In this document: positions 1 to 64,000 of the stretch, piece by piece | Numbering within the stretch: position 1 is the stretch's first letter | Layout of the letters: each line of letters starts with the position of its first letter | DNA from: a virus | Strand: one strand, 5' to 3' | IMG/VR virus record: IMGVR_UViG_3300031521_000015 | DNA: 64,000 nt | The notes under the pieces: model-generated | The model's input: the letters and a program-made list of their open reading frames with translations, nothing else | Database searches by the model: none | What the model was told of the DNA's origin: nothing | Made by a program: the position numbers and the translations under genes

Positions 1-2
1 TT

Positions 3-401
3 GATTGGATTCAATGTTCAGAATTTGCATGTATTAATTTAGTTAAAAAAGTTTGTGAAATTAAACATGACAACTGTGAAATGACAACTACAGATATAGG
101 AAATATTCTTAACATAAAAGGTCAAACTGCGAGAAAATATTTAAAGCAAGGTTCTGAAATATGGGATTGGATTAATTATGATGCAAAAGAAGAAATGGAA
201 AAAGCATTGGGTAAAAAAGTAGAAATATTTAAAGATGGAATAAGTTTAGGTGTTTTTAAGTCTATAATTGAATTAGAAAGACGAAGTTTAGAAATATTTG
301 GAGTTAAATTATTTAATGCTAATATAGGGAAAGTTTGTCAAGGGATAAGTGGACATCATCATGGATTTACATTTAAATATATTGATTCGGAAATATATTA
401 A
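3..401 (+). CDS. C-terminal part of a NUMOD1/HTH-containing putative homing endonuclease (5' end outside window)
   Basis: Frame is open from position 3. HTH-like segment (TTTDIGNILNIKGQTARKYLKQG) and NUMOD1-like tail (GVFKSIIELER...IGKVCQG...HGFTFKY). Confidence 0.55.
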   Translation, partial: DWIQCSEFACINLVKKVCEIKHDNCEMTTTDIGNILNIKGQTARKYLKQGSEIWDWINYDAKEEMEKALGKKVEIFKDGISLGVFKSIIELERRSLEIFGVKLFNANIGKVCQGISGHHHGFTFKYIDSEIY

Positions 402-445
402 TGCAGTATAGTAAATGAATTAAAATCACAATATAACTTATTTTT

Positions 446-475
446 AGAACCCATTTAAATATAATGGGTTCTTTT
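446..475 (+). terminator. Rho-independent terminator
   Basis: Stem AGAACCCATT/AATGGGTTCT followed by T tract. Confidence 0.7.
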
Positions 476-510
476 ATTATGTAAAAAACAAAAACTAATT
501 AAATAAGAAA

Positions 511-573
511 GGAGGTGAACTTTAGTGAGGTCTGATATTTATAATATGCTATCTCACTAAAGTAATATAATTG
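511..573 (+). promoter_or_regulatory. Shine-Dalgarno separated from TTG start by an 11-13 bp hairpin
   Basis: GGAGGTG at 511-517; ACTTTAGTGAG (519-529) pairs with CTCACTAAAGT (553-563); TTG at 571. Confidence 0.6.
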
Positions 574-1353
574 GCAGAATATGTATATCATGAAGATTTT
601 CGATTAGGAGATAAAACTTTAAGTTATTTTAATGGAACAATAATTAATACCGAGGACACGAAAAAGAAATATAATCTCCTTCCCGAGATAGAACACATTA
701 CAGATAAAGATTCTTCAAACAATGGAGAAAGATATATCAGAAGTAGATATCAACCAAGGACAATTCCTATTTCTGTAATATTTGAAGGAGATGTCGATTT
801 AGAAGAATTAAATGCTTGGTTGGGAGTTAATAAACAACAAACATTTTCTTGGTGTGATGAACAATTTGTAGATAAAGAAATTGATGTAATATATGATAAA
901 GGCTTTGATATGGAAGTTTATTATGGTAAAAAATTTTATGGAGAAGTTGAATTATCTTTTATAGCACACGACCCATTATGGAGAGTAACAAACGAAAAAG
1001 ATAAAATAATTACAAATCCTGCTATTGGTAATAAATATTATTTTAAAAACAAAGGTAATATTGAAAGTTTGCCTATTTTAAAAATAACTCCTAATGGTAC
1101 ACAATCAACAATAGTATTTACTTGGAATGACTTGATTATAACGTTAAAAAATATAGATAAAGATATATATATTGATTCAGAAGGACAGGTTTATTCATAT
1201 GTAAATGGAGTGCGAACATCTCAGATGGACAAATATTTTTCAAATGAATATTATGACATGCCGATATTACAACCTTTCATAAAAAATACATTTATTTTAA
1301 ATACGGGTTCAGTTTCTCAACTGTCAGTAACTTTAAATTCAAAAATATTATAG
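571..1353 (+). CDS. Distal tail protein (Dit, siphophage tail family)
   Basis: YQPRTIPISV...LNAWL...FIAHDP...NKGNIESLPILKI pattern, size, and position before a Tal-like gene. Confidence 0.8.
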   Translation: MAEYVYHEDFRLGDKTLSYFNGTIINTEDTKKKYNLLPEIEHITDKDSSNNGERYIRSRYQPRTIPISVIFEGDVDLEELNAWLGVNKQQTFSWCDEQFVDKEIDVIYDKGFDMEVYYGKKFYGEVELSFIAHDPLWRVTNEKDKIITNPAIGNKYYFKNKGNIESLPILKITPNGTQSTIVFTWNDLIITLKNIDKDIYIDSEGQVYSYVNGVRTSQMDKYFSNEYYDMPILQPFIKNTFILNTGSVSQLSVTLNSKIL

Positions 1354-1368
1354 GAACGGGGTGGTTAA

Positions 1369-3024
1369 ATGAAAGCTATAAAAAGAAAAATATTATATCC
1401 CGTTTTAAAACTATATTCACCTAATAAACAACCACTAGCTATATTATCTAACAAAAATGTAAACCTTGCTTATGAAATAGTGAAGAAGAGTATATTAAAT
1501 GATGTAACAACTTTAACGTTTAAAATTCCATTTGATAATACAATAATAAGTTACGATAGTGCTGAAATGTTAGTAAAATTTGAAAATGATTTTTACATAA
1601 TAAAGACCGTAGAATTAAGTGATACAGATTCTAACACATTGAGTATAACTTGTGAAAGTGAGTTCACAGAAATTAAAGGTATTAGATGTCAAGCTCTAAC
1701 ATTGGATAATGCGTCAGGGAAAACACCAAAAGAATTATTTGATATTATAATAACATCTCCTTTAAATGTTGATTTAACAAGGTTATACAAATGGGGTGGA
1801 ACAGATATTACTGAAACATATAGATATATTGAAGCTGAATCTGGAACATCTGTATTTGAAAATCTATTAACATTGTGTGAGAAGTTTGATGGATGGATGG
1901 AGTTAACTACAGATTCAGATGGACAAAAGTGGGTATATTTGAGAAAAAATGCTATTGACAATGGTAAATTTATAAGAAAAGGACAAGGGCTAAAATCATT
2001 AGATATCACTTATGATAGTACAGGTATCTTTACTCGTTTACATGCTTATGGTGCAAGTGATGAAGATACAACAAACCCAATAAATATAACAAGTGTAAAT
2101 CCTACGGGGAAATTATATGTAGAAGACATTAGTTGGTTTAAGGCAAAAGGTATGACTACAGAAGAAATATATGTAACTCCAAGATGTGTACAAGAAACTG
2201 ATTATACAGATACAAATATTATAGATGTGAATACTTTATATCAAACAGCATTAGAACAATTGAAAAAAGTGAGTTTACCAGTACTTAGTGGGAAAATATC
2301 TATGAGCGATTTTTCGGTGTATGAGGATTCATCTTTAACCGAACCAGTTGTAGGGGAACAAGTTATCATTATAGATAAGGATATAGATTTTAATTTAACT
2401 GCACAAATAGAGTCTGTAGAAAGAAAATATACTGAAAACCCTTTTGATGTAACGGTAGAATTAACAAACGTCATAAAATACAGTAGTATATTAAAAGATT
2501 TACAAACAAGTTCTGATATAGTAAATAAAGTTACAACTACAACTACCAATGGAACTCCAGCAATAAACACTGCTTCACTAACAGGAAATATAGATGCAAG
2601 TCTGATTAAAACAGGTATTTTAAAGTCAATAAATGACTATTTTTTGTTGAATTTGACCGATGGAACGTTTAATTTTTTAAACAAACTATATTCAAATAAT
2701 GGTTTGATTAATGTCCCTACATTGCCAACTACAACAAGTGATAAACAAATTGCAAATACAGAATTTGTTACAAATAAATTAAATGAAAGACAAAATGTAA
2801 TTGTAGATACCATAACAACTACAATAACATCTGGTACAAGCAATATAACATTAAATATAACTGGTTTAGGAATGAATCCTATTATTATTACTAATGGAGA
2901 TTATTCATTAAATCAAGCACAAATTTTAGGGGTTAAAAATGTAAGTACGGATGTGGTTACAGTATATTATTCAAATGCAATAGATGGTAACTGTAAATTT
3001 AATTTTACATATAAAACAAATTAA
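1369..3024 (+). CDS. Tail tip/spike protein (Tal, prophage tail endopeptidase-like N-terminus)
   Basis: TLTFKIP, IRKGQGLKSLDITYDSTGIFTRLHAYG and VGEQVIIID motifs; follows Dit. Confidence 0.8.
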   Translation: MKAIKRKILYPVLKLYSPNKQPLAILSNKNVNLAYEIVKKSILNDVTTLTFKIPFDNTIISYDSAEMLVKFENDFYIIKTVELSDTDSNTLSITCESEFTEIKGIRCQALTLDNASGKTPKELFDIIITSPLNVDLTRLYKWGGTDITETYRYIEAESGTSVFENLLTLCEKFDGWMELTTDSDGQKWVYLRKNAIDNGKFIRKGQGLKSLDITYDSTGIFTRLHAYGASDEDTTNPINITSVNPTGKLYVEDISWFKAKGMTTEEIYVTPRCVQETDYTDTNIIDVNTLYQTALEQLKKVSLPVLSGKISMSDFSVYEDSSLTEPVVGEQVIIIDKDIDFNLTAQIESVERKYTENPFDVTVELTNVIKYSSILKDLQTSSDIVNKVTTTTTNGTPAINTASLTGNIDASLIKTGILKSINDYFLLNLTDGTFNFLNKLYSNNGLINVPTLPTTTSDKQIANTEFVTNKLNERQNVIVDTITTTITSGTSNITLNITGLGMNPIIITNGDYSLNQAQILGVKNVSTDVVTVYYSNAIDGNCKFNFTYKTN

Positions 3025-3047
3025 TATATGAAAGGGAAGGTGATAAA

Positions 3048-5195
3048 ATGTCAAATATTTTTACATGGGAAACACAGGATATAGACTTAAAAGAATGTAT
3101 AAAATTAAAAACTAATTGTCAACAAATGGACACAATGGTTTTACAATTTAATGTATATGACTATGATGTTCCAGTTGATTTAACTAATTTTAATATTACA
3201 TTTGTAGCTAAAAAACCAGACGGAACTATATATGGTCAAGTTGAAAATATAACTAAAGTTGGAAAACTATTAACTATAAATTGTAGTAACCAATTGTCAA
3301 CATCTACAGGAAAAGTTATTGGGATACTTGAACTTACAGATAATTTAGGAAATAGAAAATCTAGCTATTTTATAGTATTAAACGTTAGTGGGCTTGTGAA
3401 TGATGATGATAGAGTCGTTTCAAGAAACTTTGTTGATATTTTAGAACGATTTGATGATGATGTAAATATAGCAATGGCATTAAGTGCAAGTTTTAAAGCA
3501 GATATTCTTGAAGCACAAGCAATAGCTGATGATTTTGCAATAAAAGTACCACAAGCAAGTGCAGTAGATAACACATTGAATGATTCTATTGATGAAGCCA
3601 ATGCAATAGAATCTAGATTAAATCCCTTATATCAGAACTCAAAAGCAATAAGTGACAAATTAGATATATCTATTCCTAGTGCAACGACTATTAGGGATGA
3701 ATTAGACTCAGCAAAAATAAGTGCAAACATAGATAAAGATGATTTAATATCTGTAATAGCTAATGCTGATGTCGAATTACAAAAATTTAAAAATTATGAT
3801 ACAACTCAATTAGTACCACTTTCAAACACAATGCTAAATGAGACATATTGTAATAAAGAATTATTGTCTATCAATCATGGATTAAATGGATATCCAGTAG
3901 TTAAATTAACTTATACTGAATTTGGAGCTGGGGTAGGTGGTGCAGGTAACTTCCCTGCTGGAGCTGATAGCGATTGTAATTTAATGCAAAATAAAGCAAT
4001 ATATACAGATAATAATAATGTGACTATATTTGTACCTTTAAATTATTATATTGCAAGTCCAACAATAAATAAAATAAATGATTATAAATATATAGTAACT
4101 TTTTTAAACTCTACTAGAAGTGTTTTAATTGAATTAATAGAAGGAAGTATAGAAGAAGAAATTAAATCAATTAATGATAGTATAGTGTCAATTAATAATT
4201 CAATATCTGATTTAAACTATCAAACTGCACAAGGAACTGCAAACGAATTGGTACTAGTTATTAATAAGACTTTAACAAATGGATATCCATTAAAATTTAT
4301 AGCAAAATATAATAATAATGGGGCTTCAACGACTATAAATAATAAGCATTTTTATAAACCTAATGGTACTAATCCACCTGTTTTAGTACAAGGAAAGGCA
4401 TATGATATTTGGTATGATTTAGGTAATGATTGTTTTTTTCTAAAAGCTAATGCGGTAGGAAATACTATAGCGTCCCACGTATTAGCAGGAGACGGGTTTA
4501 GTACAGATATTGATACAGATTTAATAGGAACAATGCCTATCAACGGTACACTTTCTAAATTATTAAATTGTGGTGAAAGTTATAATCCCCCACTTGGATA
4601 TATAGATGGTGGAACAATTAGTGCAAATTCATTAGCTAGTCAAACTATCGCAAGTGCAACTGCTAATCAAATATTATATGGAATAACTGCATGGATAAAC
4701 GGAGTTAAAATAACAGGAAATATACCAAGTAAAACAGCACAAACTTATAAACCTTCAATATCAGATCAAGTAATTTCATCTGGGCAATATATCAGCGAAA
4801 CGCAAACCATAAAAGGATATACCGATTTAGTCAGTGCGAATATTGTAAAAGACAAGGTTATAGGAGACGTAGTGGGAAGTGCTACAATAGAAAGTTTGGG
4901 AGGTAAGCACTATGCTGAAGGCTCAATTTATGTAACACCAACAGGAGTAACTATACCTCTTAATTTTACTCCAAGAATTGTTATATTTAAGTATACTGAT
5001 CCTACTAATATTTTATGGACAAGTGAAGTAAGCGTATCAATTAATGGAGTTAATACTATATACGGTAGGGCTGATACTGCTGACCAGTATGAAATGTATA
5101 CAGATGCTAGTAATTTAGTGTTAAATGTAGCTAGTGTTGCTTTTAGAGCTAGAATTATAACTAATGTTACTTACAGTTACTATATTACGGAATAA
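3048..5195 (+). CDS. BppU-family baseplate upper protein / tail fibre
   Basis: N-terminal QQMDT..LQFNVYD...VDLT..ITFVAKKPDG (BppU/DUF2479-like), coiled coil, and clostridial fibre repeats (ATANQILYGITAWING.KITG). Confidence 0.75.
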   Translation: MSNIFTWETQDIDLKECIKLKTNCQQMDTMVLQFNVYDYDVPVDLTNFNITFVAKKPDGTIYGQVENITKVGKLLTINCSNQLSTSTGKVIGILELTDNLGNRKSSYFIVLNVSGLVNDDDRVVSRNFVDILERFDDDVNIAMALSASFKADILEAQAIADDFAIKVPQASAVDNTLNDSIDEANAIESRLNPLYQNSKAISDKLDISIPSATTIRDELDSAKISANIDKDDLISVIANADVELQKFKNYDTTQLVPLSNTMLNETYCNKELLSINHGLNGYPVVKLTYTEFGAGVGGAGNFPAGADSDCNLMQNKAIYTDNNNVTIFVPLNYYIASPTINKINDYKYIVTFLNSTRSVLIELIEGSIEEEIKSINDSIVSINNSISDLNYQTAQGTANELVLVINKTLTNGYPLKFIAKYNNNGASTTINNKHFYKPNGTNPPVLVQGKAYDIWYDLGNDCFFLKANAVGNTIASHVLAGDGFSTDIDTDLIGTMPINGTLSKLLNCGESYNPPLGYIDGGTISANSLASQTIASATANQILYGITAWINGVKITGNIPSKTAQTYKPSISDQVISSGQYISETQTIKGYTDLVSANIVKDKVIGDVVGSATIESLGGKHYAEGSIYVTPTGVTIPLNFTPRIVIFKYTDPTNILWTSEVSVSINGVNTIYGRADTADQYEMYTDASNLVLNVASVAFRARIITNVTYSYYITE

Positions 5196-5212
5196 TATGA
5201 GGAGGTTAAACT

Positions 5213-5632
5213 GTGAATGAAATAAAAGCAAAAATATATTATTTTATATCTACAGGAGAAATATTAACTATAACACCAGAAGGGACTTTAAGAGAAACAA
5301 CTAAAGAACAAGACATGGAAATATATGAACAATTAAAAGATAAAAATATAGATGAAATTGATTATATAGAATTAGAATATGGAACTTTAGCATCTATTTT
5401 TAATAATGTTAAATCATATTCGGTAGATGTAAAAACTAAGACTTTAAAATATGAATATTATACACAAGAAGAATTAGATACTAAAAAACAAAAACAAAAA
5501 GAGCAACAAATTATATTAGATAGGAAAAATACTATTTCTACATATGTCAATTTAGATACAACATCAATTGAGGATTTGGAAAAGTATTTTTTATTAAGAG
5601 AAAAAAATAAAACAATAGGAGGTATAAGATAA
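5213..5632 (+). CDS. Small tail-fibre-associated protein (assembly chaperone-like)
   Basis: KIYY...TGEIL..TPE start typical of genes following clostridial phage fibres; RBS GAGGAGG. Confidence 0.55.
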   Translation: MNEIKAKIYYFISTGEILTITPEGTLRETTKEQDMEIYEQLKDKNIDEIDYIELEYGTLASIFNNVKSYSVDVKTKTLKYEYYTQEELDTKKQKQKEQQIILDRKNTISTYVNLDTTSIEDLEKYFLLREKNKTIGGIR

Positions 5633-5826
5633 TGGAAACATTAACTGAAATGCAGACATTGTTAGAAAGATTATTAACAAGTAGAATTAATGATGAAAAA
5701 TTAAAAATTGTTAGTGAACAAGATTTCACGGAAATAACAAATATAATAAATATATTTTTAGCAGACGCAAAAATTACTACGACTCAGTATGCGATTTTGA
5801 CTAAGTTAATTATTTTACCTTCTTAG
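5632..5826 (+). CDS. Small tail-associated protein (XkdX-like position)
   Basis: Overlapping stop/start (TAATG), RBS AGGAGG, KITTTQY motif. Confidence 0.5.
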   Translation: METLTEMQTLLERLLTSRINDEKLKIVSEQDFTEITNIINIFLADAKITTTQYAILTKLIILPS

Positions 5827-6006
5827 TAAATAAATTAAATAATAAGATAAAATATATAGACAATTTGAATAACTCCATTGGAGTCTTTTTTATTGTCTAA
5901 AATTAATAAAGTGAGACTTATAAATTAAGATTTTAGGTTTAAATCATAGTTTCTAAAAATTAAATAAGTAAATATAGAGAATACAGTATAGAAAGGACTG
6001 ATATAA

Positions 6007-6217
6007 ATGGCAGTAATTAAGACTAGGGAAGGCTACCAACTCAATGCCCCCCCCTTATAAAGAATTTATGGCAAATGAAGGAGATATATTACCTGATAAT
6101 ACAAACCACTTAGAAGGATTTATACAGAATGGAAGTCAAATAACAATTCTAATGGATAATGATACAATAGTAGCTAAAATATTTAATTCAAAAACTAATA
6201 GATGGATTACATTCTGA
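6007..6217 (+). pseudogene. 69-aa phage protein frameshifted at a C8 tract
   Basis: RBS GAAAGGA, ATG 6007, C8 at 6047-6054 gives an early TAA; C7 restores MAVIKTREGYQLNAPPYKEFMANE...FNSKTNRWITF. Confidence 0.6.
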
Positions 6218-6245
6218 AATAAATTAAAGAAAGAAGTGATGAAAA

Positions 6246-6750
6246 TTGATAGATTTCTTTACTCTCAATAAAGCAAAAGCCTATACTAGTCAAGAAATTA
6301 CAAAAGTTGTAACAGGTATTAAATCAATAAACCCTAGTGGTTCACAATTAGTATTTACATTATTAAGTTCTGTCTAAATTTACATATGTAAATAATCAAT
6401 TATTTTACAATGGATTACCTTTTGAAAATGAAATATCCAACCCTACTATAAAAATATCAGATGAATACAAACTGGCAACTATCACTCACAACCTAAATAC
6501 CTATCCATCTATTAGAGCTTTATATACTCAATATGGTGGTGGTATTGGTGGAGCTGGCGATTTTCCAGCTGGTGATACAACTTATAAACTAGAAAATAAA
6601 ATAGCTTATGATGATAAAAATACAATTACTATATATATACCTTTAAAATATTTAGGGAGTAATCCTGTTATTGAAAAAATCACAGATACGGAATATATAA
6701 TTACATATAGTGATTCGGTCATTAGTGTGATATTAAATATAATAATTTAA
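6246..6750 (+). pseudogene. Frameshifted or internally deleted fibre-related gene, paralogous to an internal domain of 3048..5195
   Basis: Frame A 6246-6377 (MIDFFTLNKAKAYT...). Startless frame B 6367-6750 has ITHNLNTYP...YGGGIGGAGDFPAG...TITIYIPL, matching INHGLNGYP...FGAGVGGAGNFPAG...NVTIFVPL. Confidence 0.7.
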
Positions 6751-6784
6751 AACAAATTAAACGAATAAGGAGTGTGATTATATA

Positions 6785-9031
6785 ATGGCAATAGAAAACA
6801 TAATTAAAGGAGAGCCAGATTGGCATTTGAAAATAAATAATAATATTGGCGAATTAAATGGAAATACAACTTTAAATGCTAATAAAATTGGAAATTTAAC
6901 AACAGATGTAGCTAGTCATTCTACGCAATTGTCAGATATTGTACAGGAACAAACAACACAAAATGCTAATATTGGATTAAAAGCTAATCAAAATGCATTA
7001 GATACTACTAATGCCAATGTAGCAAATAATACAGCTACAATATCTACACATACATCGCAAATAGCAACTAATACATCTGCAATTGCAAGTTTAGCGAGTG
7101 GTTCTCCAAAGGGAGTTTATACCACTTTAGCATTATTACAAACTGCTTTTCCAACAGGAAACACAAATACTTATATAGTAAGTGCAGATGGTTGTTGGTA
7201 CTACTGGAATGGTTCTGCTTGGACAAGTGGTGGAATTTATCAAAGCATATCTATTTCAGATAATGCAGTATCGGAAGCTAAACTAAAAGATTTATTATCA
7301 GCCGATTTATTTACTTACACAGGTGGAGAAACAGGCGGATATTACGCTTGGAATTATGTATGGACTGCTTCTGCTGGTAAAAATGTATCTGCAAGAATAC
7401 CAGTTTCTTATTTAGATGTCGTTAAATTTGATATTAAAAGCACAAGTTATAAAGAATTAATTGCTTTTGATTCAAGTGGAAATTGTGTATATTATAATTC
7501 TAGTGCATTAAATGCAAGTACGGGTGCTTACTATTTTACTATATCAAACAAAGCATGGGCTTATATATCTGTGCAAAATGACATTAGTGCAAATGGTTTG
7601 CTAATTAATTCCGTTAAAAAATTTGCATCTCCGAATTGGACTACTTATTTATTTAATCAAAAAATACAAAGTACAACGGATAGCATTAACACAATAAATA
7701 CTACTATAACAGGTACAAAAAATGCTATGCGTTATAACTACGTAGACCATGATAGTTATGTAGTTGGAACATATAGCAAAGCAACACCTCCAGTGTTCGC
7801 AAGTGATGGTTTAAATGTGTATAAAATATATACTGTTGCAGAAGGTCAAACACTTAAAATACATCCATATGGGAATCCATATATTGCTGTTTACTTTTGT
7901 ACTAATGATTCTGGAACTTTTATAAGTGGTTCGTTATATACAGTATCAAGCTATAATAACACATATCAAACATTCACAGTACCAACAGGAGCGACTAAAT
8001 TATATGTGGCTTGTGAGAAAAACTGTATTGATTATACTTATGTTGAACGTTACGGAATCAATAAAAATCCAACTCAATGGAATGATAAAAGTGCAGTAAT
8101 TTTTGGAACATCGATACCAGCTGGATTCGGTGCAGGAATAAACGGATTAGATACTACTAATTATAGAGAAAATAGTTATCCATTATTAATGGCTCACTAT
8201 TTAAGTATGACAATTACAAACGAAGCAGTAGGTAGTAGTTGTGTATGTTGTAGAAAACAAAGTTTAGTGAATCCAACTACTAATCCTTATGGTTTTATAA
8301 ACAATTTTGAAGCAGTTTCAAGATGTTTGACTAATACAATTGAACAAATGCAGTGGATTGCAAATTGGATAAATTATAAAATTAATAGTGGAACTTATGG
8401 CAATAGTGGTACATATGATTCAAGCGTATTTACAAGTGCTTTCCCTACAACATGGACTACTACAGATACGAACTATATAAAATCTTACTCTTATGAAAAT
8501 AAACTAGTCGTAAATCATCTCGGAAATAATAGAAAAGACTTGTATATATTTGAACATGGTCATAACGATATAGGTACTGATAATTTTACTACAGATACTA
8601 CTGGTTCAAATGGTATGTTTAGTTATAGTGGTTGTATGAATTTTCTTATTAACTTAATTTTAACTGATAATCCAAGAACAAAAATAGTTATTATGAGTCA
8701 TTATGACAATCAAAAGCATACTGGGGTAAATAGTATCATTACAGCACAAAAAAATGTTGCAGATTATTGGGAAATTCCATTTTTATCATTGTACGATAAA
8801 TTAGGAATGTCACAAGGGACAATAAAAACAACTGGATATTGGGATGTAACAGGATATTCAGATGGTTCTGCATGGTGGGTTGCTAGTGGTGGAACAGAAC
8901 AAACAATTTCAATGGTTAATTTATGGCTACCTGATGGAACACATCCACATACAGATAAAAGTGGCAAAGCAAATAGGCATATTGCTAAACAGGCAAGCGA
9001 ATTGCTGAAAACTGTAAGCGTTGCTTATTAA
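6785..9031 (+). CDS. Virion-associated fibre with C-terminal SGNH/GDSL esterase domain
   Basis: Coiled-coil N-terminus, ASGSPKGVY.TL..L..AFPTG fibre motif, SGNH blocks FGTSI, NEAVGSS, HGHND, DGTHP. Confidence 0.8.
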   Translation: MAIENIIKGEPDWHLKINNNIGELNGNTTLNANKIGNLTTDVASHSTQLSDIVQEQTTQNANIGLKANQNALDTTNANVANNTATISTHTSQIATNTSAIASLASGSPKGVYTTLALLQTAFPTGNTNTYIVSADGCWYYWNGSAWTSGGIYQSISISDNAVSEAKLKDLLSADLFTYTGGETGGYYAWNYVWTASAGKNVSARIPVSYLDVVKFDIKSTSYKELIAFDSSGNCVYYNSSALNASTGAYYFTISNKAWAYISVQNDISANGLLINSVKKFASPNWTTYLFNQKIQSTTDSINTINTTITGTKNAMRYNYVDHDSYVVGTYSKATPPVFASDGLNVYKIYTVAEGQTLKIHPYGNPYIAVYFCTNDSGTFISGSLYTVSSYNNTYQTFTVPTGATKLYVACEKNCIDYTYVERYGINKNPTQWNDKSAVIFGTSIPAGFGAGINGLDTTNYRENSYPLLMAHYLSMTITNEAVGSSCVCCRKQSLVNPTTNPYGFINNFEAVSRCLTNTIEQMQWIANWINYKINSGTYGNSGTYDSSVFTSAFPTTWTTTDTNYIKSYSYENKLVVNHLGNNRKDLYIFEHGHNDIGTDNFTTDTTGSNGMFSYSGCMNFLINLILTDNPRTKIVIMSHYDNQKHTGVNSIITAQKNVADYWEIPFLSLYDKLGMSQGTIKTTGYWDVTGYSDGSAWWVASGGTEQTISMVNLWLPDGTHPHTDKSGKANRHIAKQASELLKTVSVAY

Positions 9032-9103
9032 TAATATACGCAATAGGATAATATGGTTCGTAAGACTAATTATTTGGCAATTAAATATTAAAGCAATGTT
9101 AGG

Positions 9104-9132
9104 AGGACTATTTTAATTGATAGTCCTTTTTT
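9104..9132 (+). terminator. Rho-independent terminator
   Basis: AGGACTAT/ATAGTCCT stem plus T tract. Confidence 0.65.
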
Positions 9133-9334
9133 GTTAACATAAAATAAAATAAGAATTTTATAAGGAATTTAGTTGTCTGAACAAAAGTTATGTAATCTAA
9201 TCTATGATGATTTCTTAATTCTGAATGTAGATATTAAAATCACAAATAAGAAAAATAATTTTAAAAGACTTGGGTTAATTGTTCGAGTCTTTTTGTTATT
9301 CAAAAATTAAAAGTTAAATTTAAAAAAGGAAGCG

Positions 9335-10276
9335 ATGTATAAAATGTTAGATATTCAAAAACAATTTATCAATTACAATAAGTCTTCAAGAAGTGCGAAT
9401 CCAATATACATAGTGGTACATGATACGGGTTCACCTAATTCTACTGCACAAAACAATCATGATTATTTTGCAGGTGGAGATAGATCAGCTAGTGCCGATT
9501 ATTTTGTAGACTCCAATAATATCATTCAAATAATAGATACAGATAATTTCTACAGTTGGCAAGTGGGTGATGGTGGAGGAAAATACGGGATTTCAAATAA
9601 AAATAGTGTTGGTATAGAAATGTGTATAGGTTCTGACAGTATGCCTACAGACGCTACTATAAACAATACAATAGACTTAGTGAGATATCTAATGAGTAAG
9701 TATGGTATCAGTATTGATAACGTTGTAAGGCATTATGATGCTAGCCATAAGATTTGTCCAAACTGTTTTAGTACTAATTCATGGGCAAGATGGTATGACT
9801 TTAAAGAACAAGTTTCTAACGGTAGCACAACTTCAGGTGGAGAATGGATATTACAAGATTCTAAATGGTGGTATAAACATTCCGATGGAACTTATACAAA
9901 AGACGGTTGGGAAAAGATAGATAACTATTGGTATTTATTCGATAGTGAAGGGTATATGGTCTATGATTGGAAAAAGTCTGGAGGAAAGTGGTATTATTTA
10001 TCAGATTCAAACAATGATGGCAAAATGAAAACAGGGTGGATATTTGATAAAAATGATAGTAAGTGGTATTACTGCAATGAAGATGGTGCTATGCTTACTG
10101 GTTGGCAAAAAATAGATTCTAATTGGTATTATTTAAATATATCAGGAGCAATGCAAACAGGTTGGGTAAATGATGGTGGAAAATTCTATTGTTGTTATTC
10201 AAACGGTGTTATGATACATGATACTACAGCTTATGGATATAAATTTGCTAGTAATGGTGTTGCAACTAAGTTATAA
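9335..10276 (+). CDS. Endolysin: Amidase_2 N-acetylmuramoyl-L-alanine amidase with choline/cell-wall-binding repeats
   Basis: YIVVHDTG, SIGIEMC-like SVGIEMC, VVRHYDAS.K.CP, followed by MxTGW/WYY repeats. Confidence 0.92.
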   Translation: MYKMLDIQKQFINYNKSSRSANPIYIVVHDTGSPNSTAQNNHDYFAGGDRSASADYFVDSNNIIQIIDTDNFYSWQVGDGGGKYGISNKNSVGIEMCIGSDSMPTDATINNTIDLVRYLMSKYGISIDNVVRHYDASHKICPNCFSTNSWARWYDFKEQVSNGSTTSGGEWILQDSKWWYKHSDGTYTKDGWEKIDNYWYLFDSEGYMVYDWKKSGGKWYYLSDSNNDGKMKTGWIFDKNDSKWYYCNEDGAMLTGWQKIDSNWYYLNISGAMQTGWVNDGGKFYCCYSNGVMIHDTTAYGYKFASNGVATKL

Positions 10277-10345
10277 AATTTAAACAAATTAATTATAAAA
10301 TAAAGTTATGCTACTTAAAAGGCAAAATTTAAGGAGGAATTTATC

Positions 10346-10591
10346 ATGAGTGAAACAATGAAAACAAGATTAAAAAACAAGGCATTTTGGGTATCGCTAG
10401 TGAGTGCAGTAGTATTACTTACACAACAACTAGGTATAAATATATTCCCTGCAAATTGGGCTGATATTATGAATACAATATTAGTCATATTAACAATTTT
10501 AGGTATTGTAATTGACCCAACAACTAAAGGTATTTTAGATGCAAAAACAACTGAAACTATAGAAGAAGTTAAAACAGAAGAAATAAAATAA
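10346..10591 (+). CDS. Holin (phiLC3-like)
   Basis: RLKNKAFWVSL, two transmembrane helices, LGIVIDPTT.G..D. Confidence 0.9.
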   Translation: MSETMKTRLKNKAFWVSLVSAVVLLTQQLGINIFPANWADIMNTILVILTILGIVIDPTTKGILDAKTTETIEEVKTEEIK

Positions 10592-10629
10592 ATTAAATAG
10601 TATTTAGAATTAAGATTTTAAGTTGAATT

Positions 10630-10660
10630 GAGATTAGGGACAAGTTCTCTAGTCTCTTTT
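10630..10660 (+). terminator. Rho-independent terminator after lysis cassette
   Basis: GAGATTAGGGA/TCTCTAGTCTC stem plus T tract. Confidence 0.6.
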
Positions 10661-10745
10661 ATTATGTTCAAATTTATTTTCATGGTGCTTTCAAAGATTG
10701 AAGGTAACTAAAAATAAAATATATGATGAAAGAAGGAATATTATA

Positions 10746-11576
10746 ATGAAAAATCAATTAACAATCAATGGAGAACAAAATTTTATGGGAGTTAACATTC
10801 CTATAATTGAAGGTGGATTTGGAGAAAATCAAAAAGTAATGCTAGCTAAGACAATATCAGAAATTCATGGAGTTAGAAATAATGATATACAAGATTTAAT
10901 AACTCAAAATATTGAAGAATTTGAAATAGGTATAGATTTACTTGATTTATGTGATGAAAATTTTAAAACCGAAGCTGTCGGTTTAGGCTTTATTACTAGT
11001 AACAGACAAAAATATTGCTATTTATTATCTGAACAAGGGTATATGTTATTAACTGGATTTATGAAAACAGAAAAAGCTAAAGATATTAGAAAGCAATTAA
11101 GAAGAGAATATTTTGCCATGAGACAAATTATAAATTCAGATGAACAATTAAAGGCAAATTTATTATTATCAATATACCAAGGTGGACAAGAAGGAATATT
11201 AGCATCAAAACAACTTACTGAATTAGAAGTTAAAGAAGCAGTTGCACCATTACAGAAAGAATTAGAAGAAAATAAGCCTATGGTTGAATTTGCCACACAA
11301 GTAAGCGAATCTGCTAATTCTATAACTATGGCACAATTTGCAAAAGTAATTAAGGATGAAAAAATAAATATTGGAAGAAATAAATTGTTTGAGTGGTTCA
11401 GAGATAATGGATATCTAAGATACAATAATGAACCTTATCAAAAATATATGGATTATTTTGAAGTAAAAGAGAATACATATAAAACTCCTTATGGAACTAA
11501 GACAAGTATTCAAAGCCTTGTAAATGGTAAAGGTCAAATTTACTTTGTTGAAAAGTTAAGAAAAGAATTTTGCTAA
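10746..11576 (+). CDS. Antirepressor-like protein (ORF6N N-terminus + KilAC/ANT C-terminus)
   Basis: IEGGFGENQKVMLAKTISEIH...YLLSEQGY, then KPMVEFA...IGRNKLFEWFR...GKGQIYF. ATG 10746 follows AGAAGGA. Confidence 0.8.
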   Translation: MKNQLTINGEQNFMGVNIPIIEGGFGENQKVMLAKTISEIHGVRNNDIQDLITQNIEEFEIGIDLLDLCDENFKTEAVGLGFITSNRQKYCYLLSEQGYMLLTGFMKTEKAKDIRKQLRREYFAMRQIINSDEQLKANLLLSIYQGGQEGILASKQLTELEVKEAVAPLQKELEENKPMVEFATQVSESANSITMAQFAKVIKDEKINIGRNKLFEWFRDNGYLRYNNEPYQKYMDYFEVKENTYKTPYGTKTSIQSLVNGKGQIYFVEKLRKEFC

Positions 11577-11636
11577 TAAAACAAATTATAAAAAATGGAG
11601 GATTAATTTCCTCCTAATTTTAAGGAGAGATTTATT

Positions 11637-11819
11637 ATGAATAATCAAGAAAGAAAAGTAATGTATTTATATAATATAGATCAAGTTTCATTTTATATTA
11701 GTCAAGGATGTAAGCCAATTGATACAGGTATACACCCACAAACAAAAATGGTATGGAATAAATTTTATAAAGATGAAACTGAACAAGCTTATAACTTGTG
11801 GATGAATAGAAATAGATAA
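11637..11819 (+). CDS. Small conserved phage protein
   Basis: RBS AAGGAG; GIHPQTKMVWNKF motif. Confidence 0.6.
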   Translation: MNNQERKVMYLYNIDQVSFYISQGCKPIDTGIHPQTKMVWNKFYKDETEQAYNLWMNRNR

Positions 11820-11853
11820 ATAAAATATTATGATGAAAGAAGGAATTTAATTT

Positions 11854-12750
11854 ATGATGAAAGAAAAATTCACTAAGATACCTAACGACTTTATTAAAGG
11901 AGACTTTGATTTGAACTCAAAAGAATTAACAATAGCAACAATATTATTAATGACTAGGAACGGAAAAGATGTGTGTATATTTACACTAAAATGGTTATAT
12001 GACATATTAAACATAGGTGCTAAAAACACATATAGTCAGAATGAAGTTAAAAAGATACTAAAGATGTTTGGAGATGAAGAATTGTTCTTCTATCATGACA
12101 ATATATTTTTAGATAATGAGGAAATTGTGGATATTGATTCTATAAGTAAAACAGATTTAATATTTGCTGAATTATATCATGATATGACTGATAGTTTTAC
12201 AATGCTTATTGATAATGACATAAAACAAATTATAAAATATAGTAATGAAAATAAAATAGATACATATTCGCTATTGAGTACATATACATATATTTGTAGT
12301 TGTATAAACAATAATGAACAATGTGAAGATTACTTACTATGCTTCCCGTCACTACTTAATATATCTGATAGTGTGAATATAGCAGAAAAGACAGTATTGA
12401 AATATATAAATATCCTCAAAGACTTAGATATATTCATATTTGATTATGCAGGTTATAAGGTATTAGCTGATGGAAAAGTAAAGAACGGTAAGATGTTCTA
12501 TACAAGAGTAGGGAATGAAGAAATACTCTTACAAAGACTACAAAAAGAAAGACAAGAACATGGATATTACAATATAAGTAGAAGACTAAAAGATAAGGGT
12601 AATCTCAAAAGATCATTGAAACAAAAAATAAATGACTTAGAAAAGAAAGCTAGTATTAATCCTATAGAGATAGAAGAACTAAAATTAATAAAAGAAGAAT
12701 ATAAAGAACTAAACTCTGAAGAAAAAGAGAAAAACTCCAGTGAGCTTTAG
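11854..12750 (+). CDS. Rep-like / winged-HTH DNA-binding protein
   Basis: FTKIPN start and CFPSLLNISDSVNIAEKTVLKYINILKD HTH typical of phage replication-initiator-like proteins. Confidence 0.5.
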   Translation: MMKEKFTKIPNDFIKGDFDLNSKELTIATILLMTRNGKDVCIFTLKWLYDILNIGAKNTYSQNEVKKILKMFGDEELFFYHDNIFLDNEEIVDIDSISKTDLIFAELYHDMTDSFTMLIDNDIKQIIKYSNENKIDTYSLLSTYTYICSCINNNEQCEDYLLCFPSLLNISDSVNIAEKTVLKYINILKDLDIFIFDYAGYKVLADGKVKNGKMFYTRVGNEEILLQRLQKERQEHGYYNISRRLKDKGNLKRSLKQKINDLEKKASINPIEIEELKLIKEEYKELNSEEKEKNSSEL

Positions 12751-12992
12751 CGAAACTGTAAATTCATCTTCTTATTAGTCTTTCTTCTTCTTAGTATATC
12801 TTGTTAGTTAGTCTTATTGTTACACTTTACTGGGTTATGAATTTAGTATAACAATTGAAACGTTGATTTATGAAAATAGCTTTATCTTGAAATGTCAATT
12901 TATGCTTTTAGTATAACAACTCAATTCTCTATTTATACTATTTTCATAAATTGAAGGTTAGAGACAAAATAAATTAAATAAGGGGCATTTAA

Positions 12993-13295
12993 ATGAGTGG
13001 AGTATATATTTTAAAGAATGAAAACCAAAGTTTAAATAATAAATTATACATAAAAATTGGCTGTAGCAAAAATATAGAAAAGAGAATAAATCAAATAAAG
13101 AGTTCATTTAAGTTCAATGGTAATTTAGATAAACTTTCTTTATATAGAATTATAGAGTGTAAATCTTATTTAAAGCTTGAGAAAATAATCCATCAAATAA
13201 TGTCTAGTCGGAAAGTGACTAATGAATGGTTTCTTACTGAGGAAAGTTTCTTGTTGAATAGATTAGGAATGATTGATTTAGAAAGATACAATTGA
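12993..13295 (+). CDS. GIY-YIG superfamily (T5orf172/MUG113-like) protein
   Basis: GVYIL...IKIGCSKNIEKRI...LEKIIH...NEWF. Confidence 0.75.
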   Translation: MSGVYILKNENQSLNNKLYIKIGCSKNIEKRINQIKSSFKFNGNLDKLSLYRIIECKSYLKLEKIIHQIMSSRKVTNEWFLTEESFLLNRLGMIDLERYN

Positions 13296-13313
13296 AATGA
13301 AATATACAAAATG

Positions 13314-13349
13314 ATAGAGATTAGAAAATAAAATTCTAGTCTCTATTTA
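13314..13349 (+). terminator. Terminator hairpin
   Basis: ATAGAGATTAGAA/TTCTAGTCTCTAT. Confidence 0.55.
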
Positions 13350-13561
13350 TCAAATAACAATCAATATTAATATAAAACATTTGTTTTGTGTAAAGTTCCA
13401 ATCTTTGTAAGTAAGTGATAGCCTTATTCTTAAATCTGAATTATTTTACTAAAGTCTATTAAACAGTTAATTATTAATAGATTTTTAAAGATAATTTTGT
13501 GAATATGATACGTAGATACTCATGGAATTAAAAATCATAAAACATGAAAGGGGAGATATAA

Positions 13562-14776
13562 ATGGCGACAGTAACTACAATTACAGAATGTCAAACTAAT
13601 ACAGGTTTGATTTGTCTTAATAACGGAACAAGTTCTATCTCTATCCAAGAAAACTTTCCTATTTTCGATAGTAATTTTCCTGTAGATTACTTAGTGGATT
13701 TACTGATTACATCTATGAATGGTTTTACTTCAGGAGAAACAATAGAAGTATTAATTGATAATGTATCATTAGGTTCATTTTCAGTAGGAACTACACCAGA
13801 CAAAGCTATTTGGCTTAGTGAATTAATCGGATTGACTTCAAGAGAGATATTAAGTAGTAAACCAATTACTCAAAATATTGAATTGAAATTCTCGTCTAAT
13901 AAATTATTAAAGTTTATATTAGTTTCAGCTAAAGCAAGTGATTATGTTAGTGCAATTACAACTTACAATAATATATTAACTATTAGTAATAATTATGTTT
14001 TGGCAGAAACAGAAATACAATCAAGAGACGAGTCAAGTGTTGGAGCTATAGCCGACGCAGTATCTAATAGTAAAACAGAAATCACAGGAAATAATACAAA
14101 TGTAATAACAATTAAAAATACATTTCCTATTTGGGGAACTGCTTTACCTAAAGCATTTGTTATAGATAATTTAATAATATTCTCAAAGCTACTACCTATG
14201 AACACAGAGATATATATCAAAAAAGATGGAATTCCAATAAAGACATATAAAACCACTACAAACTTAAAATGTACATATTTAAGTGATATATTAGGGGTTT
14301 CTAAAGAACTATTATACACAAAAGTAAATGAAGAATATGAACTAAATTTCGTTTATCCACAATTTATAAATAACCAAATATTAACAGGGGAATTAACAGA
14401 TTTTTCTGTTGCATCTGTAATGGCTACACAATTACAACAAAATATTTTTGAATTATCAAATTCTCATACACTTGATGATGCACCTGTAAATACTAACGAT
14501 TGTAATTTTATAGTTACATATGATAGTTATGATAGAAGTATAAAGAGTGCAGAATTACAACTCAATAATCAACAAAGTATTACCTTATCATTTTTAACTG
14601 ATAATTCAGAAAGTTCTCCTATTCCATTAGTTAAATTATCAAATTTGGATAATTTATATAACACAGAAATTTCACTAGTAATGGACGGACAAGCAATACA
14701 AGATTATTTAACAATAATTAGAGATTTTGCAAGAAAAAGAAATGAATTAGAATATCAATATAAAACTAATAAGTAG
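13562..14776 (+). CDS. Hypothetical structural protein with internal domain duplication
   Basis: ISIQENFPIF...LVDLLI...IWLSELIG repeated as ITIKNTFPIW...VIDNLI...TYLSDILG. Confidence 0.6.
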   Translation: MATVTTITECQTNTGLICLNNGTSSISIQENFPIFDSNFPVDYLVDLLITSMNGFTSGETIEVLIDNVSLGSFSVGTTPDKAIWLSELIGLTSREILSSKPITQNIELKFSSNKLLKFILVSAKASDYVSAITTYNNILTISNNYVLAETEIQSRDESSVGAIADAVSNSKTEITGNNTNVITIKNTFPIWGTALPKAFVIDNLIIFSKLLPMNTEIYIKKDGIPIKTYKTTTNLKCTYLSDILGVSKELLYTKVNEEYELNFVYPQFINNQILTGELTDFSVASVMATQLQQNIFELSNSHTLDDAPVNTNDCNFIVTYDSYDRSIKSAELQLNNQQSITLSFLTDNSESSPIPLVKLSNLDNLYNTEISLVMDGQAIQDYLTIIRDFARKRNELEYQYKTNK

Positions 14777-14784
14777 GTGATATT

Positions 14785-15678
14785 ATGAGCTTTAAAATGA
14801 TGTCTTCAGGAGGTGTGTCTAGGTCAAATAATCTTCCAAAACAAGGTGATTATCATGGACAGATATTAGAATATTTAAAAGATAATACAAACAATCCTGA
14901 ATTATATTCTTGGAATGAGTTACGGAAGAAATGGATTCCAATAAGTGGTGGTGGAGGAAATGTAACTTATCAGAACTCAAATCCTATGTCAATTGCTGTT
15001 GGTGGATTTTCAGTAGGAACAAATTTTGTGGAAGAAAAAACAATTCAAGAGATGTTAGATGGTTTATTATACCCGTATATTGCACCGACTGCAAACTTAG
15101 GAACTACAGTTTCAACAATACAAGAACTAGGTACAAATTTGGCTAGTATTCAATTAAATGCAACAATGACTAAAAAATCTAATGATATTACAAAGATAGA
15201 ATATTATAAGAATGGAAGTTTAGTTAATTCAAAAGATAATCCTTCTTTAAGTGAAAGTTATGTTGATTCTACGGGAATAAATAGTAATACAACTTATATG
15301 ATAAAGGTCTATGATAGTAAGCCAAATACGGTTTCAAGTAATTTAAGTTTTAACTATATTTATCCAATGTACATAGGTAATGTTGATGTAATAAATCCTA
15401 CTGAAGCAGATGTGAAAGGTATGATTAAAAAATTAGTAACAAAAGCAAGTCAAAGTTTATCTTATAATATTTCAAATAGTAGATTTTGTTTCGTATTTCC
15501 AACCTCATATGGTAGTTTGACTTCAATCAAAGATCCTAATAATTTTGAAATGTTATCAGCTTTTACAAAAACAACTTCAAATTTTACAATGCTTGATGGA
15601 AAATCAATACCTTATAACATATACACCTTGAGTATGCCTACAAGTCAAACGAGTTTTACAATAACTTATATATTCTAA
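14785..15678 (+). CDS. Phage fibre/structural protein
   Basis: GGGGNVTYQNSNPMSIAVGG...TIQEMLDGLLYPYIAP motif, then an Ig-like domain; motif partly shared with the next gene. Confidence 0.65.
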   Translation: MSFKMMSSGGVSRSNNLPKQGDYHGQILEYLKDNTNNPELYSWNELRKKWIPISGGGGNVTYQNSNPMSIAVGGFSVGTNFVEEKTIQEMLDGLLYPYIAPTANLGTTVSTIQELGTNLASIQLNATMTKKSNDITKIEYYKNGSLVNSKDNPSLSESYVDSTGINSNTTYMIKVYDSKPNTVSSNLSFNYIYPMYIGNVDVINPTEADVKGMIKKLVTKASQSLSYNISNSRFCFVFPTSYGSLTSIKDPNNFEMLSAFTKTTSNFTMLDGKSIPYNIYTLSMPTSQTSFTITYIF

Positions 15679-15698
15679 TAGAAAGGATGTGAAAATAT

Positions 15699-18600
15699 AT
15701 GGCAAGTGGAATTCCAATAGCGAGTGGGTTTTTATTAGGTTCACAACAACCAGTCGATTTACGTACAGTGGTTGATACATATGCTGATTTACAAGCTATG
15801 CCAATAATTCAAAGACATCTTGGTTTATTAGTATATGTAACTAATGATAAACAATATTATTATATAAAAGATGATTTAAATATATGGGAAATATTTAATG
15901 GTGGTTCAGGAGGCAGTGGTGGAAGTATTTTGTACACAAATCAAGAACCTTCAACAATTGCTGTAGGTGGAGTAAATATCGGATTCAAGCCGAAACCAAC
16001 AGGAATTCCTTTGGAAAAGTTAGCTTATCTTATGCTTCATGCAGGTAGTACAGACATAGTTAAATCACCAGTTTTAGTACAATCAACTTATGATGGACAA
16101 TCTAATATACCAGTAGATTTAGAATATATAGCGTTTGATATAACTAATGATATAAATACAGTATTAAAAGATATAACAAAAGTTACTTCTAATCCAAGTG
16201 GTGCAATAAAAGATGTTACATTGGTGGGAACGAAATTATATGTTTATTTAAATCCTCTTAACACAGGTACAATTTATGATGTGAAACTAGATTTGGGAGT
16301 GATTTTGAATGAAGGCGATGATGAAACGTCGTTTGGAGAAGCACAGAATGATTTAGCATTAATTTGCTCATTTGAAACTGCTTGGCTTAGTTATCCAATT
16401 TCACCAACAGTTTTACCTTCATCAATGGATGGTGTAATTGACCAACCTTTATCTTTAAGTGAGATAACTTTTGATGTTAATGATACCTTTAATTTAACTT
16501 TAGATAGTGTAAGTTCCGTAATATCAAGTCCAACAAATATAATTAATACTGTGACATTAGTTGGCAACACAATTCATGTAGGATTACATAACCTAGCTAA
16601 TTTAACAAATTATACAGTAACAGTAAATCCAAATACTGTAGAAAATAACGGAGATAATATTATAACAGCTAGAACATCTCCAAATACAAATACAGTATCA
16701 TGTACATTTAAAACAATAGCACCTGATATTAGTAAACCAGTAATATTGCAATCATCAATGAATGGTTTAACAGAACAAAATATATATACTACGGAAATTA
16801 CGTTCCCTGTTTCAAATGCTATTGCAATGACATTAAAAGATGGAACACAAGCAACTATATCAAGTAGTGGAGTAAGTGCAACTATTGGTACTGCTACTTT
16901 AGATGGTTTAAATGTATTACATATTCCAATTTTGACTAGTAAACTAGAGTATTCAACTACTTATACAATTTCAATATTAGCGAATATAGTTGAAAATCAT
17001 GGCGATGGAATTAATAATTTAAATAGTGCTACAAATACAAATAGTGTGACAACTAGTTTTTCGACCACTACAAAGCCGAAGCCCCAAAATCCAATTATAA
17101 ATCAATCTGCAATCAACAATACAAATGTAGTTTCAGTAAATTTAAGTGAGATAACTTTCCAAATTTCTAACGATTTTAATTTATCTTTAGCTGATGCTAC
17201 TAAAATTACATGTAATAAAACAGGAGTAATAGGGACACCAACTTTAAATTTAGCCACTAAAACAATTCATATTCCAATAATATCGACTTTGGCTTATTAT
17301 ACATCTTATACCATAACACTTCAAAGTGGGTTAATAGTTAATAATGGTGACAATGTTGATACTTTCGGTACAAGTCCTAATGCAAGTATAAGTGCAAGTT
17401 TTATAACTGAGCCTACATTAGTTACTCCACCAATAGTACAAAATTCTAGTATTAATGGTTTAAGTAATCAATCAAGAACTTTGACAGAAGTTGTATTTCC
17501 TATTAGTAATTTTATTGGTACAACAATTAAAGATAGTACAAAAATAACTTGTGATCATGCTGTAATAGGTACACCAACTATAAGTGGAAGTGCTATACAT
17601 ATTCCTATTGTAACTACTTTAGATTTTTTAACAACCTATAGTATATCAATAAATGCTAGTGCAATTCAAAATAATGGAGATGGAATTTCTGCTTTAAGTA
17701 ATAATCCTAATACAAATAGTGTGACTTGTACATTTACAACTATAGATAGACCTGTTGTGTCTGCACCTACAATATTACAAAGTAATCTTAATAACGCAAC
17801 AAATCAATTAACAACATTGAGTGAAATTACGTTTGATGTTTCTAATGCTATTGGTTTGACACTTGTGAATGGATTAAAAGTAACAAGTAATCCAAGCGGA
17901 ATTATAGGAACAGCTACTTTAATAGGTAATGCAATTCATGTGCCTTTGAGTGGATTGAATACAGGTACAACCTATACAGTAAGTATATTGGCTGGAATTG
18001 TTCAAAATAATGGTGATAATATTACAACTAGTGGAAGTACGTTAAATAGTAATACAATAACAGCAACTTTTAAAACAAAAGCAGGAAATGTAAGTCAGCC
18101 TATTGTACAACAGAGTAGTAGCAATGGTTTAACCAATCAACAAATTACATTGAGTGAAATTACTTTCGGAGTTTCAAATGCAATAGGTACAACTTTAAAA
18201 GATGGTAGTAGAGTAAGTATTAGTCCTAGTGGAACTGTTGGAATAGCTACTTTATCATCAAATACATTACATATACCTTTGAGTAATATAACATACTCCA
18301 CTACCTACTCTGTAAGTGTGTTAGATGGAATTGTTACTAACAATGGTGATGGAATTAACAGTAGTGGTACAGCAGATAATACAAATACTGTAACTGCTAG
18401 TTTTACAACAAGAGCAATATTATCTGCACCTAGTTTAACAGCTTCAACATCTACTAGTTATCCTGAGAATACTACACAAATAATTTATACAATTAATCAA
18501 AGTAGTTGTACTTTATTAGATACTAGTAAAATAGTTGTAACAGGTGCAAATAAAGGAACAGTAAGTATTAGTGGAAATCAATTAATAATTCCTATTGGTG

Positions 18601-19052
18601 GAATGGTTAGTGGAAATACTGTTACAGTGAATATTAGTAGTGGTGCAATTGCTAATAGTGATGGAGTAAGTAATGGTGCATTGAGTGATTATACATTTAG
18701 CATAACCGATGCCTCCATTGCATTACCTGCACATGACTTTGAATTAACAATTCCATGGTCTGTTGGAATAATGAGTCTGAATTTGATTTCTGTAACAGGT
18801 TATAGTCCTTCAAACGTATTAAATGCAACAAATTATACTACGCAAAAAATACAAGTTTACTTTGTTGGAGTAAAAGCTGATTTAGATAGTGGCATCCCAG
18901 AAAAAAATGAAAGAATACCCATGAGAGATTATGAAAGTAGTGCAACTAATAATACCTACGTAGGCAAGTGGTATATGTCATCACTTAATGTTATAAAATT
19001 TTTGTCAGCACCTTTAACTGATATAAAGATTAAAATAATAAAATTAATTTAG
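15699..19052 (+). CDS. Long fibre/adhesin with about 7-8 tandem ~112-aa Ig-like repeats
   Basis: N-terminus GIPIASGFLL..QQPVDLR; repeats P.I.QSS.NG...LSEITF.VSN...IHIP...Y.V.I...NNGD.I; no signal peptide. Confidence 0.75.
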   Translation: MASGIPIASGFLLGSQQPVDLRTVVDTYADLQAMPIIQRHLGLLVYVTNDKQYYYIKDDLNIWEIFNGGSGGSGGSILYTNQEPSTIAVGGVNIGFKPKPTGIPLEKLAYLMLHAGSTDIVKSPVLVQSTYDGQSNIPVDLEYIAFDITNDINTVLKDITKVTSNPSGAIKDVTLVGTKLYVYLNPLNTGTIYDVKLDLGVILNEGDDETSFGEAQNDLALICSFETAWLSYPISPTVLPSSMDGVIDQPLSLSEITFDVNDTFNLTLDSVSSVISSPTNIINTVTLVGNTIHVGLHNLANLTNYTVTVNPNTVENNGDNIITARTSPNTNTVSCTFKTIAPDISKPVILQSSMNGLTEQNIYTTEITFPVSNAIAMTLKDGTQATISSSGVSATIGTATLDGLNVLHIPILTSKLEYSTTYTISILANIVENHGDGINNLNSATNTNSVTTSFSTTTKPKPQNPIINQSAINNTNVVSVNLSEITFQISNDFNLSLADATKITCNKTGVIGTPTLNLATKTIHIPIISTLAYYTSYTITLQSGLIVNNGDNVDTFGTSPNASISASFITEPTLVTPPIVQNSSINGLSNQSRTLTEVVFPISNFIGTTIKDSTKITCDHAVIGTPTISGSAIHIPIVTTLDFLTTYSISINASAIQNNGDGISALSNNPNTNSVTCTFTTIDRPVVSAPTILQSNLNNATNQLTTLSEITFDVSNAIGLTLVNGLKVTSNPSGIIGTATLIGNAIHVPLSGLNTGTTYTVSILAGIVQNNGDNITTSGSTLNSNTITATFKTKAGNVSQPIVQQSSSNGLTNQQITLSEITFGVSNAIGTTLKDGSRVSISPSGTVGIATLSSNTLHIPLSNITYSTTYSVSVLDGIVTNNGDGINSSGTADNTNTVTASFTTRAILSAPSLTASTSTSYPENTTQIIYTINQSSCTLLDTSKIVVTGANKGTVSISGNQLIIPIGGMVSGNTVTVNISSGAIANSDGVSNGALSDYTFSITDASIALPAHDFELTIPWSVGIMSLNLISVTGYSPSNVLNATNYTTQKIQVYFVGVKADLDSGIPEKNERIPMRDYESSATNNTYVGKWYMSSLNVIKFLSAPLTDIKIKIIKLI

Positions 19053-19063
19053 GGAGGAATAAG

Positions 19064-19768
19064 ATGAGTTATGATTCAAGTACGGATTTACAACAGATAC
19101 AATCCGATATCTTAACAGAAGATACTAGTAGTAATACCTTAATGCCTTATGACTCTCTTGATTTTTTAAATAAAGCATTAAAAACAGATCAAACTAATAT
19201 AGTAGGTTCTGTTAATGATTTACAAACTTTAGTAAATGGACTATTTGATAACTTTACTAACTTTGGTAGAAAATTTAATGGAGTATTGTTAGATACTGAT
19301 TCATCTGTTGGACAAGCAAAAGTTCAAGAAATGCAAACATTATTAGGGTTTAGTACTGTTTTAGAAGCAATAGTTGAGTTAGCTAAAAGAAGTAATGATT
19401 CAACTATAGATACGCATATAACAGGTTTAGGTGGCGTATTAATTGGACAAGTTGTTTTTATAACCAATGCCAATACCGTTGCTGTTGCAGATTGTAATAA
19501 TGTAGTATGTTCAAATAAAGTTGTAGGACTAGCAATAAATACATCTTCAGAAGGTGAAAAATCTTATGTTAGAAATAAAGGCAAAATAGTAAATCCATTA
19601 TGGAAAACTAATTTTGTAACAGGTGATATAGCTTATTGTGGAAATACAGGAGAAATAACAAAGACACCAAATATGCTTTTATCAAAATTTATTCAAAAAA
19701 TAGGTGTATTTACTAATGATGATGGTGAACTATTAATTGATATTGCTGAAAGCGTAGAACTAGAATAA
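19064..19768 (+). CDS. Structural protein with C-terminal capsid-cement/decoration-like (DUF2190-like) domain
   Basis: IGQVVFI...AVAD...VVGLA...GDIAYCG.TG.IT.TP...QKIG pattern. Confidence 0.5.
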   Translation: MSYDSSTDLQQIQSDILTEDTSSNTLMPYDSLDFLNKALKTDQTNIVGSVNDLQTLVNGLFDNFTNFGRKFNGVLLDTDSSVGQAKVQEMQTLLGFSTVLEAIVELAKRSNDSTIDTHITGLGGVLIGQVVFITNANTVAVADCNNVVCSNKVVGLAINTSSEGEKSYVRNKGKIVNPLWKTNFVTGDIAYCGNTGEITKTPNMLLSKFIQKIGVFTNDDGELLIDIAESVELE

Positions 19769-19799
19769 ACAAATTAAATGATGAAAGAGAGATGATATA

Positions 19800-20333
19800 A
19801 TGTCAACACAAAAATTTATAACTATTGATAGCACAGGTAAAAAGATATTAAGAGGTGCTGTTGATACAAGTTTAGGTTCAGCAGACAGTGGAAAAATTGT
19901 AGGATTAAACGTAGACGGAAAAGTGGATATTTCTATGATTCCGACTTCCGTGGGAAAAGTAGGATGTATTTTTGCTTTATCAGAACCATTATCAGCAGGT
20001 GATTGGGTAAATGTTTTTACAGACGGAACAGATTACAAAGCAAGATTAGCTGATGTAACTGATTCAGCTAAAGTATGTCATGGTTTTACTACTGCTAATG
20101 GTATTGCTGGAGATAGTGTACTAATCATGTTTGAAGGATTGAACGATTATTTGCCAACAGTAGGACTAGTAAATGGTGCTAGTTATTTCTTAGGAACTCT
20201 TGGTAAAGCAGTTGCAACACCAGATATGACAACTGCTTCTAAATTCGTACAACCATTGGGATATTGTGTTAATACAAGTGATAGTACATTAGCAATAAGG
20301 TATGAACAAGATGAAGTTATTTATTTAGAGTAG
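19800..20333 (+). CDS. Structural protein, decoration-like domain
   Basis: DSGKIVGLNVDGKVD.SM.P...LSAGDWVNV...ARLAD...HGF...YFLGT.G...QPLG. Confidence 0.5.
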   Translation: MSTQKFITIDSTGKKILRGAVDTSLGSADSGKIVGLNVDGKVDISMIPTSVGKVGCIFALSEPLSAGDWVNVFTDGTDYKARLADVTDSAKVCHGFTTANGIAGDSVLIMFEGLNDYLPTVGLVNGASYFLGTLGKAVATPDMTTASKFVQPLGYCVNTSDSTLAIRYEQDEVIYLE

Positions 20334-20337
20334 GTGA

Positions 20338-20754
20338 ATGAATGTGAAATTTATAACTTTAAATAGTAATGGAAATAAAGTTTTAAAATCAATACCAACA
20401 AAAACAATTGTATTTCAATTCTTTGAAGTATCCGATAAGATAAAAGATCTAATAATTAGATGTCCTTATAATGGTAAGATAGTTAAAATAAGTGCAAGTA
20501 CAAATAATATAGGGACTGTAGATACACAATTAATAGTAGAAAAGATAAGTAAGGGTGATTTTAAAAATCAACTAGATACATGGTCTAGTGTGTTAAGTAG
20601 TAACTTATTTATTAGAACTGAACAAGTAGTTGATGATGGAAGTTATTTAGTCGGTTCTGATATTGTTAGTATTGGTGATTATTTTAGAGTTAATTTAATT
20701 GGTGCTAGTGACTTGAAAGGATTAAATTTAGAAATTGAAATAGAAGTGATTTAA
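20338..20754 (+). CDS. Small structural protein
   Basis: Shares N-terminal KFIT(I/L)..GKK.L peptide with 19800..20333; beta-rich RCPYNGKI domain. Confidence 0.55.
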   Translation: MNVKFITLNSNGNKVLKSIPTKTIVFQFFEVSDKIKDLIIRCPYNGKIVKISASTNNIGTVDTQLIVEKISKGDFKNQLDTWSSVLSSNLFIRTEQVVDDGSYLVGSDIVSIGDYFRVNLIGASDLKGLNLEIEIEVI

Positions 20755-20777
20755 ATAATAAATTAATATAAAATTAT

Positions 20778-20898
20778 TTGACAATATCTCTCAAAAGGAG
20801 TATATTTATAGTAGGGGATAGCAAGGAGTAATTAACCATGTCAATAAGAGTATTATCCTAGATACTCTTCCCTTTTTACATATATAATGCTAGGATAA
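20778..20898 (+). promoter_or_regulatory. Sigma-A promoter plus structured 5' leader (possible pseudoknot)
   Basis: TTGACA-17-TATATT (20778-20806); hairpin 20846-20869 whose loop is complementary to CTAGGATAA (20890-20898). Confidence 0.55.
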
Positions 20899-20923
20899 CA
20901 AATTAAATTATTATAGGAGATGA

Positions 20924-22411
20924 TTGGACATGTTATTGACAAAGGAAGTTGAAGTAGAACTAAATGGAACTAATGTAAAGCATTATGAAGAATTGGGGTA
21001 TGAAATACTTAGAGAAAAGAAATGGAAGAAATGGTCAATTCCCACGGGTACTAAAATAAAAGTAAAAATTGAAGATGTGCCAAAAGGTTCTCATACAGAA
21101 GTGCAATGTTTGTGTGATTATTGTTTAGAAAAAGGTATAAGGACAGTAATTAATAAAAGATATCAAACACACATAAGAGAAAATAAAGATATTTGTGGTA
21201 AATGTAGTAAGAATAAAATAAAAGAAATACATGCGTTAGAAATTCAAACAAAAGTAAAAGAAACTTTTGACTTAGATATAACAAAGGATGGATATTATGA
21301 TTTAAAAAATGTTCAAAAAGTTATTGAATATTTTATATCAAAAAATAATAGATTTCCTAATACTAAAGAAATGTTATCTGTTTTGTTTATTAGTAATTCA
21401 ATTAGTAAAATGCATGGAGGTATGACCAATATTCAAAAAACTATGGGATATAAAAAAGAAGATTTATTGGTTGATGATAGTGGTATGTCTAATAGATCAG
21501 TTTATGAATATTATACAGCTATGTTTTTGTTAGGATTTAATATTTCATTTAAAAGAGAACAATCTCCATTTCCAAAAGGAGAAGGATTATTCAGAAGTGA
21601 TTTTACTTTTTATTTAGAAAATAATAAAACTATTCATTGTGAAGTATGGGGATACCCTAAAGAATTAAAGTCTAGTTTAGGAATAGCATATAATAAAAAT
21701 AGAAAAATCAAAGAAATATTATATGAAAAACATAATGTAGAATATATATCAATAGAACACGATGTTTTTATAAATGGTCTTGAACATATGCAAACAGAAT
21801 TAAAAAATATATTTAATGATTTTATTATAAATAAAGATTTAGTGTTGTCAGTAGAATATTTATTACCACCATACAAGTTATCTGATACTCAAATATTAGA
21901 AAGAATGATGAAATTTAGTGAAGATAAAAATACTCTTCCATCCTGTAGCCATTTAAGAGATATCGGGCAAAGAATGTTATATGAAGAAGTAATAAAAAGA
22001 TATAAAACTTATAAAACATTTGCAGATAAATTTGATAAAAAATTACTTTCTGATGTATATTGGGACACAGAAAAAGCACATAAATCTATATATGATATAT
22101 GTAATGAATTAAATAAAGATGTATTTAGTAACAATCTATTAGAGAAAGTAATAAAAAATAATAATGAATATAGTGGATTGGGTAGGTTTATTAGTTACCA
22201 AGGTGATTTTGTTGATTATTTTTTAGATTTTATAGAAATAAAAATAATCAATGAAAATGAAATGATAGCTGATGATATTATGAAAAAACTAGTTAATTTA
22301 ACATTTGGTAAATATCCACATAGAAAAAACAAAGTGACAGATTTCCAAATAGAAAAATCAAAATATCTATTAAACTTAATAAAAGAAAAGCAATTTAAAG
22401 AGGTAGTTTAA
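20924..22411 (+). CDS. Free-standing putative homing endonuclease (Zn-ribbon + PD-(D/E)xK-like domain)
   Basis: CDYC...CGKC; FRSDFTF...IHCEVWG...Y...RKIK; Lys-rich unlike its neighbours; has its own promoter and terminator. Confidence 0.6.
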   Translation: MDMLLTKEVEVELNGTNVKHYEELGYEILREKKWKKWSIPTGTKIKVKIEDVPKGSHTEVQCLCDYCLEKGIRTVINKRYQTHIRENKDICGKCSKNKIKEIHALEIQTKVKETFDLDITKDGYYDLKNVQKVIEYFISKNNRFPNTKEMLSVLFISNSISKMHGGMTNIQKTMGYKKEDLLVDDSGMSNRSVYEYYTAMFLLGFNISFKREQSPFPKGEGLFRSDFTFYLENNKTIHCEVWGYPKELKSSLGIAYNKNRKIKEILYEKHNVEYISIEHDVFINGLEHMQTELKNIFNDFIINKDLVLSVEYLLPPYKLSDTQILERMMKFSEDKNTLPSCSHLRDIGQRMLYEEVIKRYKTYKTFADKFDKKLLSDVYWDTEKAHKSIYDICNELNKDVFSNNLLEKVIKNNNEYSGLGRFISYQGDFVDYFLDFIEIKIINENEMIADDIMKKLVNLTFGKYPHRKNKVTDFQIEKSKYLLNLIKEKQFKEVV

Positions 22412-22425
22412 AACTATCTCTTTTT
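22397..22425 (+). terminator. Terminator
   Basis: AAAGAGGTAGTTT/AAACTATCTCTTT plus T tract. Confidence 0.65.
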
Positions 22426-22469
22426 ATTATACAAAAAAATAAATTAAAAAGAAAGAAGGATGATTAATT

Positions 22470-23093
22470 ATGGCTATACCTATAATTTCATGGAGAAATA
22501 TATCAGATTCTAGTGTTGCATCTTTGGCGGATTTCGGAACTGTTGATGCTGGAAGTTCGAGTGCAGTACTACAATTTTATCTTTTTAACAATTTTGCAGG
22601 TAGCAGTATTGTCAGCAATTGCGAAAGTGCAAAATTGACAATAAAGTCAAATACTGGAGGAATTAGCGATTCGGTGGTCGTTTCAGAAAAATGGTCGTCG
22701 GCTCGTTGCGAATCTGCATCAGAGACAAATTACACACAAATAGGAGGTACTTATAACTCAGGAACTTCAGCGTGGGACGAAACAGCTCTCAGTATTTGTG
22801 CAGACTACTCTTCTTTAAGTGGTGCAGTTGTAAGTGCAACTCAACCTAGTACAGGATTAGTTGATGGATTAATATGGGTTAAAACATCAGCATTAGGAAA
22901 TTCTACATACAGATATAACTTAGGCACAACTACTTTTGTTCAAATTTACGAAATAAGTGGTGCTATAAATACTGGTGCAGTAGCTACTTCAAAAGCTAAC
23001 TTTATTAAAATATCGCTCAGAAATGACGTACCTTCAGCTTCACTTGCAGGGACATATTCCTACAAAACTCGACTCAGATACTCATTTGTATAG
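22470..23093 (+). CDS. Putative major filament/fibre subunit
   Basis: Ser/Gly/Thr-rich 207 aa, DFGTVDAG..S motif, followed by its own strong terminator. Confidence 0.5.
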   Translation: MAIPIISWRNISDSSVASLADFGTVDAGSSSAVLQFYLFNNFAGSSIVSNCESAKLTIKSNTGGISDSVVVSEKWSSARCESASETNYTQIGGTYNSGTSAWDETALSICADYSSLSGAVVSATQPSTGLVDGLIWVKTSALGNSTYRYNLGTTTFVQIYEISGAINTGAVATSKANFIKISLRNDVPSASLAGTYSYKTRLRYSFV

Positions 23094-23117
23094 AAAATAC
23101 GTCAAAATAACCACAAT

Positions 23118-23158
23118 AAAAGACTAAGAGAACCTCAAAAAAACTCTTAGTCTTTTTA
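23118..23158 (+). terminator. Terminator
   Basis: Perfect 13-bp stem AAAAGACTAAGAG/CTCTTAGTCTTTT. Confidence 0.75.
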
Positions 23159-23211
23159 TCATACCCAAAATCAACAAATTAAAACAATAACAAAAGGGAG
23201 GCAACAATACA

Positions 23212-23853
23212 ATGTTAGACTTAAAAGAAAATAAAAGATTTTTTAATAATTTCAATTCTCCAACACATCAAAGAGAATTCATCTGGTTTGCAAACTATTA
23301 TGATAATACATATTTAACAGAATTCTCACATTCAACGTTAGGAGAAAATAACTTTTATCTAATAGATAAAAACAAATTAGTACAATTTGGATTGATGGGG
23401 CATGGATATTACTTTAATTTTAATGCTCTTAATGGTCAATTCAATATAAATGAGAAAATAATAGACTTTGCGTATGAATGCAATGGTAACTTATATAGAT
23501 TAACAAATAATAATTATACAATTTTCAATGATATTATAACATATAAAAACGTAATAAGCGATTTTAACCCTCATACTGGTGGAGCAGGACAAAAGTTAAT
23601 AGGAAATATTTATGAATATAATTTTGGATATAAAACTAGATTAGAATTTGACGGTGGATTAGTATTAAACTTTTCAGCAATATGTAGCATTCCTACAACT
23701 GTAGATTCTCCAATGTATTTTACTTTGAAACTAACTTCTAATAAAGATATTGATGGCAAGTTCTTAATAATAGATAATGGTAAGTTAGCAAAAGAAGAAC
23801 AAGCTAATTTAAAAGCAAAAACGTCAGGTCAAATGCAATGGTTTGTGAGGTGA
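23212..23853 (+). CDS. Hypothetical protein of the fibre cluster
   Basis: Long ORF with RBS GGGAGG; aromatic, beta-rich. Confidence 0.65.
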   Translation: MLDLKENKRFFNNFNSPTHQREFIWFANYYDNTYLTEFSHSTLGENNFYLIDKNKLVQFGLMGHGYYFNFNALNGQFNINEKIIDFAYECNGNLYRLTNNNYTIFNDIITYKNVISDFNPHTGGAGQKLIGNIYEYNFGYKTRLEFDGGLVLNFSAICSIPTTVDSPMYFTLKLTSNKDIDGKFLIIDNGKLAKEEQANLKAKTSGQMQWFVR

Positions 23854-23859
23854 TTATAG

Positions 23860-25173
23860 ATGACAAAATTTTCACCAAATCAATTACCAAATCTAAAAAC
23901 ATGGATTTCAGCAGATAGCACGGGGTTAGCTAATAATAGTAATGTACCAGTATGGTATGACAAAAGTGGTAATAATTTAAACTTTACACAAAGTGCTACT
24001 ACACAACAACCACTATTAGTATATAATGCATTGAACGGTTATCCAGTAGTTAGATTTACTGCTTCCTCAACACAAACAATGACATTAGCTTATACTTTTT
24101 CAAATCCTGTAACAGTTTTTTATGTTGCAAAACAAAATGGTGTAACAAATGGAAGAATGTTGTCTGGACTATCTAACAATTGGCTTTTAGGATTTCATAG
24201 TGGAGGAAGACAAAGATCTTATTTTGAAGGATGGACTTCTGTATCTTCAGGAAATCCACTCTCAAACACAACGCCTTATATTTATGATTGTGTCATTCAA
24301 GGTGGATCAATAGCTTCAAAAGCCTATGAGAATGGTACTATATTTTCAAATAGTACAGCAGGAGTAACAGCACCTAATGGACTATCATTAAATGGACATT
24401 TATCAACTAGCGAATTTTCTGATGGAGATATTGCAGAACTGATTGTGTATAATTCAGCCTTAACAGATTCAGATAGGCAACTAGTAGAAACCTATTTAGC
24501 TTATAAGTACAATATCCCAGTATCTACATATTCATATCCAAAACAAATAGGAGACTTTCAGCAACTAGATATATATTCATCTAATTTGTGGTATGAACTT
24601 ACAGAGTTAGTAACATTTAATGGAAAATTCAAACATATCGCAGATAAAAATATAAAATATATTGCAAAAATAAATAGTGATATTATTACTAGTACAGATT
24701 TCATATCTCCATTAACTAATTATATAAATTTTCAAATAGATTACACAAAGTTAAATGTGGGAGATAATCCATTAATAATTTATATTACTGATTCAGATAA
24801 TAATCAATCAACCTTTATATATAATGTTGTTAAAGAAAATAGAGATACAAATTCTATGAATAGAAGTACACTATATGCTTCAGAATGGAATTTAGACAAT
24901 AATAATATAAAGTTTGATGTAGATGGTGGAATTACATTGCAAGGCTATGGTCAAAATATTGCAACTACAAATCATTATTCTCACATTAATACAAAAGGAA
25001 AAGCTAAGATTATTGATATTGATATTGAAGGTAAAGATGATATAACTGAGGTTTTAGATTATGTAAGAGATATGAATAATTATCAAACAGTAGATTCTGG
25101 AATTATATGGACACAAGATTTAGAAATAAATAAATATAAGAATGTAAACAATATTACAACATTAAGAAAATAA
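23860..25173 (+). CDS. LamG/concanavalin-A-like domain protein (pair 1, A subunit)
   Basis: LKTWISAD...WYDKSGN...GDIAELIVYNSAL...VETYLAYKY; C-terminal KENRD module shared with 28183..30822. Confidence 0.75.
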   Translation: MTKFSPNQLPNLKTWISADSTGLANNSNVPVWYDKSGNNLNFTQSATTQQPLLVYNALNGYPVVRFTASSTQTMTLAYTFSNPVTVFYVAKQNGVTNGRMLSGLSNNWLLGFHSGGRQRSYFEGWTSVSSGNPLSNTTPYIYDCVIQGGSIASKAYENGTIFSNSTAGVTAPNGLSLNGHLSTSEFSDGDIAELIVYNSALTDSDRQLVETYLAYKYNIPVSTYSYPKQIGDFQQLDIYSSNLWYELTELVTFNGKFKHIADKNIKYIAKINSDIITSTDFISPLTNYINFQIDYTKLNVGDNPLIIYITDSDNNQSTFIYNVVKENRDTNSMNRSTLYASEWNLDNNNIKFDVDGGITLQGYGQNIATTNHYSHINTKGKAKIIDIDIEGKDDITEVLDYVRDMNNYQTVDSGIIWTQDLEINKYKNVNNITTLRK

Positions 25174-25197
25174 TTAAAAGAAAGTAGGTGATTATAT

Positions 25198-28158
25198 ATG
25201 GCAAATAGCAATCCTTATTTCTTAAGACCTACCAATGGTAGTGGATATTTATCTGTGCCTAATATAGCATTGCCTACTTCATGGACAATGGAATGTTTAT
25301 TTAAATATCCATTAGCATCTCAAGCTTCTTGGAATACATTAACAAGGGGAAATGCTGGAGATCATCAGACTATAGTTCAAAGGTCTAATCTACATTTAGG
25401 TATGTATGACAACATAAATGGTACAGGTTTTAACGATACTGGGTTTGTAATGAGTACATTAAGTAGCGGTTGGCATCATATAGCCATAGTTGGAGAAAAT
25501 AATACACAAAAATATTATATTGATGGTGTTTTAGTAGGAACTTTAGCTAGACAATCAAAATCAGATATTAGGTCAATCGGTGCGTATTGGGGAGACGGTT
25601 CTCAAACATGGGGTGACTTTGATGAATTTAGACTATGGAATGTTGCAAGAAGTCAAGCAAGTATACAAAGATATATGAAGTCTTCAATAATAGTATCAGA
25701 AAACACTTCAACATTAATTGGATATTGGAAGTGCGATGAGGGAATAGGAACGATAGTAAAAGACTCAACAACTTATGCAAGAAATGGAACACTTACAGGA
25801 ACAATAAGTTGGGTGGCAGGAGAAGTAAATTTAGATGAATATTATTCTATTATAAAAGATAATGATAAATACTATAAATTTGTTGACAATGAATGGGTTG
25901 ATACTGGGTTGATTGAACCATTGGCTAAACAGAATTTTGTAGATAATGGTTTATATGATATGACTACTTGGACTACAAACACTACAACAAATTCACAAAC
26001 TATGATTTATGAAAGAGATTTATTGAATTCAAGTGTAGGAAAAGTTTATAGAAAAGTAGTAGATATTGGTAAACTAAGTAAATCATGTGGAAGTATTCAA
26101 ATGGTAGAAATATCACAAAGAACAAATGTAGTATGGACTTCTTTAGTTGGAGTTGTTACAACAAATAATAATTTAACTAAAACCAATACTACAGCAGATT
26201 GGATTTCTAGTGCAATATCTACAAAATCGATTGCTAGTGGAAATGTGACAATGAGTTTTACTGCAAGTGAAACTACGTCATATAGAATGATTGGTTTTAA
26301 TAATTCTAATGCAAACAATAGTTATACCGATATAACCTTTGCATGGTATTTACAAATTAATTCTGTATTAGCAATATATGAAAAAGGAACAAGTATAGGA
26401 ACGTTTGGAACATATGCAATAGGAGATATTTTTAAAATATCGTATGAAAATAGTAAAGTCAAATATTATAAAAACAATGTATTAATATATACAAGTTTAA
26501 CTGCACCAGTATATCCAGCCTTTATTGATACTTCACTCTATACACCTAATGGTACTCTTAATAATGTAGTATTTGGAAGTGGAATTGTTTATAGTTTTAT
26601 AAAATATAATGGAAAAATAATGAATTACAATAGCATAACTAAGCAATTTGTTGATACTGGATTAATAGAACCTTTGGTATATACTGATTTCTCTACAAAA
26701 GGAATTTCTAATCTAGGTTTAGTTGATGCAACTGCATGGCAAACTTTATCTAATTCATTTGAAGTAATAACTTGGACTGACTCTATGACTGAAATACCAA
26801 AGGTATATCTTACTGTGCCAAGTTATAATCCTATATATTGGTTAAACAATCCACAGATATACACTTGGGGAACGAATTCAGGGACAACAGATATGACGTT
26901 GAAAATGAATGTGACAACAGATACAAATGTAAGATATTTAATTTCAAAAGATAATAAAAATACATGGCAATACTTTAATGGTAGCAGTTTTCAAGATGCG
27001 TTATCTTCAGAAATATTCGATAAAGGTATGACAAAAGCACGGGTTCAAAACATAACAGAAAGTCAATGGAATCAATGGTTTCAACGAGGATATATTGATT
27101 TAATGATAGGAATGAAATCTCAAAATCCTGTAAAAGTATCTAACTTTGTAAAAAATATTACAATTAACTTTGAACCCAATCAATATCCAATAGTAAGTAA
27201 TTTTAATATTACTCCAACCAATTTACACAATGGAATGATAACTATTTCTGCTGACGTACAAGATTTAGAAGGAGATACTATTTCATATCAAGTATTAGTA
27301 AACGATAATGTAATTGATAATTTAAATAATGGTGGGTGGTCAGATTTTACAGATGGAATAAACCTTCAACATATAACTTATGATATTCCATATACTGATT
27401 TAAATGTTGGAGAAAATATTATACAATTTTCAGTTAAAGATGATAGGGGACTTCATTATGATTTTATAAATACTATTATAGTTATGGATACTGCACCTTA
27501 TCTTACTATGTTCACTCACGATAATTGGTCTTTAAGTGGGGTAATTAATGATGATGATTCTGATAAAGTGAGATACAGGGTATTGATAAATGGAATTCAA
27601 AAATATCCTCATACAAGTGATTTTGTTAATCCTACATATAGTGAGTGGTTAGATTGCCCTATAAACGTTAATTATTCTTGGAATAGTGGGGACTTAATAT
27701 TTAATCAAAACAATACTATATTAATAGAAATAATGGATGAATTACACACAAAGCAAGTTTATAGTTTTAATGATGTTATAGGAAAATATAAAAACTTAAT
27801 GATAAAAGATACTGATGGGAATTACTATTCAAATGATATGGGACAACTATTAAAATATATTGACTTTAATAATATACAAGTAGGTGAAGAATCTGAAATA
27901 AAAACTATCGTGTTAGAAAATGATTATGGTTATGCAGTACAAAATGTAAAAGTAGAAGTAGATGATAGTCAATTGGAATATGAAGTTTGTTTATGTAAAG
28001 ATACTTCATTTTTGACAAATACAAATACTATAAATTTCAATAATGTGATGTTAGACGGAGAAAGTAAAAATGTTTACATTAAGGTAAAAGCAAATAATGA
28101 TTTTTCAGACACTCCTAAAACAGTATTTAAAGTTATAGCAAGTGCAGATAAAATTTAA
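25198..28158 (+). CDS. LamG-domain adhesin-like protein (pair 1, B subunit)
   Basis: WHHIAIV...YIDGVLV...DEFRLWNVARS...LIGYWKCDEG; C-terminal ~450 aa paralogous to 30861..32435. Confidence 0.75.
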   Translation: MANSNPYFLRPTNGSGYLSVPNIALPTSWTMECLFKYPLASQASWNTLTRGNAGDHQTIVQRSNLHLGMYDNINGTGFNDTGFVMSTLSSGWHHIAIVGENNTQKYYIDGVLVGTLARQSKSDIRSIGAYWGDGSQTWGDFDEFRLWNVARSQASIQRYMKSSIIVSENTSTLIGYWKCDEGIGTIVKDSTTYARNGTLTGTISWVAGEVNLDEYYSIIKDNDKYYKFVDNEWVDTGLIEPLAKQNFVDNGLYDMTTWTTNTTTNSQTMIYERDLLNSSVGKVYRKVVDIGKLSKSCGSIQMVEISQRTNVVWTSLVGVVTTNNNLTKTNTTADWISSAISTKSIASGNVTMSFTASETTSYRMIGFNNSNANNSYTDITFAWYLQINSVLAIYEKGTSIGTFGTYAIGDIFKISYENSKVKYYKNNVLIYTSLTAPVYPAFIDTSLYTPNGTLNNVVFGSGIVYSFIKYNGKIMNYNSITKQFVDTGLIEPLVYTDFSTKGISNLGLVDATAWQTLSNSFEVITWTDSMTEIPKVYLTVPSYNPIYWLNNPQIYTWGTNSGTTDMTLKMNVTTDTNVRYLISKDNKNTWQYFNGSSFQDALSSEIFDKGMTKARVQNITESQWNQWFQRGYIDLMIGMKSQNPVKVSNFVKNITINFEPNQYPIVSNFNITPTNLHNGMITISADVQDLEGDTISYQVLVNDNVIDNLNNGGWSDFTDGINLQHITYDIPYTDLNVGENIIQFSVKDDRGLHYDFINTIIVMDTAPYLTMFTHDNWSLSGVINDDDSDKVRYRVLINGIQKYPHTSDFVNPTYSEWLDCPINVNYSWNSGDLIFNQNNTILIEIMDELHTKQVYSFNDVIGKYKNLMIKDTDGNYYSNDMGQLLKYIDFNNIQVGEESEIKTIVLENDYGYAVQNVKVEVDDSQLEYEVCLCKDTSFLTNTNTINFNNVMLDGESKNVYIKVKANNDFSDTPKTVFKVIASADKI

Positions 28159-28182
28159 TAAAATATAAAAGTAGGTGATATT

Positions 28183-30822
28183 TTGGCAATTAATAATCCA
28201 TATGCTTTAAAATTTGGTGGAACAACAAATGTTACAATTCCACATTCTAACTCATTAAGCCCATTGCGACAAATGACTATAGAGTTTGATATTAAGATAA
28301 ATTCTTTTGTTAATACTTGGATGCCAATTATTTATAAAGGAAATGCTAGGCAATATAGTATGTGGGTACATAGTACAGGACGTATGTATTTAGGAACTGA
28401 AAAGTTAGACGGAACTCAAGAAATTTTATGGAGTGATACTATAACTCCTGTAATGGTGGCGAATACTTGGTATCATATAGCAGGAGTTATTAATAGAGAT
28501 ACAGGTATTCTTAAACTTTATTTAAATGACGCTTTATGGTTTAGTATTGCTATTACAGTAGGAGTCGATACTTTAGTTCAACCTTATCCATTATATTTTG
28601 GAAGTACAACAGAAGTAAATTCAGCATATTCTATGTTTAATGGATATTTAGATAATGTAAGAATGTGGAATATTGAAAGAACATTAACACAAATTAAAGA
28701 TAATAGAAAGAAACAATTAAAAGGAAATGAAAATAATTTAATTGCTTATTGGAAGTTTAATGAAGGAAACGGAACTACGATAACTGACGTAGTTAATGGG
28801 AATAATGGGATAATTGTTAATGGTACTTGGGCAACGGGTGGAGTTGATTTAGATCCAATTTGTGAATTTGATAAAGCAGAAATTATTCCAAGCAATATAT
28901 GGACATATAAAAATAATAATGATAGTTTATTAAAATGTACAATAGATACAGATTTTGGAACTCAAACTCAATATAAAATATTTATAAATGGCATTCAATA
29001 TTATCCATCAAGTGGATATACATTATTAACAACAACTCCATATGATATTCAAATGGCAATTCCTCAAAGTGCTTTTAATTCAGGCAAAAATACTTTATAT
29101 ATAGATGTTTTAAGTGTAGAAAATTATTTATATAGACTTGGGACATATAATGTTTATAAAGAAGACAGAGATAGTACAAGTTCTCAAAGAGACTTTGATT
29201 TTAATTCCGAATATACGATGACAAACAATAATTCAAACTGTAATGAAAATGGTTTATCTTTAATTGGATATGGTACTGATATAGTAATATCTAATGACAA
29301 TTCACAATTAAAGACAATTGGAAAAAGGAAAATAAATAGTATAGCAATAACAGGAACAGATGATTCCATTCAATCTACTACACTTGTAGAAGACATGGAA
29401 ACAGATATGATAGTAGGAACAGGAACTAAATATACGTATGATATAAATTCTGATAGATTCACTGAGTTGAATGGAATGGTGATTTCTAATGGAAATACTT
29501 TAATCCAAACAGACGATAAAGTATATACTTTTAAAGGTACGGGTTATGTAGATATAGGCAATCAAAATCCAACTCAATTAGACTTCCAAAATAATGATGT
29601 TACTAATTTAAATCTATTATTTGCTGATATGAATATTGCAAGATTTGTTCCATCGAATAAAGGTGTTTTGGGTGATGGATATTTATATAGACAAATAGTA
29701 AATTTATCAAAGTATAATGGAGTTAAAAGTGCTATTTATTCCAATGGTATTGTAAACTTTGGTACATATAGGGCGTGGAGTGATGGGACTTATGCAAAAT
29801 CTGCTGAAGAATATCTTAGACCAACAGATGGAAGTCATGTGTATATGGGAGATACAGGTAGTGGCATATATAGAATAAAACCAACACCTTATGACGCCTG
29901 TGGTATATGGACTTTATATCAAGATGCTACAAGATATGAAACAGTAGACTCTAGTCAAAAATGGATAAGATTAAAAAGCACATCATGGTGTGGTTATTGG
30001 GATATGGTAGTTTTATCAGGCACATGTACACTATCATTTGAATATAAAGGAAATGGAACTTTTGCTATTGATAATGATGGAGTTAATGATAATACATTTA
30101 ATGCTACTTTAGTCGGAACATCTGATTGGCAGACATATACTATAACAAAAACATTAGCTACTTCTGGACATTTATTATTATATATGTGTAATACAGTAGG
30201 AACAAACACAGAAATTAGAAACATAAAATTAGTGAAACCAACAGTAATACAAGATGTTTATTGTGATATGAATACATCTAATAATGATGGAGCATGGATG
30301 TTGGTACTTAACACAGGAGTAAAAGGAACATTAACTACAATGGCAACATCAAGTGGAACATTACCTGTATTGTCAGCAAGTACAACCATGTGTAAACTAG
30401 GTGACGATGTTATAAATGCATTACGAGGAAAAGATTTATCAAAGAGTATAATTAAGGTTGATAGACCTAATAACCCTAGTTTTAAAACTTTACCAATTTA
30501 CTTTAGACAAAATACACCTTATATATCAGATTCTCCAAGATACGGAACTGTACAAGATTCTTATCAAACTATTTATATGTATTATCCTCTTTATTTAGAT
30601 GCAAAAAATGGTACAAGTACGGGAAGATATGGTGCAAATGCAACAAATTACGGAAGTGCTTTGAGTACATGGGGCAGTACAAGTTTCCCGTCTACTAATG
30701 CAACTGCTTATTATTTAATAATGAACTACTCTAGTGAAGCTTGTATATCTCATGATTCATCGGCTTACGAAGGGTCAAGATCGGAAAGAAACTGCTTAAT
30801 ATGGGTGAAACAATTAGCTTAA
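28183..30822 (+). CDS. LamG + fibrinogen-C-like domain protein (pair 2, A subunit)
   Basis: WYHIAGV...LDNVRMWN...LIAYWKFNEG; SGIYRIKP...VYCDMNT..GAWMLV. Confidence 0.75.
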   Translation: MAINNPYALKFGGTTNVTIPHSNSLSPLRQMTIEFDIKINSFVNTWMPIIYKGNARQYSMWVHSTGRMYLGTEKLDGTQEILWSDTITPVMVANTWYHIAGVINRDTGILKLYLNDALWFSIAITVGVDTLVQPYPLYFGSTTEVNSAYSMFNGYLDNVRMWNIERTLTQIKDNRKKQLKGNENNLIAYWKFNEGNGTTITDVVNGNNGIIVNGTWATGGVDLDPICEFDKAEIIPSNIWTYKNNNDSLLKCTIDTDFGTQTQYKIFINGIQYYPSSGYTLLTTTPYDIQMAIPQSAFNSGKNTLYIDVLSVENYLYRLGTYNVYKEDRDSTSSQRDFDFNSEYTMTNNNSNCNENGLSLIGYGTDIVISNDNSQLKTIGKRKINSIAITGTDDSIQSTTLVEDMETDMIVGTGTKYTYDINSDRFTELNGMVISNGNTLIQTDDKVYTFKGTGYVDIGNQNPTQLDFQNNDVTNLNLLFADMNIARFVPSNKGVLGDGYLYRQIVNLSKYNGVKSAIYSNGIVNFGTYRAWSDGTYAKSAEEYLRPTDGSHVYMGDTGSGIYRIKPTPYDACGIWTLYQDATRYETVDSSQKWIRLKSTSWCGYWDMVVLSGTCTLSFEYKGNGTFAIDNDGVNDNTFNATLVGTSDWQTYTITKTLATSGHLLLYMCNTVGTNTEIRNIKLVKPTVIQDVYCDMNTSNNDGAWMLVLNTGVKGTLTTMATSSGTLPVLSASTTMCKLGDDVINALRGKDLSKSIIKVDRPNNPSFKTLPIYFRQNTPYISDSPRYGTVQDSYQTIYMYYPLYLDAKNGTSTGRYGANATNYGSALSTWGSTSFPSTNATAYYLIMNYSSEACISHDSSAYEGSRSERNCLIWVKQLA

Positions 30823-30860
30823 AATGGTTAATATTTTTAAAAGAAAGGAGGTATCTCTTT

Positions 30861-32435
30861 ATGGAATATACATTTGTTAAAACTTTAGCTGGAAAACTAT
30901 TAACTTTTAATGGCACTAGTTGGGTAGACTCTATATTAGTAGAACCACTTACAAAACAAAACTTTATTGATTTTGGTATTTCATCAATAAATTCTATAAC
31001 TGAAGCACAATGGTCAACTTTAGATGAAGACCAAGTAGAATTTATTACTTGGTCTGATAAATCTACAAATCTAAATTTAATATTTAATACATCTAATACA
31101 TATAAACCATTTTTTGTTATTGATAGTCCTAAATTATTATGTTGGAGTGATACAGTAGTTCCAAGTGTAATATTAAATATTAAAGCTCAATTAATGTCTA
31201 AGTTCTTATTTTCTAAAGATGGCAGAAATTCTTGGTGGACATTTAAAAGTGGAGTATGGCAACAAGTATTATTAAGTGATATTGATACAAAAGGAATGAC
31301 AAGACTAGAAGTTAATAATATATTAGATGGCGATATAAATGCGTGGTTTAAGCGTGGAACATTAGATTATGCAGTATATATGTATTCGGAAAGCAATATG
31401 TTAAGTCCGCAAATAAATAATTTAATTACCACATATCCTGTTAATTCATCTCCTACAATTAGTAATTTAACAATTAGTCCTGATACAACATTATATAGAA
31501 CAAATATAAAATTATCAGCAGATTTGCAAGATTTAGAAGGCGATTTATTTCAATATAAGATTACTATCAATGGGATATTTATTGACTTTGAAGGCAATAA
31601 CGGATGGTCTGATTGGCTAGATGGAGAACAAATTCAACAAATTGCACACACGTATAATTATTTAGATTTCAAAGTAGGTAATAATATTATTATTTTATCT
31701 GTCAAAGATTCTAGGGGATTAGTTTATTCTATTACAAAATATTTAAATATGGTAAATAACAATCCCATATTTTCAAGTATTTTATCTGATAATTGGAGTG
31801 TTTCTGGGTCACTCGATGATATTAATGGAGACAAAATTAGATATAGAATGTTGATAAATGGGGTGCAAAAATATCCATATACTGAGGATTTAAGTACACC
31901 ATCTTATACTGAATATTTTGACGTACCTCATTATATAGAACATAGTTGGACAAGTGATGATTTAATATTGAACAAACAAAATACAATAAAATTTGAAATA
32001 CAGGATTATGTAGGAGGCACACTTGCATATTCGCTTAATTCTATTGGAAAATATAAAAATTTGATGTTTAAAGATGAAGTATCAGGGTTTTATTCAGATG
32101 CACATGGAAATATTTTAGAGATGCTTGATTTTGGCACTCTAACTGCTGGTCAAACTAGTGACGTAAAGAGAATATTGATTGAAAATGACTATGGATATCC
32201 AGTAGAGAATACATTTATAACAGTAAAATCTGATACCGTGGTAAATTATGAGTTGCATATAGCAAAAGACTCTTCGTTTGTACCAGAAGGGGCAGATACA
32301 TTAACTCAATTAAATTTTCCTTTTATATTACAAGACGGTGAAAGTAAAGAGTTTTTTTGTCGTATCACGAGTGACGTACATTCTAGTGGGACAGGTGGAA
32401 TATTTGAAATAGATGCGATTTGTGAACCAGTTTAA
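30861..32435 (+). CDS. Fibre-cluster protein (pair 2, B subunit)
   Basis: ATG 30861 after AAGGAGG; paralogous to the 25198 C-terminus (FSKDG..W, DLEGD, DNWS.SG, DFG...G..S....IENDYGY). Confidence 0.75.
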   Translation: MEYTFVKTLAGKLLTFNGTSWVDSILVEPLTKQNFIDFGISSINSITEAQWSTLDEDQVEFITWSDKSTNLNLIFNTSNTYKPFFVIDSPKLLCWSDTVVPSVILNIKAQLMSKFLFSKDGRNSWWTFKSGVWQQVLLSDIDTKGMTRLEVNNILDGDINAWFKRGTLDYAVYMYSESNMLSPQINNLITTYPVNSSPTISNLTISPDTTLYRTNIKLSADLQDLEGDLFQYKITINGIFIDFEGNNGWSDWLDGEQIQQIAHTYNYLDFKVGNNIIILSVKDSRGLVYSITKYLNMVNNNPIFSSILSDNWSVSGSLDDINGDKIRYRMLINGVQKYPYTEDLSTPSYTEYFDVPHYIEHSWTSDDLILNKQNTIKFEIQDYVGGTLAYSLNSIGKYKNLMFKDEVSGFYSDAHGNILEMLDFGTLTAGQTSDVKRILIENDYGYPVENTFITVKSDTVVNYELHIAKDSSFVPEGADTLTQLNFPFILQDGESKEFFCRITSDVHSSGTGGIFEIDAICEPV

Positions 32436-32490
32436 TAAAATGTAGACATCGTATGGCTCAATACAATGAGAAAGGATGTGAGAAAATGAA

Positions 32491-35400
32491 ATGCAATATG
32501 ATAACGACTTAAATTCATATATAATAATTAATAGAAGTAATGTTCAAAATGAAGCTTATGCAAAAATTGATATAGATTCTGTCAATAATTTAAATAGTAC
32601 AATTACAGTTAGATATAATGATGAATCAGTACAAGACGAAAATGTTTCATTATCAAGTACCTTAACTATTCCAATAAAGAACAAAATGTTTGGTACTGTA
32701 GATATAGTCAAAACACAAAAAATAACTCAAATTATACCTTGCTTAAAAGATGCATTCGTGAGATCAGACCAACCAGTTCTAAATTACGGAAAAGAAAAAG
32801 ATTTATTAGTTGGTTATTCATCTTCTTTTGATGGAATATTTAGAACATTCATGGACTTTAATTTACTTCGATTACAAAAAGGTTTAATAATAACAAAAGC
32901 AACAATAAAAGCAACTAGGATAAGTACTGATAATTTTATTCCTAACTTAGAAGTATACGAATGTTTAAATAGTTTTGATGAAAATGATATTACATGGGAT
33001 AACCAACCTCCAATGGGAACTCTACTTGAAACATTCCAAGGTGGAACTTCACTAGGTCAGAAATATATATATTGTGATGTTACAAATAGTATTATTGATT
33101 GGTACGAAGGAAATAGATTCCAAACAGGATTTGTTTTTAAATCTTCAGACGAAACTTATAATCAATATGGTAGAACTTATTCAAGAGAATCAAGTTTTAC
33201 TCCTATATTGGAAGTTGAGTATTTTAACCCTAATCCTCCTAGCTATGGGTCAGCAATATTAAATAGTAAAATAAGTGTAAAAATACCTGCAAAAAATGAA
33301 TTAAATTGTACTATAATAGTTCCTGAATATGATTTTAATAATGATTTAGATAGTACAATAACAGTTAGAAATAATAGTTATTTAGATTGTAAATTACAAG
33401 TATTAACAGACGCATTAAATAGTAAAATCAATGTTGCAACAGGAGTTAATTTAAATTCTATAATAAAAGTTAAAATAAATACTGCTAGAGATTTCAATTC
33501 ACAAGTTGCAGTATCCCAACCTAATATTAGTTGTAAAATAACTGTAGTTAATAATTATCAAATGCCTTGTATTATAAATGTTACACAAATTAAGGATTTA
33601 GATTGTAAGGTGAAAGTTAGAAGATATGATATTAGTGAACTAAATTCAAATATTAAAGTTACTAATATTTTAGACTTAGTTAGTAAACTTGCAGTAAGAC
33701 GTAATGAATATAAAGATTTAAACTCTAAAATAATAGTACGAAGAAAAGATGTAAGTGAACTGAATTGCACAATATCTACCACAAGATTTAGTGAATTATC
33801 ATCAAAGATAACAGTTAGAAGGTATAATTATAATGAGTTAAGTTCGATAATTAAAGTCAGAAGATACGACATTAATGAATTAAATAGTAAAATTTTAGTT
33901 ATGTTTACCAATGACTTAGATTCTACAATTAAAGTTAGAAGGTCTGAAGATAATGATTTAAATTCCATAATTAATGTAAGAAGATATGACGATGGTAGCA
34001 TTGATAGTACAATTTTAATTTCATTATTTGAAGAATTGGGTTGTAAGATTTTAGTTAGTAAGGGCGAAGTTGATTCTATAATAAAAGTAAGAAGATATTT
34101 AGATGATGATTTCAATGGAATAGTAAAAATATCTCCAACAAGTGAATTCTTAAGTAAAATAAAAGTTACCAATTATAAAGAATTAAATTCTAAAATATCT
34201 GTTAGAATACCTTCTGCAAAAGATTTATCAACTAAAATAACAGTAAGAGATATGTCTACAGTAGATTGTATCTTGAATGTCAGAAGATATGACAACAATG
34301 AATTCGATTCACAGATTACAGTTAGAAGAAATGATATAACTGATATCAATTCAAATGTATTAGTCAGAAGAAATGAAAATATTGATTTAAATTCAACTAT
34401 TCATGTAAGATTTGTCGATGGTAAAAACGATATCTCAAGTAAGATGTTTGTATACATTACAGATACTAATGATTTAGATTCTACTATCTTAGTAATTAAT
34501 GAAGGTACTGAGGATTTAAATTCTATAATCAAGACTAGACCTTCCAATAGAATGTTTGGTATTGTAGATATATTACCAGCTCCTAAAGTTAATTTGACAT
34601 TAAAGCCGGTACAAGATGCTTATACCAGAAGTCAATTACCTACATTCAACTATGGTAGCGAAATTGATATGTATGTTGGTAATAATAGTGGAGAATTATA
34701 TCGCTCATTCTTACAGTTTGATTTAAGTGGGATACCTACAACTAGGGTATTTACAAAGGCTATTTTAAAATTACATAGTAATACGTCTTATTATACAAGT
34801 GGTATTCAATTAGATGAAGTAAAAGATTCTTGGTATGAAAATGATATAACTTGGAATAATCAAGAAGATTCTTTAAGTACAATAAAAGCTGTTTCTAGCG
34901 TTAGTGGAAGTATTATAGAAATTGACTTAATGTATATAATTGATAATTGGTTCAATGGTAGTATGCTACAAAATGGATTTATAATTAAATCACTTGATGA
35001 GTCAATTCAACAAAGACTAAGGCTTTATTCTAGGGAAAGTGTTTATCCACCTACCTTAGAAATAGAGTATTTTGATACTACAGTAAAGAGTAATGTTTCT
35101 AATGATTTTTTAAGTAAAATATTCGTAATGAGTGTTGAAAATAAAGATTTAAGTTGTTCAATTACTGTACCTAATTATAATTTAGAAAGCGATTTAGATT
35201 CATCTTTGGTCGTAAATAATAATGGATACTTAGATTCTAAAATTACTGTTATTCGTGGAGATTTAGATTGTAAACTAGTTGTAAAAAGGAATGAAGAAAA
35301 TAATTTAGATTCCTTATTAAAAGTTAGATTAAATGAAATAAATGAATTATCAAGTACAATTATTGTAAATAATCCGTATATAAATTCTATCATAACAGTA

Positions 35401-36279
35401 AAACGTAATGAAATAGATAATATTGATAGTAATTTAATTGTCCGAAGAAATGAAATATTATCATTAGACTCTAAAGTTGTAGTAAGAAGAAATGAATACA
35501 AAGAACTTAATAGCAAAATCATAGTAAATAATCCTGATATAGCTAGTATAATTAAAGTTACACCTACAAGTGAGTTATATTCAAGTATTATAGTACGAAG
35601 AAATGACGTTTTAGATTTAAATAATAAATTAAGTGTAACTCAACGTAGCGATTTAAATTGTGTAATCAATGTTCTAACAAATGAATTAATAGGTTGTATA
35701 ATTAAAGTAAGAAACACTTGGGATTCAGAATTAGATTCTAAAATCATAGTAACTACTTATAATAATCTAGATTCATTAATAGAAGTAACCAATCACGCAA
35801 ACTTAAGTTCTACTATTAAAGTTAGAAGATATTCAGATATTGATCTTAATTCAAAAATCAATATAATAGCAAATGATAATTTAGATAGTAAGATTAATGT
35901 TATTAAACCATCTTATTTAAATTCAGTAATTAAAATAAGGAATACTAAAGAAATTGATTTAAATTCAAAAATTGATATTATATCAGTAGAAAATTTAGAT
36001 TGTATAATTAGAGTTGCTAAAGGAGATATTTCTTGTAAGATTAAAGTTAGAAGAAATGAATACAATGACTTAGATAATAAAGTAGAGATTACTCCTACTA
36101 ATGATTTAAATGGTATTATTTCAGTATCAAATATTTCAGAATTAAGTTGTAAAATAATAACTAGGACTCCTTATAATAATGATTTGAGTTCTAAAATAGA
36201 AGTTTTAGGAAGTTTATCTGATTTAGAATGCAAGATAGTTGTTGGAAATAAAATTATTGGATATGTGTTTATAATGTAA
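32491..36279 (+). CDS. Giant repeat protein with two DNRLRE/CBM96-like domains and dozens of 13-16-aa beta-strand repeats
   Basis: DAFVRS..P..NYG...FRTFMDFNL...ITW.NQP and DAYTRS..P..NYG...YRSFLQFDLS; repeats (N/S)(D/E)L(D/N)S.I.VRR. Confidence 0.75.
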   Translation: MQYDNDLNSYIIINRSNVQNEAYAKIDIDSVNNLNSTITVRYNDESVQDENVSLSSTLTIPIKNKMFGTVDIVKTQKITQIIPCLKDAFVRSDQPVLNYGKEKDLLVGYSSSFDGIFRTFMDFNLLRLQKGLIITKATIKATRISTDNFIPNLEVYECLNSFDENDITWDNQPPMGTLLETFQGGTSLGQKYIYCDVTNSIIDWYEGNRFQTGFVFKSSDETYNQYGRTYSRESSFTPILEVEYFNPNPPSYGSAILNSKISVKIPAKNELNCTIIVPEYDFNNDLDSTITVRNNSYLDCKLQVLTDALNSKINVATGVNLNSIIKVKINTARDFNSQVAVSQPNISCKITVVNNYQMPCIINVTQIKDLDCKVKVRRYDISELNSNIKVTNILDLVSKLAVRRNEYKDLNSKIIVRRKDVSELNCTISTTRFSELSSKITVRRYNYNELSSIIKVRRYDINELNSKILVMFTNDLDSTIKVRRSEDNDLNSIINVRRYDDGSIDSTILISLFEELGCKILVSKGEVDSIIKVRRYLDDDFNGIVKISPTSEFLSKIKVTNYKELNSKISVRIPSAKDLSTKITVRDMSTVDCILNVRRYDNNEFDSQITVRRNDITDINSNVLVRRNENIDLNSTIHVRFVDGKNDISSKMFVYITDTNDLDSTILVINEGTEDLNSIIKTRPSNRMFGIVDILPAPKVNLTLKPVQDAYTRSQLPTFNYGSEIDMYVGNNSGELYRSFLQFDLSGIPTTRVFTKAILKLHSNTSYYTSGIQLDEVKDSWYENDITWNNQEDSLSTIKAVSSVSGSIIEIDLMYIIDNWFNGSMLQNGFIIKSLDESIQQRLRLYSRESVYPPTLEIEYFDTTVKSNVSNDFLSKIFVMSVENKDLSCSITVPNYNLESDLDSSLVVNNNGYLDSKITVIRGDLDCKLVVKRNEENNLDSLLKVRLNEINELSSTIIVNNPYINSIITVKRNEIDNIDSNLIVRRNEILSLDSKVVVRRNEYKELNSKIIVNNPDIASIIKVTPTSELYSSIIVRRNDVLDLNNKLSVTQRSDLNCVINVLTNELIGCIIKVRNTWDSELDSKIIVTTYNNLDSLIEVTNHANLSSTIKVRRYSDIDLNSKINIIANDNLDSKINVIKPSYLNSVIKIRNTKEIDLNSKIDIISVENLDCIIRVAKGDISCKIKVRRNEYNDLDNKVEITPTNDLNGIISVSNISELSCKIITRTPYNNDLSSKIEVLGSLSDLECKIVVGNKIIGYVFIM

Positions 36280-36293
36280 TAATAAATTAATGT

Positions 36294-36329
36294 AATAAGG
36301 GCAAGAGATATTATAATCTTGCTCTTATT
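36294..36329. terminator. Bidirectional terminator
   Basis: AATAAGGGCAAGA/TCTTGCTCTTATT between convergent genes. Confidence 0.65.
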
Positions 36330-36351
36330 TGTGTTTGTAAATTGGATTCAT

Positions 36352-36465
36352 TTAATCATTGAAAATTTTATTATCAATATTTCGGCTGACATGCCGTAAC
36401 TTATTAATTATACGACCTAGCATAAATAGAATCAAACAACTTATTGATAAACATATATATTCCAT
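36352..36465 (-). CDS. 37-aa small membrane peptide (not in ORF track)
   Basis: Extended -10 TGTTATAAT (36502-36510), RBS AAGGAG, MEYICLSISCLILFMLGRIINKLRHVSRNIDNKIFND. Confidence 0.55.
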   Translation of the reverse strand: MEYICLSISCLILFMLGRIINKLRHVSRNIDNKIFND

Positions 36466-36723
36466 TGCTTCTCCTTAGGATGATTATGTGGTTAATATAA
36501 TATTATAACATATATTTTTGATAAACACCACAGAACCATTCATTTTTATAAAATCGAAAAAGTTATTCTACTTGCAACTCTGCTTTTGAATGCCATTTAA
36601 ATTCAATTGTATTAAAGGTAAAAGAAAGTCTAAAAATATTGGCGTAATAGAATTAGAATTAATGATAATACTTTCATATTTATACTGGCCACAACATTAA
36701 GAATTAGGATTTTTGTTTTAAAT

Positions 36724-36765
36724 TCGATACATAACTAAGATTATCAGTCCAAAACATGGTATAAT
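36724..36765 (+). promoter_or_regulatory. Xer/dif-like 11-6-11 site next to the extended -10 promoter of the recombinase
   Basis: TCGATACATAA-CTAAGA-TTATCAGTCCA; TGGTATAAT at 36757-36765. Confidence 0.4.
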
Positions 36766-36785
36766 AGTTATGGAGGTATATAAAG

Positions 36786-37610
36786 ATGAATAATTTACAA
36801 ATGTTTAGAGAATACTTGGCCAAGCAAGAAAAAAGTAATAAGACTATTGAGGCCTATATGAGAGATATAAATCAATTCATGGCCTATGCAAAAGAAAATA
36901 AGATATTAGAATTTCACAATGATACAATGAAGGCCTACAAAGAATATTTATTATATGAAAGATTCTTATCTCCTACTTCGGCCAATAGAAAACTTGTGGC
37001 CATACATCAATTCTTTGCTTTTATTGAAGTGTCGGCCACAACTACAAAAGTAAAAATACAATCACAGAATTTCTTAGAGAATGTAATTAATAAGGCTGAT
37101 ATAGAAAATATAATTGATATTGCTAAGGCCAAGAAGGATTATAGAACGTTGGCCATAGTAAAAACATTGGAATTGACTGGCCTAAGAATAAGTGAAATGC
37201 TACAACTTCAAATAAAAGACATACATAGTAATACAATACAAATTGTTGGCAAGGGAAATAAGATTAGATCTGTATTTATTCCCAAGGCCTTGAATGATGT
37301 TTGGTTAAATTATTGTAGATTGGGCCGAATGAATAAAGGTTGTGATTACCTGTTTGTAGGAACTCGTGGCCATATGACTAGAAGTGGTGTAGATAAAGTT
37401 TTAAAGAAATATGGTAAGTTGGCCAATGTAAAAAAGGAGAAAAATCATGCACATTCATTTCGCCATCAATATGCAAAACGGTTAATAGATTCTGGTTTGG
37501 CCATTGATATTGTAGCCGATTTATGTGGCCATGGTAGTATTGAAACAACTCGGATTTATACCAGAAAGAGTAAAGAAGAATTATTAAATGTTATAGAAGA
37601 TTTGGATTAG
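36786..37610 (+). CDS. XerD-like tyrosine recombinase, GGCC-saturated gene
   Basis: Catalytic set intact: TGLRISE, GKGNK, HSFRH, LCGH, TTRIY. Confidence 0.92.
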   Translation: MNNLQMFREYLAKQEKSNKTIEAYMRDINQFMAYAKENKILEFHNDTMKAYKEYLLYERFLSPTSANRKLVAIHQFFAFIEVSATTTKVKIQSQNFLENVINKADIENIIDIAKAKKDYRTLAIVKTLELTGLRISEMLQLQIKDIHSNTIQIVGKGNKIRSVFIPKALNDVWLNYCRLGRMNKGCDYLFVGTRGHMTRSGVDKVLKKYGKLANVKKEKNHAHSFRHQYAKRLIDSGLAIDIVADLCGHGSIETTRIYTRKSKEELLNVIEDLD

Positions 37611-37721
37611 GCCAAAGATATTAAAATTAAATATTAGATTATTTTTAGAGTTTGTATGAATTGTACAAGCTCTTTTTTGTTGCGTGGAATTATAAAAATT
37701 GAATTAGAAAGGAATGGGGAT

Positions 37722-38258
37722 ATGGGCAAATATTCAAGTAAAAAAGTTGATGATCCTAAATGGGGAATTTTCGACAGCACAACAGAATGGAAATATTGGA
37801 ATGAACTATTAAAGCAACAAGAGAAAGGAGAGATAAACAATTTAGATAGACAAAAACCTTTCTTATTAGTGCCAGCCTTTAAAGATTCCCACTACGAAAA
37901 TAAAGGAATTCGTAAAATGGAATATATTTCTGATATGAGCTTTATTAGAGATGGTCAACTAGTCGTTGTTGATGTAAAAGGTAGTCTTTATAATATTACA
38001 AATGAAAGTAAGTGCAAGATAAAGATGTTTAAATACTTAAATCAAGATACACGTTTTGAATTAATTGTTACATATGATAGCAGATGGTTTAACTTAGAAG
38101 ATAAAATAGAAAAGAAACAGTACACTGAATTAGTTAAACAAAAGAAAAGTGAAAAGAAAGCTAGGAAAGAAGTTAGGGACAAATTAAAAGCTGAGAAAGA
38201 TAAGAATGTTAGTAAAAAAAAAGACAAAATAAAACAATTAAGAAAGGACTTGATATAA
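37722..38258 (+). CDS. DUF1064-like PD-(D/E)xK nuclease-fold protein
   Basis: KYSSKKV...FDSTTE..Y...RQKPFLL...YISD..F...VVDVKG; likely start ATG 37722. Confidence 0.75.
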   Translation: MGKYSSKKVDDPKWGIFDSTTEWKYWNELLKQQEKGEINNLDRQKPFLLVPAFKDSHYENKGIRKMEYISDMSFIRDGQLVVVDVKGSLYNITNESKCKIKMFKYLNQDTRFELIVTYDSRWFNLEDKIEKKQYTELVKQKKSEKKARKEVRDKLKAEKDKNVSKKKDKIKQLRKDLI

Positions 38259-38259
38259 T

Positions 38260-39228
38260 ATGGCAAAAGAAAAAAGAAAACATGTTCAATATACAACTCC
38301 AAAATTGATAGAACAAATAAATCCACAAAATAAAGAACTTTGGAGGAAATATCTTAATGGGAAAAGACAGTTAGCTGAGTCCTCTAAGAATTCATATACT
38401 TCAGATATAAACCAATTCTTTGTTTTTATATTAAAAAATTATGATAATAAATACATATTTGATTTTGAAACTGAGGAAATGGCAGATGTTGTTGAAGATT
38501 TTCTTGCACTATGTCAAAGCGTATTTGAAAATAAAGATAGACGTATGCAACGTAGACTGTCTAGTATCTCATCATTATATCTATATTATAAAAAGAAAAG
38601 AAAAATCAAAGAAAATGTAGTAGATTTATTAGAAAGACCTAAAGCTCAAAAAGGAGTTTATGAAATAAAAAGAGTATTTCTAACACAAGAACAAGTAGAA
38701 ACGATAAGAGAAGGATTAAAAGAAAGAAATAATACTCAATTAACATTAGTATTTGAATTAGGGTTATTTACTATGGCTAGAGTTAATGCTATATCTACTA
38801 TTAGATTAGACCAGATTGACTTAGAAAATAGGGTTATAAGAGATGTAATCGAAAAAGAAGGATATTCTATTACGTTCAATCTCAATGATAGATGTATAGA
38901 ATTAATTAAACAATGGTTGAATGAAAGAAAAGAAAAAGGAATTGAATGTGAGCATTTATTTGTTACTAATTATAATGGGTGGAGACAAGCTTCAGTTGGA
39001 CAATTTAAAAGTACATGGATAAAACAAATAGGGGCTATTATCAATGAACCTGAATTATCCATGCATGATTTAAGACATAGTGGCAGTGACCTTAGATATA
39101 AAGCAGGTATGAGTCTAGAAGCAGTCTCGAAGGCGTTATCCCATAGATCAACGGGTGTAACAAAAGATTTTTATTTGCAAGAAGATACCGAATCTTTAAA
39201 ACAAGAAATGCTAAAGTTTGATATTTAA
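38260..39228 (+). CDS. Tyrosine recombinase/integrase
   Basis: TMARVNA, EKEG, MHDLRH, LSH, TKDFY. Confidence 0.88.
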   Translation: MAKEKRKHVQYTTPKLIEQINPQNKELWRKYLNGKRQLAESSKNSYTSDINQFFVFILKNYDNKYIFDFETEEMADVVEDFLALCQSVFENKDRRMQRRLSSISSLYLYYKKKRKIKENVVDLLERPKAQKGVYEIKRVFLTQEQVETIREGLKERNNTQLTLVFELGLFTMARVNAISTIRLDQIDLENRVIRDVIEKEGYSITFNLNDRCIELIKQWLNERKEKGIECEHLFVTNYNGWRQASVGQFKSTWIKQIGAIINEPELSMHDLRHSGSDLRYKAGMSLEAVSKALSHRSTGVTKDFYLQEDTESLKQEMLKFDI

Positions 39229-39566
39229 CTCCTTTTAAAACCACTCTTTTAAATGATTACAATAGCAAAAATAAAAAACAAATAGCAATAAAACCTAACC
39301 TCATCGAAACTATTAAAATCCACAAGATTAGGTTTTATCAGTATCTATTATCTATCAATTTAAAATATAAAAGGTTAAAATATTGTAGAATCAATTACCA
39401 AAGAACAACACTCTAAATCAATAATCAATTCTACTCTGTTATAATAACCAAAATTAAAAATAATTATACTCTTTATATAAATCAATATATTATAATTCAC
39501 TAATCTTAAAGAAAAGGAATGTGTTAACAATGAATAAATAAATTAAAATTTTGAGGAGGAATATAT

Positions 39567-39935
39567 ATGGACGAAAATAATTACATAGACAAACAATTAT
39601 CAGACCATGAAGCAAGACTAAGAAGACTTGAGGAAAGTGATGTTGAACAAAGGTTAGAATTAGCTGGGATTTCACGCTCTCAAGCAGAAATTAAACTATT
39701 AATGGCAGAACAGTCAAAAGATCAAATGAAGCAGTCTGAAAAACAACAAAATACATTAAATAACTTTACCAAAGAAATGTTTGATTACTTTAAGGCAAAA
39801 GAATCTCAAGAAGAAAGAATAAAAACTGAAAGTAATAAAATAAATAATGAAATGAAATTTTATAATACTAAACAATTTTGGGTTATAGCATCTATGATTG
39901 TTGGTGGAATTTTAACATATCTTGGATTAAAATAA
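39567..39935 (+). CDS. XhlA/hemolysin-like membrane protein
   Basis: LSDHEARLRRLEE coiled coil with a C-terminal transmembrane helix. Confidence 0.55.
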   Translation: MDENNYIDKQLSDHEARLRRLEESDVEQRLELAGISRSQAEIKLLMAEQSKDQMKQSEKQQNTLNNFTKEMFDYFKAKESQEERIKTESNKINNEMKFYNTKQFWVIASMIVGGILTYLGLK

Positions 39936-40000
39936 AAAGAGACTACTTTCTCAAGTAATCTCACCTTTAGGACATATAATAACAAACAAAATATATCCAT
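39933..40000 (-). ncRNA. Candidate sRNA 1
   Basis: Promoter TTGACT(40034-40029)-16-TATAAT(40012-40007) with TG extension; terminator GAGATTACT...AGTAGTCTC-T5; no ORF. Confidence 0.4.
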
Positions 40001-40059
40001 AAAACAATTATATCACTATTTCAATCAAAGTCAATACACATTTAAAAATAAATTAAAGT

Positions 40060-40142
40060 TCAAATAAAAAGAAGCAACTTAAATTTATAAGCCACTTCTT
40101 TTTATAGTAATATCGCTTGAAAATACCACTAAATTAGTTCCA
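40060..40142 (-). ncRNA. Candidate sRNA 2
   Basis: Promoter TTGCTT(40176-40171)-17-TATTAT(40153-40148) with TG extension; terminator AGAAGTGGCTTA/TAAGTTGCTTCT-T tract; no ORF. Confidence 0.4.
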
Positions 40143-40207
40143 ATCTAATAATAACATACGAAAATCGGATAAGCAACATGTCGTTATGAGGTAAATAATT
40201 ACAATTT

Positions 40208-40285
40208 TAAGGGAGTCTAAATATAATTTAAATATTTTTTGCATTAATTTGCAATTAGTATCTAATCTATATTTAGACTCCCTTA
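40208..40285. repeat. 18-bp perfect inverted repeat with 42-bp spacer at the convergence of the two arms
   Basis: TAAGGGAGTCTAAATATA (40208-40225) / TATATTTAGACTCCCTTA (40268-40285). Confidence 0.85.
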
Positions 40286-40367
40286 TTTTTTTCATTTTTT
40301 AGTTTTCCTAAAGCAATGGTTTATAATAATAGTATGACCTATGTATTGGATATTATTCATTATTATT

Positions 40368-40631
40368 TTAAATTTTAAATAGTATCCAATTACTACTTTC
40401 TATTATGAATTTTATTTCATATATTTTCACTATCCCATCAATATTGCTTTGACATGTAAATACTTTTGCATTGTTGCCACAAAGTCTTTCGAGCTTAGTA
40501 TCTACAACTTTTTCTATTTTTATAGTTTGATATTCACCATTTTCATTTTTAATCCTAAACTTTAAAGGAGTTATCTTCCCTTCTTCAGTAAAGTAAGCTA
40601 TTACTTCTATGTTTTTCGCTACAACCTTCAT
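40368..40631 (-). CDS. Conserved clostridial protein, probably SOS-regulated
   Basis: MKVVAKNIEVIAYFTEEGKITPLKFRI; start ATG 40631 after AAGGAAG; LexA box upstream. Confidence 0.65.
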   Translation of the reverse strand: MKVVAKNIEVIAYFTEEGKITPLKFRIKNENGEYQTIKIEKVVDTKLERLCGNNAKVFTCQSNIDGIVKIYEIKFIIESSNWILFKI

Positions 40632-40666
40632 AAATTGCACTTCCTTATTCAATATATAATAATAAC

Positions 40667-40695
40667 ATTATATCGAACATTTGTTTGTTTGTGAA
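40667..40695 (-). promoter_or_regulatory. Sigma-A promoter with LexA (Cheo) box in the spacer
   Basis: TTCACA-17-TATAAT; GAAC-ATTT-GTTT at 40675-40686. Confidence 0.65.
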
Positions 40696-40723
40696 GTGTA
40701 AATTATATAACATCATCTTTAAA

Positions 40724-41095
40724 TTAAATACCTGAATCCCTTAAAGCACATTCCCAACAAGTTTCACAATTATATTCGTCACATTGGTATTGGTTAAAAT
40801 CTACAAGTCCATATACACTAGGACATACTTCAGAACCTATAGTGTCTATTATTTCTTGCATTGTTTTAGTTTTAGCTAATTTAGTTATGGTATAGTCGTT
40901 TATTGATATATTAGCACTTTTATATTTTTCTAATAGTTCAGATACTAATTTACCAGATTGTTTATAAGCATATATTTCACCCAATTCCATGTTGTCAGCA
41001 CACTCACTATAATATTTTTCAGCTCTTGTTTTAAATACGTCTATCTTGTGCAATAATTCAATTAGATCATTTATTATTTCATTATAATCAGCCAC
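40724..41095 (-). CDS. Hypothetical protein with Cys-rich C-terminus
   Basis: CPS.YGL...C...C..CW. Confidence 0.6.
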   Translation of the reverse strand: MADYNEIINDLIELLHKIDVFKTRAEKYYSECADNMELGEIYAYKQSGKLVSELLEKYKSANISINDYTITKLAKTKTMQEIIDTIGSEVCPSVYGLVDFNQYQCDEYNCETCWECALRDSGI

Positions 41096-41101
41096 TTGTA
41101 T

Positions 41102-41584
41102 TTACTCCTTTCTCTTATAATTGTAAAAAGCAAATGTATTGTGCATTGTAGATAATCCATCTATCTCCCACTCATCTTTATTAAAATTAAAGAATGTATC
41201 AGCTTCAAATTCTCCAAATCCGATAGTTAAATAAATCTTATTGCAATAAGGCAATAATTGGCTGTATATCTCTCCTCCACCTATAATGAACACTTCTTCA
41301 TTTGAATCTCTATACTCTTCTAGAACCATATCAATATTCATATAGCATATGTCTAATTCCTCATCTAGTCCCATTTTAGAACGACTTAACACTATATTTG
41401 TTCTATTAGGTAATGCACCATTCGGCAAACTTTCAAATGTTTTTCTGCCCATAATTACTTTGTGATTCGTAGTTAATTCTTTAAATCTTCTCATATCTTC
41501 TTTAACGTGAAACAATAATTCATTGTTATTTCCAATTCCACCGTTAAGATCAATAGCTACTATAATAGATAACATTCTATACAC
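41102..41584 (-). CDS. folA: Dihydrofolate reductase
   Basis: [55 protein letters not shown]. Confidence 0.95.
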
Positions 41585-41966
41585 TCACTTTCATTTTAAT
41601 AATTCCCATATTTTTATAATCTTCTAAAGCAATACCGTCTATGGTGAAGTCATAAAAATTAGTTATGTCAGGATTTAATTTTAGTTTAGGGGTTATAGAA
41701 TAAATATCTTGTAATTTACTATATTCTTCGTGCGTTATATCTTTATAATATTCATTATAAGTATCATAATTATATACACAACTTTGTAACCTCTCATATC
41801 TTTCTAATTGTTCTCTCATGCCTTCAATTTGATTTTCATAGATATGAGCATTATTTATAATATGAGTAAGTTGCCCTACTTGTAATCCAGTAGCTTGTGC
41901 AATCATATGAGTTAAAACTGCATATTGCGTTGTATTAAAGGGAACGCCCAATGGAATGTCTCCTGA
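41577..41966 (-). CDS. thyA: Thymidylate synthase exon 2
   Basis: [14 protein letters not shown]...AHIYENQ. Confidence 0.93.
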
Positions 41967-43161
41967 CTCTATTTTCAATAAGGTTCGTTAAACCTTACCC
42001 GTTTCAACTCCATTAATTGAAACTGCTATATATTACTATATAGAAAAGACTATATCACAATCCTATTAGTATTTCAGATAGGATTCCCTGCTTTTCCCGT
42101 CACCTTGCATTATGCAACCTCCAATAACTTGAGGGGTACTCTACTCGCTTCTATTTAATAACCTTTTATATTTATCAAACATGCTTTCGATAGTCGTTAG
42201 ACATTTAATTATTATTTGTGTTTTTATATGTAATAATAATTAGGAAAGTTTTTTGATTTTATTCTATTTAATATTGTTGTAGGTGTCACCCCTAGTTGTC
42301 TAGAAGCTTCGGTTAGACTTTCGTATTCATCTTCTTCTATTTTTACTTTTTTCATGTTAGGAGGTTTCTTTCCTAATTGTTTTTCTCTAATTTTATTTTT
42401 CGATTCCTCAGAGTGATGTTTCCCATAAAAACTATTTAATTCTCCAATTTTTAATTTTGCTTTATCAGATAAGTTATTTTTAATTTCGACAGCCTTTTCT
42501 TCTCCAAAGAACTCATAATAAGTTTTTCCTTTTATGTCTCGATAAGCACCTGTGTTTTTTTGAGAAATTTTATTTTTCGATTTTTCAGAATGATGTCTGC
42601 CATACATTCCATTATCTTCTCCTTTTCTTCCGTATGTATTGCTTAGTTCTTCTTTTGACATTTTAGACATATTTTCTTTTCTAGTTTCTAATCCTTTTTC
42701 TATAATTAGTTTCTTATTGGGATGATACGATAACAAATCACCACCATCTTTAGCCTTTTTAGATATGTTATATAACATATCTTTATAATTATCTATATAA
42801 TATTGTTCAATTTCTATACTTTCAATTTCTGTATTACAAATTTTATAGATTTCAAATTCAAAATTATTTTCACCATATTTATTCCACGCTCTTTGCAAGT
42901 GCTTATTATGATGTTTATTTTTTCTTAGTGCTGACTTATGAGAATTAAATCTTTGATTTATATTAACTGAATGACCTACATAAAATTTATTATTAAGTAA
43001 ATTTTTTATAAAATACGTTCCTATCATTATTTATTCACCTCCTTTTTATTTTAATAACACAAATAATAATATTTAGTACGGGATTGTCTTATAAATATAA
43101 GAGTTTCCCCGTTTAACAGGGTTTTCGATAGGTATTACTACCTAAAGACGCTCTTTTACAA
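41967..43161 (-). mobile_element. Group I intron (1195 nt) in thyA
   Basis: 5' exon ends in U (CAACGU) and pairs with IGS GAGCGU; P AAACGGGGAAAC, Q AAUCCCGUAC, R AACGACUA (P7 strand at 42191-42195), S GAUAUAGUC (42048-42056); terminal G at 41967; splicing restores Q-R-S-G-D. Confidence 0.93.
42224..43027 (-). CDS. Intron-encoded GIY-YIG homing endonuclease with NUMOD3/NUMOD1 (I-TevI/I-BmoI-like)
   Basis: GTYFIKN...YVGHS...R...H; YG(R/K)HHSE.SK.KI repeats; YESLTEASRQLG. Confidence 0.92.
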   Translation of the reverse strand: MIGTYFIKNLLNNKFYVGHSVNINQRFNSHKSALRKNKHHNKHLQRAWNKYGENNFEFEIYKICNTEIESIEIEQYYIDNYKDMLYNISKKAKDGGDLLSYHPNKKLIIEKGLETRKENMSKMSKEELSNTYGRKGEDNGMYGRHHSEKSKNKISQKNTGAYRDIKGKTYYEFFGEEKAVEIKNNLSDKAKLKIGELNSFYGKHHSEESKNKIREKQLGKKPPNMKKVKIEEDEYESLTEASRQLGVTPTTILNRIKSKNFPNYYYI

Positions 43162-43653
43162 ACGTTGTATAAGCATACAATTCAGTTTACCATCTGTCAC
43201 ATCCCAAATAGTTTGATAACAACAAGGTTGTAATTGCATTTCTGGTAAATCTTCAATATTCCATAAAGAAATAATCATTCTTCTATCTTGTGGATTAGTT
43301 TTTAAAGTTTCAATAAGTTTATCAAGTTGTTTATATTTTGCTATTTGATACCCATAAGCTTTTCCTATAGTATTATTCTTATCAACCCATTCATCCCAAA
43401 TATGAACATTTTGATTTTGTAATAATGTAACATCATTTGACTGTTGTTGCCATATCCATAACATTTCTTTTGTAGCTGTTTTAAAAGCCACCTGTTTAGT
43501 TTTTAATATAGGAAACTCCTTTTGTAAATCCACTTGTATTATTTGATGTGGTAGTTTATATGTTGGCATACCTGTTCTATTATTATCGTAGTATCCATAT
43601 TCTATTATATTTTTAACTATATTCATATATTGAACTTCATAATTACTTATCAT
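43162..43653 (-). CDS. thyA: Thymidylate synthase exon 1
   Basis: [43 protein letters not shown]. Confidence 0.93.
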
Positions 43654-43699
43654 ATTCTTTCATTCTCCATTCTTATTATTACTTTATATATTAATTTGT

Positions 43700-43987
43700 T
43701 TATAACCTTGTTAAACTAATATTATCAAAAGCTTCTAAATATGCGTCTACATCAGTTAAATATTTGTCTTCATATTCTTCTAGCATACTTAGATCACCTT
43801 CTTCTTGTGAACTTTCTTCATATTTTTGTTCAATACTATTATGTAATAATATATTGTCATTTCTCAACATATAATTCTCAGCCTTAACTTCTGATAATTC
43901 CTGTGTAAGCCTGTCAATTTCAGCCATTAAGTCCATTATTGTTGGGTTTTGATATTCTACTTCAATTTGTTTACATGAATTATTCAT
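43700..43987 (-). CDS. Acidic coiled-coil hypothetical protein
   Basis: ORF with RBS AGGGGA. Confidence 0.55.
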   Translation of the reverse strand: MNNSCKQIEVEYQNPTIMDLMAEIDRLTQELSEVKAENYMLRNDNILLHNSIEQKYEESSQEEGDLSMLEEYEDKYLTDVDAYLEAFDNISLTRL

Positions 43988-44403
43988 TTTTAATATATCC
44001 CCTTTACCCTCATTATTTTTATTTGATTTATTAGCATTGCGAACTAAATTTGTTTAGCTAACCATTCTAAATACTGTTTTAAATTGTCGGCATTTTCTCT
44101 ATCAAGGACATTTTCATGTACCTAGAAATCAAGGAATCCTATTATTGTTGCTTTTTCTTTTATAATCGCCATAGCTTTTCCTGTATCCATTGCATCTTCC
44201 ACCCTTTTATAATATATTAAGTACCCAATTATTTTTACTTATGCTAAGTAGTTTGTCATTAAAATAGTGATAGTTATAACCATTTATTAAGCATAATGTA
44301 TACATTGTATTTATCCCTCCTATAATTCGTGATTTCTGCACAAAACGTACTATTTTATTTATTTAAAATTTAACTTTTATTTGGCTCTGTTATTTTACTA
44401 TTG

Positions 44404-44679
44404 TTAAATATAATAGTAAGAACTTATTATTTCAGTTTCTTTTATATTTAAATTATATCTTTTGTTTAGATATTCAGCGAATTCACTAACTTTTATATAA
44501 TCAAAAAGTGTCTCAGAAAATTCATCTTTATAGTCATAAATCTCTTCTAATTTTTCCATTAAATCGTATAAGTCTTTTTCTTTGAATTCGTTTATATAAG
44601 GTAATAAATCAATTGAATCTAAATATTTAAATACCTTTTTAGTAGTCATACCTACTTCATTCCATGAAATTCCACTCAT
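44404..44679 (-). CDS. Hypothetical protein
   Basis: ORF with RBS GAGGTG. Confidence 0.6.
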   Translation of the reverse strand: MSGISWNEVGMTTKKVFKYLDSIDLLPYINEFKEKDLYDLMEKLEEIYDYKDEFSETLFDYIKVSEFAEYLNKRYNLNIKETEIISSYYYI

Positions 44680-44696
44680 ATTTAATCACCTCTTTT

Positions 44697-45995
44697 TTAA
44701 TTATAGCTTATTTGTTTTCCTTCTTCTCTAATACACACAAAGGTTGGAAATTGTAAACTTATTAACTTGGTTTTCTTATCCATAGTTTCTTCTTTATACT
44801 TAACCTCTAAAATTCTACCTATGTATTTATCACGGTTTGTCCAATATTCTTGACGTTGTTCATCTGAATAGCCTGAACCAACAGAAACTTAATTACCTTT
44901 ATAATCTATTATAAAAGAACCTAAAACTCCTTTATATTTTCCTTCTCCTTCTGCATAATTAATTATTTTACAATCAGCAGTCATAAACTTTTTAATCTTT
45001 AATATGCCATTGTGACGTTTATTTTTCCATTCACAATCCTTTATAGCCATACAACCTTCTTTATCTTGTGATATTGCTAAATCTAAATATTCATCTACCA
45101 CAGATATGTCTGTTCCTTCATAATATACAATTGGTATATCCAAATTAGCTAGTCCCTTTTCAACTGCATCTGCTTTTAATTGTCTTAATTGTTTTAGCCT
45201 ATCTTTATATTTCAATTTGCTTTTTCCTGCAAAGAATTCATCTATAGGTAATAAATCAAATACAATTAAATCTATCATAGTTTTATCTTCCACATCTGAA
45301 TTTACGATTGAAGTTGTTAATCTAAAGTTCTCACCATTTGAAATATTGTCTATATTCTTTCTAACTAATTCTCCATTGAAATAGTATCCTTCAAAACTTA
45401 GTTGTTCTAATTGTTTAATTATATGATCTAAGTTTGATATCTCTTTACCTTGCCTACTTAACATTATTCCATTTACGTATGAACAATTTATACCATTAAG
45501 TTTTTCTTCTAAACAAATCCAAGTGCCTTTCTTTAATGGATATTTATGAATCGGATATGCTTGTTGGATATTAAATTCTGGTATTAATCCTTTGATAGCC
45601 TTATTTATGCTTTTCCCTGATATATTACATCTTAAATCCTTGGTAAGTACCTTAATCCATAGTTCTTGTTCTTCGTAATCACAATTTGATAAAAATTCTA
45701 AAACTTCTTTTCGTAGGCTATCATTGATATTTGATTTTGAAAGTGTATCAAGCATTTCAAATCCATTAATCCATAAATGTCCTACATAGAATGTTGAATT
45801 TTCTAAATAGCTCTTTAGTAATTCTCTAAGTTTCTTCTCGCTGAATCCAAACTGAAGACTATCATTGTATGTATAATATAATATTTTAGTAAAGTCTTCA
45901 TTATCTTTATTCTGTTGTATTATTGATATTTTATCATTTGAACTACTTGTACTTTCTAATTTATTTATAATTCTTATTACTTTTTCCATTTTCAT
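44697..45995 (-). pseudogene. ATP-dependent DNA ligase with in-frame TAA at 44889-44891
   Basis: EEKLNG motif I, FNGEL, VFDLL, EGCM, LKIKK; reading continues in frame VSVGSGYSDEQR...EVKY...SLQFPTFVCIR to TAA at 44697. Confidence 0.85.
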
Positions 45996-46040
45996 ATCTC
46001 CTTCATTATTATATTTTAATTTATAATTTACATTAATTTG

Positions 46041-46193
46041 TCAAATAGCTTCTTTTAATTCACATTTTTTATCTTCTTGTAGATTATAAGCCTTTGCCAT
46101 TTCCATATATTCTAATGAATACGTCCAATCATTATAGTTATATATATCTTCCAAACCTAGTTCACCAGTATTCTTAAATTCATTTTTCAACAT
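46041..46193 (-). CDS. 50-aa hypothetical protein
   Basis: RBS GGAGGT; upstream promoter TTGACA(46311-46306)-17-TATTAT. Confidence 0.5.
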   Translation of the reverse strand: MLKNEFKNTGELGLEDIYNYNDWTYSLEYMEMAKAYNLQEDKKCELKEAI

Positions 46194-46341
46194 TTAATCT
46201 ACCTCCATTTATTTAATTTATTATTTATGTATTATTTTTATATCTATTTCATTAATTGGAACTTATTTGTGTCCATATGTATATAATAATATATTTGGAT
46301 TCTTTTGTCAACACATTAATATATTAATTTGTTGAAATATT

Positions 46342-47895
46342 TTATTCTAATCTTAAATAATTATTTGTTATACCTAATCCATTATATTCCTGTACTGTCA
46401 AATCAAAATCTTTAACTAATTGTTTTTCTTCTTCGTTCATGTCTGAATATTTCTTTTGCCCAAAGTCTGGAGGTAATGCGTTTAAGCCCTTTCCTGCTAA
46501 AATATTAAAAATCTCTAATGCTCTTTTATCTTTATATACTATGTGAATTGTACCCTTTTTAAAACTCGATAAATAAAAGTGAGGTGTATCAATATTCTTT
46601 TCACATTTTTTAATAGATTCTATTATATCTCTATTGTCTATATCATAACTATCGCCTTGTATGTTATTGAAGATGATATTTAAATCTTTTAATGTATCGG
46701 GAACTCTATATAAATAATCTCCATAGTATCTTATAATTGATTTCTTATTTATCTTATAACAACTATTAGTTTTCCAACCACTGTATAAATAAATATTGCT
46801 ATTCCATGTTGAATCTGAATAATACCCCTTATAAGTGAGATCTTCAAAAACTTTTGCAACAGTTTCTTCATAACTTTTTGGAATAGCTTGTATTAATTGT
46901 TCATAGAAATAGTGAATATTATTCATGTTAAAAGATATATTTCTTTGTTTTTCCATATTGCAATTAAAATTATCTCTTAATTTAGATGGTAATTTCTTTT
47001 TAAAATCAGTTTCTTCTATAAATTTGTTCCAATATTGTAAATTAGTCTTGTCTAAATAGTCATTGATTGATAATTGTTTAGGAGTCGATGTATCATCACA
47101 TATGCTAACACCAGAACTTATTCCAAACCCATTTAATAATTTATTTATTTTCATTTTTTCTTTAAATAATTCTGTAGTTGCTTTTTTAACCATATCACAC
47201 TCTAATACTAAAGATTGAAGTTTTGTCATTTGGGGAAGTAATGCTTGAAAATTATCAACATCTATATCAGGATTATCTCTTTTAAAATGTCTTTCAAATA
47301 TAGATTCATCTTTTTGCATTGGAACATTTATGTATATTAAAGCAGTTTCTACATCTGTTTTTCGTTCTGAATCACTAAAGGCGTTTTGAATATATTCTAT
47401 TTTTCCATTGTATTGTTGTATTTGATTTATTAATTCTTTTCTTGTATTACTATATGGATTTTTTATGGTTTCTGCATTTAACAAACCTACAATTTGACCA
47501 CCTATTCGTTTTTGAATTTCCAAACATCGTAAAAAATGTTTATCTCCTTGTTCAAATGGAGGATTTAGAATTATTAAATCATAAAATCTTTGTGGATCAT
47601 ATGTAAGAAAATCATCATGTACAAGATTGTAACCTTTCCCTCTTAATAGATTTGCTAAGTTTTCATCTAATTCTATTACATCAAATACTAAGTCTTTCTC
47701 TGCCCTATTATTTCCCGACCAAAATTTATTAGAATATTGTTTATCGTAATATTCCTTATAGTATTCAATGATATTTCCCTTACCAGCACTCGGCTCGAGA
47801 ACGTACTTAAAGCCTCTTATTTCTGATATCTTATCTAACATTTTAAAAACTAAGTTTTTAGGGGTTGGGTAGAATTGGTCATTGTCAGTAAACAT
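46342..47895 (-). CDS. Amino-DNA methyltransferase-like protein with DUF4942-like C-terminus
   Basis: QFYPTP, VLEPSAGKG, DFL, ILNPPF; C-terminal WKTN..YKINKK and FKKGTIHI. Confidence 0.8.
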   Translation of the reverse strand: MFTDNDQFYPTPKNLVFKMLDKISEIRGFKYVLEPSAGKGNIIEYYKEYYDKQYSNKFWSGNNRAEKDLVFDVIELDENLANLLRGKGYNLVHDDFLTYDPQRFYDLIILNPPFEQGDKHFLRCLEIQKRIGGQIVGLLNAETIKNPYSNTRKELINQIQQYNGKIEYIQNAFSDSERKTDVETALIYINVPMQKDESIFERHFKRDNPDIDVDNFQALLPQMTKLQSLVLECDMVKKATTELFKEKMKINKLLNGFGISSGVSICDDTSTPKQLSINDYLDKTNLQYWNKFIEETDFKKKLPSKLRDNFNCNMEKQRNISFNMNNIHYFYEQLIQAIPKSYEETVAKVFEDLTYKGYYSDSTWNSNIYLYSGWKTNSCYKINKKSIIRYYGDYLYRVPDTLKDLNIIFNNIQGDSYDIDNRDIIESIKKCEKNIDTPHFYLSSFKKGTIHIVYKDKRALEIFNILAGKGLNALPPDFGQKKYSDMNEEEKQLVKDFDLTVQEYNGLGITNNYLRLE

Positions 47896-48076
47896 TCATT
47901 TAACATCTCCTTTATTATTTATATTAATTTGTTATTTTAACCACAAATTAATCTTACCACTAGTGCCAAAATAATGCAATACTTATTTTAACAAATTAAT
48001 GTATAAAGAATATATGAAAAAGAGTAGTTAATTGTTCCTAACTACTCTTAAAAATATGTATTTATTTTATTGTAAA

Positions 48077-48799
48077 TTAACTATTTAGTGAAACATCATT
48101 TTGTTGTACTACATCATACGTTGTTTCTGTGAAATTTACCTTTATATCATCTCCTAGAAAAGCTTTCAAATTTTCTCGAAGTTTATCTTTTGTATTTTCT
48201 ATTGCTTCTGCTCTATAGTCTTGATCTGACATTATTGTATTTCTAGTCAATTCTTTGACTCTCATGTTAAGTGCATCTCTTTGATATGGTTGGAAATTGG
48301 ATTCAAAAAGTTTCACTTTTTCAGAACTTGCTTGATTTAATTGTTCTATACTTATCAAACTTAATTTATTTGGACTAATTTGAATGTTTATAACCCCATC
48401 ATTGCAAGTAACTTTAGGAGTACTTAAATCATATGCAAATAAAAATTTATATCTATTGTTATATGTAATCTCTTTAGAACTATGATTTTCAAACCACTTA
48501 TTAATCCAATTCATATTTACGTCATCACTTGGAATATCTTTATTTGTAAATGTTTTTGTAGCACCTATTTCACCACTAAATACATTCAAGCTATTTTCCT
48601 TATTCAAATGGTCTATAACATCTTTACTGGAAATAACTCTAAACTGTTGTACTTGTTGTGAAATTTGAGTTTGTGGGACTTGTGTTAAAGTTTTAGTAGT
48701 ATGTGATTTATATGCAAATATTGAAGTTATCATTAAAACACATACTAAACCTGATATTACAAAGTTAACAATAAACTTAATTAATTTATTCTTCATCAT
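48077..48799 (-). CDS. Membrane-anchored protein (DUF4230-like)
   Basis: N-terminal transmembrane helix, AYDLS, AIENTK..L...L C-terminus. Confidence 0.55.
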   Translation of the reverse strand: MMKNKLIKFIVNFVISGLVCVLMITSIFAYKSHTTKTLTQVPQTQISQQVQQFRVISSKDVIDHLNKENSLNVFSGEIGATKTFTNKDIPSDDVNMNWINKWFENHSSKEITYNNRYKFLFAYDLSTPKVTCNDGVINIQISPNKLSLISIEQLNQASSEKVKLFESNFQPYQRDALNMRVKELTRNTIMSDQDYRAEAIENTKDKLRENLKAFLGDDIKVNFTETTYDVVQQNDVSLNS

Positions 48800-49127
48800 C
48801 TTGTACCCCGTCTACATTACTAAGAAATCTAACCATTTCATTTTTAGCTTTAATAATAAGTTGCTTATCGTCTTCAGTTAAATCTTTTATCTTTAAGAAT
48901 TTATTATATTGTCTTTTAACCCAAAAGATATCTGTTTTATTCTTAATTGTTGGGATCAAAGAATCATCAAGGTATATAATCAAGTCTATTGCCATTCCAA
49001 ACATTAATACTAAGTAATAATAAAGCATTAATATTCCGCTGTTTTTAGTATGTAAATTTTGTCCTATAAGATAAATTACTGAGCCTAATAGGATATAAAT
49101 TAGTATAATATATAATATTATTAACAT
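48786..49127 (-). CDS. Membrane protein
   Basis: Two hydrophobic helices. Confidence 0.55.
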   Translation of the reverse strand: MLIILYIILIYILLGSVIYLIGQNLHTKNSGILMLYYYLVLMFGMAIDLIIYLDDSLIPTIKNKTDIFWVKRQYNKFLKIKDLTEDDKQLIIKAKNEMVRFLSNVDGVQDDEE

Positions 49128-49236
49128 TTAATACACTTCCTTTATTTAATTTATTTATCACCTGCTTTCTATACTTTTGTGTAAGACAGACTATTTTATT
49201 TAATCTGTCTTAATTTATTATAATTTGTTTTATTTA

Positions 49237-49497
49237 TTAGTTACCTCCTTCAATTCCTTTAAGAATTACTTTTGCTAATCTATTTAATAATTCTTGTGTA
49301 TTTGATAATTGTTCTTCTAAATCTTTGATTTTCTTATTATCTAAATCTGTTTTAAAGTTGTTTAAGTGCATATACGTTATTAAGATACCAAAGTTAAACC
49401 ATATTATATCTTTGGTAATTGCAGAATAGATCATAAGTCCTAATCCAGTAATTGTACCGAAGACTTCAGTCCAATGTTCTTTTAAAAATTCTTTCAA
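49237..49497 (-). CDS. Small membrane protein
   Basis: Two transmembrane segments plus coiled coil. Confidence 0.55.
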   Translation of the reverse strand: MKEFLKEHWTEVFGTITGLGLMIYSAITKDIIWFNFGILITYMHLNNFKTDLDNKKIKDLEEQLSNTQELLNRLAKVILKGIEGGN

Positions 49498-49610
49498 TTT
49501 TCATTCCTTCTTTCAATTTTTTTAATTTATCATAATCATTTAAAAGTATTATTTTATTTTATTAGAATATTTAGAAATCTAGGCTAGTCATAGCCCCATT
49601 CTCAAACCTA

Positions 49611-49823
49611 TTATTTTATAAAATCTAATGGAAACTCACCAATAATATCTCTAATTGCGAATGTTCTATAATCTTGCTTATCAATATCAAATGCTACCAT
49701 TAACCATTGTTCTCCTTTGTGCCACTCAACTTCTCCATAATAGATTTTTATTGACTGAGTATATGCTCTTCTTTCTGATATTTCGTCTTTCCAATTCTTA
49801 TAAGTAAATTTTAATTCTTCCAT
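49611..49823 (-). CDS. Stand-alone WYL-like domain protein
   Basis: FTYKNWK.E...R...W.M.AFDIDKQDYRTFAIRDI. Confidence 0.65.
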   Translation of the reverse strand: MEELKFTYKNWKDEISERRAYTQSIKIYYGEVEWHKGEQWLMVAFDIDKQDYRTFAIRDIIGEFPLDFIK

Positions 49824-49840
49824 AATTAAATACCTCCTAA

Positions 49841-50647
49841 TTATTTAGTTCCCGTACTAGAATATCCACCACGATTTACATCGCCTAATTGTTCAACTAT
49901 TTCAAATTCAACATTTTCCATAACTCTATCAACTACTTCGAATTGTAATATTCTATCATCGTAGTTTATTACGCCATCTCTAGTACACCATACCATTGCA
50001 CACCATTCATCATCATTTCCTTGAAATCTATTATCTATTTGACCGACACTGTTTGTTAATAAAAATCCATAATTTTTAAACATTCCTGAACGAGGATATA
50101 CATTAGCTTTTTTGTTTGGTGGCATTTTCATGGCGAAACCTAATTTAAAGAATAAAGTATCTCCAAAACTATATTTACAAGGGAAAATTGTTTCTTCTCC
50201 ATTTTTAAATACTCTACTAACTCTAATATCAACTAAATCCCCACCATCAATCTTTTCCATAGGTGTAATATTTTTATCTATGTATCTTACTTGTAATGTC
50301 ATTTTGTTGTTTACTTGTTTCATAGTTCCTGTTATTGATTCACCTGTGTCTTCTGCCCCTAATGGTAATACGTCCATTTCAATTGTTGATTTATTCATTT
50401 TATTCTCTCCTTCTAATTTATCATTTTTGATGTTTTCATTAAATTTCTTAGACATATCCTCTAGGATATCACTTAAATTTCTATATTCACCATTATCATC
50501 AGTAAGTGATACTCCAATATTCTTGAATTGTTCTGACATAATATTATATTTTTCATTGTATGCTAATCTTCTAGCTTCTTCGTGAGAATCTGCTTCTACC
50601 TCTATGTAATTTTCTGAAAACAAACTTACATTTATTTTATATTTCAT
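49841..50647 (-). CDS. dut: Trimeric dUTPase with N-terminal extension (internal RBS and ATG at 50398)
   Basis: VYPRSG, NSVGQID..FQG, RILQF, RGGYSSTG. Confidence 0.85.
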   Translation of the reverse strand: MKYKINVSLFSENYIEVEADSHEEARRLAYNEKYNIMSEQFKNIGVSLTDDNGEYRNLSDILEDMSKKFNENIKNDKLEGENKMNKSTIEMDVLPLGAEDTGESITGTMKQVNNKMTLQVRYIDKNITPMEKIDGGDLVDIRVSRVFKNGEETIFPCKYSFGDTLFFKLGFAMKMPPNKKANVYPRSGMFKNYGFLLTNSVGQIDNRFQGNDDEWCAMVWCTRDGVINYDDRILQFEVVDRVMENVEFEIVEQLGDVNRGGYSSTGTK

Positions 50648-50719
50648 TCTTCTTCTCTCCTTATATATTGAATTAATTTATTGAATTGTAATAAAGTATC
50701 TGATTTATTCAGACTTTTA

Positions 50720-51286
50720 TTAATTTGCCCATTCAAAAAATATACCATATAATTTATTAGTCTTACTTCTTGTTGTTGGATTACTTGATTTTCCGTATAA
50801 TTTATTCTTTATAGCAGATGAAGAAGTATTAAAGTATTCTCCACATTCAACTAATGAATCAAATATCATTACTGTTTTATCTAACAATGTAGCTTTTACG
50901 CCTTTCTTTTTATAATCATTATCTGGAGGATTATTATTCACATGACATCTGTGCCATTGATTATAAGCACCATCACACCATTCAAGGTTGGTATAAATAT
51001 TATTAGCTCTTATTCCATCTATGTGATTAACTTGTGGTAAATTTAAAGGATTAGTAATAAAATATTCAGCAACGAGTCTATTTATTCTATAATATGTGCA
51101 ATCACCTCTATTTCCATTAGATAATCCAATTCTTAAATATCCATCTTTATCTTTGGATGGTTTTAATATTCTTTCTTTCATATATCTATTTTGCATATTT
51201 ATTCTTGCTAAACTTTTAAGGTTTCCAAAATTTGATATTTGATATTTACCTTCAAATCCAACTATATCTTTAAATTCTTCTTCCAT
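50720..51286 (-). CDS. NUMOD4-HNH homing endonuclease, free-standing
   Basis: FKDIVGFEGKYQISNFG; RLVAEYF...QVNHIDG.RANN...NLEW. Confidence 0.9.
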   Translation of the reverse strand: MEEEFKDIVGFEGKYQISNFGNLKSLARINMQNRYMKERILKPSKDKDGYLRIGLSNGNRGDCTYYRINRLVAEYFITNPLNLPQVNHIDGIRANNIYTNLEWCDGAYNQWHRCHVNNNPPDNDYKKKGVKATLLDKTVMIFDSLVECGEYFNTSSSAIKNKLYGKSSNPTTRSKTNKLYGIFFEWAN

Positions 51287-51748
51287 TTAATAATTTAACC
51301 CCTTTTTATAAATATGTTGATTTTCTGTTGCCAAGTGAATACCGTATTGTAAATTAATAGTACAACTTAATTCTTCAATATACCTTCCAGTTTTAATATA
51401 ATCACATAATTTTAGTTCAAATTTAGGGCAGTCTTTTAAATCATATCTAGTAAATAACCATATTTCCTTATTGAGTGTTTTTAAATCTCTTAGCATTTGT
51501 TCTAACTCTACATGATTTTGGTCGTTAGGTTCTCCTCCAAATATCTGTATTGAAGTTATCATATTATCAAAATCTTGAACTTTAGTTTTTATTTTCTCAA
51601 AATACACCTCATCATATAAATCACCTATATCAAAGTTCCATGATTCAGGATTGTGGCAATTGGTGCAATGGGGATTGCCCTTACACCCTGCCACATATAT
51701 TTCTAAGGCTTTTCTACTTAAAGTATATTGAGTAGCTAATATGTTTAT
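51287..51748 (-). CDS. nrdG: Anaerobic RNR activase (radical SAM), non-canonical ATA/ATT start
   Basis: Frame extends to I-N-I-L-A-T-Q-Y...EIYVAGC...C..CHNPESW, FGGEP, YIKTGRY. Confidence 0.85.
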   Translation of the reverse strand: MNILATQYTLSRKALEIYVAGCKGNPHCTNCHNPESWNFDIGDLYDEVYFEKIKTKVQDFDNMITSIQIFGGEPNDQNHVELEQMLRDLKTLNKEIWLFTRYDLKDCPKFELKLCDYIKTGRYIEELSCTINLQYGIHLATENQHIYKKGLNY

Positions 51749-51750
51749 AA

Positions 51751-53676
51751 TTACTTACTAGCCTTTCCTATGGATTCAGTATTGTACATTTGTCTATTCG
51801 GAGCATCTTCTTCTCTTCTAACTTTGTGCCAGTTTTTAATATTTGTAAGAAAACCGACCACTCTGGTATAGAAGTCTACTATTTCCGCACCACATATAGG
51901 GCAAATATTATCTGAACCTACTGTCATATGACCATTTTCACATTTTCTTAATAAATAATTTATTGCAAAATATATTACACCTTGTTTTGCACATGTTTCA
52001 ATTAACAATTTCATATCTTCTACGTTATTTAATCTTTCATCACAAGAAATATGCATTATAGATCCACCAGAGAAATGTTTATCAAATGTTCCTTGTAGTC
52101 TAATTCTATCTAATAAATCTGCATTTACTATTAATGGTATGAATTGATTTGAATATAAATTGTATTCTGTTTGATATTTTAATAATTGGTCTTTTGATGC
52201 TAGTTTAATTGATACATTTTCTGCTGGAATTTGTTCACAATTATGAGGAGTTTTAAATCTCTTTTGCATTTTATCATTAACAGTATTTATTATGTTTATG
52301 ATTTCTAATCCTAATTGCATTCCATTTTCTGTTTTTATATCTTCTCCTAAATATGATATTGCCTCATTGAATCCATTAATTCCACAAGTTGAATATTGAG
52401 TGTTAATATCTACAAAGCCTAAATCATATAGTGGATGATTACCATTGTCTATTCTTTTTTGAACTATCTTTCTTTTTGTATTATTAATTTTTGCACACAT
52501 CTCAACTAATAAAGCTAATTCTTCCATAAATTTTGCTTGATCATTTTGATATTTTATTGATAATCTAGGTAAATTAATTGTACAAACTCCTAAACTACCA
52601 ATTTTACTTGAACCACTTCCAAAGCTATTAAAATATTCATTAGTAGTTTCACTGCGTAATCTGCAACAAGAAGATAATGTGCTAGTCTTACCCATATACA
52701 TATTTATAAAAGCAAATTTCATATTCTTTTTTGCTATGTAATTAACAAACCCTATATCTTGTAGTTCCTGATTGTCATTTATGCTGAAACATGCTGTTGT
52801 AACAGGAAACGTAATTGGAGTTCTTTCTTGTTCTCTATTCATAATGTCTAGATATAGGTTTTGCATCTTCTTAACTACTTCTCTATCAGGATGGCTACCA
52901 TCTGGGAATATGTAGTCATTAATCATTTTATCTAAGAATCTACCATCATAAATTGATACATTAGTAAATGGAGATTGATTCCCTCTCATTGGTTGATTAA
53001 TTGTGTAGATAAATGATGTTAATTGTGAATCAACATAATTCCAACAATCTTCTTCAGTTACAAAAGAAAAATGTTCATCTCTTTTATTTACTAATATATT
53101 TTTAACATAGTAACTCATTACTACTAATAAATCAGCTAATCCACAAGCACCTAGAGTTGAATTACTTGCAACTACTACAAATTGTTCTAATTGAGATTTA
53201 AAAGCTGTTAGATATTTAGGTGGTACACTATGTATTTTCTTTACCATACTAAGTCCATTCATCATAATGTCGTATGTAGAATAGTTATAACAATATGGTA
53301 ATCCTCCTCCTACTCCTATAAAGTCGTTTATATAAATATCTCCCGTTAAATTTCTTTCTACAATATTATTTGCAAATCCTAATCCATATAAAGATTTGGA
53401 TTCTTTCCACATCATATAATAACTGTTTATTTTTTCAAAAGGTTTTTTCAATTCAGTTGAATAACTAATTACTGAAACGTCATCTACATTACTATTTTGA
53501 TCTACTGATATATCAGTAGTAGTTTTTACTTTTTTACTAAAGAAACTTTTTGAGAATTTGGCTAAGTCTAATTGTACGCCTATTCCGTCCATATCGAATA
53601 ATTCACTTGGATATTTACCCCTTAAATACATCATTAAATCGTCAAATTCTTGTTCATAGCTTATTTTTAAGTACAT
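51751..53676 (-). CDS. nrdD: Class III anaerobic ribonucleotide reductase
   Basis: PYC, QSPFTN, TFPV, SSCCRL, TINLPR, PAE, Zn site C..GH...CPICG, glycyl radical motif RVVGF. Confidence 0.95.
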   Translation of the reverse strand: MYLKISYEQEFDDLMMYLRGKYPSELFDMDGIGVQLDLAKFSKSFFSKKVKTTTDISVDQNSNVDDVSVISYSTELKKPFEKINSYYMMWKESKSLYGLGFANNIVERNLTGDIYINDFIGVGGGLPYCYNYSTYDIMMNGLSMVKKIHSVPPKYLTAFKSQLEQFVVVASNSTLGACGLADLLVVMSYYVKNILVNKRDEHFSFVTEEDCWNYVDSQLTSFIYTINQPMRGNQSPFTNVSIYDGRFLDKMINDYIFPDGSHPDREVVKKMQNLYLDIMNREQERTPITFPVTTACFSINDNQELQDIGFVNYIAKKNMKFAFINMYMGKTSTLSSCCRLRSETTNEYFNSFGSGSSKIGSLGVCTINLPRLSIKYQNDQAKFMEELALLVEMCAKINNTKRKIVQKRIDNGNHPLYDLGFVDINTQYSTCGINGFNEAISYLGEDIKTENGMQLGLEIINIINTVNDKMQKRFKTPHNCEQIPAENVSIKLASKDQLLKYQTEYNLYSNQFIPLIVNADLLDRIRLQGTFDKHFSGGSIMHISCDERLNNVEDMKLLIETCAKQGVIYFAINYLLRKCENGHMTVGSDNICPICGAEIVDFYTRVVGFLTNIKNWHKVRREEDAPNRQMYNTESIGKASK

Positions 53677-53692
53677 AATATTATCTCTCCTT

Positions 53693-53914
53693 CTAATTGT
53701 TTATTATTTCTTGTAATGTTTTTAATTTATTATCAACCACTATTAATGGTAATGATAGCATGTTACTTTCTTGTGCTAAGTTTATATAAAAATCCTGTTC
53801 TTCTTGTGGTAAATCATTTAATAATTTATATTCAAACTCAATACCTTTATTTTTTAAAACTGTTTTAGTCATATTACAGGCTGAACAATTTTTCTTTCCA
53901 ATTAATAAAATCAT
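53693..53914 (-). CDS. nrdH: Glutaredoxin/NrdH-like redoxin
   Basis: CSAC..TK..L...GIEFEY, SLPLI. Confidence 0.8.
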   Translation of the reverse strand: MILLIGKKNCSACNMTKTVLKNKGIEFEYKLLNDLPQEEQDFYINLAQESNMLSLPLIVVDNKLKTLQEIINN

Positions 53915-54094
53915 TTAAATTTCCTCCTTAATATAAAGTTCACATATACAAATGTCTTTTTCTCTTTTATCTTTGCATGGACATTTAGTATCTTCATTTT
54001 CAATAATCATGCATGGACAATATTTGTTATTTGCTAAAACTTTCATTGCTACTTCTTTTCTCTTTTTAATGTCTGGATTTAATATCATTGACAT
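53915..54094 (-). CDS. 59-aa ferredoxin:thioredoxin reductase catalytic-chain-like protein (not in ORF track)
   Basis: MSMILNPD...YCPC...KCPC...CICELY: CPC/CPC/CxC signature; stop abuts the nrdH ATG. Confidence 0.75.
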   Translation of the reverse strand: MSMILNPDIKKRKEVAMKVLANNKYCPCMIIENEDTKCPCKDKREKDICICELYIKEEI

Positions 54095-54118
54095 CTTTCA
54101 AATCACTCTCTTCCTATA

Positions 54119-54307
54119 TTATTTGTTTATTTTTATTGTTGTATTATCTACAATATTATCTATGCCGTTAGAGATCACTGACGCTATTACTCCAACCACA
54201 AAGTACATAAAAACATCTGCTTTAAAATAATCTAAAATAGCTAATGCTATTAAAAATGTGATAACTGAACCTATAAATTTTATTATTGCTTTCAACATTT
54301 CAATCAC
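54119..54307 (-). CDS. Small membrane protein
   Basis: Two transmembrane helices, RBS AGGAGT. Confidence 0.55.
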   Translation of the reverse strand: MIEMLKAIIKFIGSVITFLIALAILDYFKADVFMYFVVGVIASVISNGIDNIVDNTTIKINK

Positions 54308-54371
54308 TCCTTAATATGTTTATTTCTTTTATTTTATTATATAAGCTATTTTTAGTTCACCTCATTATGAT

Positions 54372-54719
54372 TTAGTCTTCTTCTTCAAATTCTTCAAAGT
54401 CATTTTGGTTCTCTAGAGTAATATTTTTAAATATCTTTTTATTTAATTCTTTTTCATCAATTAAATTGTCCAATTCAGATAATCCTTCAACTAAATTTAA
54501 TTTATAGTCAAGTTCCTTTTTAGCACCTTCACAATCGCATCTAGTTGGTGTTACCCATTGAGATTGATCTTTTATTTTAAATATTCTCCAATCACTAGAT
54601 TCTACGTCTTTATCACAGTAAATACATTGATTGAATCCATATGGATTTGTATATGTTCTAGATGATAATAAGTCTTGTAAATTAATATCGCCAGTTTCTA
54701 ATTTGTAATATTTTTTCAT
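54372..54719 (-). CDS. Zn-binding hypothetical protein
   Basis: CIYC...CDC. Confidence 0.55.
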   Translation of the reverse strand: MKKYYKLETGDINLQDLLSSRTYTNPYGFNQCIYCDKDVESSDWRIFKIKDQSQWVTPTRCDCEGAKKELDYKLNLVEGLSELDNLIDEKELNKKIFKNITLENQNDFEEFEEED

Positions 54720-54851
54720 GATTTATTCAATCCTTTCTAGCTTTAATTTATTAACAGTTGTTAAAATCAGCATTTTATGTTAATATCCAACCTCTGTAAG
54801 CTAGTTATAGCCCCATTGTTGAAAATGAGATTTTTTGTAATTCTAACAAAT

Positions 54852-55127
54852 CTAGTATAATTTATTCATTAATATCAATATAGACTCTCTATATTTAAGA
54901 CCACCTAACAAACTGCAAATATAACTTTTGATATTTTCTCTTTGCTTGACATCTAATACCAATTCTTTTAATGTCTTTGATAACTCGATTAAAATATCAT
55001 TAATATCTCGTAATACTCCATTGACACAAATACTTATTCCCCATGTTTTTAGTTCATTATTTAAGTCTTTACAATTAGATAAATTGTTGTATGTAACATT
55101 TAATAAGTTTTCATTTTTAATATTCAT
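54852..55127 (-). CDS. Small protein resembling a tape-measure-protein core segment
   Basis: LKTWGISI..NGVLRDINDILIELSK...LLGG. Confidence 0.45.
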   Translation of the reverse strand: MNIKNENLLNVTYNNLSNCKDLNNELKTWGISICVNGVLRDINDILIELSKTLKELVLDVKQRENIKSYICSLLGGLKYRESILILMNKLY

Positions 55128-55402
55128 TATTTATCACTCTCAACTTTCTTAAATTTAATATTTTCTAATTCAACATCATCATACTTACTTCCTAGTTTTA
55201 AACAATGCATATATAACATTCTATCTGCTTGAATATAGACATCTCTAATCTTTTCCTTATTTATTAATAATTCTTTATTTGGTGTTATTGTAGAACTATT
55301 TGCTAAAGAATTTATTAGCTTATATAAACATTCAGATGATTCTTTCAAATCTTCATATCTTTCTAGTGTAATATTTACTGTTTCATTATCTTTATAACTC
55401 AC
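55127..55402 (-). CDS. Hypothetical protein
   Basis: TVNITLERYEDL start; translationally coupled. Confidence 0.6.
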   Translation of the reverse strand: MSYKDNETVNITLERYEDLKESSECLYKLINSLANSSTITPNKELLINKEKIRDVYIQADRMLYMHCLKLGSKYDDVELENIKFKKVESDK

Positions 55403-55428
55403 ATTTATTCTCCTTTTATCTCTATTCT

Positions 55429-55650
55429 TTATTTATTAGCTATTATCCATTGCATAAACTCAAACGCACCTTGCAATAACTTTCCGTCTTCTTGACTCTC
55501 AGAATATTCTAAGAAATATTGTCTAAGCTTTTCATTGTCAGCCTCACGAATTTGAGTTTCAAAATCCTTTTGATATTGTTTAAATTTGTTACTTTCTACT
55601 AATATCTTTTCTTTGTCTAAAAACTTTTGCATTTGACTTCCCATATTCAT
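55429..55650 (-). CDS. Hypothetical protein
   Basis: RBS AGGAGT. Confidence 0.55.
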   Translation of the reverse strand: MNMGSQMQKFLDKEKILVESNKFKQYQKDFETQIREADNEKLRQYFLEYSESQEDGKLLQGAFEFMQWIIANK

Positions 55651-55843
55651 TCACTCCTAAATTTCATTATTATATTCTCCCATCTTTTCTTTATTTTCTT
55701 GCGTTTGTCTCTTGTTGATTTTATATAATAATTTATATACTTCTTCCATATCTTCATCATTCATCTTCAATAGCAAATTAGAAAATTGAATATTTAGACA
55801 TAATTTTTTATTAATTATTATCACTCCTTCATCAGTTAAATGA

Positions 55844-56041
55844 CTATAATAGTATCCATCTCTTTGAATCTAGCATTTTTAAAGACAAACTTGTAACCAT
55901 TGGTTTAGTCAAATAAGTTAAATATAAGTCTCCATCTCTAATAAAGTATTCTTTATTGTTAAATCTGCATCTACCGCCATTATCCATATATTTTCTAGCA
56001 GTTTGGAAATCAACATATTCTATTTCTTGCATTTGTTCCAC
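55844..56041 (-). CDS. Hypothetical protein
   Basis: YVDFQTA motif and RBS; true start may be slightly downstream. Confidence 0.5.
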   Translation of the reverse strand: MEQMQEIEYVDFQTARKYMDNGGRCRFNNKEYFIRDGDLYLTYLTKPMVTSLSLKMLDSKRWILL

Positions 56042-56061
56042 CTTCTTTATTTAATTTAAAA

Positions 56062-56205
56062 TTAAAGCTCACTCAAATTATACATCGGTACTAAAACTTG
56101 CTTATTATTTATGTATACGTACATTGCTTGGTATCCTTCTCTAGCAACTCTAACTACTTGTCCTGATGGATTGTACCTTACATACAATGTTTGTCCATTT
56201 ATCAT
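56062..56205 (-). CDS. 47-aa hypothetical protein (not in ORF track)
   Basis: RBS GGAAGGTG; MINGQTLYVKYNPSGQVVRV... Confidence 0.5.
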   Translation of the reverse strand: MINGQTLYVRYNPSGQVVRVAREGYQAMYVYINNKQVLVPMYNLSEL

Positions 56206-56222
56206 ATATTTCACCTTCCTTT

Positions 56223-56813
56223 CTATTTAACAATATATCCAACTTTTCTATCAACTCCGTAAGATTGAATTCTCTTTTTATATTGACTATCTGATTCTGA
56301 TTCACGCCTAGGAGTATAAACATCCAATCTAATACTTCCATCATTATTAACTTTTATATATTTGCTACTTCCCCTATCTTCAACTACATACTCGTTACCA
56401 TCAATAATTATTTTAGTTCCAAAAGGTATATGAGGTGGACTCGCTACCATTCCACGAGAAATTCGTTTGTTACTAGCTGTAATTCCATCTGTTTTACCAC
56501 ATTCACTTTCCAATACTCCATAGTAAGTTAATACAAACTCTTGCCATTGAAGTTCATTTATTTTCTCTTTCTCTAATTGTTCTTGTTTAAGTTTCTCAGT
56601 TTTAATCTTATCGCTTTCTAATTTATCTTTTTCATATTGTATTTGTATGGGATTTTTAACTAATCCTAAATTGTCTATCTGTACCATTTCGTTAACTTTA
56701 AATTCTTCTTTAATATTATTTGCCACGAATGGTATCTTTGCATTTGTTGGCATTATAAATAGTAAACTACTTGATAATAATACCACTGACAAACGCATTG
56801 TCCTATTCAGCAT
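56223..56813 (-). CDS. Secreted 3D-domain (lytic transglycosylase-like) protein
   Basis: Signal peptide; LTYY...GITAS...VAS...IPFGTKI...VEDRG...RLDVY. Confidence 0.8.
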   Translation of the reverse strand: MLNRTMRLSVVLLSSSLLFIMPTNAKIPFVANNIKEEFKVNEMVQIDNLGLVKNPIQIQYEKDKLESDKIKTEKLKQEQLEKEKINELQWQEFVLTYYGVLESECGKTDGITASNKRISRGMVASPPHIPFGTKIIIDGNEYVVEDRGSSKYIKVNNDGSIRLDVYTPRRESESDSQYKKRIQSYGVDRKVGYIVK

Positions 56814-56850
56814 TTAATCAACTCACTTTCTTATGTATATCGGTATTTAA

Positions 56851-57717
56851 CTATATCTTGATTAATTTTAGTACCTTCTCAATTTCATTAGCTATTTCAA
56901 CTATATTTGCAGTTTGTTCTTGAATTCCTGCTGATATTTCTTCCATTCCAGCAGATGTATCACTCATGCTAATATTAATTTCTTCTATATTAGCAATTCT
57001 AGTTATACTACTTTGTTTTAATTTTATGCTATTTTCTTTTCCAGTTTCAGTCTTTGTAAGTATAGTAGTAACCATAACTTGAAGTTCTTTTATTATTTGG
57101 CTTATCGTAGAACTAAAACCTTTTGATTGTTCTGCTAACTTTTTAATTTCATCTGCTACAACTGAGAACCCTTTGCCATATTCCCCAGCTCTGGCAGATT
57201 CTATACTTGCATTTAATGATAAAAGATTTGTTTGGTTTGCAATTTCTTTAATAGCTTCTGTTATTTTAGAAATATCTTGCATTTTAATATTTAAATCATT
57301 CGCATTATCATAAATATTTTCAATATCGCTACTAAATTTATCCATTATTCCACCATTGTTTTTAGCACTTTCGTATGCACTATTAACTCTTTCGGCTATG
57401 TTAAATATAGTTGCGTTGATCTCTTCTACTGTAGCCGTAAACTCCTCTGATATACTTGCTGAGGAATCAATGGCATTACTAATTGATTCAGTATCTTTTA
57501 ATAGTCTTAAGGTTATTTCTTGTACTGATTTCTTATATTCTTCAAATAGCTTATTCTTGGTTTCTAACTCTGTATTTAGTTCGTTATTTTGTAATTCTAA
57601 TTTATTTATTTTGTTCTCATTTTCCTTTTTGATTATTTCTAATTTTTCATTCATTAGTTTTTCCATTGATTCTCTTGCTTCTTTTATACCTTTTTCATTT
57701 TTAAATAATTTCATCAT
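56851..57717 (-). CDS. Soluble methyl-accepting chemotaxis protein (signalling domain only)
   Basis: [40 protein letters not shown]; no transmembrane or sensor domain. Confidence 0.9.
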
Positions 57718-57821
57718 CTTATATACTCCTTCGTATTTAATAATTTATTTGTTGTTGGCTACCCTTGTCAACACTAAATTGTCAAATTTATCTGAGGAAA
57801 TATAGTTTATTTATCAAATTC

Positions 57822-58064
57822 TTATAGTATTTCATCTTTAATCTCAATCTCTTTGTCTCTGTCAAAGTTAAAATGATTGTTTATTCCTATATCACTCTGA
57901 AAATAAAACTTTTCGTTACAACCATCGGTTAAGCATCTTGCTACAAATTCTACGTATTTATTGTTTTCTATTTCAACTAATTTATAATCGCTTGTTAATT
58001 GATAGTTTGATTGTTCACATATTGGGCAGTAGATTTTGTTTTCTTGTAATAATGCTTTATTCAT
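57822..58064 (-). CDS. Zn-ribbon hypothetical protein
   Basis: CPIC...C....C. Confidence 0.55.
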   Translation of the reverse strand: MNKALLQENKIYCPICEQSNYQLTSDYKLVEIENNKYVEFVARCLTDGCNEKFYFQSDIGINNHFNFDRDKEIEIKDEIL

Positions 58065-58086
58065 TTTAATTCGCCTTCTTTATTTA

Positions 58087-58422
58087 TTATAAAATATCAC
58101 TTAACATATCTTCTATAGTTTCCATAAAGTCAATTTTGTCTATATCTTCATTTTCTAACATTTCTCCAATATCATATTCAGCATTGAGTCTTTTATAAAT
58201 TAGTTTAGAAATAGATTCATAATCATACCCTTTTACTTCTATATCCTCTATATTTTGAATTTTTCCTCTGGCTTTTCCTGTCATATAATGAATTAATCCT
58301 TTTGAATCAATAAAGCCTGTATCTCCACTCTTGACTAATATTGTATTGTTATTATCTATTGCACCTTTTATTTCAAAATCATCTGTTATTGTTACTATTT
58401 CTCCTATTTTATGTTTCATCAT
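58087..58422 (-). CDS. Hypothetical protein
   Basis: Likely start at MMKHKIGEIV after AAGGAG. Confidence 0.6.
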   Translation of the reverse strand: MMKHKIGEIVTITDDFEIKGAIDNNNTILVKSGDTGFIDSKGLIHYMTGKARGKIQNIEDIEVKGYDYESISKLIYKRLNAEYDIGEMLENEDIDKIDFMETIEDMLSDIL

Positions 58423-58460
58423 AACATCTCCTTTGATGTTTTTATTTATATTAATTTGTT

Positions 58461-58763
58461 TTAATTTTTTATGTATCCACAACTTAGGCTCTCACAACCG
58501 TATATATTTTCTATCTCATTTGTTGGTTGCCCAAAATATTCACTAGATTGAGTATTTCTTCCCAACTGCACTATATCTTCTCCACATAAGGGACATTTCT
58601 CTTTATCCAATGACCATTCTTCAAGTCTTTCTGACAAGTCATAAGCTAATTGTTTTGGATTGTCTGTAATTTGTACTATAAATTCATTTATAGTTTCTAT
58701 TGTGAGTTTTGTATTGGTATTGCAATATTCCCATATCATTTGTAGTAGTTCATCTGCTGACAT
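58461..58763 (-). CDS. Zn-ribbon hypothetical protein
   Basis: CPLCG...C...CGY; RBS GAGGTG. Confidence 0.6.
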   Translation of the reverse strand: MSADELLQMIWEYCNTNTKLTIETINEFIVQITDNPKQLAYDLSERLEEWSLDKEKCPLCGEDIVQLGRNTQSSEYFGQPTNEIENIYGCESLSCGYIKN

Positions 58764-58799
58764 TCTTTCACCACCTCATTTCCTTTACTGGTTAATATT

Positions 58800-58828
58800 A
58801 GTTTAACATCTAGATAATAGCTTGTCAA
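58800..58828 (-). promoter_or_regulatory. Sigma-A-type promoter
   Basis: TTGACA-17-TAAACT with TG extension. Confidence 0.55.
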
Positions 58829-58852
58829 TACTTTCTACATTAATTTATTATA

Positions 58853-61800
58853 TTATTTTATAATTTTAGCAGATACTAAATTCCAATCCTTTTTCTTAGA
58901 GTTCCAAATTATTATACCTTGTGCGTTTCTACTGTCTTTCCTATTTAATCCTGTGGTATTTACCATTTTAGTCTTACCAAAATTATCAGTTAATTCAATA
59001 TCTATATCTTCAGTTATTTGAGTTATTAATATTGGTAATCCTAATTTCTTAGCTAAACTATTCTTTAATCTAGTAGCATTTTGTTTAGTAGCATATGAGG
59101 TTAATGGTATTATAACCAAATGCCCGTCAGGATACATTAATACTGTTTCTCCCTTATATTGGTTAGTAGTCAACATTCCTATTATGTTTTCATCTTTTTC
59201 TAGTGGCAATAAATTTGGTAAGAAGTCACCTATGGTACTTGGTGTCTTTTCATTGATTTCCCATAGATTTAAGAAATAAGCATTCCCTTGATTTGAAATA
59301 AAGATAGCTTTATCCTTGTTACTACATTGTATTATTGTTTTAACTTCATCATCGTCTTTAATTTTTTGAGTTTCGTTATATTTACGTGTTTTCTTAAAAT
59401 ATTGTTCTTTCGTAAATATTAGTGTAGCTGTAAAGTCTTCAATTAGATCTTCTTGTTTTACTTCTTTCACTTTATCTTCATAGATTATTTCTGTTTTACG
59501 AGGTTGTCCATATTCTTTTTTAACCCTTTGTAAATCTGATATAATCATCTTATCAATCTCTGAATCAGTTTCTAATTTATATTCTAAGTTTTTGATATCA
59601 TCTTCTAATGCATGAATATCTTTTATTTCATTTTCAATGTATTTCTTGTTTATGTTTCTTAATTTCATATCATAGACATATTTTCCTTGTATTTCATCTA
59701 AGTTGAATTCATTCATTAATTCTGGTATTATTTGATTTTCTTCACTATATCTATTAATTTCTATAGCTTTGTCTATATTTAATAATACCTTTTCTAATCC
59801 TTTCAATAGATGTAATGATTTTGATTTTGTATTGATGTCATTAGATAATACATTTTTTATACATGTTTTTCTGAATATCAACCATTCATCTAATATTCCT
59901 TTTATTCCTAATACTTTTGGTTTTCCATCTAAACATATGATATTCATATTAAAAGATTGTTTAGATTCCAAAGGAGTATTTTTATATAATAATGACATTA
60001 ATTTATCAGTATTGGTGTTCTTTTTCACTTCTATAGTAATTGATATTCCACTTAATTCTGTTGTATCTATAACATTTGTTATAGCTTTATAGGATAAGTT
60101 TTTATCAGAACATAATTCTTTAATTCTTGCGACTATTGCTTCAATATTTGTGCTATATGGTATTTGTGTGATTATTATATTATTATCAACAACTTTATAT
60201 TTTGCACGTAACGTTACATTTCCTTTCCCCATATTATAAATATCTTCTAATTCATTTTTGTCATATAATATTTCACCTTCTGTTGCAAAATCTGGTGCAA
60301 TTAAATAATCAGATACATTGATATCCTTGCTTGATATGTATGCAATTGTTGTATCTATTACTTCATTAAGATTAAATGATGGAGTTTTACTTGCCATTCC
60401 TACAGCGATACCTTCATTATAATTAACTAACAAATTAGGAAAAGTTGTTGGCAATAATTTCGGTTCTTGTTTTTGCCCATCATAATTTAGCATAAACTCA
60501 ACTGCATTTTTATTAATATCCTTAAAAAATTCTTTATTAATATTTGATGCACCAGCTTCAGTATACCTCATGTGAGCTTCTTGAAGTTCCTTACTATTGT
60601 GAGTGTGTAGCCCAAAATTACCCTTACCATTTACATAAGGATATAGTAATGTATCATCTTGTGCCATTCTAACTAAGGTTTGATAAATACTACCATCACC
60701 ATGTACATTATAAGACATATTATCTCCAACTATATTAGCTGATTTAGTTCTTTTATCATATAATCCTTTTTCATGTAACGTCCATAATAATTTCCGATGA
60801 GAAGGTTTGAATCCATCAATTCCGATGATTGCTCTATCTTTAACTATATCTATTGCATAAGGAAGATAATTCTCATTAACTAATTGAACTACATCTTTAC
60901 TGTCACACTCATCAAAATGCTCAATATAATCAAAGTTATTTGTAATCATATCTCTTCTATTTTCTACGTTATCACCTAACCACAATTCAAAAACTTCCAT
61001 CATTGCTTCAATATCTGATACAGTTACTTGAGTCAATCTTCTTGTATCTGGATTCATTATAGCTTTAGCCATAGTATCTTTTTGCATTTGTCCTAAACCT
61101 TTATTACGTTCAGGTGGATAATATTTAATTCCTTTACTGTCCAAATCTTTGGTTATATCTTCTTTTTCTTTATCAGTGTAAGCGAATAAAGTTTCTTCTT
61201 GTTTTTTATCTTTGTTTTTAGTAGTAATTTCAAATAGTGGTGCTTCAGCAATATAAATATATCCTTGTTCTATTAATTCTTTTGACATTCTATATACGCA
61301 ACACAGAATTAAGCATCTAATTTGATATGCGTCTATATCTTGGTCGGTTGCCAGAATTACCCTTTTCCATCTGAAATTATCTATATTAAAGTTAGGTAAT
61401 GGTGGTTTATCTTTTGTTTTCACATTAAATTTTGAATTATATAAATGAGTTCCACAGCAAAATACTCTGTATAAGTTATATACTACTTCATTAGCAAAAA
61501 TTTGTTTTTCTGTGGCTTTTAAAGTAGATAACATTTTACCACCTACATGAAATCCAGCTTGAAAAAATGATTTTCTACTTTGTAATATTCCACCAAGTGC
61601 AGACGATCCTTCCCCTATGTATATCTCAGCTAAGTCTTTGTCTTTGGTTATACAATTTTTAAAGTTTTTTATATCATCTGTAAATTTAATTTCATCAGAT
61701 AATTTTGCTTTAGTTTTTTGCCTAGTTTCTTCACTTTTTTCTCTTGCTCTTTTATTTATTAATATTATTTTTGATAAATTATCCATATCTTCTTTATTTT

Positions 61801-62899
61801 CAATTGAATAAATCTCTAAAAAGTCCTTTATGTATGTTTTAACAGTCGTTTCATAAAGTTCTTTTTTAGTTGAGAATTTTGTTTGAGAAGTATATGATAC
61901 ATTTGTAGAATTTACATCGCATATATAAGATATACTTTCCTCAATATCTTTTAATGTTATAGGCTTTTCTCCTTTTCCATACATGTTATTGTCTTTTAAA
62001 TAGCTGTTTATGGAATCTTTAAAACCACTTATTAGACCTCTATGAACCGTATTGTCTTCTAGTTGTGGCATATAAATTCCATTTAAAAATGGATAATGTA
62101 ACACCTTCTCTTTTGAAAAATTAACTACTAGATTAATTTTGGTTTTTTCTATATCATTTTTTTGCTTATCAATATTATAAAATTCACTTTCATATTCTTT
62201 TTCTGTAACTATTATATTATTAATTTCTCCTTTAATTTCTTTAAACTCTAGGTATTTAGATAAATTTTTAAAATTAAAAGTATAACATTGGTCTTTATAT
62301 TTAAATATAGAAGTTATATTTGGGCTAGTAACAACTATTCTTTCTACAATACCCTTAGCTTCATTTTCATTAAAAACAGTATTAGTATATATTTTATCAC
62401 ATAATTTAAAGGTTATTTCTGTTCCATGTTCTTCAGTAGTTCCTAAGCATTCAAAAGGAACAGAAATTTCTCCACCATTTATAAATTGTATATGATATAT
62501 TTTCCCATTTCTTTTTGATGTAATATCCATAAAATCACTAGAATAATTTATTATAGTATTTCCACAGCCATTTGTGCCTCCAGAAGTTTTGCCTGTTGAC
62601 ATTTTGCTTCCACTAAACAATATTAAAAAAGCATGTCGCCAATTGGGAATTCCATTACTTTCTCCATCTAAAATTATTCCACAACCATTATCTTTTATTG
62701 TTATTGTTTCATTATCATCATTTAGTATCACCTCTATTATTCCGTTTTCAGAATCCATTTCGACTAATATATCTCTACAATTTGTTACACTCTCTCTTAT
62801 TGGATGATAAAAATTATCATATCCATCAAAAAATACTGGTAATTTTAATATAGCTTGCTCTTTATCTGATAAATTTCTGTATGCATCTTCTTGTATCAT
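58853..62899 (-). CDS. Single-chain type IIA topoisomerase (GyrB/ParE-GyrA/ParC fusion)
   Basis: GHKL (RESVTN, DNGCGI, GGTNGCG), TOPRIM (EGSSA, ATDQDID), KGLG, DGFKPSHR, HGD.SIY, catalytic MRYTE, short C-terminal domain. Confidence 0.93.
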   Translation of the reverse strand: MIQEDAYRNLSDKEQAILKLPVFFDGYDNFYHPIRESVTNCRDILVEMDSENGIIEVILNDDNETITIKDNGCGIILDGESNGIPNWRHAFLILFSGSKMSTGKTSGGTNGCGNTIINYSSDFMDITSKRNGKIYHIQFINGGEISVPFECLGTTEEHGTEITFKLCDKIYTNTVFNENEAKGIVERIVVTSPNITSIFKYKDQCYTFNFKNLSKYLEFKEIKGEINNIIVTEKEYESEFYNIDKQKNDIEKTKINLVVNFSKEKVLHYPFLNGIYMPQLEDNTVHRGLISGFKDSINSYLKDNNMYGKGEKPITLKDIEESISYICDVNSTNVSYTSQTKFSTKKELYETTVKTYIKDFLEIYSIENKEDMDNLSKIILINKRAREKSEETRQKTKAKLSDEIKFTDDIKNFKNCITKDKDLAEIYIGEGSSALGGILQSRKSFFQAGFHVGGKMLSTLKATEKQIFANEVVYNLYRVFCCGTHLYNSKFNVKTKDKPPLPNFNIDNFRWKRVILATDQDIDAYQIRCLILCCVYRMSKELIEQGYIYIAEAPLFEITTKNKDKKQEETLFAYTDKEKEDITKDLDSKGIKYYPPERNKGLGQMQKDTMAKAIMNPDTRRLTQVTVSDIEAMMEVFELWLGDNVENRRDMITNNFDYIEHFDECDSKDVVQLVNENYLPYAIDIVKDRAIIGIDGFKPSHRKLLWTLHEKGLYDKRTKSANIVGDNMSYNVHGDGSIYQTLVRMAQDDTLLYPYVNGKGNFGLHTHNSKELQEAHMRYTEAGASNINKEFFKDINKNAVEFMLNYDGQKQEPKLLPTTFPNLLVNYNEGIAVGMASKTPSFNLNEVIDTTIAYISSKDINVSDYLIAPDFATEGEILYDKNELEDIYNMGKGNVTLRAKYKVVDNNIIITQIPYSTNIEAIVARIKELCSDKNLSYKAITNVIDTTELSGISITIEVKKNTNTDKLMSLLYKNTPLESKQSFNMNIICLDGKPKVLGIKGILDEWLIFRKTCIKNVLSNDINTKSKSLHLLKGLEKVLLNIDKAIEINRYSEENQIIPELMNEFNLDEIQGKYVYDMKLRNINKKYIENEIKDIHALEDDIKNLEYKLETDSEIDKMIISDLQRVKKEYGQPRKTEIIYEDKVKEVKQEDLIEDFTATLIFTKEQYFKKTRKYNETQKIKDDDEVKTIIQCSNKDKAIFISNQGNAYFLNLWEINEKTPSTIGDFLPNLLPLEKDENIIGMLTTNQYKGETVLMYPDGHLVIIPLTSYATKQNATRLKNSLAKKLGLPILITQITEDIDIELTDNFGKTKMVNTTGLNRKDSRNAQGIIIWNSKKKDWNLVSAKIIK

Positions 62900-62938
62900 T
62901 ATGTAATCACTCTCCTGTTATAATTTATTCAATATATT

Positions 62939-63298
62939 TTATCCAAGCCAATCAACATTATAATTATATTCTTTAATAACATCTAAAGCTTCTTCCATAT
63001 CTTTACCTATGAATTTCTCAGCTTTATTATTAATATCACCTTTGTACATATATTCATCATTATAATAAACATCGTCAGCCGTAATTCTATATAAGTTAGC
63101 TTGTTCTGTTTGTGTTAATTCTTCAAAATCTATTAATACAATATTTTCATTATCTATTTCTTCTTTTAATAGTTCCAACAATACATCTTCTAGCAGTTCT
63201 TGATCTTCAATATGACCTTCTTGAATTGTTATAATTCTATCACTATTAAATTCTAAATCATCTATATAATACTTATACCTAACCATGTAATCAATCAT
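62939..63298 (-). CDS. Acidic hypothetical protein
   Basis: RBS GGAGG; highly D/E-rich. Confidence 0.6.
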   Translation of the reverse strand: MIDYMVRYKYYIDDLEFNSDRIITIQEGHIEDQELLEDVLLELLKEEIDNENIVLIDFEELTQTEQANLYRITADDVYYNDEYMYKGDINNKAEKFIGKDMEEALDVIKEYNYNVDWLG

Positions 63299-63938
63299 AT
63301 TTAACTTCCTCCTTAATATATTTTAATTTATTATATGTAGAATTATTATCACCTTTTGGATAAGGCTCTTGTTTCCACAAACATTTTAAATATTTATCAA
63401 AAATAATTAAATACCTATGTTTTCTTGTTCGTGGTCTATGTTCTCCAATTAATCCTTTTATTTTACCTCTCTGATGTTTTATGTATGTACCATCTTCTTG
63501 CAATATCCAAAAATCAGATTTCTTAGCAGTAAGTCCATAATATTTAAAATTAGTTGCTTGATATATGTATCCATTATGAAATTCGCTATCTGCATAAGAT
63601 AGAATTGCTTTGACTTCTGCATCCTTCCTTAATAACTTTATTGTTCTGCTTAGAAACCATGAAGTTAAGTTCTTTTCATAATAAACTGGATTTAAAGCTA
63701 GTCTACCTAGTTCATATAAACCTTGTTGCTGATTTCTTTCTAATCCAAAACAACCTTTTGCCGTTTCTGGAACTGATAAAGTATGATATATAGCTACTCC
63801 TATTAAAGTATTGTCTAAGAATAAGCCATAATGGAATCCACTTCTGAATGAATAGCCCTGTTTTGATAGATAATGAAACTCTTCTAAGATATCTTTTGCT
63901 TCTTGTCTTGATACTTTTTTAATAACATAATCTTTAAT
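63291..63938 (-). CDS. Mom-family (GNAT-like) DNA adenine modification protein, ATT start
   Basis: Frame open 145 codons above the tracked ORF: FHYL, YELGRL, SWFLSR, SYAD..H.G.IYQATNF.Y.G, RKHRY; RBS GGGAGGGT 7 nt before ATT. Confidence 0.8.
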   Translation of the reverse strand: MKDYVIKKVSRQEAKDILEEFHYLSKQGYSFRSGFHYGLFLDNTLIGVAIYHTLSVPETAKGCFGLERNQQQGLYELGRLALNPVYYEKNLTSWFLSRTIKLLRKDAEVKAILSYADSEFHNGYIYQATNFKYYGLTAKKSDFWILQEDGTYIKHQRGKIKGLIGEHRPRTRKHRYLIIFDKYLKCLWKQEPYPKGDNNSTYNKLKYIKEEVKYD

Positions 63939-64000
63939 TTGATTTACCCTCCCTTTATCTCTATTAATTTATTAAAACCAAATAAAATTTCTCTTTTAAA

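Follow-up and report, generated by a model that had tools for sequence, protein, structure and literature searches.

In a 64,000-nucleotide stretch of viral DNA (the window; IMG/VR record IMGVR_UViG_3300031521_000015), we analyzed a gene cluster between positions 13562 and 36279, and found that it contains a module that is most likely a conserved, uncharacterised set of sugar-binding fibres of many large Bacillus- and Clostridium-type phages, a host-attachment apparatus rather than a pilus-like filament. We estimate a probability of about 60% that the cluster is a virion-borne host-adhesion apparatus, made of lectin-tipped fibres and an attachment platform, and encoded as a portable block that is unlinked from the tail-tip genes in this lineage. 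A first-pass annotation, made from the sequence alone, had read the cluster as structural and glycan-binding, which is supported by Pfam matches to LamG and CBM96 domains, the binding itself being predicted.

All ORFs named in that annotation are present on the + strand (Table 1). The upstream gene order agrees with its statement that the cluster lies apart from the tail genes and after the lysis genes: the cluster is preceded by Dit (571), Tal (1369), a BppU-like gene (3048), a gene for a 748-aa protein (6785), the endolysin (9335) and an Ant gene (10698), and the module lies 10.5 kb downstream of Tal, past the endolysin and Ant genes. The reported lack of signal peptides was borne out by a simple hydropathy scan, in which no cluster protein had an N-terminal hydrophobic segment. 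The Sheath and Baseplate_J families are absent from this phage (G000) and from its sister contigs G001 and G002, and a contractile tail is therefore unlikely for this lineage. Neither G001 nor G002 has a homologue of this phage's Dit or Tal, and megablast of the whole cluster against cultured phages gave no match. A similarity between the N-terminus of the 6785 protein and the front part of CST118, the YomF homologue of phage c-st (tblastn E 9e-5), by which YomF would be split in this phage, was not reproduced by phmmer and was dropped. The phage already has a full Dit-Tal-BppU-RBP tail-tip set of its own, separate from the block, an observation that speaks against an attachment role of the cluster.

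Table 1. Features of the cluster, with positions in the window and the matches or properties that describe them.
Positions	Strand	Feature	Match or property
13562-14776	+	404-aa protein, first gene of the front half	no match in Pfam or PHROG
14785-15678	+	297-aa protein, weak Ig-like match	Big_7 E 0.0019, below Pfam cut-off
15699-19052	+	1117-aa fibre: N-terminal part of ~120 aa, about nine Big_5-type Ig repeats, C-terminal domain	Big_5 E 6.9e-9
19064-19768	+	234-aa small protein	phrog_4368
19800-20333	+	177-aa small protein	phrog_4368, in the same region that 19064 matches
20338-20754	+	138-aa protein, C-terminal domain of YomF-like proteins; first core gene	C-terminal parts of phrog_34854 and phrog_11315
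20778-22428	+	free-standing homing-endonuclease cassette, ORF 20924-22411	N-terminus matches phrog_5104 and phrog_12131 (homing endonuclease)
22470-23093	+	207-aa single-domain ASH/PapD-like Ig protein (as modelled); candidate multi-copy adaptor	phrog_11814
23118-23158	+	terminator-like hairpin after 22470	13-bp stem, U-run end, dG -16.6 kcal/mol
23203-23216	+	hairpin word, site 1	AACA-ATACAA-TGTT; includes the start codon (ATG) of 23212
23212-23853	+	213-aa protein, most conserved gene of the module	phrog_11178
23860-25173	+	437-aa fibre component A: N-terminal binding-type domain and Y domain	aa 2-220 match phrog_10356 (virion structural protein)
25198-28158	+	986-aa fibre protein with LamG and DUF4983 head	Pfam
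28183-30822	+	879-aa protein: LamG and Y domain fused to a part that is separate in G002	Pfam
30861-32435	+	524-aa protein ending in a triple-Ig region	AF2 and Foldseek
32457-32470	+	hairpin word, site 2	CTCA-ATACAA-TGAG; 21 nt ahead of the start of the giant gene
32491-36279	+	1262-aa internally duplicated giant with two CBM96 modules	phrog_11333 E 3.9e-142

The front half of the cluster (13562-20333) is lineage-specific. Gene 13562 has a homologue only in G001/G002 (42% identity), and 15699 is restricted to this phage and the same two contigs, whose homologue was all that a word-index protein search returned. The description of 15699 as an Ig-repeat fibre holds, the repeats being visible in its sequence. 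An N-terminal word is common to 15699 (aa 55-95) and 14785 (aa 30-78; BLAST E 6e-4). The N-terminal 122 aa of 19064 are conserved in G001/G002; for 19800, phmmer found no further relative. As phrog_4368, which both proteins match, is a family without known function, the label "decoration-like" given to them in the first-pass annotation is tentative. The front half, including the nine-repeat 15699 protein, may form a lineage-specific stalk or an alternative attachment, and would take the place of the long Tal protein found ahead of the core in relatives.

A synteny search across Firmicutes phages identified the back half (20338-36279) as a collinear module that is widely conserved in large Bacillota phages. 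We found it in 43 IMG/VR loci (obtained with an alignment-based scan; a single-protein IMG/VR scan gave nothing), in 24 prophages and in the cultured phages G, SP-15, LIS04, Sundance, Jenst, c-st and Perkons. Searched by tblastn, the pair 22470 and 23212 was detected in Sundance, Jenst, SecTim467, SP-15, LIS04, phage G, EZ-2018a and Perkons, and 23212 alone also in c-st and LC76P1. The carriers are large phages and prophages of Bacillus, Paenibacillus, Brevibacillus, Listeria, Lysinibacillus, Psychrobacillus and Clostridium. The order of a 22470-like gene, a 23212-like gene, a protein with the C-terminal Ig region and a CBM96 giant is kept in 22 of the 30 non-redundant loci.

The contiguity with Dit/Tal or baseplate hub genes that characterizes tail-tip modules is seen in the relatives but not in this genome. 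About 19 of the 23 loci scanned have Dit, Tal or baseplate-hub genes within 10 kb upstream of the module, the upstream matches across the 23 loci being to Prophage_tail (9 ORFs), YOMG_N (8), the Dit-type DUF6558 (7) and Phage_base_V (2). The block directly follows the gp25/J/I baseplate wedge genes in SP-15 and LIS04, and comes after TMP(YomI)-YomH-Tal/YomG in Sundance and c-st. As it is far from Tal here, upstream of the tape-measure gene in G002 and about 190 kb from the baseplate genes in phage G, a place on the baseplate cannot be read from gene position in these lineages. One member of the module in phage G, gp365, was found in purified particles by LC-MS/MS (PMC12484599). This protein has no detectable homologue in the phage analyzed here, and it is the sole module protein placed on a virion (by mass spectrometry), which weighs against an apparatus of this kind; the Brevibacillus, SPbeta-review and Perkons papers contained no virion localisation of module genes.

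The core families phrog_11814, 11178, 16766/10667 and 11333 all lack both a solved structure and an assigned function. With phmmer, the 20338 domain was found in more than 40 ORFs that lie immediately before the 22470-like gene, among them CST118 of c-st, gp360 of phage G and Sundance_41. The 23212 protein is 35-42% identical to gp362 of phage G, SP-15_060, Sundance_43, CST116 of c-st and its counterparts in the 43 IMG/VR loci. Sequence and profile searches gave it no relative in PDB, and the only ESM Atlas lead, a sub-threshold Hepar_II_III_C match (0.79), was treated as noise. The homing-endonuclease cassette between 20338 and 22470, flanked by a promoter-like site (20778-20806) and a terminator (22397-22423), is an insertion in the module and no part of the apparatus; G002 has endonuclease genes at other positions.

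The terminator that the first-pass annotation had assigned to 22470 was confirmed. The hairpin has a z score of -5.2, none of 200 shuffles being as stable, and our consensus terminator scan missed it because its loop is 13 nt long. An equivalent hairpin with a T-run follows the 22470-like gene in at least 14 of 25 relatives, and on the strength of these terminators the small 22470 protein is probably an abundant subunit.

The annotation had also noticed a motif of 22470 (DFG..AG..S...N, aa 19-41) at the extreme C-terminus of 25198 and 30861. The recurrence is real, but the motif is found at the start of the last ~105-aa domain rather than at the very end (aa ~887-907 of 986 in 25198, and aa ~441-461 of 544 in the ORF opening at 30801). 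The start at 30861 proposed in the annotation is correct, with AAGGAGG 8 nt upstream of its ATG. Comparison of the 22470 family with the terminal-domain family by hhalign gave a probability of 77% (E 2e-5, 47 columns), and when the full 345-aa C-terminal region was used, the match fell on its third and last Ig domain alone. At the level of sequence, the likeness between 22470 and the terminal domains is beyond chance.

The AF2 model of 22470 is a complete, self-contained sandwich (pLDDT 96.6), with both terminal strands inside it (pLDDT >90), noting that the predictor can self-complement a donor strand in a monomer. Both terminal strands of the 22470 family, the N-terminal one (M1, P4, W8) and the C-terminal one, are nearly invariant. 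As modelled, the last domain of 25198 and 30861 has the same ASH/PapD-like Ig sandwich as 22470, according to profile comparison and two fold searches; the common fold on which the first-pass annotation had made its model depend was found in this way. The nearest solved structures of this 7-8-stranded Ig-like sandwich are ASH, PapD-like or MSP domains, with Z under 8, and ASH/PapD-like is therefore to be read as a fold class rather than as proof of homology. Matches of the isolated domains to the corresponding Pfam clan (ASH, Motile_Sperm, PapD-like, DUF1573 etc.) were sought up to E 10, and only GH114_assoc (E 0.0044) and unrelated weak matches appeared. No PDB structure matched the 22470 model at E <= 1e-3 in Foldseek, nothing meaningful came from sequence and profile searches of PDB with 22470 and the 30801 ORF, and a word-index protein search with 22470 returned only the query. 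The same model searched against BFVD retrieved fibre proteins of the module, namely gp366 of phage G, the "RCC1" protein of SP-15 and the LamG protein of SecTim467, and also gp173 of phage G (E 2e-5).

The remaining genes of the module encode large multi-domain proteins. Residues 2-220 of 23860 also match virion proteins of unrelated phages, and its residues 230-432 resemble residues 226-432 of 28183. The two halves of 28183 are two ORFs in G002 (420 and 590 aa). Each fibre has its components A, B and C encoded by separate genes in G002, and the pairs that are fused differ in this phage; for this reason the components may well work as one complex. Of the three LamG-domain proteins proposed initially, two stand, with Laminin_G_3 (PF13385) scoring 46.3 bits in 25198 and 63.2 bits in 28183 (gathering cut-off 27.6); neither 23860, which has a different N-terminal domain of 220 aa, nor 30861 qualifies as the third. 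The C-terminal 520 aa of 25198 are paralogous to 30861 (37% identity over 530 aa to the 30801 ORF). The AF2 model of 30861 (pLDDT 86.8) has three beta-sandwiches, and its triple-Ig region consists of two cadherin-like Ig domains and the terminal ASH-like one; the best Foldseek matches were ASH-repeat ciliary proteins (E about 1e-7). This region is conserved in 26 of 30 loci. Its PHROG label, "regulator of chromosome condensation", was rejected, given that the region is made of three Ig-like domains; an RCC1 propeller is present as an N-terminal part in a few relatives only. The giant 32491 matches CBM96 (PF24517) in two stretches (E 2.3e-39, 135.3 bits against a cut-off of 26), and its homologues are SP-15_064 (4401 aa, annotated as pectate lyase), LIS04_86, gp367 of phage G and CST114 of c-st. 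Across relatives, the same C-terminal region carries RCC1, LamG, GLUG, SPRY, F5/8-C, sialidase-N and other N-terminal heads, so the distal proteins bear variable carbohydrate-binding modules, as in tail-tip modules. A conserved C-terminal end combined with a variable, lectin-type N-terminal end fits the suggestion that these proteins join through the terminal domain and present glycan-binding tips.

Our analysis of 68 loci also revealed a short hairpin word, YYCA-ATACAA-TGRR, with 106 occurrences on the strand of the module against a single one on the opposite strand. A module usually has the word at two sites, and it shows clear covariation. Rfam has no family at either hairpin site, and the word was not found in a relevant context in the literature. 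It is a candidate new cis-regulatory element, and the two hairpins, before 23212 and before the giant gene, may co-regulate the module at the RNA level.

In the apparatus that we propose, the conserved C-terminal Ig region would be the anchor, and the variable N-terminal domains and the CBM96 modules would bind cell-wall polysaccharide. The 20338, 22470 and 23212 proteins would together make up a platform or adaptor, present in many copies on the virion, and the homologous terminal domains would dock into it through Ig-Ig contacts, the terminator after 22470 providing for a higher dose of this subunit. Most phage fibres are anchored in the opposite orientation to the C-terminal anchoring proposed here, which counts against this arrangement. 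The products could also be virion-borne but located off the baseplate, as fibres of the tail shaft or the head or as a whisker complex at the neck or collar, with a role like that of the lactococcal neck passage structure (NPS) or the T4 whiskers. We consider this rather unlikely, even with several observations in its favour: the block is unlinked from Dit/Tal or baseplate genes here and in phage G, lies in G002 between homologues of the upstream morphogenesis genes of this phage and the tape-measure gene, and coexists here with a separate tail-tip set, and the gene for gp173 of phage G neighbours those for the connector, sheath and tube (gp178-183). Against it, the module follows Tal or the baseplate hub in most of the relatives scanned, the 20338-like domain is the C-terminus of a YomF-like protein encoded right after Tal, and the cluster contains no connector, collar or capsid-decoration family of Pfam or PHROG. 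The lactococcal NPS genes adjoin baseplate genes though their product sits at the neck, and adjacency in relatives is therefore not decisive. As the module occurs in both siphoviruses and myoviruses, near or far from the tail-tip genes, it could instead be a self-contained, transferable kit pluggable onto different virion sites, in which a ring or short polymer of 22470 and the homologous terminal domains of interchangeable lectin-headed proteins would be built on one Ig domain, and a dedicated RNA hairpin (loop ATACAA), recognised by a protein and travelling with the module, would control expression; this seems to us distinctly unlikely.

The model of the first-pass annotation was that a pilin-like 22470 polymerises into a filament, capsid-anchored or released on lysis or sporulation, which the large proteins join through the homologous terminal domain. 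The fold and profile-level motif common to 22470 and the terminal domains agree with it, as do the high dose suggested by the terminator, the near-invariant terminal strands, and the presence of Ig-fold polymers (type 1 pilins, TasA, cannulae) among the weak structural matches of 22470. However, 22470 is modelled as a complete sandwich and has no export signal, none of the 14 ORFs belongs to a sortase, chaperone or usher family (Pfam, PHROG), the LPXTG word (LP.[TSA]G) occurs in no cluster protein, and the module in relatives is the distal part of a tail-tip or baseplate operon, making a polymer of this kind very improbable. That the proteins are instead non-virion products, set free at lysis to bind or degrade glycans (for example in capsule or biofilm clearing, or as decoys), we regard as close to negligible: the cluster does follow the lysis cassette and does contain CBM96, pectate-lyase-like repeats and lectin domains, but no catalytic domain was detected, the conserved Ig architecture is non-catalytic, the module is collinear with tail genes in relatives, and a member of it is present in phage G particles.

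All the core genes are annotated as hypothetical, or mis-annotated as PAAR, excinuclease, chromosome-condensation regulator or flagellin, even though the carriers include well-known isolates such as phage G, SP-15 and c-st. Taken together as a single apparatus for adsorption, conserved at its anchor end and exchangeable at its heads, they would show where the determinants of host recognition can be sought and tested in this phage group. New here is the hairpin word, an undescribed conserved RNA-hairpin signal.

Among known systems, the ASH/PapD-like/MSP superfamily (SPD-2 of CEP192, hydin, major sperm protein, the N-terminal domain of the PapD chaperone) differs from 22470 in context, which is here a phage virion module. 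Chaperone-usher pili and TasA fibres, which are donor-strand Ig polymers, also have an Ig-like subunit, and the large proteins of the cluster carry one subunit-like domain as tip adhesins carry a pilin domain; unlike these systems, the cluster has neither export signal nor assembly machinery, its subunit fold is modelled as complete, and the likeness is generic. The lactococcal NPS and the T4 whiskers are likewise accessory carbohydrate-binding appendages near tail genes that aid adsorption; neither is related in sequence to the cluster, and the NPS is a single large trimeric protein rather than a multi-gene set. In the collar of phage T5, the small Ig-like protein p132 forms a multi-copy ring carrying the L-shaped fibres. 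Similarly, 22470 is a small stand-alone Ig-fold protein encoded with fibres, probably present in many copies, and could be a side-fibre platform; it has no sequence relation to p132, which to our knowledge is not of the ASH/PapD-like type. Finally, the tail-tip and baseplate modules of Gram-positive siphoviruses (YomH-YomG-YomF of SPbeta, Dit-Tal-BppU-BppL of TP901-1, the fibre and RBP set of Staphylococcus 80alpha) differ in that the block here is unlinked from Dit/Tal, lies beside a separate BppU-type set, and has fibres whose presumed anchoring end is C-terminal. They resemble it in consisting of late genes, placed after Dit/Tal in the relatives, for multi-domain proteins with swappable carbohydrate-binding heads, together with small conserved adaptors and the YomF-type domain seen in 20338.

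The phage contig that includes the window (G000) is a single sequence of 130,085 bp with ~27% G+C, estimated to be 74% complete; 31 contigs, of up to 143,647 bp, are listed as carrying the 22470 protein. Gene order in the window runs from a complete siphovirus tail-tip set through the endolysin to the cluster, so the first-pass annotation was correct in placing the cluster apart from the tail module and past the lysis genes. All cluster ORFs that it named were found, and the third large protein does start at 30861, since a strong RBS precedes that ATG. As described there, none of the cluster proteins shows a signal-peptide-like N-terminus; the LPXTG word is also absent from every one of them. 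A stable hairpin with a U-run end lies directly downstream of 22470, in agreement with the terminator ascribed to this gene. Pfam confirmed two of the three proposed LamG proteins (25198 and 28183), and identified two CBM96 modules in the giant protein 32491. The protein 15699, previously read as an Ig-repeat fibre, has a Big_5 match and a string of ~nine Ig repeats, lacks a Tal-type N-terminal domain, and may be a stalk.

Coordinates of the cluster, its neighbours and the hairpin word sites
Feature	Position	Strand	Remarks
Tape-measure gene	just upstream of window		1911 aa
Dit	571-1353		
Tal	1369-3024		Prophage_tail domains
BppU-type protein	3048-5195		
748-aa protein	6785-9031		
Endolysin	9335-10276		
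Ant-type gene	10698		small HNH-like gene next
Cluster	13562-36279		
Hairpin word YYCA-ATACAA-TGRR	23203-23216	module strand	10-mer at 23205
Hairpin word YYCA-ATACAA-TGRR	32457-32470	module strand	10-mer at 32459
Two tyrosine recombinases	downstream of cluster		
Replication block	beyond recombinases	minus	fused topoisomerase II, NrdD, ligase

Between 20338 and 22470 a homing-endonuclease cassette is inserted (20778-22428), equipped with a promoter-like site and a terminator of its own. In the sister contig G002, endonuclease genes sit elsewhere in the module: ahead of the homologue of 15699, and between those of 22470 and 23212. The Ant-like and HNH-like genes at 10698-13295 and farther upstream suggest that the late region has taken up many mobile inserts. 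The N-terminus of the 748-aa protein weakly resembles the front of CST118, the YomF homologue of phage c-st (L003 18306-18785; tblastn E 9e-5), a similarity not recovered by phmmer. The C-terminal part of CST118 equals 20338, and the likeness hints at a YomF split between two clusters.

The motif DFG..AG..S...N, reported earlier in 22470 and at the extreme C-terminus of two large proteins, is present in all of them, but in the latter it opens the last ~105-aa domain rather than standing at the very end. In an exhaustive HMMER search 22470 had 96 relatives, which with few exceptions are stand-alone proteins 140-250 aa long. The C-terminal 345 aa of 30861, modelled from 13 homologues (pLDDT 86.8), form three tandem Ig-like domains, with ASH-repeat ciliary proteins as best PDB matches (including 7sqc_F0). 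Profile-profile comparison aligned the 22470 and terminal-domain families with 77% probability (E 2e-5), spanning the motif; against the whole triple-Ig region, 22470 matched the last domain alone. When the 22470 model was searched with Foldseek against all BFVD viral models, the SP-15 orthologue ranked first, and the top twelve included the module fibre proteins phage G gp366, the SP-15 "RCC1" protein and the SecTim467 LamG protein. Since profile comparison, triple-Ig model and Foldseek search agree, the C-terminal domains do share the 22470 fold; the common motif is meaningful, and the idea of larger proteins built on a shared terminal domain is supported. A second phage G protein with this fold, gp173 (BFVD G3MBN9; Foldseek E 2e-5), lies by gene number a few genes ahead of the connector, sheath and tube genes gp178-183, and may be another ASH-type Ig protein of the tail.

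The large proteins are modular. Residues 465-986 of 25198 are 37% identical to the longer reading of 30861 (the 30801 ORF), and 23860 (aa 230-432) resembles 28183 (aa 226-432). G002 has two triplets of separate genes, A (lectin head plus "Y" domain), B (middle part) and C (triple-Ig protein), while in G000 28183 joins A and B in one protein, and 25198 joins an A-type head to C; being fused in one genome and separate in the other, A, B and C are argued to work within one assembly. Across 32 relatives, we surveyed the heads N-terminal to the conserved Ig region and found RCC1 propellers, LamG and GLUG (three proteins each), SPRY and F5/8-C (two each), a lactonase propeller and a sialidase-N domain (one each). 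Because the C-terminal region is conserved across Bacillus, Listeria and Clostridium hosts while the N-terminus varies, the comparison points to a putative C-terminal structural anchor carrying N-terminal ligand-binding heads.

By tblastn, homologues of 22470 and 23212 sit side by side in the Brevibacillus phages Sundance, Jenst and SecTim467, the Bacillus phages G, SP-15 and EZ-2018a, Listeria phage LIS04 and Psychrobacillus phage Perkons. For 23212 alone there are further tblastn matches, in Clostridium phage c-st and Lysinibacillus phage LC76P1; in c-st, alignment identified the neighbouring CST117 as a 22470 homologue too. Downstream of this gene pair, every annotated record has one to four proteins ending in the common C-terminal region, then a CBM96 or "pectate lyase" giant. 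A scan of IMG/VR seeded with an alignment recovered 43 loci; of the 30 that are non-redundant, 27 have the 22470-like gene, 26 the C-terminal domain and 27 the giant, and 22 keep the full collinear order, most failures being due to the 10-kb flank limit. A single pattern scan of bacterial genomes contributed another 24 prophage loci, almost all from Paenibacillus.

In the myoviruses SP-15 and LIS04 the gp25/J/I baseplate wedge genes immediately precede the block; in the siphoviruses Sundance and c-st it comes after TMP(YomI)-YomH-Tal/YomG. The 138-aa protein 20338 is the counterpart of the C-terminal domain encoded by the ORF immediately upstream of the 22470-like gene; more than 40 ORFs have this domain, among them the c-st YomF homologue and phage G gp360. 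A Pfam scan of 130 upstream ORFs from 23 loci matched Prophage_tail (9), YOMG_N (8), Dit-type DUF6558 (7), PAAR (4) and Phage_base_V (2); in ~19 of the 23 loci, therefore, a Tal or hub gene lies no more than 10 kb upstream. Judging from gene order, the module (20338-36279) is, as a general rule, the distal part of a tail-tip or baseplate operon. Several public labels look wrong: "excinuclease ABC" for Sundance_41, which carries a YomF/20338-type domain; "flagellin FlaA" for Sundance_44; and "regulator of chromosome condensation" for SP-15_063 and LIS04_85, which fits at most the N-terminal RCC1 propeller, the C-terminal region being triple Ig.

The front half of the cluster (13562, 14785, 15699, 19064 and 19800) has homologues only in the IMG/VR sister contigs G001 and G002, both of which are collinear with G000 over the whole 13562-32491 block. 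The proteins 14785 (14785-15678) and 15699 (15699-19052) share an N-terminal word, a glycine run followed by Y-x-N-x-x-P-x-x-I-A-V-G-G, which could be a common attachment motif; residues 17-80 of 15699 resemble the N-terminus of phage G gp369 (L001 29576-29779).

In the window and in at least 14 of 25 non-redundant relatives, phage G and Sundance among them, the 22470-like gene is followed by a terminator-like hairpin, which supports 22470 as a small, probably abundant subunit and would fit increased dosage of 22470 and of its upstream genes. An unexpected observation was the strand bias of the 10-mer CAAT[A/G]CAATG, with 106 copies on the module strand versus one on the other (68 loci, 1.04 Mb). 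Modules typically have two sites, one a few to 25 nt ahead of the 23212-like gene start, the other just past the last C-terminal-Ig gene and before the next gene, often the giant; beyond the window's two sites, the 130-kb genome has only two other copies. The extended word also occurs in loci L006-L048 and L059-L082. Of 83 distinct contexts, 67 and 76 show pairing at the two flanking positions to either side of the core, counts reached in 0 of 2000 shuffles, and the flank pairs alternate between C-G and T-A; this covariation predicts a hairpin whose stem has 4 bp or more and whose ATACAA loop is invariant. It corresponds to no Rfam family and to nothing in the literature searched. It may serve, for instance, as a translational operator beside the Shine-Dalgarno sequence, as a site of antitermination or processing, or as a -10-like promoter element (TACAAT).

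The structural, glycan-binding nature first proposed for the cluster is supported, and we favour a virion adhesion apparatus at the tail tip or baseplate periphery (probability roughly 0.6). Another virion site (neck, shaft or head) is a less likely location, for which the positions of the block leave room: in G002 it lies at 22-49 kb, upstream of the tape-measure gene (67-70.8 kb) and an RBP-like gene (~84 kb), and the phage G module (gp360-367) is ~190 kb from the baseplate genes gp188-190. Given these placements, the block moves as a unit that is not always beside tail-tip genes. The Dit and Tal of G000 have no homologue in G002, and no sheath or Baseplate_J genes were found in G000, G001 or G002.

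The pilin-like reading of 22470 was not supported: neither export nor assembly machinery is present, 22470 is modelled as a complete fold and its resemblance to pilins is only generic, and the module's relatives being tail-tip operons also counters the pilus analogy. A true filament is improbable, and non-virion products are more improbable still; the module member gp365 of phage G was detected in particles (PMC12484599), the only direct evidence of the module's virion association. The literature searched describes neither the module's Ig-based architecture nor its mobility relative to tail genes nor its hairpin signal, and the core families are uncharacterised and often mis-annotated; as a kind of system, phage adsorption fibres are already known.

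What the first reader, a model, noticed from the sequence alone, without database searches (positions are those of the whole stretch)
36687..37613. Tyrosine recombinase gene saturated with GGCC sites in an otherwise GGCC-free genome segment
Seen: 18 GGCC sites start at 36687, 36818, 36851, 36881, 36932, 36980, 36998, 37034, 37127, 37151, 37179, 37286, 37323, 37368, 37421, 37499, 37527 and 37610. Sixteen lie inside the CDS, one overlaps the stop codon and one is upstream. My manual scan found none in the other ~63 kb, and base composition predicts under one in 927 bp. The sites are built by synonymous choice. Of 14 Ala codons whose preceding codon can end in G, 12 are NNG-GCC. All 5 Ala codons after Y/F/I/H, where GGCC is impossible, use GCA/GCT. 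Four of 5 Gly-(L/R/H) pairs are GGC-CNN. The neighbouring integrase has none. Established: GGCC is the HaeIII/BsuRI-type restriction and m5C-methylation target, and phages normally purge such sites. Inference: the gene body carries a DNA-level signal. Options are a restriction tripwire confining cleavage to one locus, a methylation-state switch on recombinase expression, a decoy or sponge for GGCC-binding proteins, an m5C-deamination mutable locus, or an array of binding sites for the recombinase complex.
Basis: partly seen in the sequence, partly recalled or inferred. Interest (0 to 1): 0.93.

Follow-up and report, generated by a model that had tools for sequence, protein, structure and literature searches.

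The report
Recombinase gene cassette saturated with GGCC
A small, horizontally exchanged recombinase gene in an uncultured Clostridium-type phage carries the restriction-enzyme word GGCC at nearly every position its protein allows, even changing amino acids to fit more, while the rest of the 130-kb genome has erased that word; I found no described precedent, and what reads the word is unknown.

Summary
All 18 GGCC sites of the window lie at 36687-37610. The 130,085-bp virus record has 19 in total, against about 45 expected.

Sixteen sites lie inside the 274-codon Xer-like recombinase CDS, and only 19 are possible for this protein. Resampling codons by genome usage gives a mean of 0.29 and a maximum of 3.

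- **One clade only.** The trait is confined to one well-supported clade: three alleles at 85-100% nt identity, with 14-18 sites each. About 30 orthologues at 72% aa identity or less have 0-1 GGCC and no other enriched 4-6-mer.
- **The protein was changed.** It has 18-19 Ala, against 9-13 in the nearest relatives. Within the clade, sites were gained after the split, gained convergently, and shifted.
- **A mobile unit.** The unit is a ~1.1-kb cassette: a dif-like site in the promoter, the gene and a terminator. It is shared by phages whose flanking genes are far apart.
- **No reader found.** No GGCC methylase or nuclease was found in the record, which is 74% complete.
- **What is excluded.** Codon, translation and RNA-structure explanations fail.

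My best guess, with low confidence, is a DNA-level array read additively by a GGCC-specific modification or binding enzyme that gates this gene.

The scan noted this same stretch once more in another window. It has no equivalent on other DNA.

The parts
36570..37690 (+). Exchangeable recombinase cassette (approximate limits): upstream element, dif-like site and promoter, CDS, terminator
   Evidence: The window and L002 are 74-92% identical in most 50-bp bins from ~36600 to ~37700; one bin, 36650-36699, is at 44%. Outside these limits identity falls to the AT-rich background of 0.4-0.7. Flanking genes of the two phages are 25-57% aa identical or unmatched.
36687..37613 (.). Array of 18 GGCC words, starting at 36687, 36818, 36851, 36881, 36932, 36980, 36998, 37034, 37127, 37151, 37179, 37286, 37323, 37368, 37421, 37499, 37527 and 37610
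   Evidence: These are 18 of the genome's 19 sites. Fifteen of the 18 are WGGCCW, including TGGCCA x8 and AGGCCT x3.
36687..36690 (.). Non-coding GGCC, 99 bp upstream of the ATG and upstream of the predicted promoter
   Evidence: L002 has its own upstream GGCC at -81, in a non-homologous position. L158 has none.
36723..36750 (+). Candidate dif/lox-like core site, TTCGATACATAA-CTAAGA-TTATCAGTCC, overlapping the -35 region
   Evidence: It is conserved in GGCC-rich and GGCC-free relatives (alignment) and occurs once in the record. Its role is inferred, not tested.
36757..36765 (+). Predicted extended -10 promoter element, TGgTATAAT; the Shine-Dalgarno GGAGG is at 36772-36776
   Evidence: Read from the sequence and conserved in all aligned relatives. 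The transcription start was not mapped.
36786..37610 (+). Xer/Cre-type tyrosine recombinase CDS, 274 aa, with 16 internal GGCC
   Evidence: Pfam and NCBIfam hits. R134, K159, H223, R226, H249 and Y258 are invariant. Against the 87% allele there are 35 aa differences and 73 synonymous codon differences.
37608..37613 (+). Stop codon TAG followed by GCC, forming the last GGCC
   Evidence: It is present in the window and L158. It reads TAGGTC in L002.
37647..37683 (+). Terminator-like hairpin and T-run that closes the cassette
   Evidence: It is conserved in L002 and L158.
37722..38258 (+). DUF1064 / Holliday-junction-resolvase-like gene downstream; the ORF runs from 37656 and the likely start is M23
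   Evidence: Pfam DUF1064 at 2.6e-16 and phrog_190 at 4.6e-23. In L002 the same position holds an unrelated RusA-like resolvase.
38260..39228 (+). Second Xer-like tyrosine recombinase, 322 aa, with no GGCC

Best explanation
The feature is a positively selected, DNA-level array of the palindrome GGCC. It is built into a self-contained recombinase cassette of about 1.1 kb, which is exchanged between SPbeta/c-st-like Clostridium-type phages or phage-plasmids. The carrier genomes have purged GGCC, so the word marks only this gene.

Most likely mechanism (inferred, not shown): a GGCC-specific DNA enzyme of the HaeIII/BsuRI restriction-modification class reads the sites. It is probably host-encoded, and may be a methyltransferase or a non-cutting binder. 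Each site adds a small increment of methylation or occupancy across the promoter-proximal DNA and the gene body. Together these set how much Xer/Cre-like recombinase is made, so the gene is gated by the modification state of the DNA.

Shown here: the enrichment, its confinement to the cassette, its single origin, the continuing gains, the altered protein, and the mobility of the cassette.

For: 1. The enrichment is extreme. There are 16 of 19 possible sites in the CDS, against 0.29 expected. GGCC is the only enriched core word.
2. It is not a codon effect. GCC is used only where a preceding G is possible, the GGC-CNN frame is also used, and so is the stop codon.
3. The protein was altered. It has 18-19 Ala and 19 possible sites, against 9-13 Ala and 7-12 possible sites in the five sister-clade relatives. 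Lineage-specific changes to Ala occur at residues 12, 33, 50, 66, 84, 115, 168 and 239. V133L and R196H create GGC-CNN.
4. It arose once. The clade has 100/100 support and a long stem of 0.22.
5. Selection continued after the split.
   - Site 500: AAA GTT became AAG GCC.
   - Site 341: AAC, then ACC, then GCC.
   - Site 335: convergent gain, as GTG GCC in L158 and TTG GCC in L002.
   - Site 713 shifted to 708 in L158.
   - The G was kept through TTG/GTG at site 365 and TTG/CTG at site 635.
6. Two arguments favour DNA over RNA. The word belongs to the class of G+C palindromes that the genome purges. Two alleles carry independent GGCC sites upstream of the conserved predicted promoter.
7. Adjacent non-coding DNA stays nearly free of GGCC while amino acids were changed inside the gene. 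So the sites seem to be needed within this transcription unit.
8. Gains continue near saturation, which argues for an additive effect.
9. Methylation-site control of recombinase or transposase genes has precedent: the P1 cre promoter and IS10, both controlled by Dam (own knowledge).
Against: - No GGCC-specific methylase, endonuclease or binding protein was found among 120 ORFs of the record. The only methyltransferase is a Dam-like/DUF4942 enzyme that also occurs across GGCC-free relatives. The record is only 74% complete and the host is unknown.
- Eighteen unmethylated sites should be lethal in any host with a GGCC endonuclease. That is the presumed reason the rest of the genome lacks the word. 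The model therefore needs hosts with a methylase but no effective cutting, or phage DNA that arrives already modified.
- Strong transcriptional effects of gene-body cytosine methylation are not established in bacteria.
- Synonymous change in GGCC codons is not measurably slower than in other codons: 5/34 vs 51/218, 9/31 vs 64/202, and 9/31 vs 60/205. Selection per site is therefore weak or acts on the number of sites.
- No methylation or expression data could be obtained.
Confidence: 0.33

Rival explanations
1. Programmed cleavage target (tripwire or jettisonable gene). A GGCC endonuclease cuts only here and shreds the recombinase unit. The outermost sites bracket the promoter and the stop codon, so blunt re-joining would delete exactly this gene. 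Alternatively, the break serves as a signal.
For: - The word is a classic blunt-cutter target (HaeIII class; own knowledge).
- The first and last sites lie upstream of the promoter and on the stop codon.
- The phage encodes a DNA-ligase-like protein at 44889-45995.
- Many sites raise the chance of at least one cut when methylation competes with cleavage.
Against: - A double-strand break in the middle of the genome is normally fatal to the phage.
- A handful of sites would already give near-certain cleavage, so continued gains at 14-17 of 19 sites are not explained.
- Sites could have been placed more cheaply in the 500-bp intergenic DNA.
- No benefit to the phage or to the cassette is apparent.
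Confidence: 0.15
2. Accessory array for recombination. The GGCC words flank the dif-like core site and are bound or cut by a partner of the recombination reaction. That partner could be an accessory protein imposing a topological filter, as at cer or psi. It could also be a Holliday-junction resolvase that prefers G/C tetranucleotides.
For: - The candidate dif-like site lies inside the array, with one site on its left and 17 on its right.
- A junction-resolvase gene follows the cassette in both backbones, although the two resolvases belong to unrelated families.
- The RecU consensus (G/T)G^C(A/C) and the RusA preference for CC are compatible with GGCC (own knowledge).
Against: - GGCC-free relatives have the same gene order and the same site without any array.
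- The alternative RecU words are abundant: TGCA occurs 442 times in the genome.
- A 900-bp array of a 4-bp word with irregular spacing of 18-131 bp is unlike known accessory sequences.
- The resolvases differ between carriers of the same cassette.
Confidence: 0.12
3. RNA-level signal. GGCC in the mRNA is the target of a sequence-specific endoribonuclease or RNA-binding protein, as proposed for MazF-site-rich transcripts. The recombinase message would then be selectively destroyed or sequestered.
For: - Seventeen of the 18 sites lie within the predicted transcript, from the promoter to the terminator.
- The enrichment follows the transcription unit and not the surrounding DNA.
- An additive effect is natural for RNA decay.
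Against: - The word is a palindrome of exactly the class purged as DNA, which would be an unlikely coincidence for an RNA motif.
- Two alleles have independent sites upstream of the predicted promoter.
- The mRNA is not unusually structured: z = -1.2, against -2.2 for a GGCC-free orthologue.
- There is no Rfam match.
Confidence: 0.1
4. No function. The sites are a by-product of a mutational bias (very-short-patch-type repair that writes GGCC), or of residence in a donor genome where GGCC is favoured, followed by recent import.
For: - The cassette is clearly exchanged between backbones, so its composition need not reflect its present carrier.
- GGCC codons change at about the same synonymous rate as other codons.
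Against: - Many sites needed transversions and two or three coordinated changes, including amino-acid replacements such as I to A, E to A and D/K/N to A.
- Outside the sites, third-position composition is ordinary: 81% A/T against 84% in the genome.
- All known carriers are GGCC-free phages.
- Gains occurred after the alleles diverged.
Confidence: 0.05
5. Translational attenuation by rare codons (GCC, GGC, and NNG codons).
For: All codons involved are rare in this genome: GCC 5.7%, GGC 6%, TTG 11% and GTG 8%.
Against: - None of the 5 Ala codons after Y, F, I or H is GCC, whereas 12 of the 14 Ala codons that can follow a G-ending codon are preceded by G and read GCC (site 728 is GTA GCC).
- Two reading frames and non-coding positions are used.
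Confidence: 0.02

Closest known systems
Restriction-site (short palindrome) avoidance in phage genomes
   Same: The same class of word is involved, a 4-bp G+C palindrome and Type II target. The carrier genome shows textbook avoidance of GGCC, GCGC, CGCG and CCGG.
   Different: Inside one gene the sign is reversed: saturation in place of purging. [quoted passage not shown]
Methylation-site clusters that control DNA transactions: P1 pac (seven GATC-containing hexamers inside pacA), the P1 cre promoter, the IS10 transposase promoter, oriC (own knowledge)
   Same: A 4-bp methylase target is concentrated at one locus. It is partly embedded in coding DNA and is linked to a recombinase, transposase or packaging function.
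   Different: Those clusters are short, with 2-11 sites in 250 bp or less, and have a known cognate Dam methylase. They act at a promoter, origin or cut site. Here 18 sites fill a whole 0.9-kb gene, amino acids were changed to add sites, and no cognate enzyme is known.
Stoperators of Cluster A mycobacteriophages (own knowledge; the comparison was prompted by note e1-1911427)
   Same: Many copies of one word lie inside transcribed DNA and could silence by blocking elongation, with an additive effect.
   Different: Stoperators are 13-14 bp, asymmetric and oriented, and are spread over the whole genome. They are read by the phage repressor. Here the word is a 4-bp palindrome confined to one gene.
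Xer/dif and Cre/lox multimer-resolution or cyclisation modules of plasmids and plasmid-prophages
   Same: The protein is a Xer/Cre-type tyrosine recombinase with all catalytic residues. A single 11-6-11-like site lies in its own promoter. Relatives are found on Clostridium plasmids and on phage c-st.
   Different: No known Xer or Cre gene carries an array of a restriction word. The site and the reaction have not been tested.
Toxin-site-rich transcripts (MazF-type endoribonuclease targets; own knowledge)
   Same: A short word is over-represented in one transcript through codon choice.
   Different: The reported enrichments are modest and non-palindromic. Here the word is a DNA-type palindrome, near saturation, with non-coding copies upstream of the promoter.

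Membership tests
Xer/Cre-type tyrosine recombinase (protein) | Phage_integrase catalytic domain plus an N-terminal SAM-like core-binding domain | tested here: met
   PF00589 at 1.1e-31, PF02899 at 3.4e-10 and PF13495 at 2.3e-8. XerA, XerC and XerD models match at 1e-44 to 1e-48 but fall below the equivalog cut-offs.
Xer/Cre-type tyrosine recombinase (protein) | Catalytic R-K-H-R-H/W-Y residues | tested here: met
   R134, K159, H223, R226, H249 and Y258 are invariant in 22 relatives, including this protein.
Xer/Cre-type tyrosine recombinase (protein) | A cognate core site with two inverted arms around a 6-8-bp spacer | tested here: inconclusive
   A conserved TTCGATACATAA-CTAAGA-TTATCAGTCC block lies in the promoter and occurs once in the record. 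Arm symmetry is only partial, and no activity data exist.
Restriction-site avoidance (carrier genome) | Palindromic Type II words far below composition expectation, while non-palindromic words of the same composition are not | tested here: met
   GGCC has 1 site outside the gene, GCGC 0, CGCG 1 and CCGG 3, against 44.6 expected for each. GGGC has 41 and GCCC 46.
Methylation-controlled locus (P1 pac / Dam-regulated recombinase promoter type) | A local cluster of a methyltransferase target word | tested here: met
   18 GGCC in 927 bp, against 1 in the other 129 kb.
Methylation-controlled locus (P1 pac / Dam-regulated recombinase promoter type) | A cognate methyltransferase encoded by the element or its host | tested here: not met
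   There is no PF00145 or PF01555 match. The only methyltransferase is Dam-like/DUF4942, found family-wide and of unknown specificity. The record is 74% complete and the host was not available.
Methylation-controlled locus (P1 pac / Dam-regulated recombinase promoter type) | Function changes with the methylation state | not testable with these tools
   This needs methylome and expression data.
Type II R-M system acting on GGCC (HaeIII/BsuRI/NgoPII class) | Endonuclease or methylase genes in the element | tested here: not met
   The RE_HaeIII search found nothing, but its control also found nothing, so that search is uninformative. The PADLOC scan of 120 ORFs gave only one weak MTase_II hit and no restriction endonuclease.
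Mobile gene cassette (moron-like, exchanged by recombination) | A self-contained unit with its own promoter and terminator, found in different genomic contexts with much higher identity than its flanks | tested here: met
   The cassette is 85% nt identical between the window and L002, while flanking proteins are 25-57% identical or unmatched. The limits fall at ~36570 and ~37690, just past the terminator.
Endoribonuclease-target-rich transcript | The motif is confined to the transcribed strand and region | tested here: inconclusive
   The word is palindromic, so strand cannot be judged. One site per allele, in two alleles, lies upstream of the predicted but unmapped start.

The most novel reading that the evidence does not exclude
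Phage genomes that have erased a restriction word free it for use as a private address. A mobile recombinase cassette has filled itself with that word. A GGCC-specific modification enzyme or binder, normally part of host defence, then acts on this one gene only and sets recombinase output according to the modification state of the DNA. That would be a new kind of epigenetic coupling between restriction-modification and phage or plasmid recombination, written into codons and even into the protein sequence.
Probability: 0.3. Interest if true: 0.92.

Novelty: categorically new. Interest (0 to 1): 0.86.

Why it matters
Restriction words in phage DNA are known as things to be lost. This is a clear natural case of the opposite. 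A restriction word is driven to near saturation in one gene, at the cost of amino-acid changes, inside genomes that otherwise forbid it.

Some factor must therefore read GGCC on this gene with an additive pay-off. That factor is a candidate for an undescribed link between host modification systems and the control of a phage or plasmid recombinase.

The system is small (1.1 kb) and has natural GGCC-free orthologues to serve as controls. It can be tested directly by recoding, so an open question becomes experimentally tractable: can short modification words in gene bodies carry regulatory information in bacteria and their viruses?

It also shows that scans for local reversals of word avoidance can find functional DNA signals hidden in coding sequence.

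Tried and rejected
- **Base composition or foreign origin.** Rejected. The gene is 30% G+C, and away from the sites its third positions are ordinary.
- **Rare-codon attenuation.** Rejected because codon choice depends on context.
- **mRNA structure from self-pairing GGCC.** Not supported. There is no Rfam family.
- **A longer motif.** There is none. Flanks are W-rich only, as expected in AT-rich DNA.
- **Another enriched word in orthologues.** None was found among 4-, 5- or 6-mers.
- **DUF1064 neighbour as a lineage-specific reader.** Rejected. It is present next to GGCC-free alleles and is replaced by a RusA-like protein next to a GGCC-rich allele.
- **Base hypermodification.** The two thymidylate-synthase hits are the two halves of one thyA gene, split by a GIY-YIG endonuclease gene.
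- **Invertible-segment (shufflon) role for the recombinase next to the fibre gene.** No convincing inverted repeats were found.
- **The 517-aa methyltransferase as the GGCC writer.** It has no sequence match to a solved structure, and it occurs family-wide, including in GGCC-free relatives.
- **More GGCC-rich alleles in IMG/VR, sought with two exact 28-29-mers.** None were found.
- **Contigs for the exact window protein.** They are withheld.
- **One burst followed by neutral decay.** Judged unlikely because gains, a convergent gain and a site shift occurred after the split. Per-site constraint is nevertheless not measurable.
Full report
**Observation**

The window is part of a 130,085-bp IMG/VR virus record that CheckV rates 74% complete. 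That record has 19 GGCC against 44.6 expected. Eighteen are here and one is at genome position 93579.

The genome purges G+C palindromes specifically. GCGC occurs 0 times, CGCG once, CCGG three times and GGCC once outside the gene. Non-palindromic words of the same composition are at expectation: GGGC 41, GCCC 46.

**The gene**

The CDS at 36786-37610 (+) encodes a 274-aa Xer/Cre-type tyrosine recombinase. Its catalytic R134, K159, H223, R226, H249 and Y258 are invariant among 22 relatives.

It lies downstream of a 1262-aa gene that is probably a tail fibre; only a CBM96 domain and internal repeats support that reading. It lies upstream of a DUF1064 Holliday-junction-resolvase-like gene and a second Xer-like recombinase.

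The genome looks like an SPbeta/c-st-type Clostridium phage or phage-plasmid. Homologues of the recombinase sit on 100-250-kb viral contigs, on C. tetani and C. beijerinckii plasmids, and in C. botulinum phage c-st.

**Is it more than chance?**

Sixteen sites lie in the CDS.
- Resampling synonymous codons by genome usage gives a mean of 0.29 and a maximum of 3 in 20,000 trials.
- Permuting the gene's own synonymous codons gives a mean of 4.7 and a maximum of 12.
- The theoretical maximum for this protein is 19.

Twelve of 14 NNG-GCC opportunities and four of five GGC-CNN opportunities are used. Ala after Y, F, I or H is never GCC. The stop codon is the rare TAG, followed by GCC.

Against the codon-usage null, GGCC is the only enriched core word (z = 29). 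Away from the sites, third-position composition is ordinary. This excludes base composition, general codon bias and rare-codon attenuation.

**Phylogenetic distribution**

Four kinds of sequence carry the trait:
- the window allele, with 18 sites;
- near-identical copies from two other assemblies (L156, L157), with 18 sites;
- a 90%-nt allele (L158), with 18 sites;
- an 85%-nt allele (L002, L003, L004), with 14-15 sites.

In every one of these contigs GGCC occurs nowhere outside the gene region. About 30 orthologues at 72% aa identity or less have 0-1 GGCC in the gene and no enriched 4-, 5- or 6-mer of any kind.

The GGCC-rich alleles form one clade with 100/100 support. It sits on a long stem (0.22) and is nested among GGCC-free relatives.

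**The protein was bent to the word**

GGCC-rich proteins have 17-19 Ala and allow 19 sites. The five sister-clade relatives (P0003, P0004, P0005, P0007, P0008) have 9-13 Ala and allow 7-12.

At residues 12, 33, 50, 66, 84, 115, 168 and 239 the clade has Ala where those relatives have I, D/K/N, E, V, V, I/N, V/S and K/S. V133L (Val or Met in relatives) and R196H create GGC-CNN.

The gene remains under purifying selection. Between the window and L002 there are 35 aa differences against 73 synonymous codon differences.

**Dynamics inside the clade**

- Ten CDS sites are shared by all three alleles. The union of all sites has 20 positions.
- Site 500 was gained after the split. L002 and the outgroup P0003 (L154) read AAA GTT/GTA (K-V); the other two outgroups read K-S. 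The window and L158 read AAG GCC (K-A).
- Site 341 shows a stepwise path: AAC (Asn) in two outgroups, ACC (Thr) in L002, and GCC (Ala) in the other two alleles.
- Site 335 was gained convergently, as GTG GCC in L158 and TTG GCC in L002. The window keeps the outgroup-like ATT GCT.
- In L158, site 713 was lost (CTA GCC) and the adjacent site 708 was gained (GGC CTA).
- The critical G survives an amino-acid change at site 365 (TTG/GTG) and a synonymous change at site 635 (TTG/CTG).
- One loss is seen in the window at site 308 (GCC became GCT).

Synonymous change in GGCC codons is not significantly slower than elsewhere. Selection therefore seems to act on the number of sites and not on each site. 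This points to an additive benefit.

**The unit is a mobile cassette**

The window and L002 share 74-92% identity in most 50-bp bins from about 36600 to about 37700. One bin, 36650-36699, is at 44%. The shared stretch runs from an upstream element through the promoter and CDS to the terminator hairpin at 37647-37673. Beyond these limits similarity falls to background.

The flanking genes of the two phages are very different. The second recombinase is 25% identical, DHFR 57%, the two thyA exons 91% and 69%, and most other genes have no match.

L158 has yet another upstream sequence. The cassette has therefore been exchanged among diverged phage backbones.

In both backbones the next gene is a junction resolvase, but of unrelated families: DUF1064/phrog_190 in one and RusA-like in the other.

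**Promoter and candidate site**

A block reading TTCGATACATAA-CTAAGA-TTATCAGTCC (36723-36750) lies just upstream of an extended -10 element, TGgTATAAT (36757-36765). It is conserved in GGCC-rich and GGCC-free relatives and occurs once in the record.

It resembles a dif/lox core. An earlier scan note on a related phage recombinase made the same suggestion. This is inference only.

The upstream GGCC of the window (-99) and that of L002 (-81) are at non-homologous positions, and both lie upstream of this block. Two independent non-coding gains in genomes that otherwise lack the word are hard to ascribe to chance. Unless a further upstream promoter exists, they are also hard to ascribe to an RNA-level function.

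**Search for a reader**

- No C5 or N4/N6 methylase family match was found.
- No restriction endonuclease appeared in a PADLOC scan of 120 ORFs.
- Pfam scans of the early regions found no base-modification genes.
- The only methyltransferase is a 517-aa Dam-like/DUF4942 protein. It has no solved relative by sequence and is conserved across the whole phage family, including GGCC-free relatives.
- The RE_HaeIII search was uninformative because its control also found nothing.
- The record is incomplete and the host is unknown.

**Interpretation**

Three points are firm.
- A nucleotide word is under positive selection that is additive or based on site number.
- The selection is confined to one exchangeable transcription unit.
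- The word is of the same class the carrier genomes purge.

DNA-level reading is favoured for two reasons: the word is a purged palindrome, and there are non-coding sites upstream of the promoter. The mRNA is not unusually structured.

Adjacent non-coding DNA stays almost GGCC-free while amino acids were changed inside the gene. The sites therefore seem to be needed within the gene itself. That fits control of this gene, or its destruction, better than a mere locus marker.

Continued gains near saturation fit an additive effect such as methylation load, occupancy or roadblock. They fit a cleavage tripwire less well, because a few sites would saturate it.

I therefore rank the explanations as follows:
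1. A methylation or occupancy array read by a GGCC-specific R-M-class enzyme: about one in three.
2. Programmed cleavage.
3. A recombination-accessory or junction-resolution array.
4. An RNA-level target.
5. A non-functional by-product.

The main unresolved paradox applies to all DNA-level readings. Eighteen unmodified sites should be lethal in hosts that cut GGCC. Recent arrival of the cassette in each backbone would reconcile the clean backbones with the loaded cassette.

**Comparison with the known**

[quoted passage not shown] Three full-text literature searches found no report of a gene enriched for a restriction word.

The nearest analogies are P1 pac, the Dam-regulated recombinase and transposase promoters, stoperators, and MazF-site-rich transcripts. 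Each shares one aspect, but none shares the combination seen here.

Within this scan, the same stretch was noted once more from another window. No equivalent was recorded on other DNA.

Noticed in passing
window 36723-36750: A dif/lox-like 11-6-11 block overlaps the -35 region of the recombinase promoter. It is conserved in all relatives and occurs once in the record. This suggests an autoregulated Cre/lox- or Xer/dif-like resolution or cyclisation module.
   Followed up: partly
window 41577-43653 (-): The thymidylate synthase gene is split into two exons, 43156-43653 and 41577-41978. Between them lies an I-TevI-like GIY-YIG/NUMOD3 homing endonuclease gene at 42224-43027. The layout resembles the T4 td group I intron. 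DHFR lies next to it at 41102-41584.
   Followed up: partly
window 36352-36465 (-): A 37-aa ORF, MEYICLSISCLILFMLGRIINKLRHVSRNIDNKIFND, has a hydrophobic N-terminal half and a basic tail. It lies in the 500-bp gap between the fibre gene and the cassette. It could be a type I toxin-like or holin-like peptide.
   Followed up: no
L159:970-2220 (genome 970-2220, outside the window): A 416-aa protein carries RRXRR (1.6e-52) plus HNH domains, which is the domain pair of IscB-type RNA-guided nucleases. Earlier scan notes describe structured leader RNAs in front of this genome's free-standing endonuclease genes.
   Followed up: no
window 56851-57717 (-): A 288-aa phage protein has a methyl-accepting chemotaxis protein signalling domain (5.5e-32). 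This is unusual cargo for a phage.
   Followed up: no
window 32491-36279 (+): A 1262-aa protein, probably a tail fibre, has CBM96 domains and at least 15 diverged copies of a repeat with 42-nt (14-aa) register.
   Followed up: no
L158:76-140: Upstream of the 90% allele lies a CG-rich stretch of about 65 nt (CGACCGTTCGTCGG...CGACGAGAGCGAACGAAAGAACGACGAG). The surrounding genome type is otherwise depleted of CpG. It has no counterpart in the window.
   Followed up: no
whole record G000: Beyond the four G+C palindromes, several other words are strongly under-represented: GATC (89 vs 319 expected), TCGA (86 vs 319), ACGT (124 vs 319) and GCGG/CCGC (6 each vs 41-48). TGCA is over-represented (442 vs 319).
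   Followed up: no
L002:7037-7609 and window 37722-38258: Unrelated Holliday-junction resolvase genes, RusA-like in L002 and DUF1064 in the window, occupy the same position directly downstream of the same cassette in two diverged phages.
   Followed up: partly
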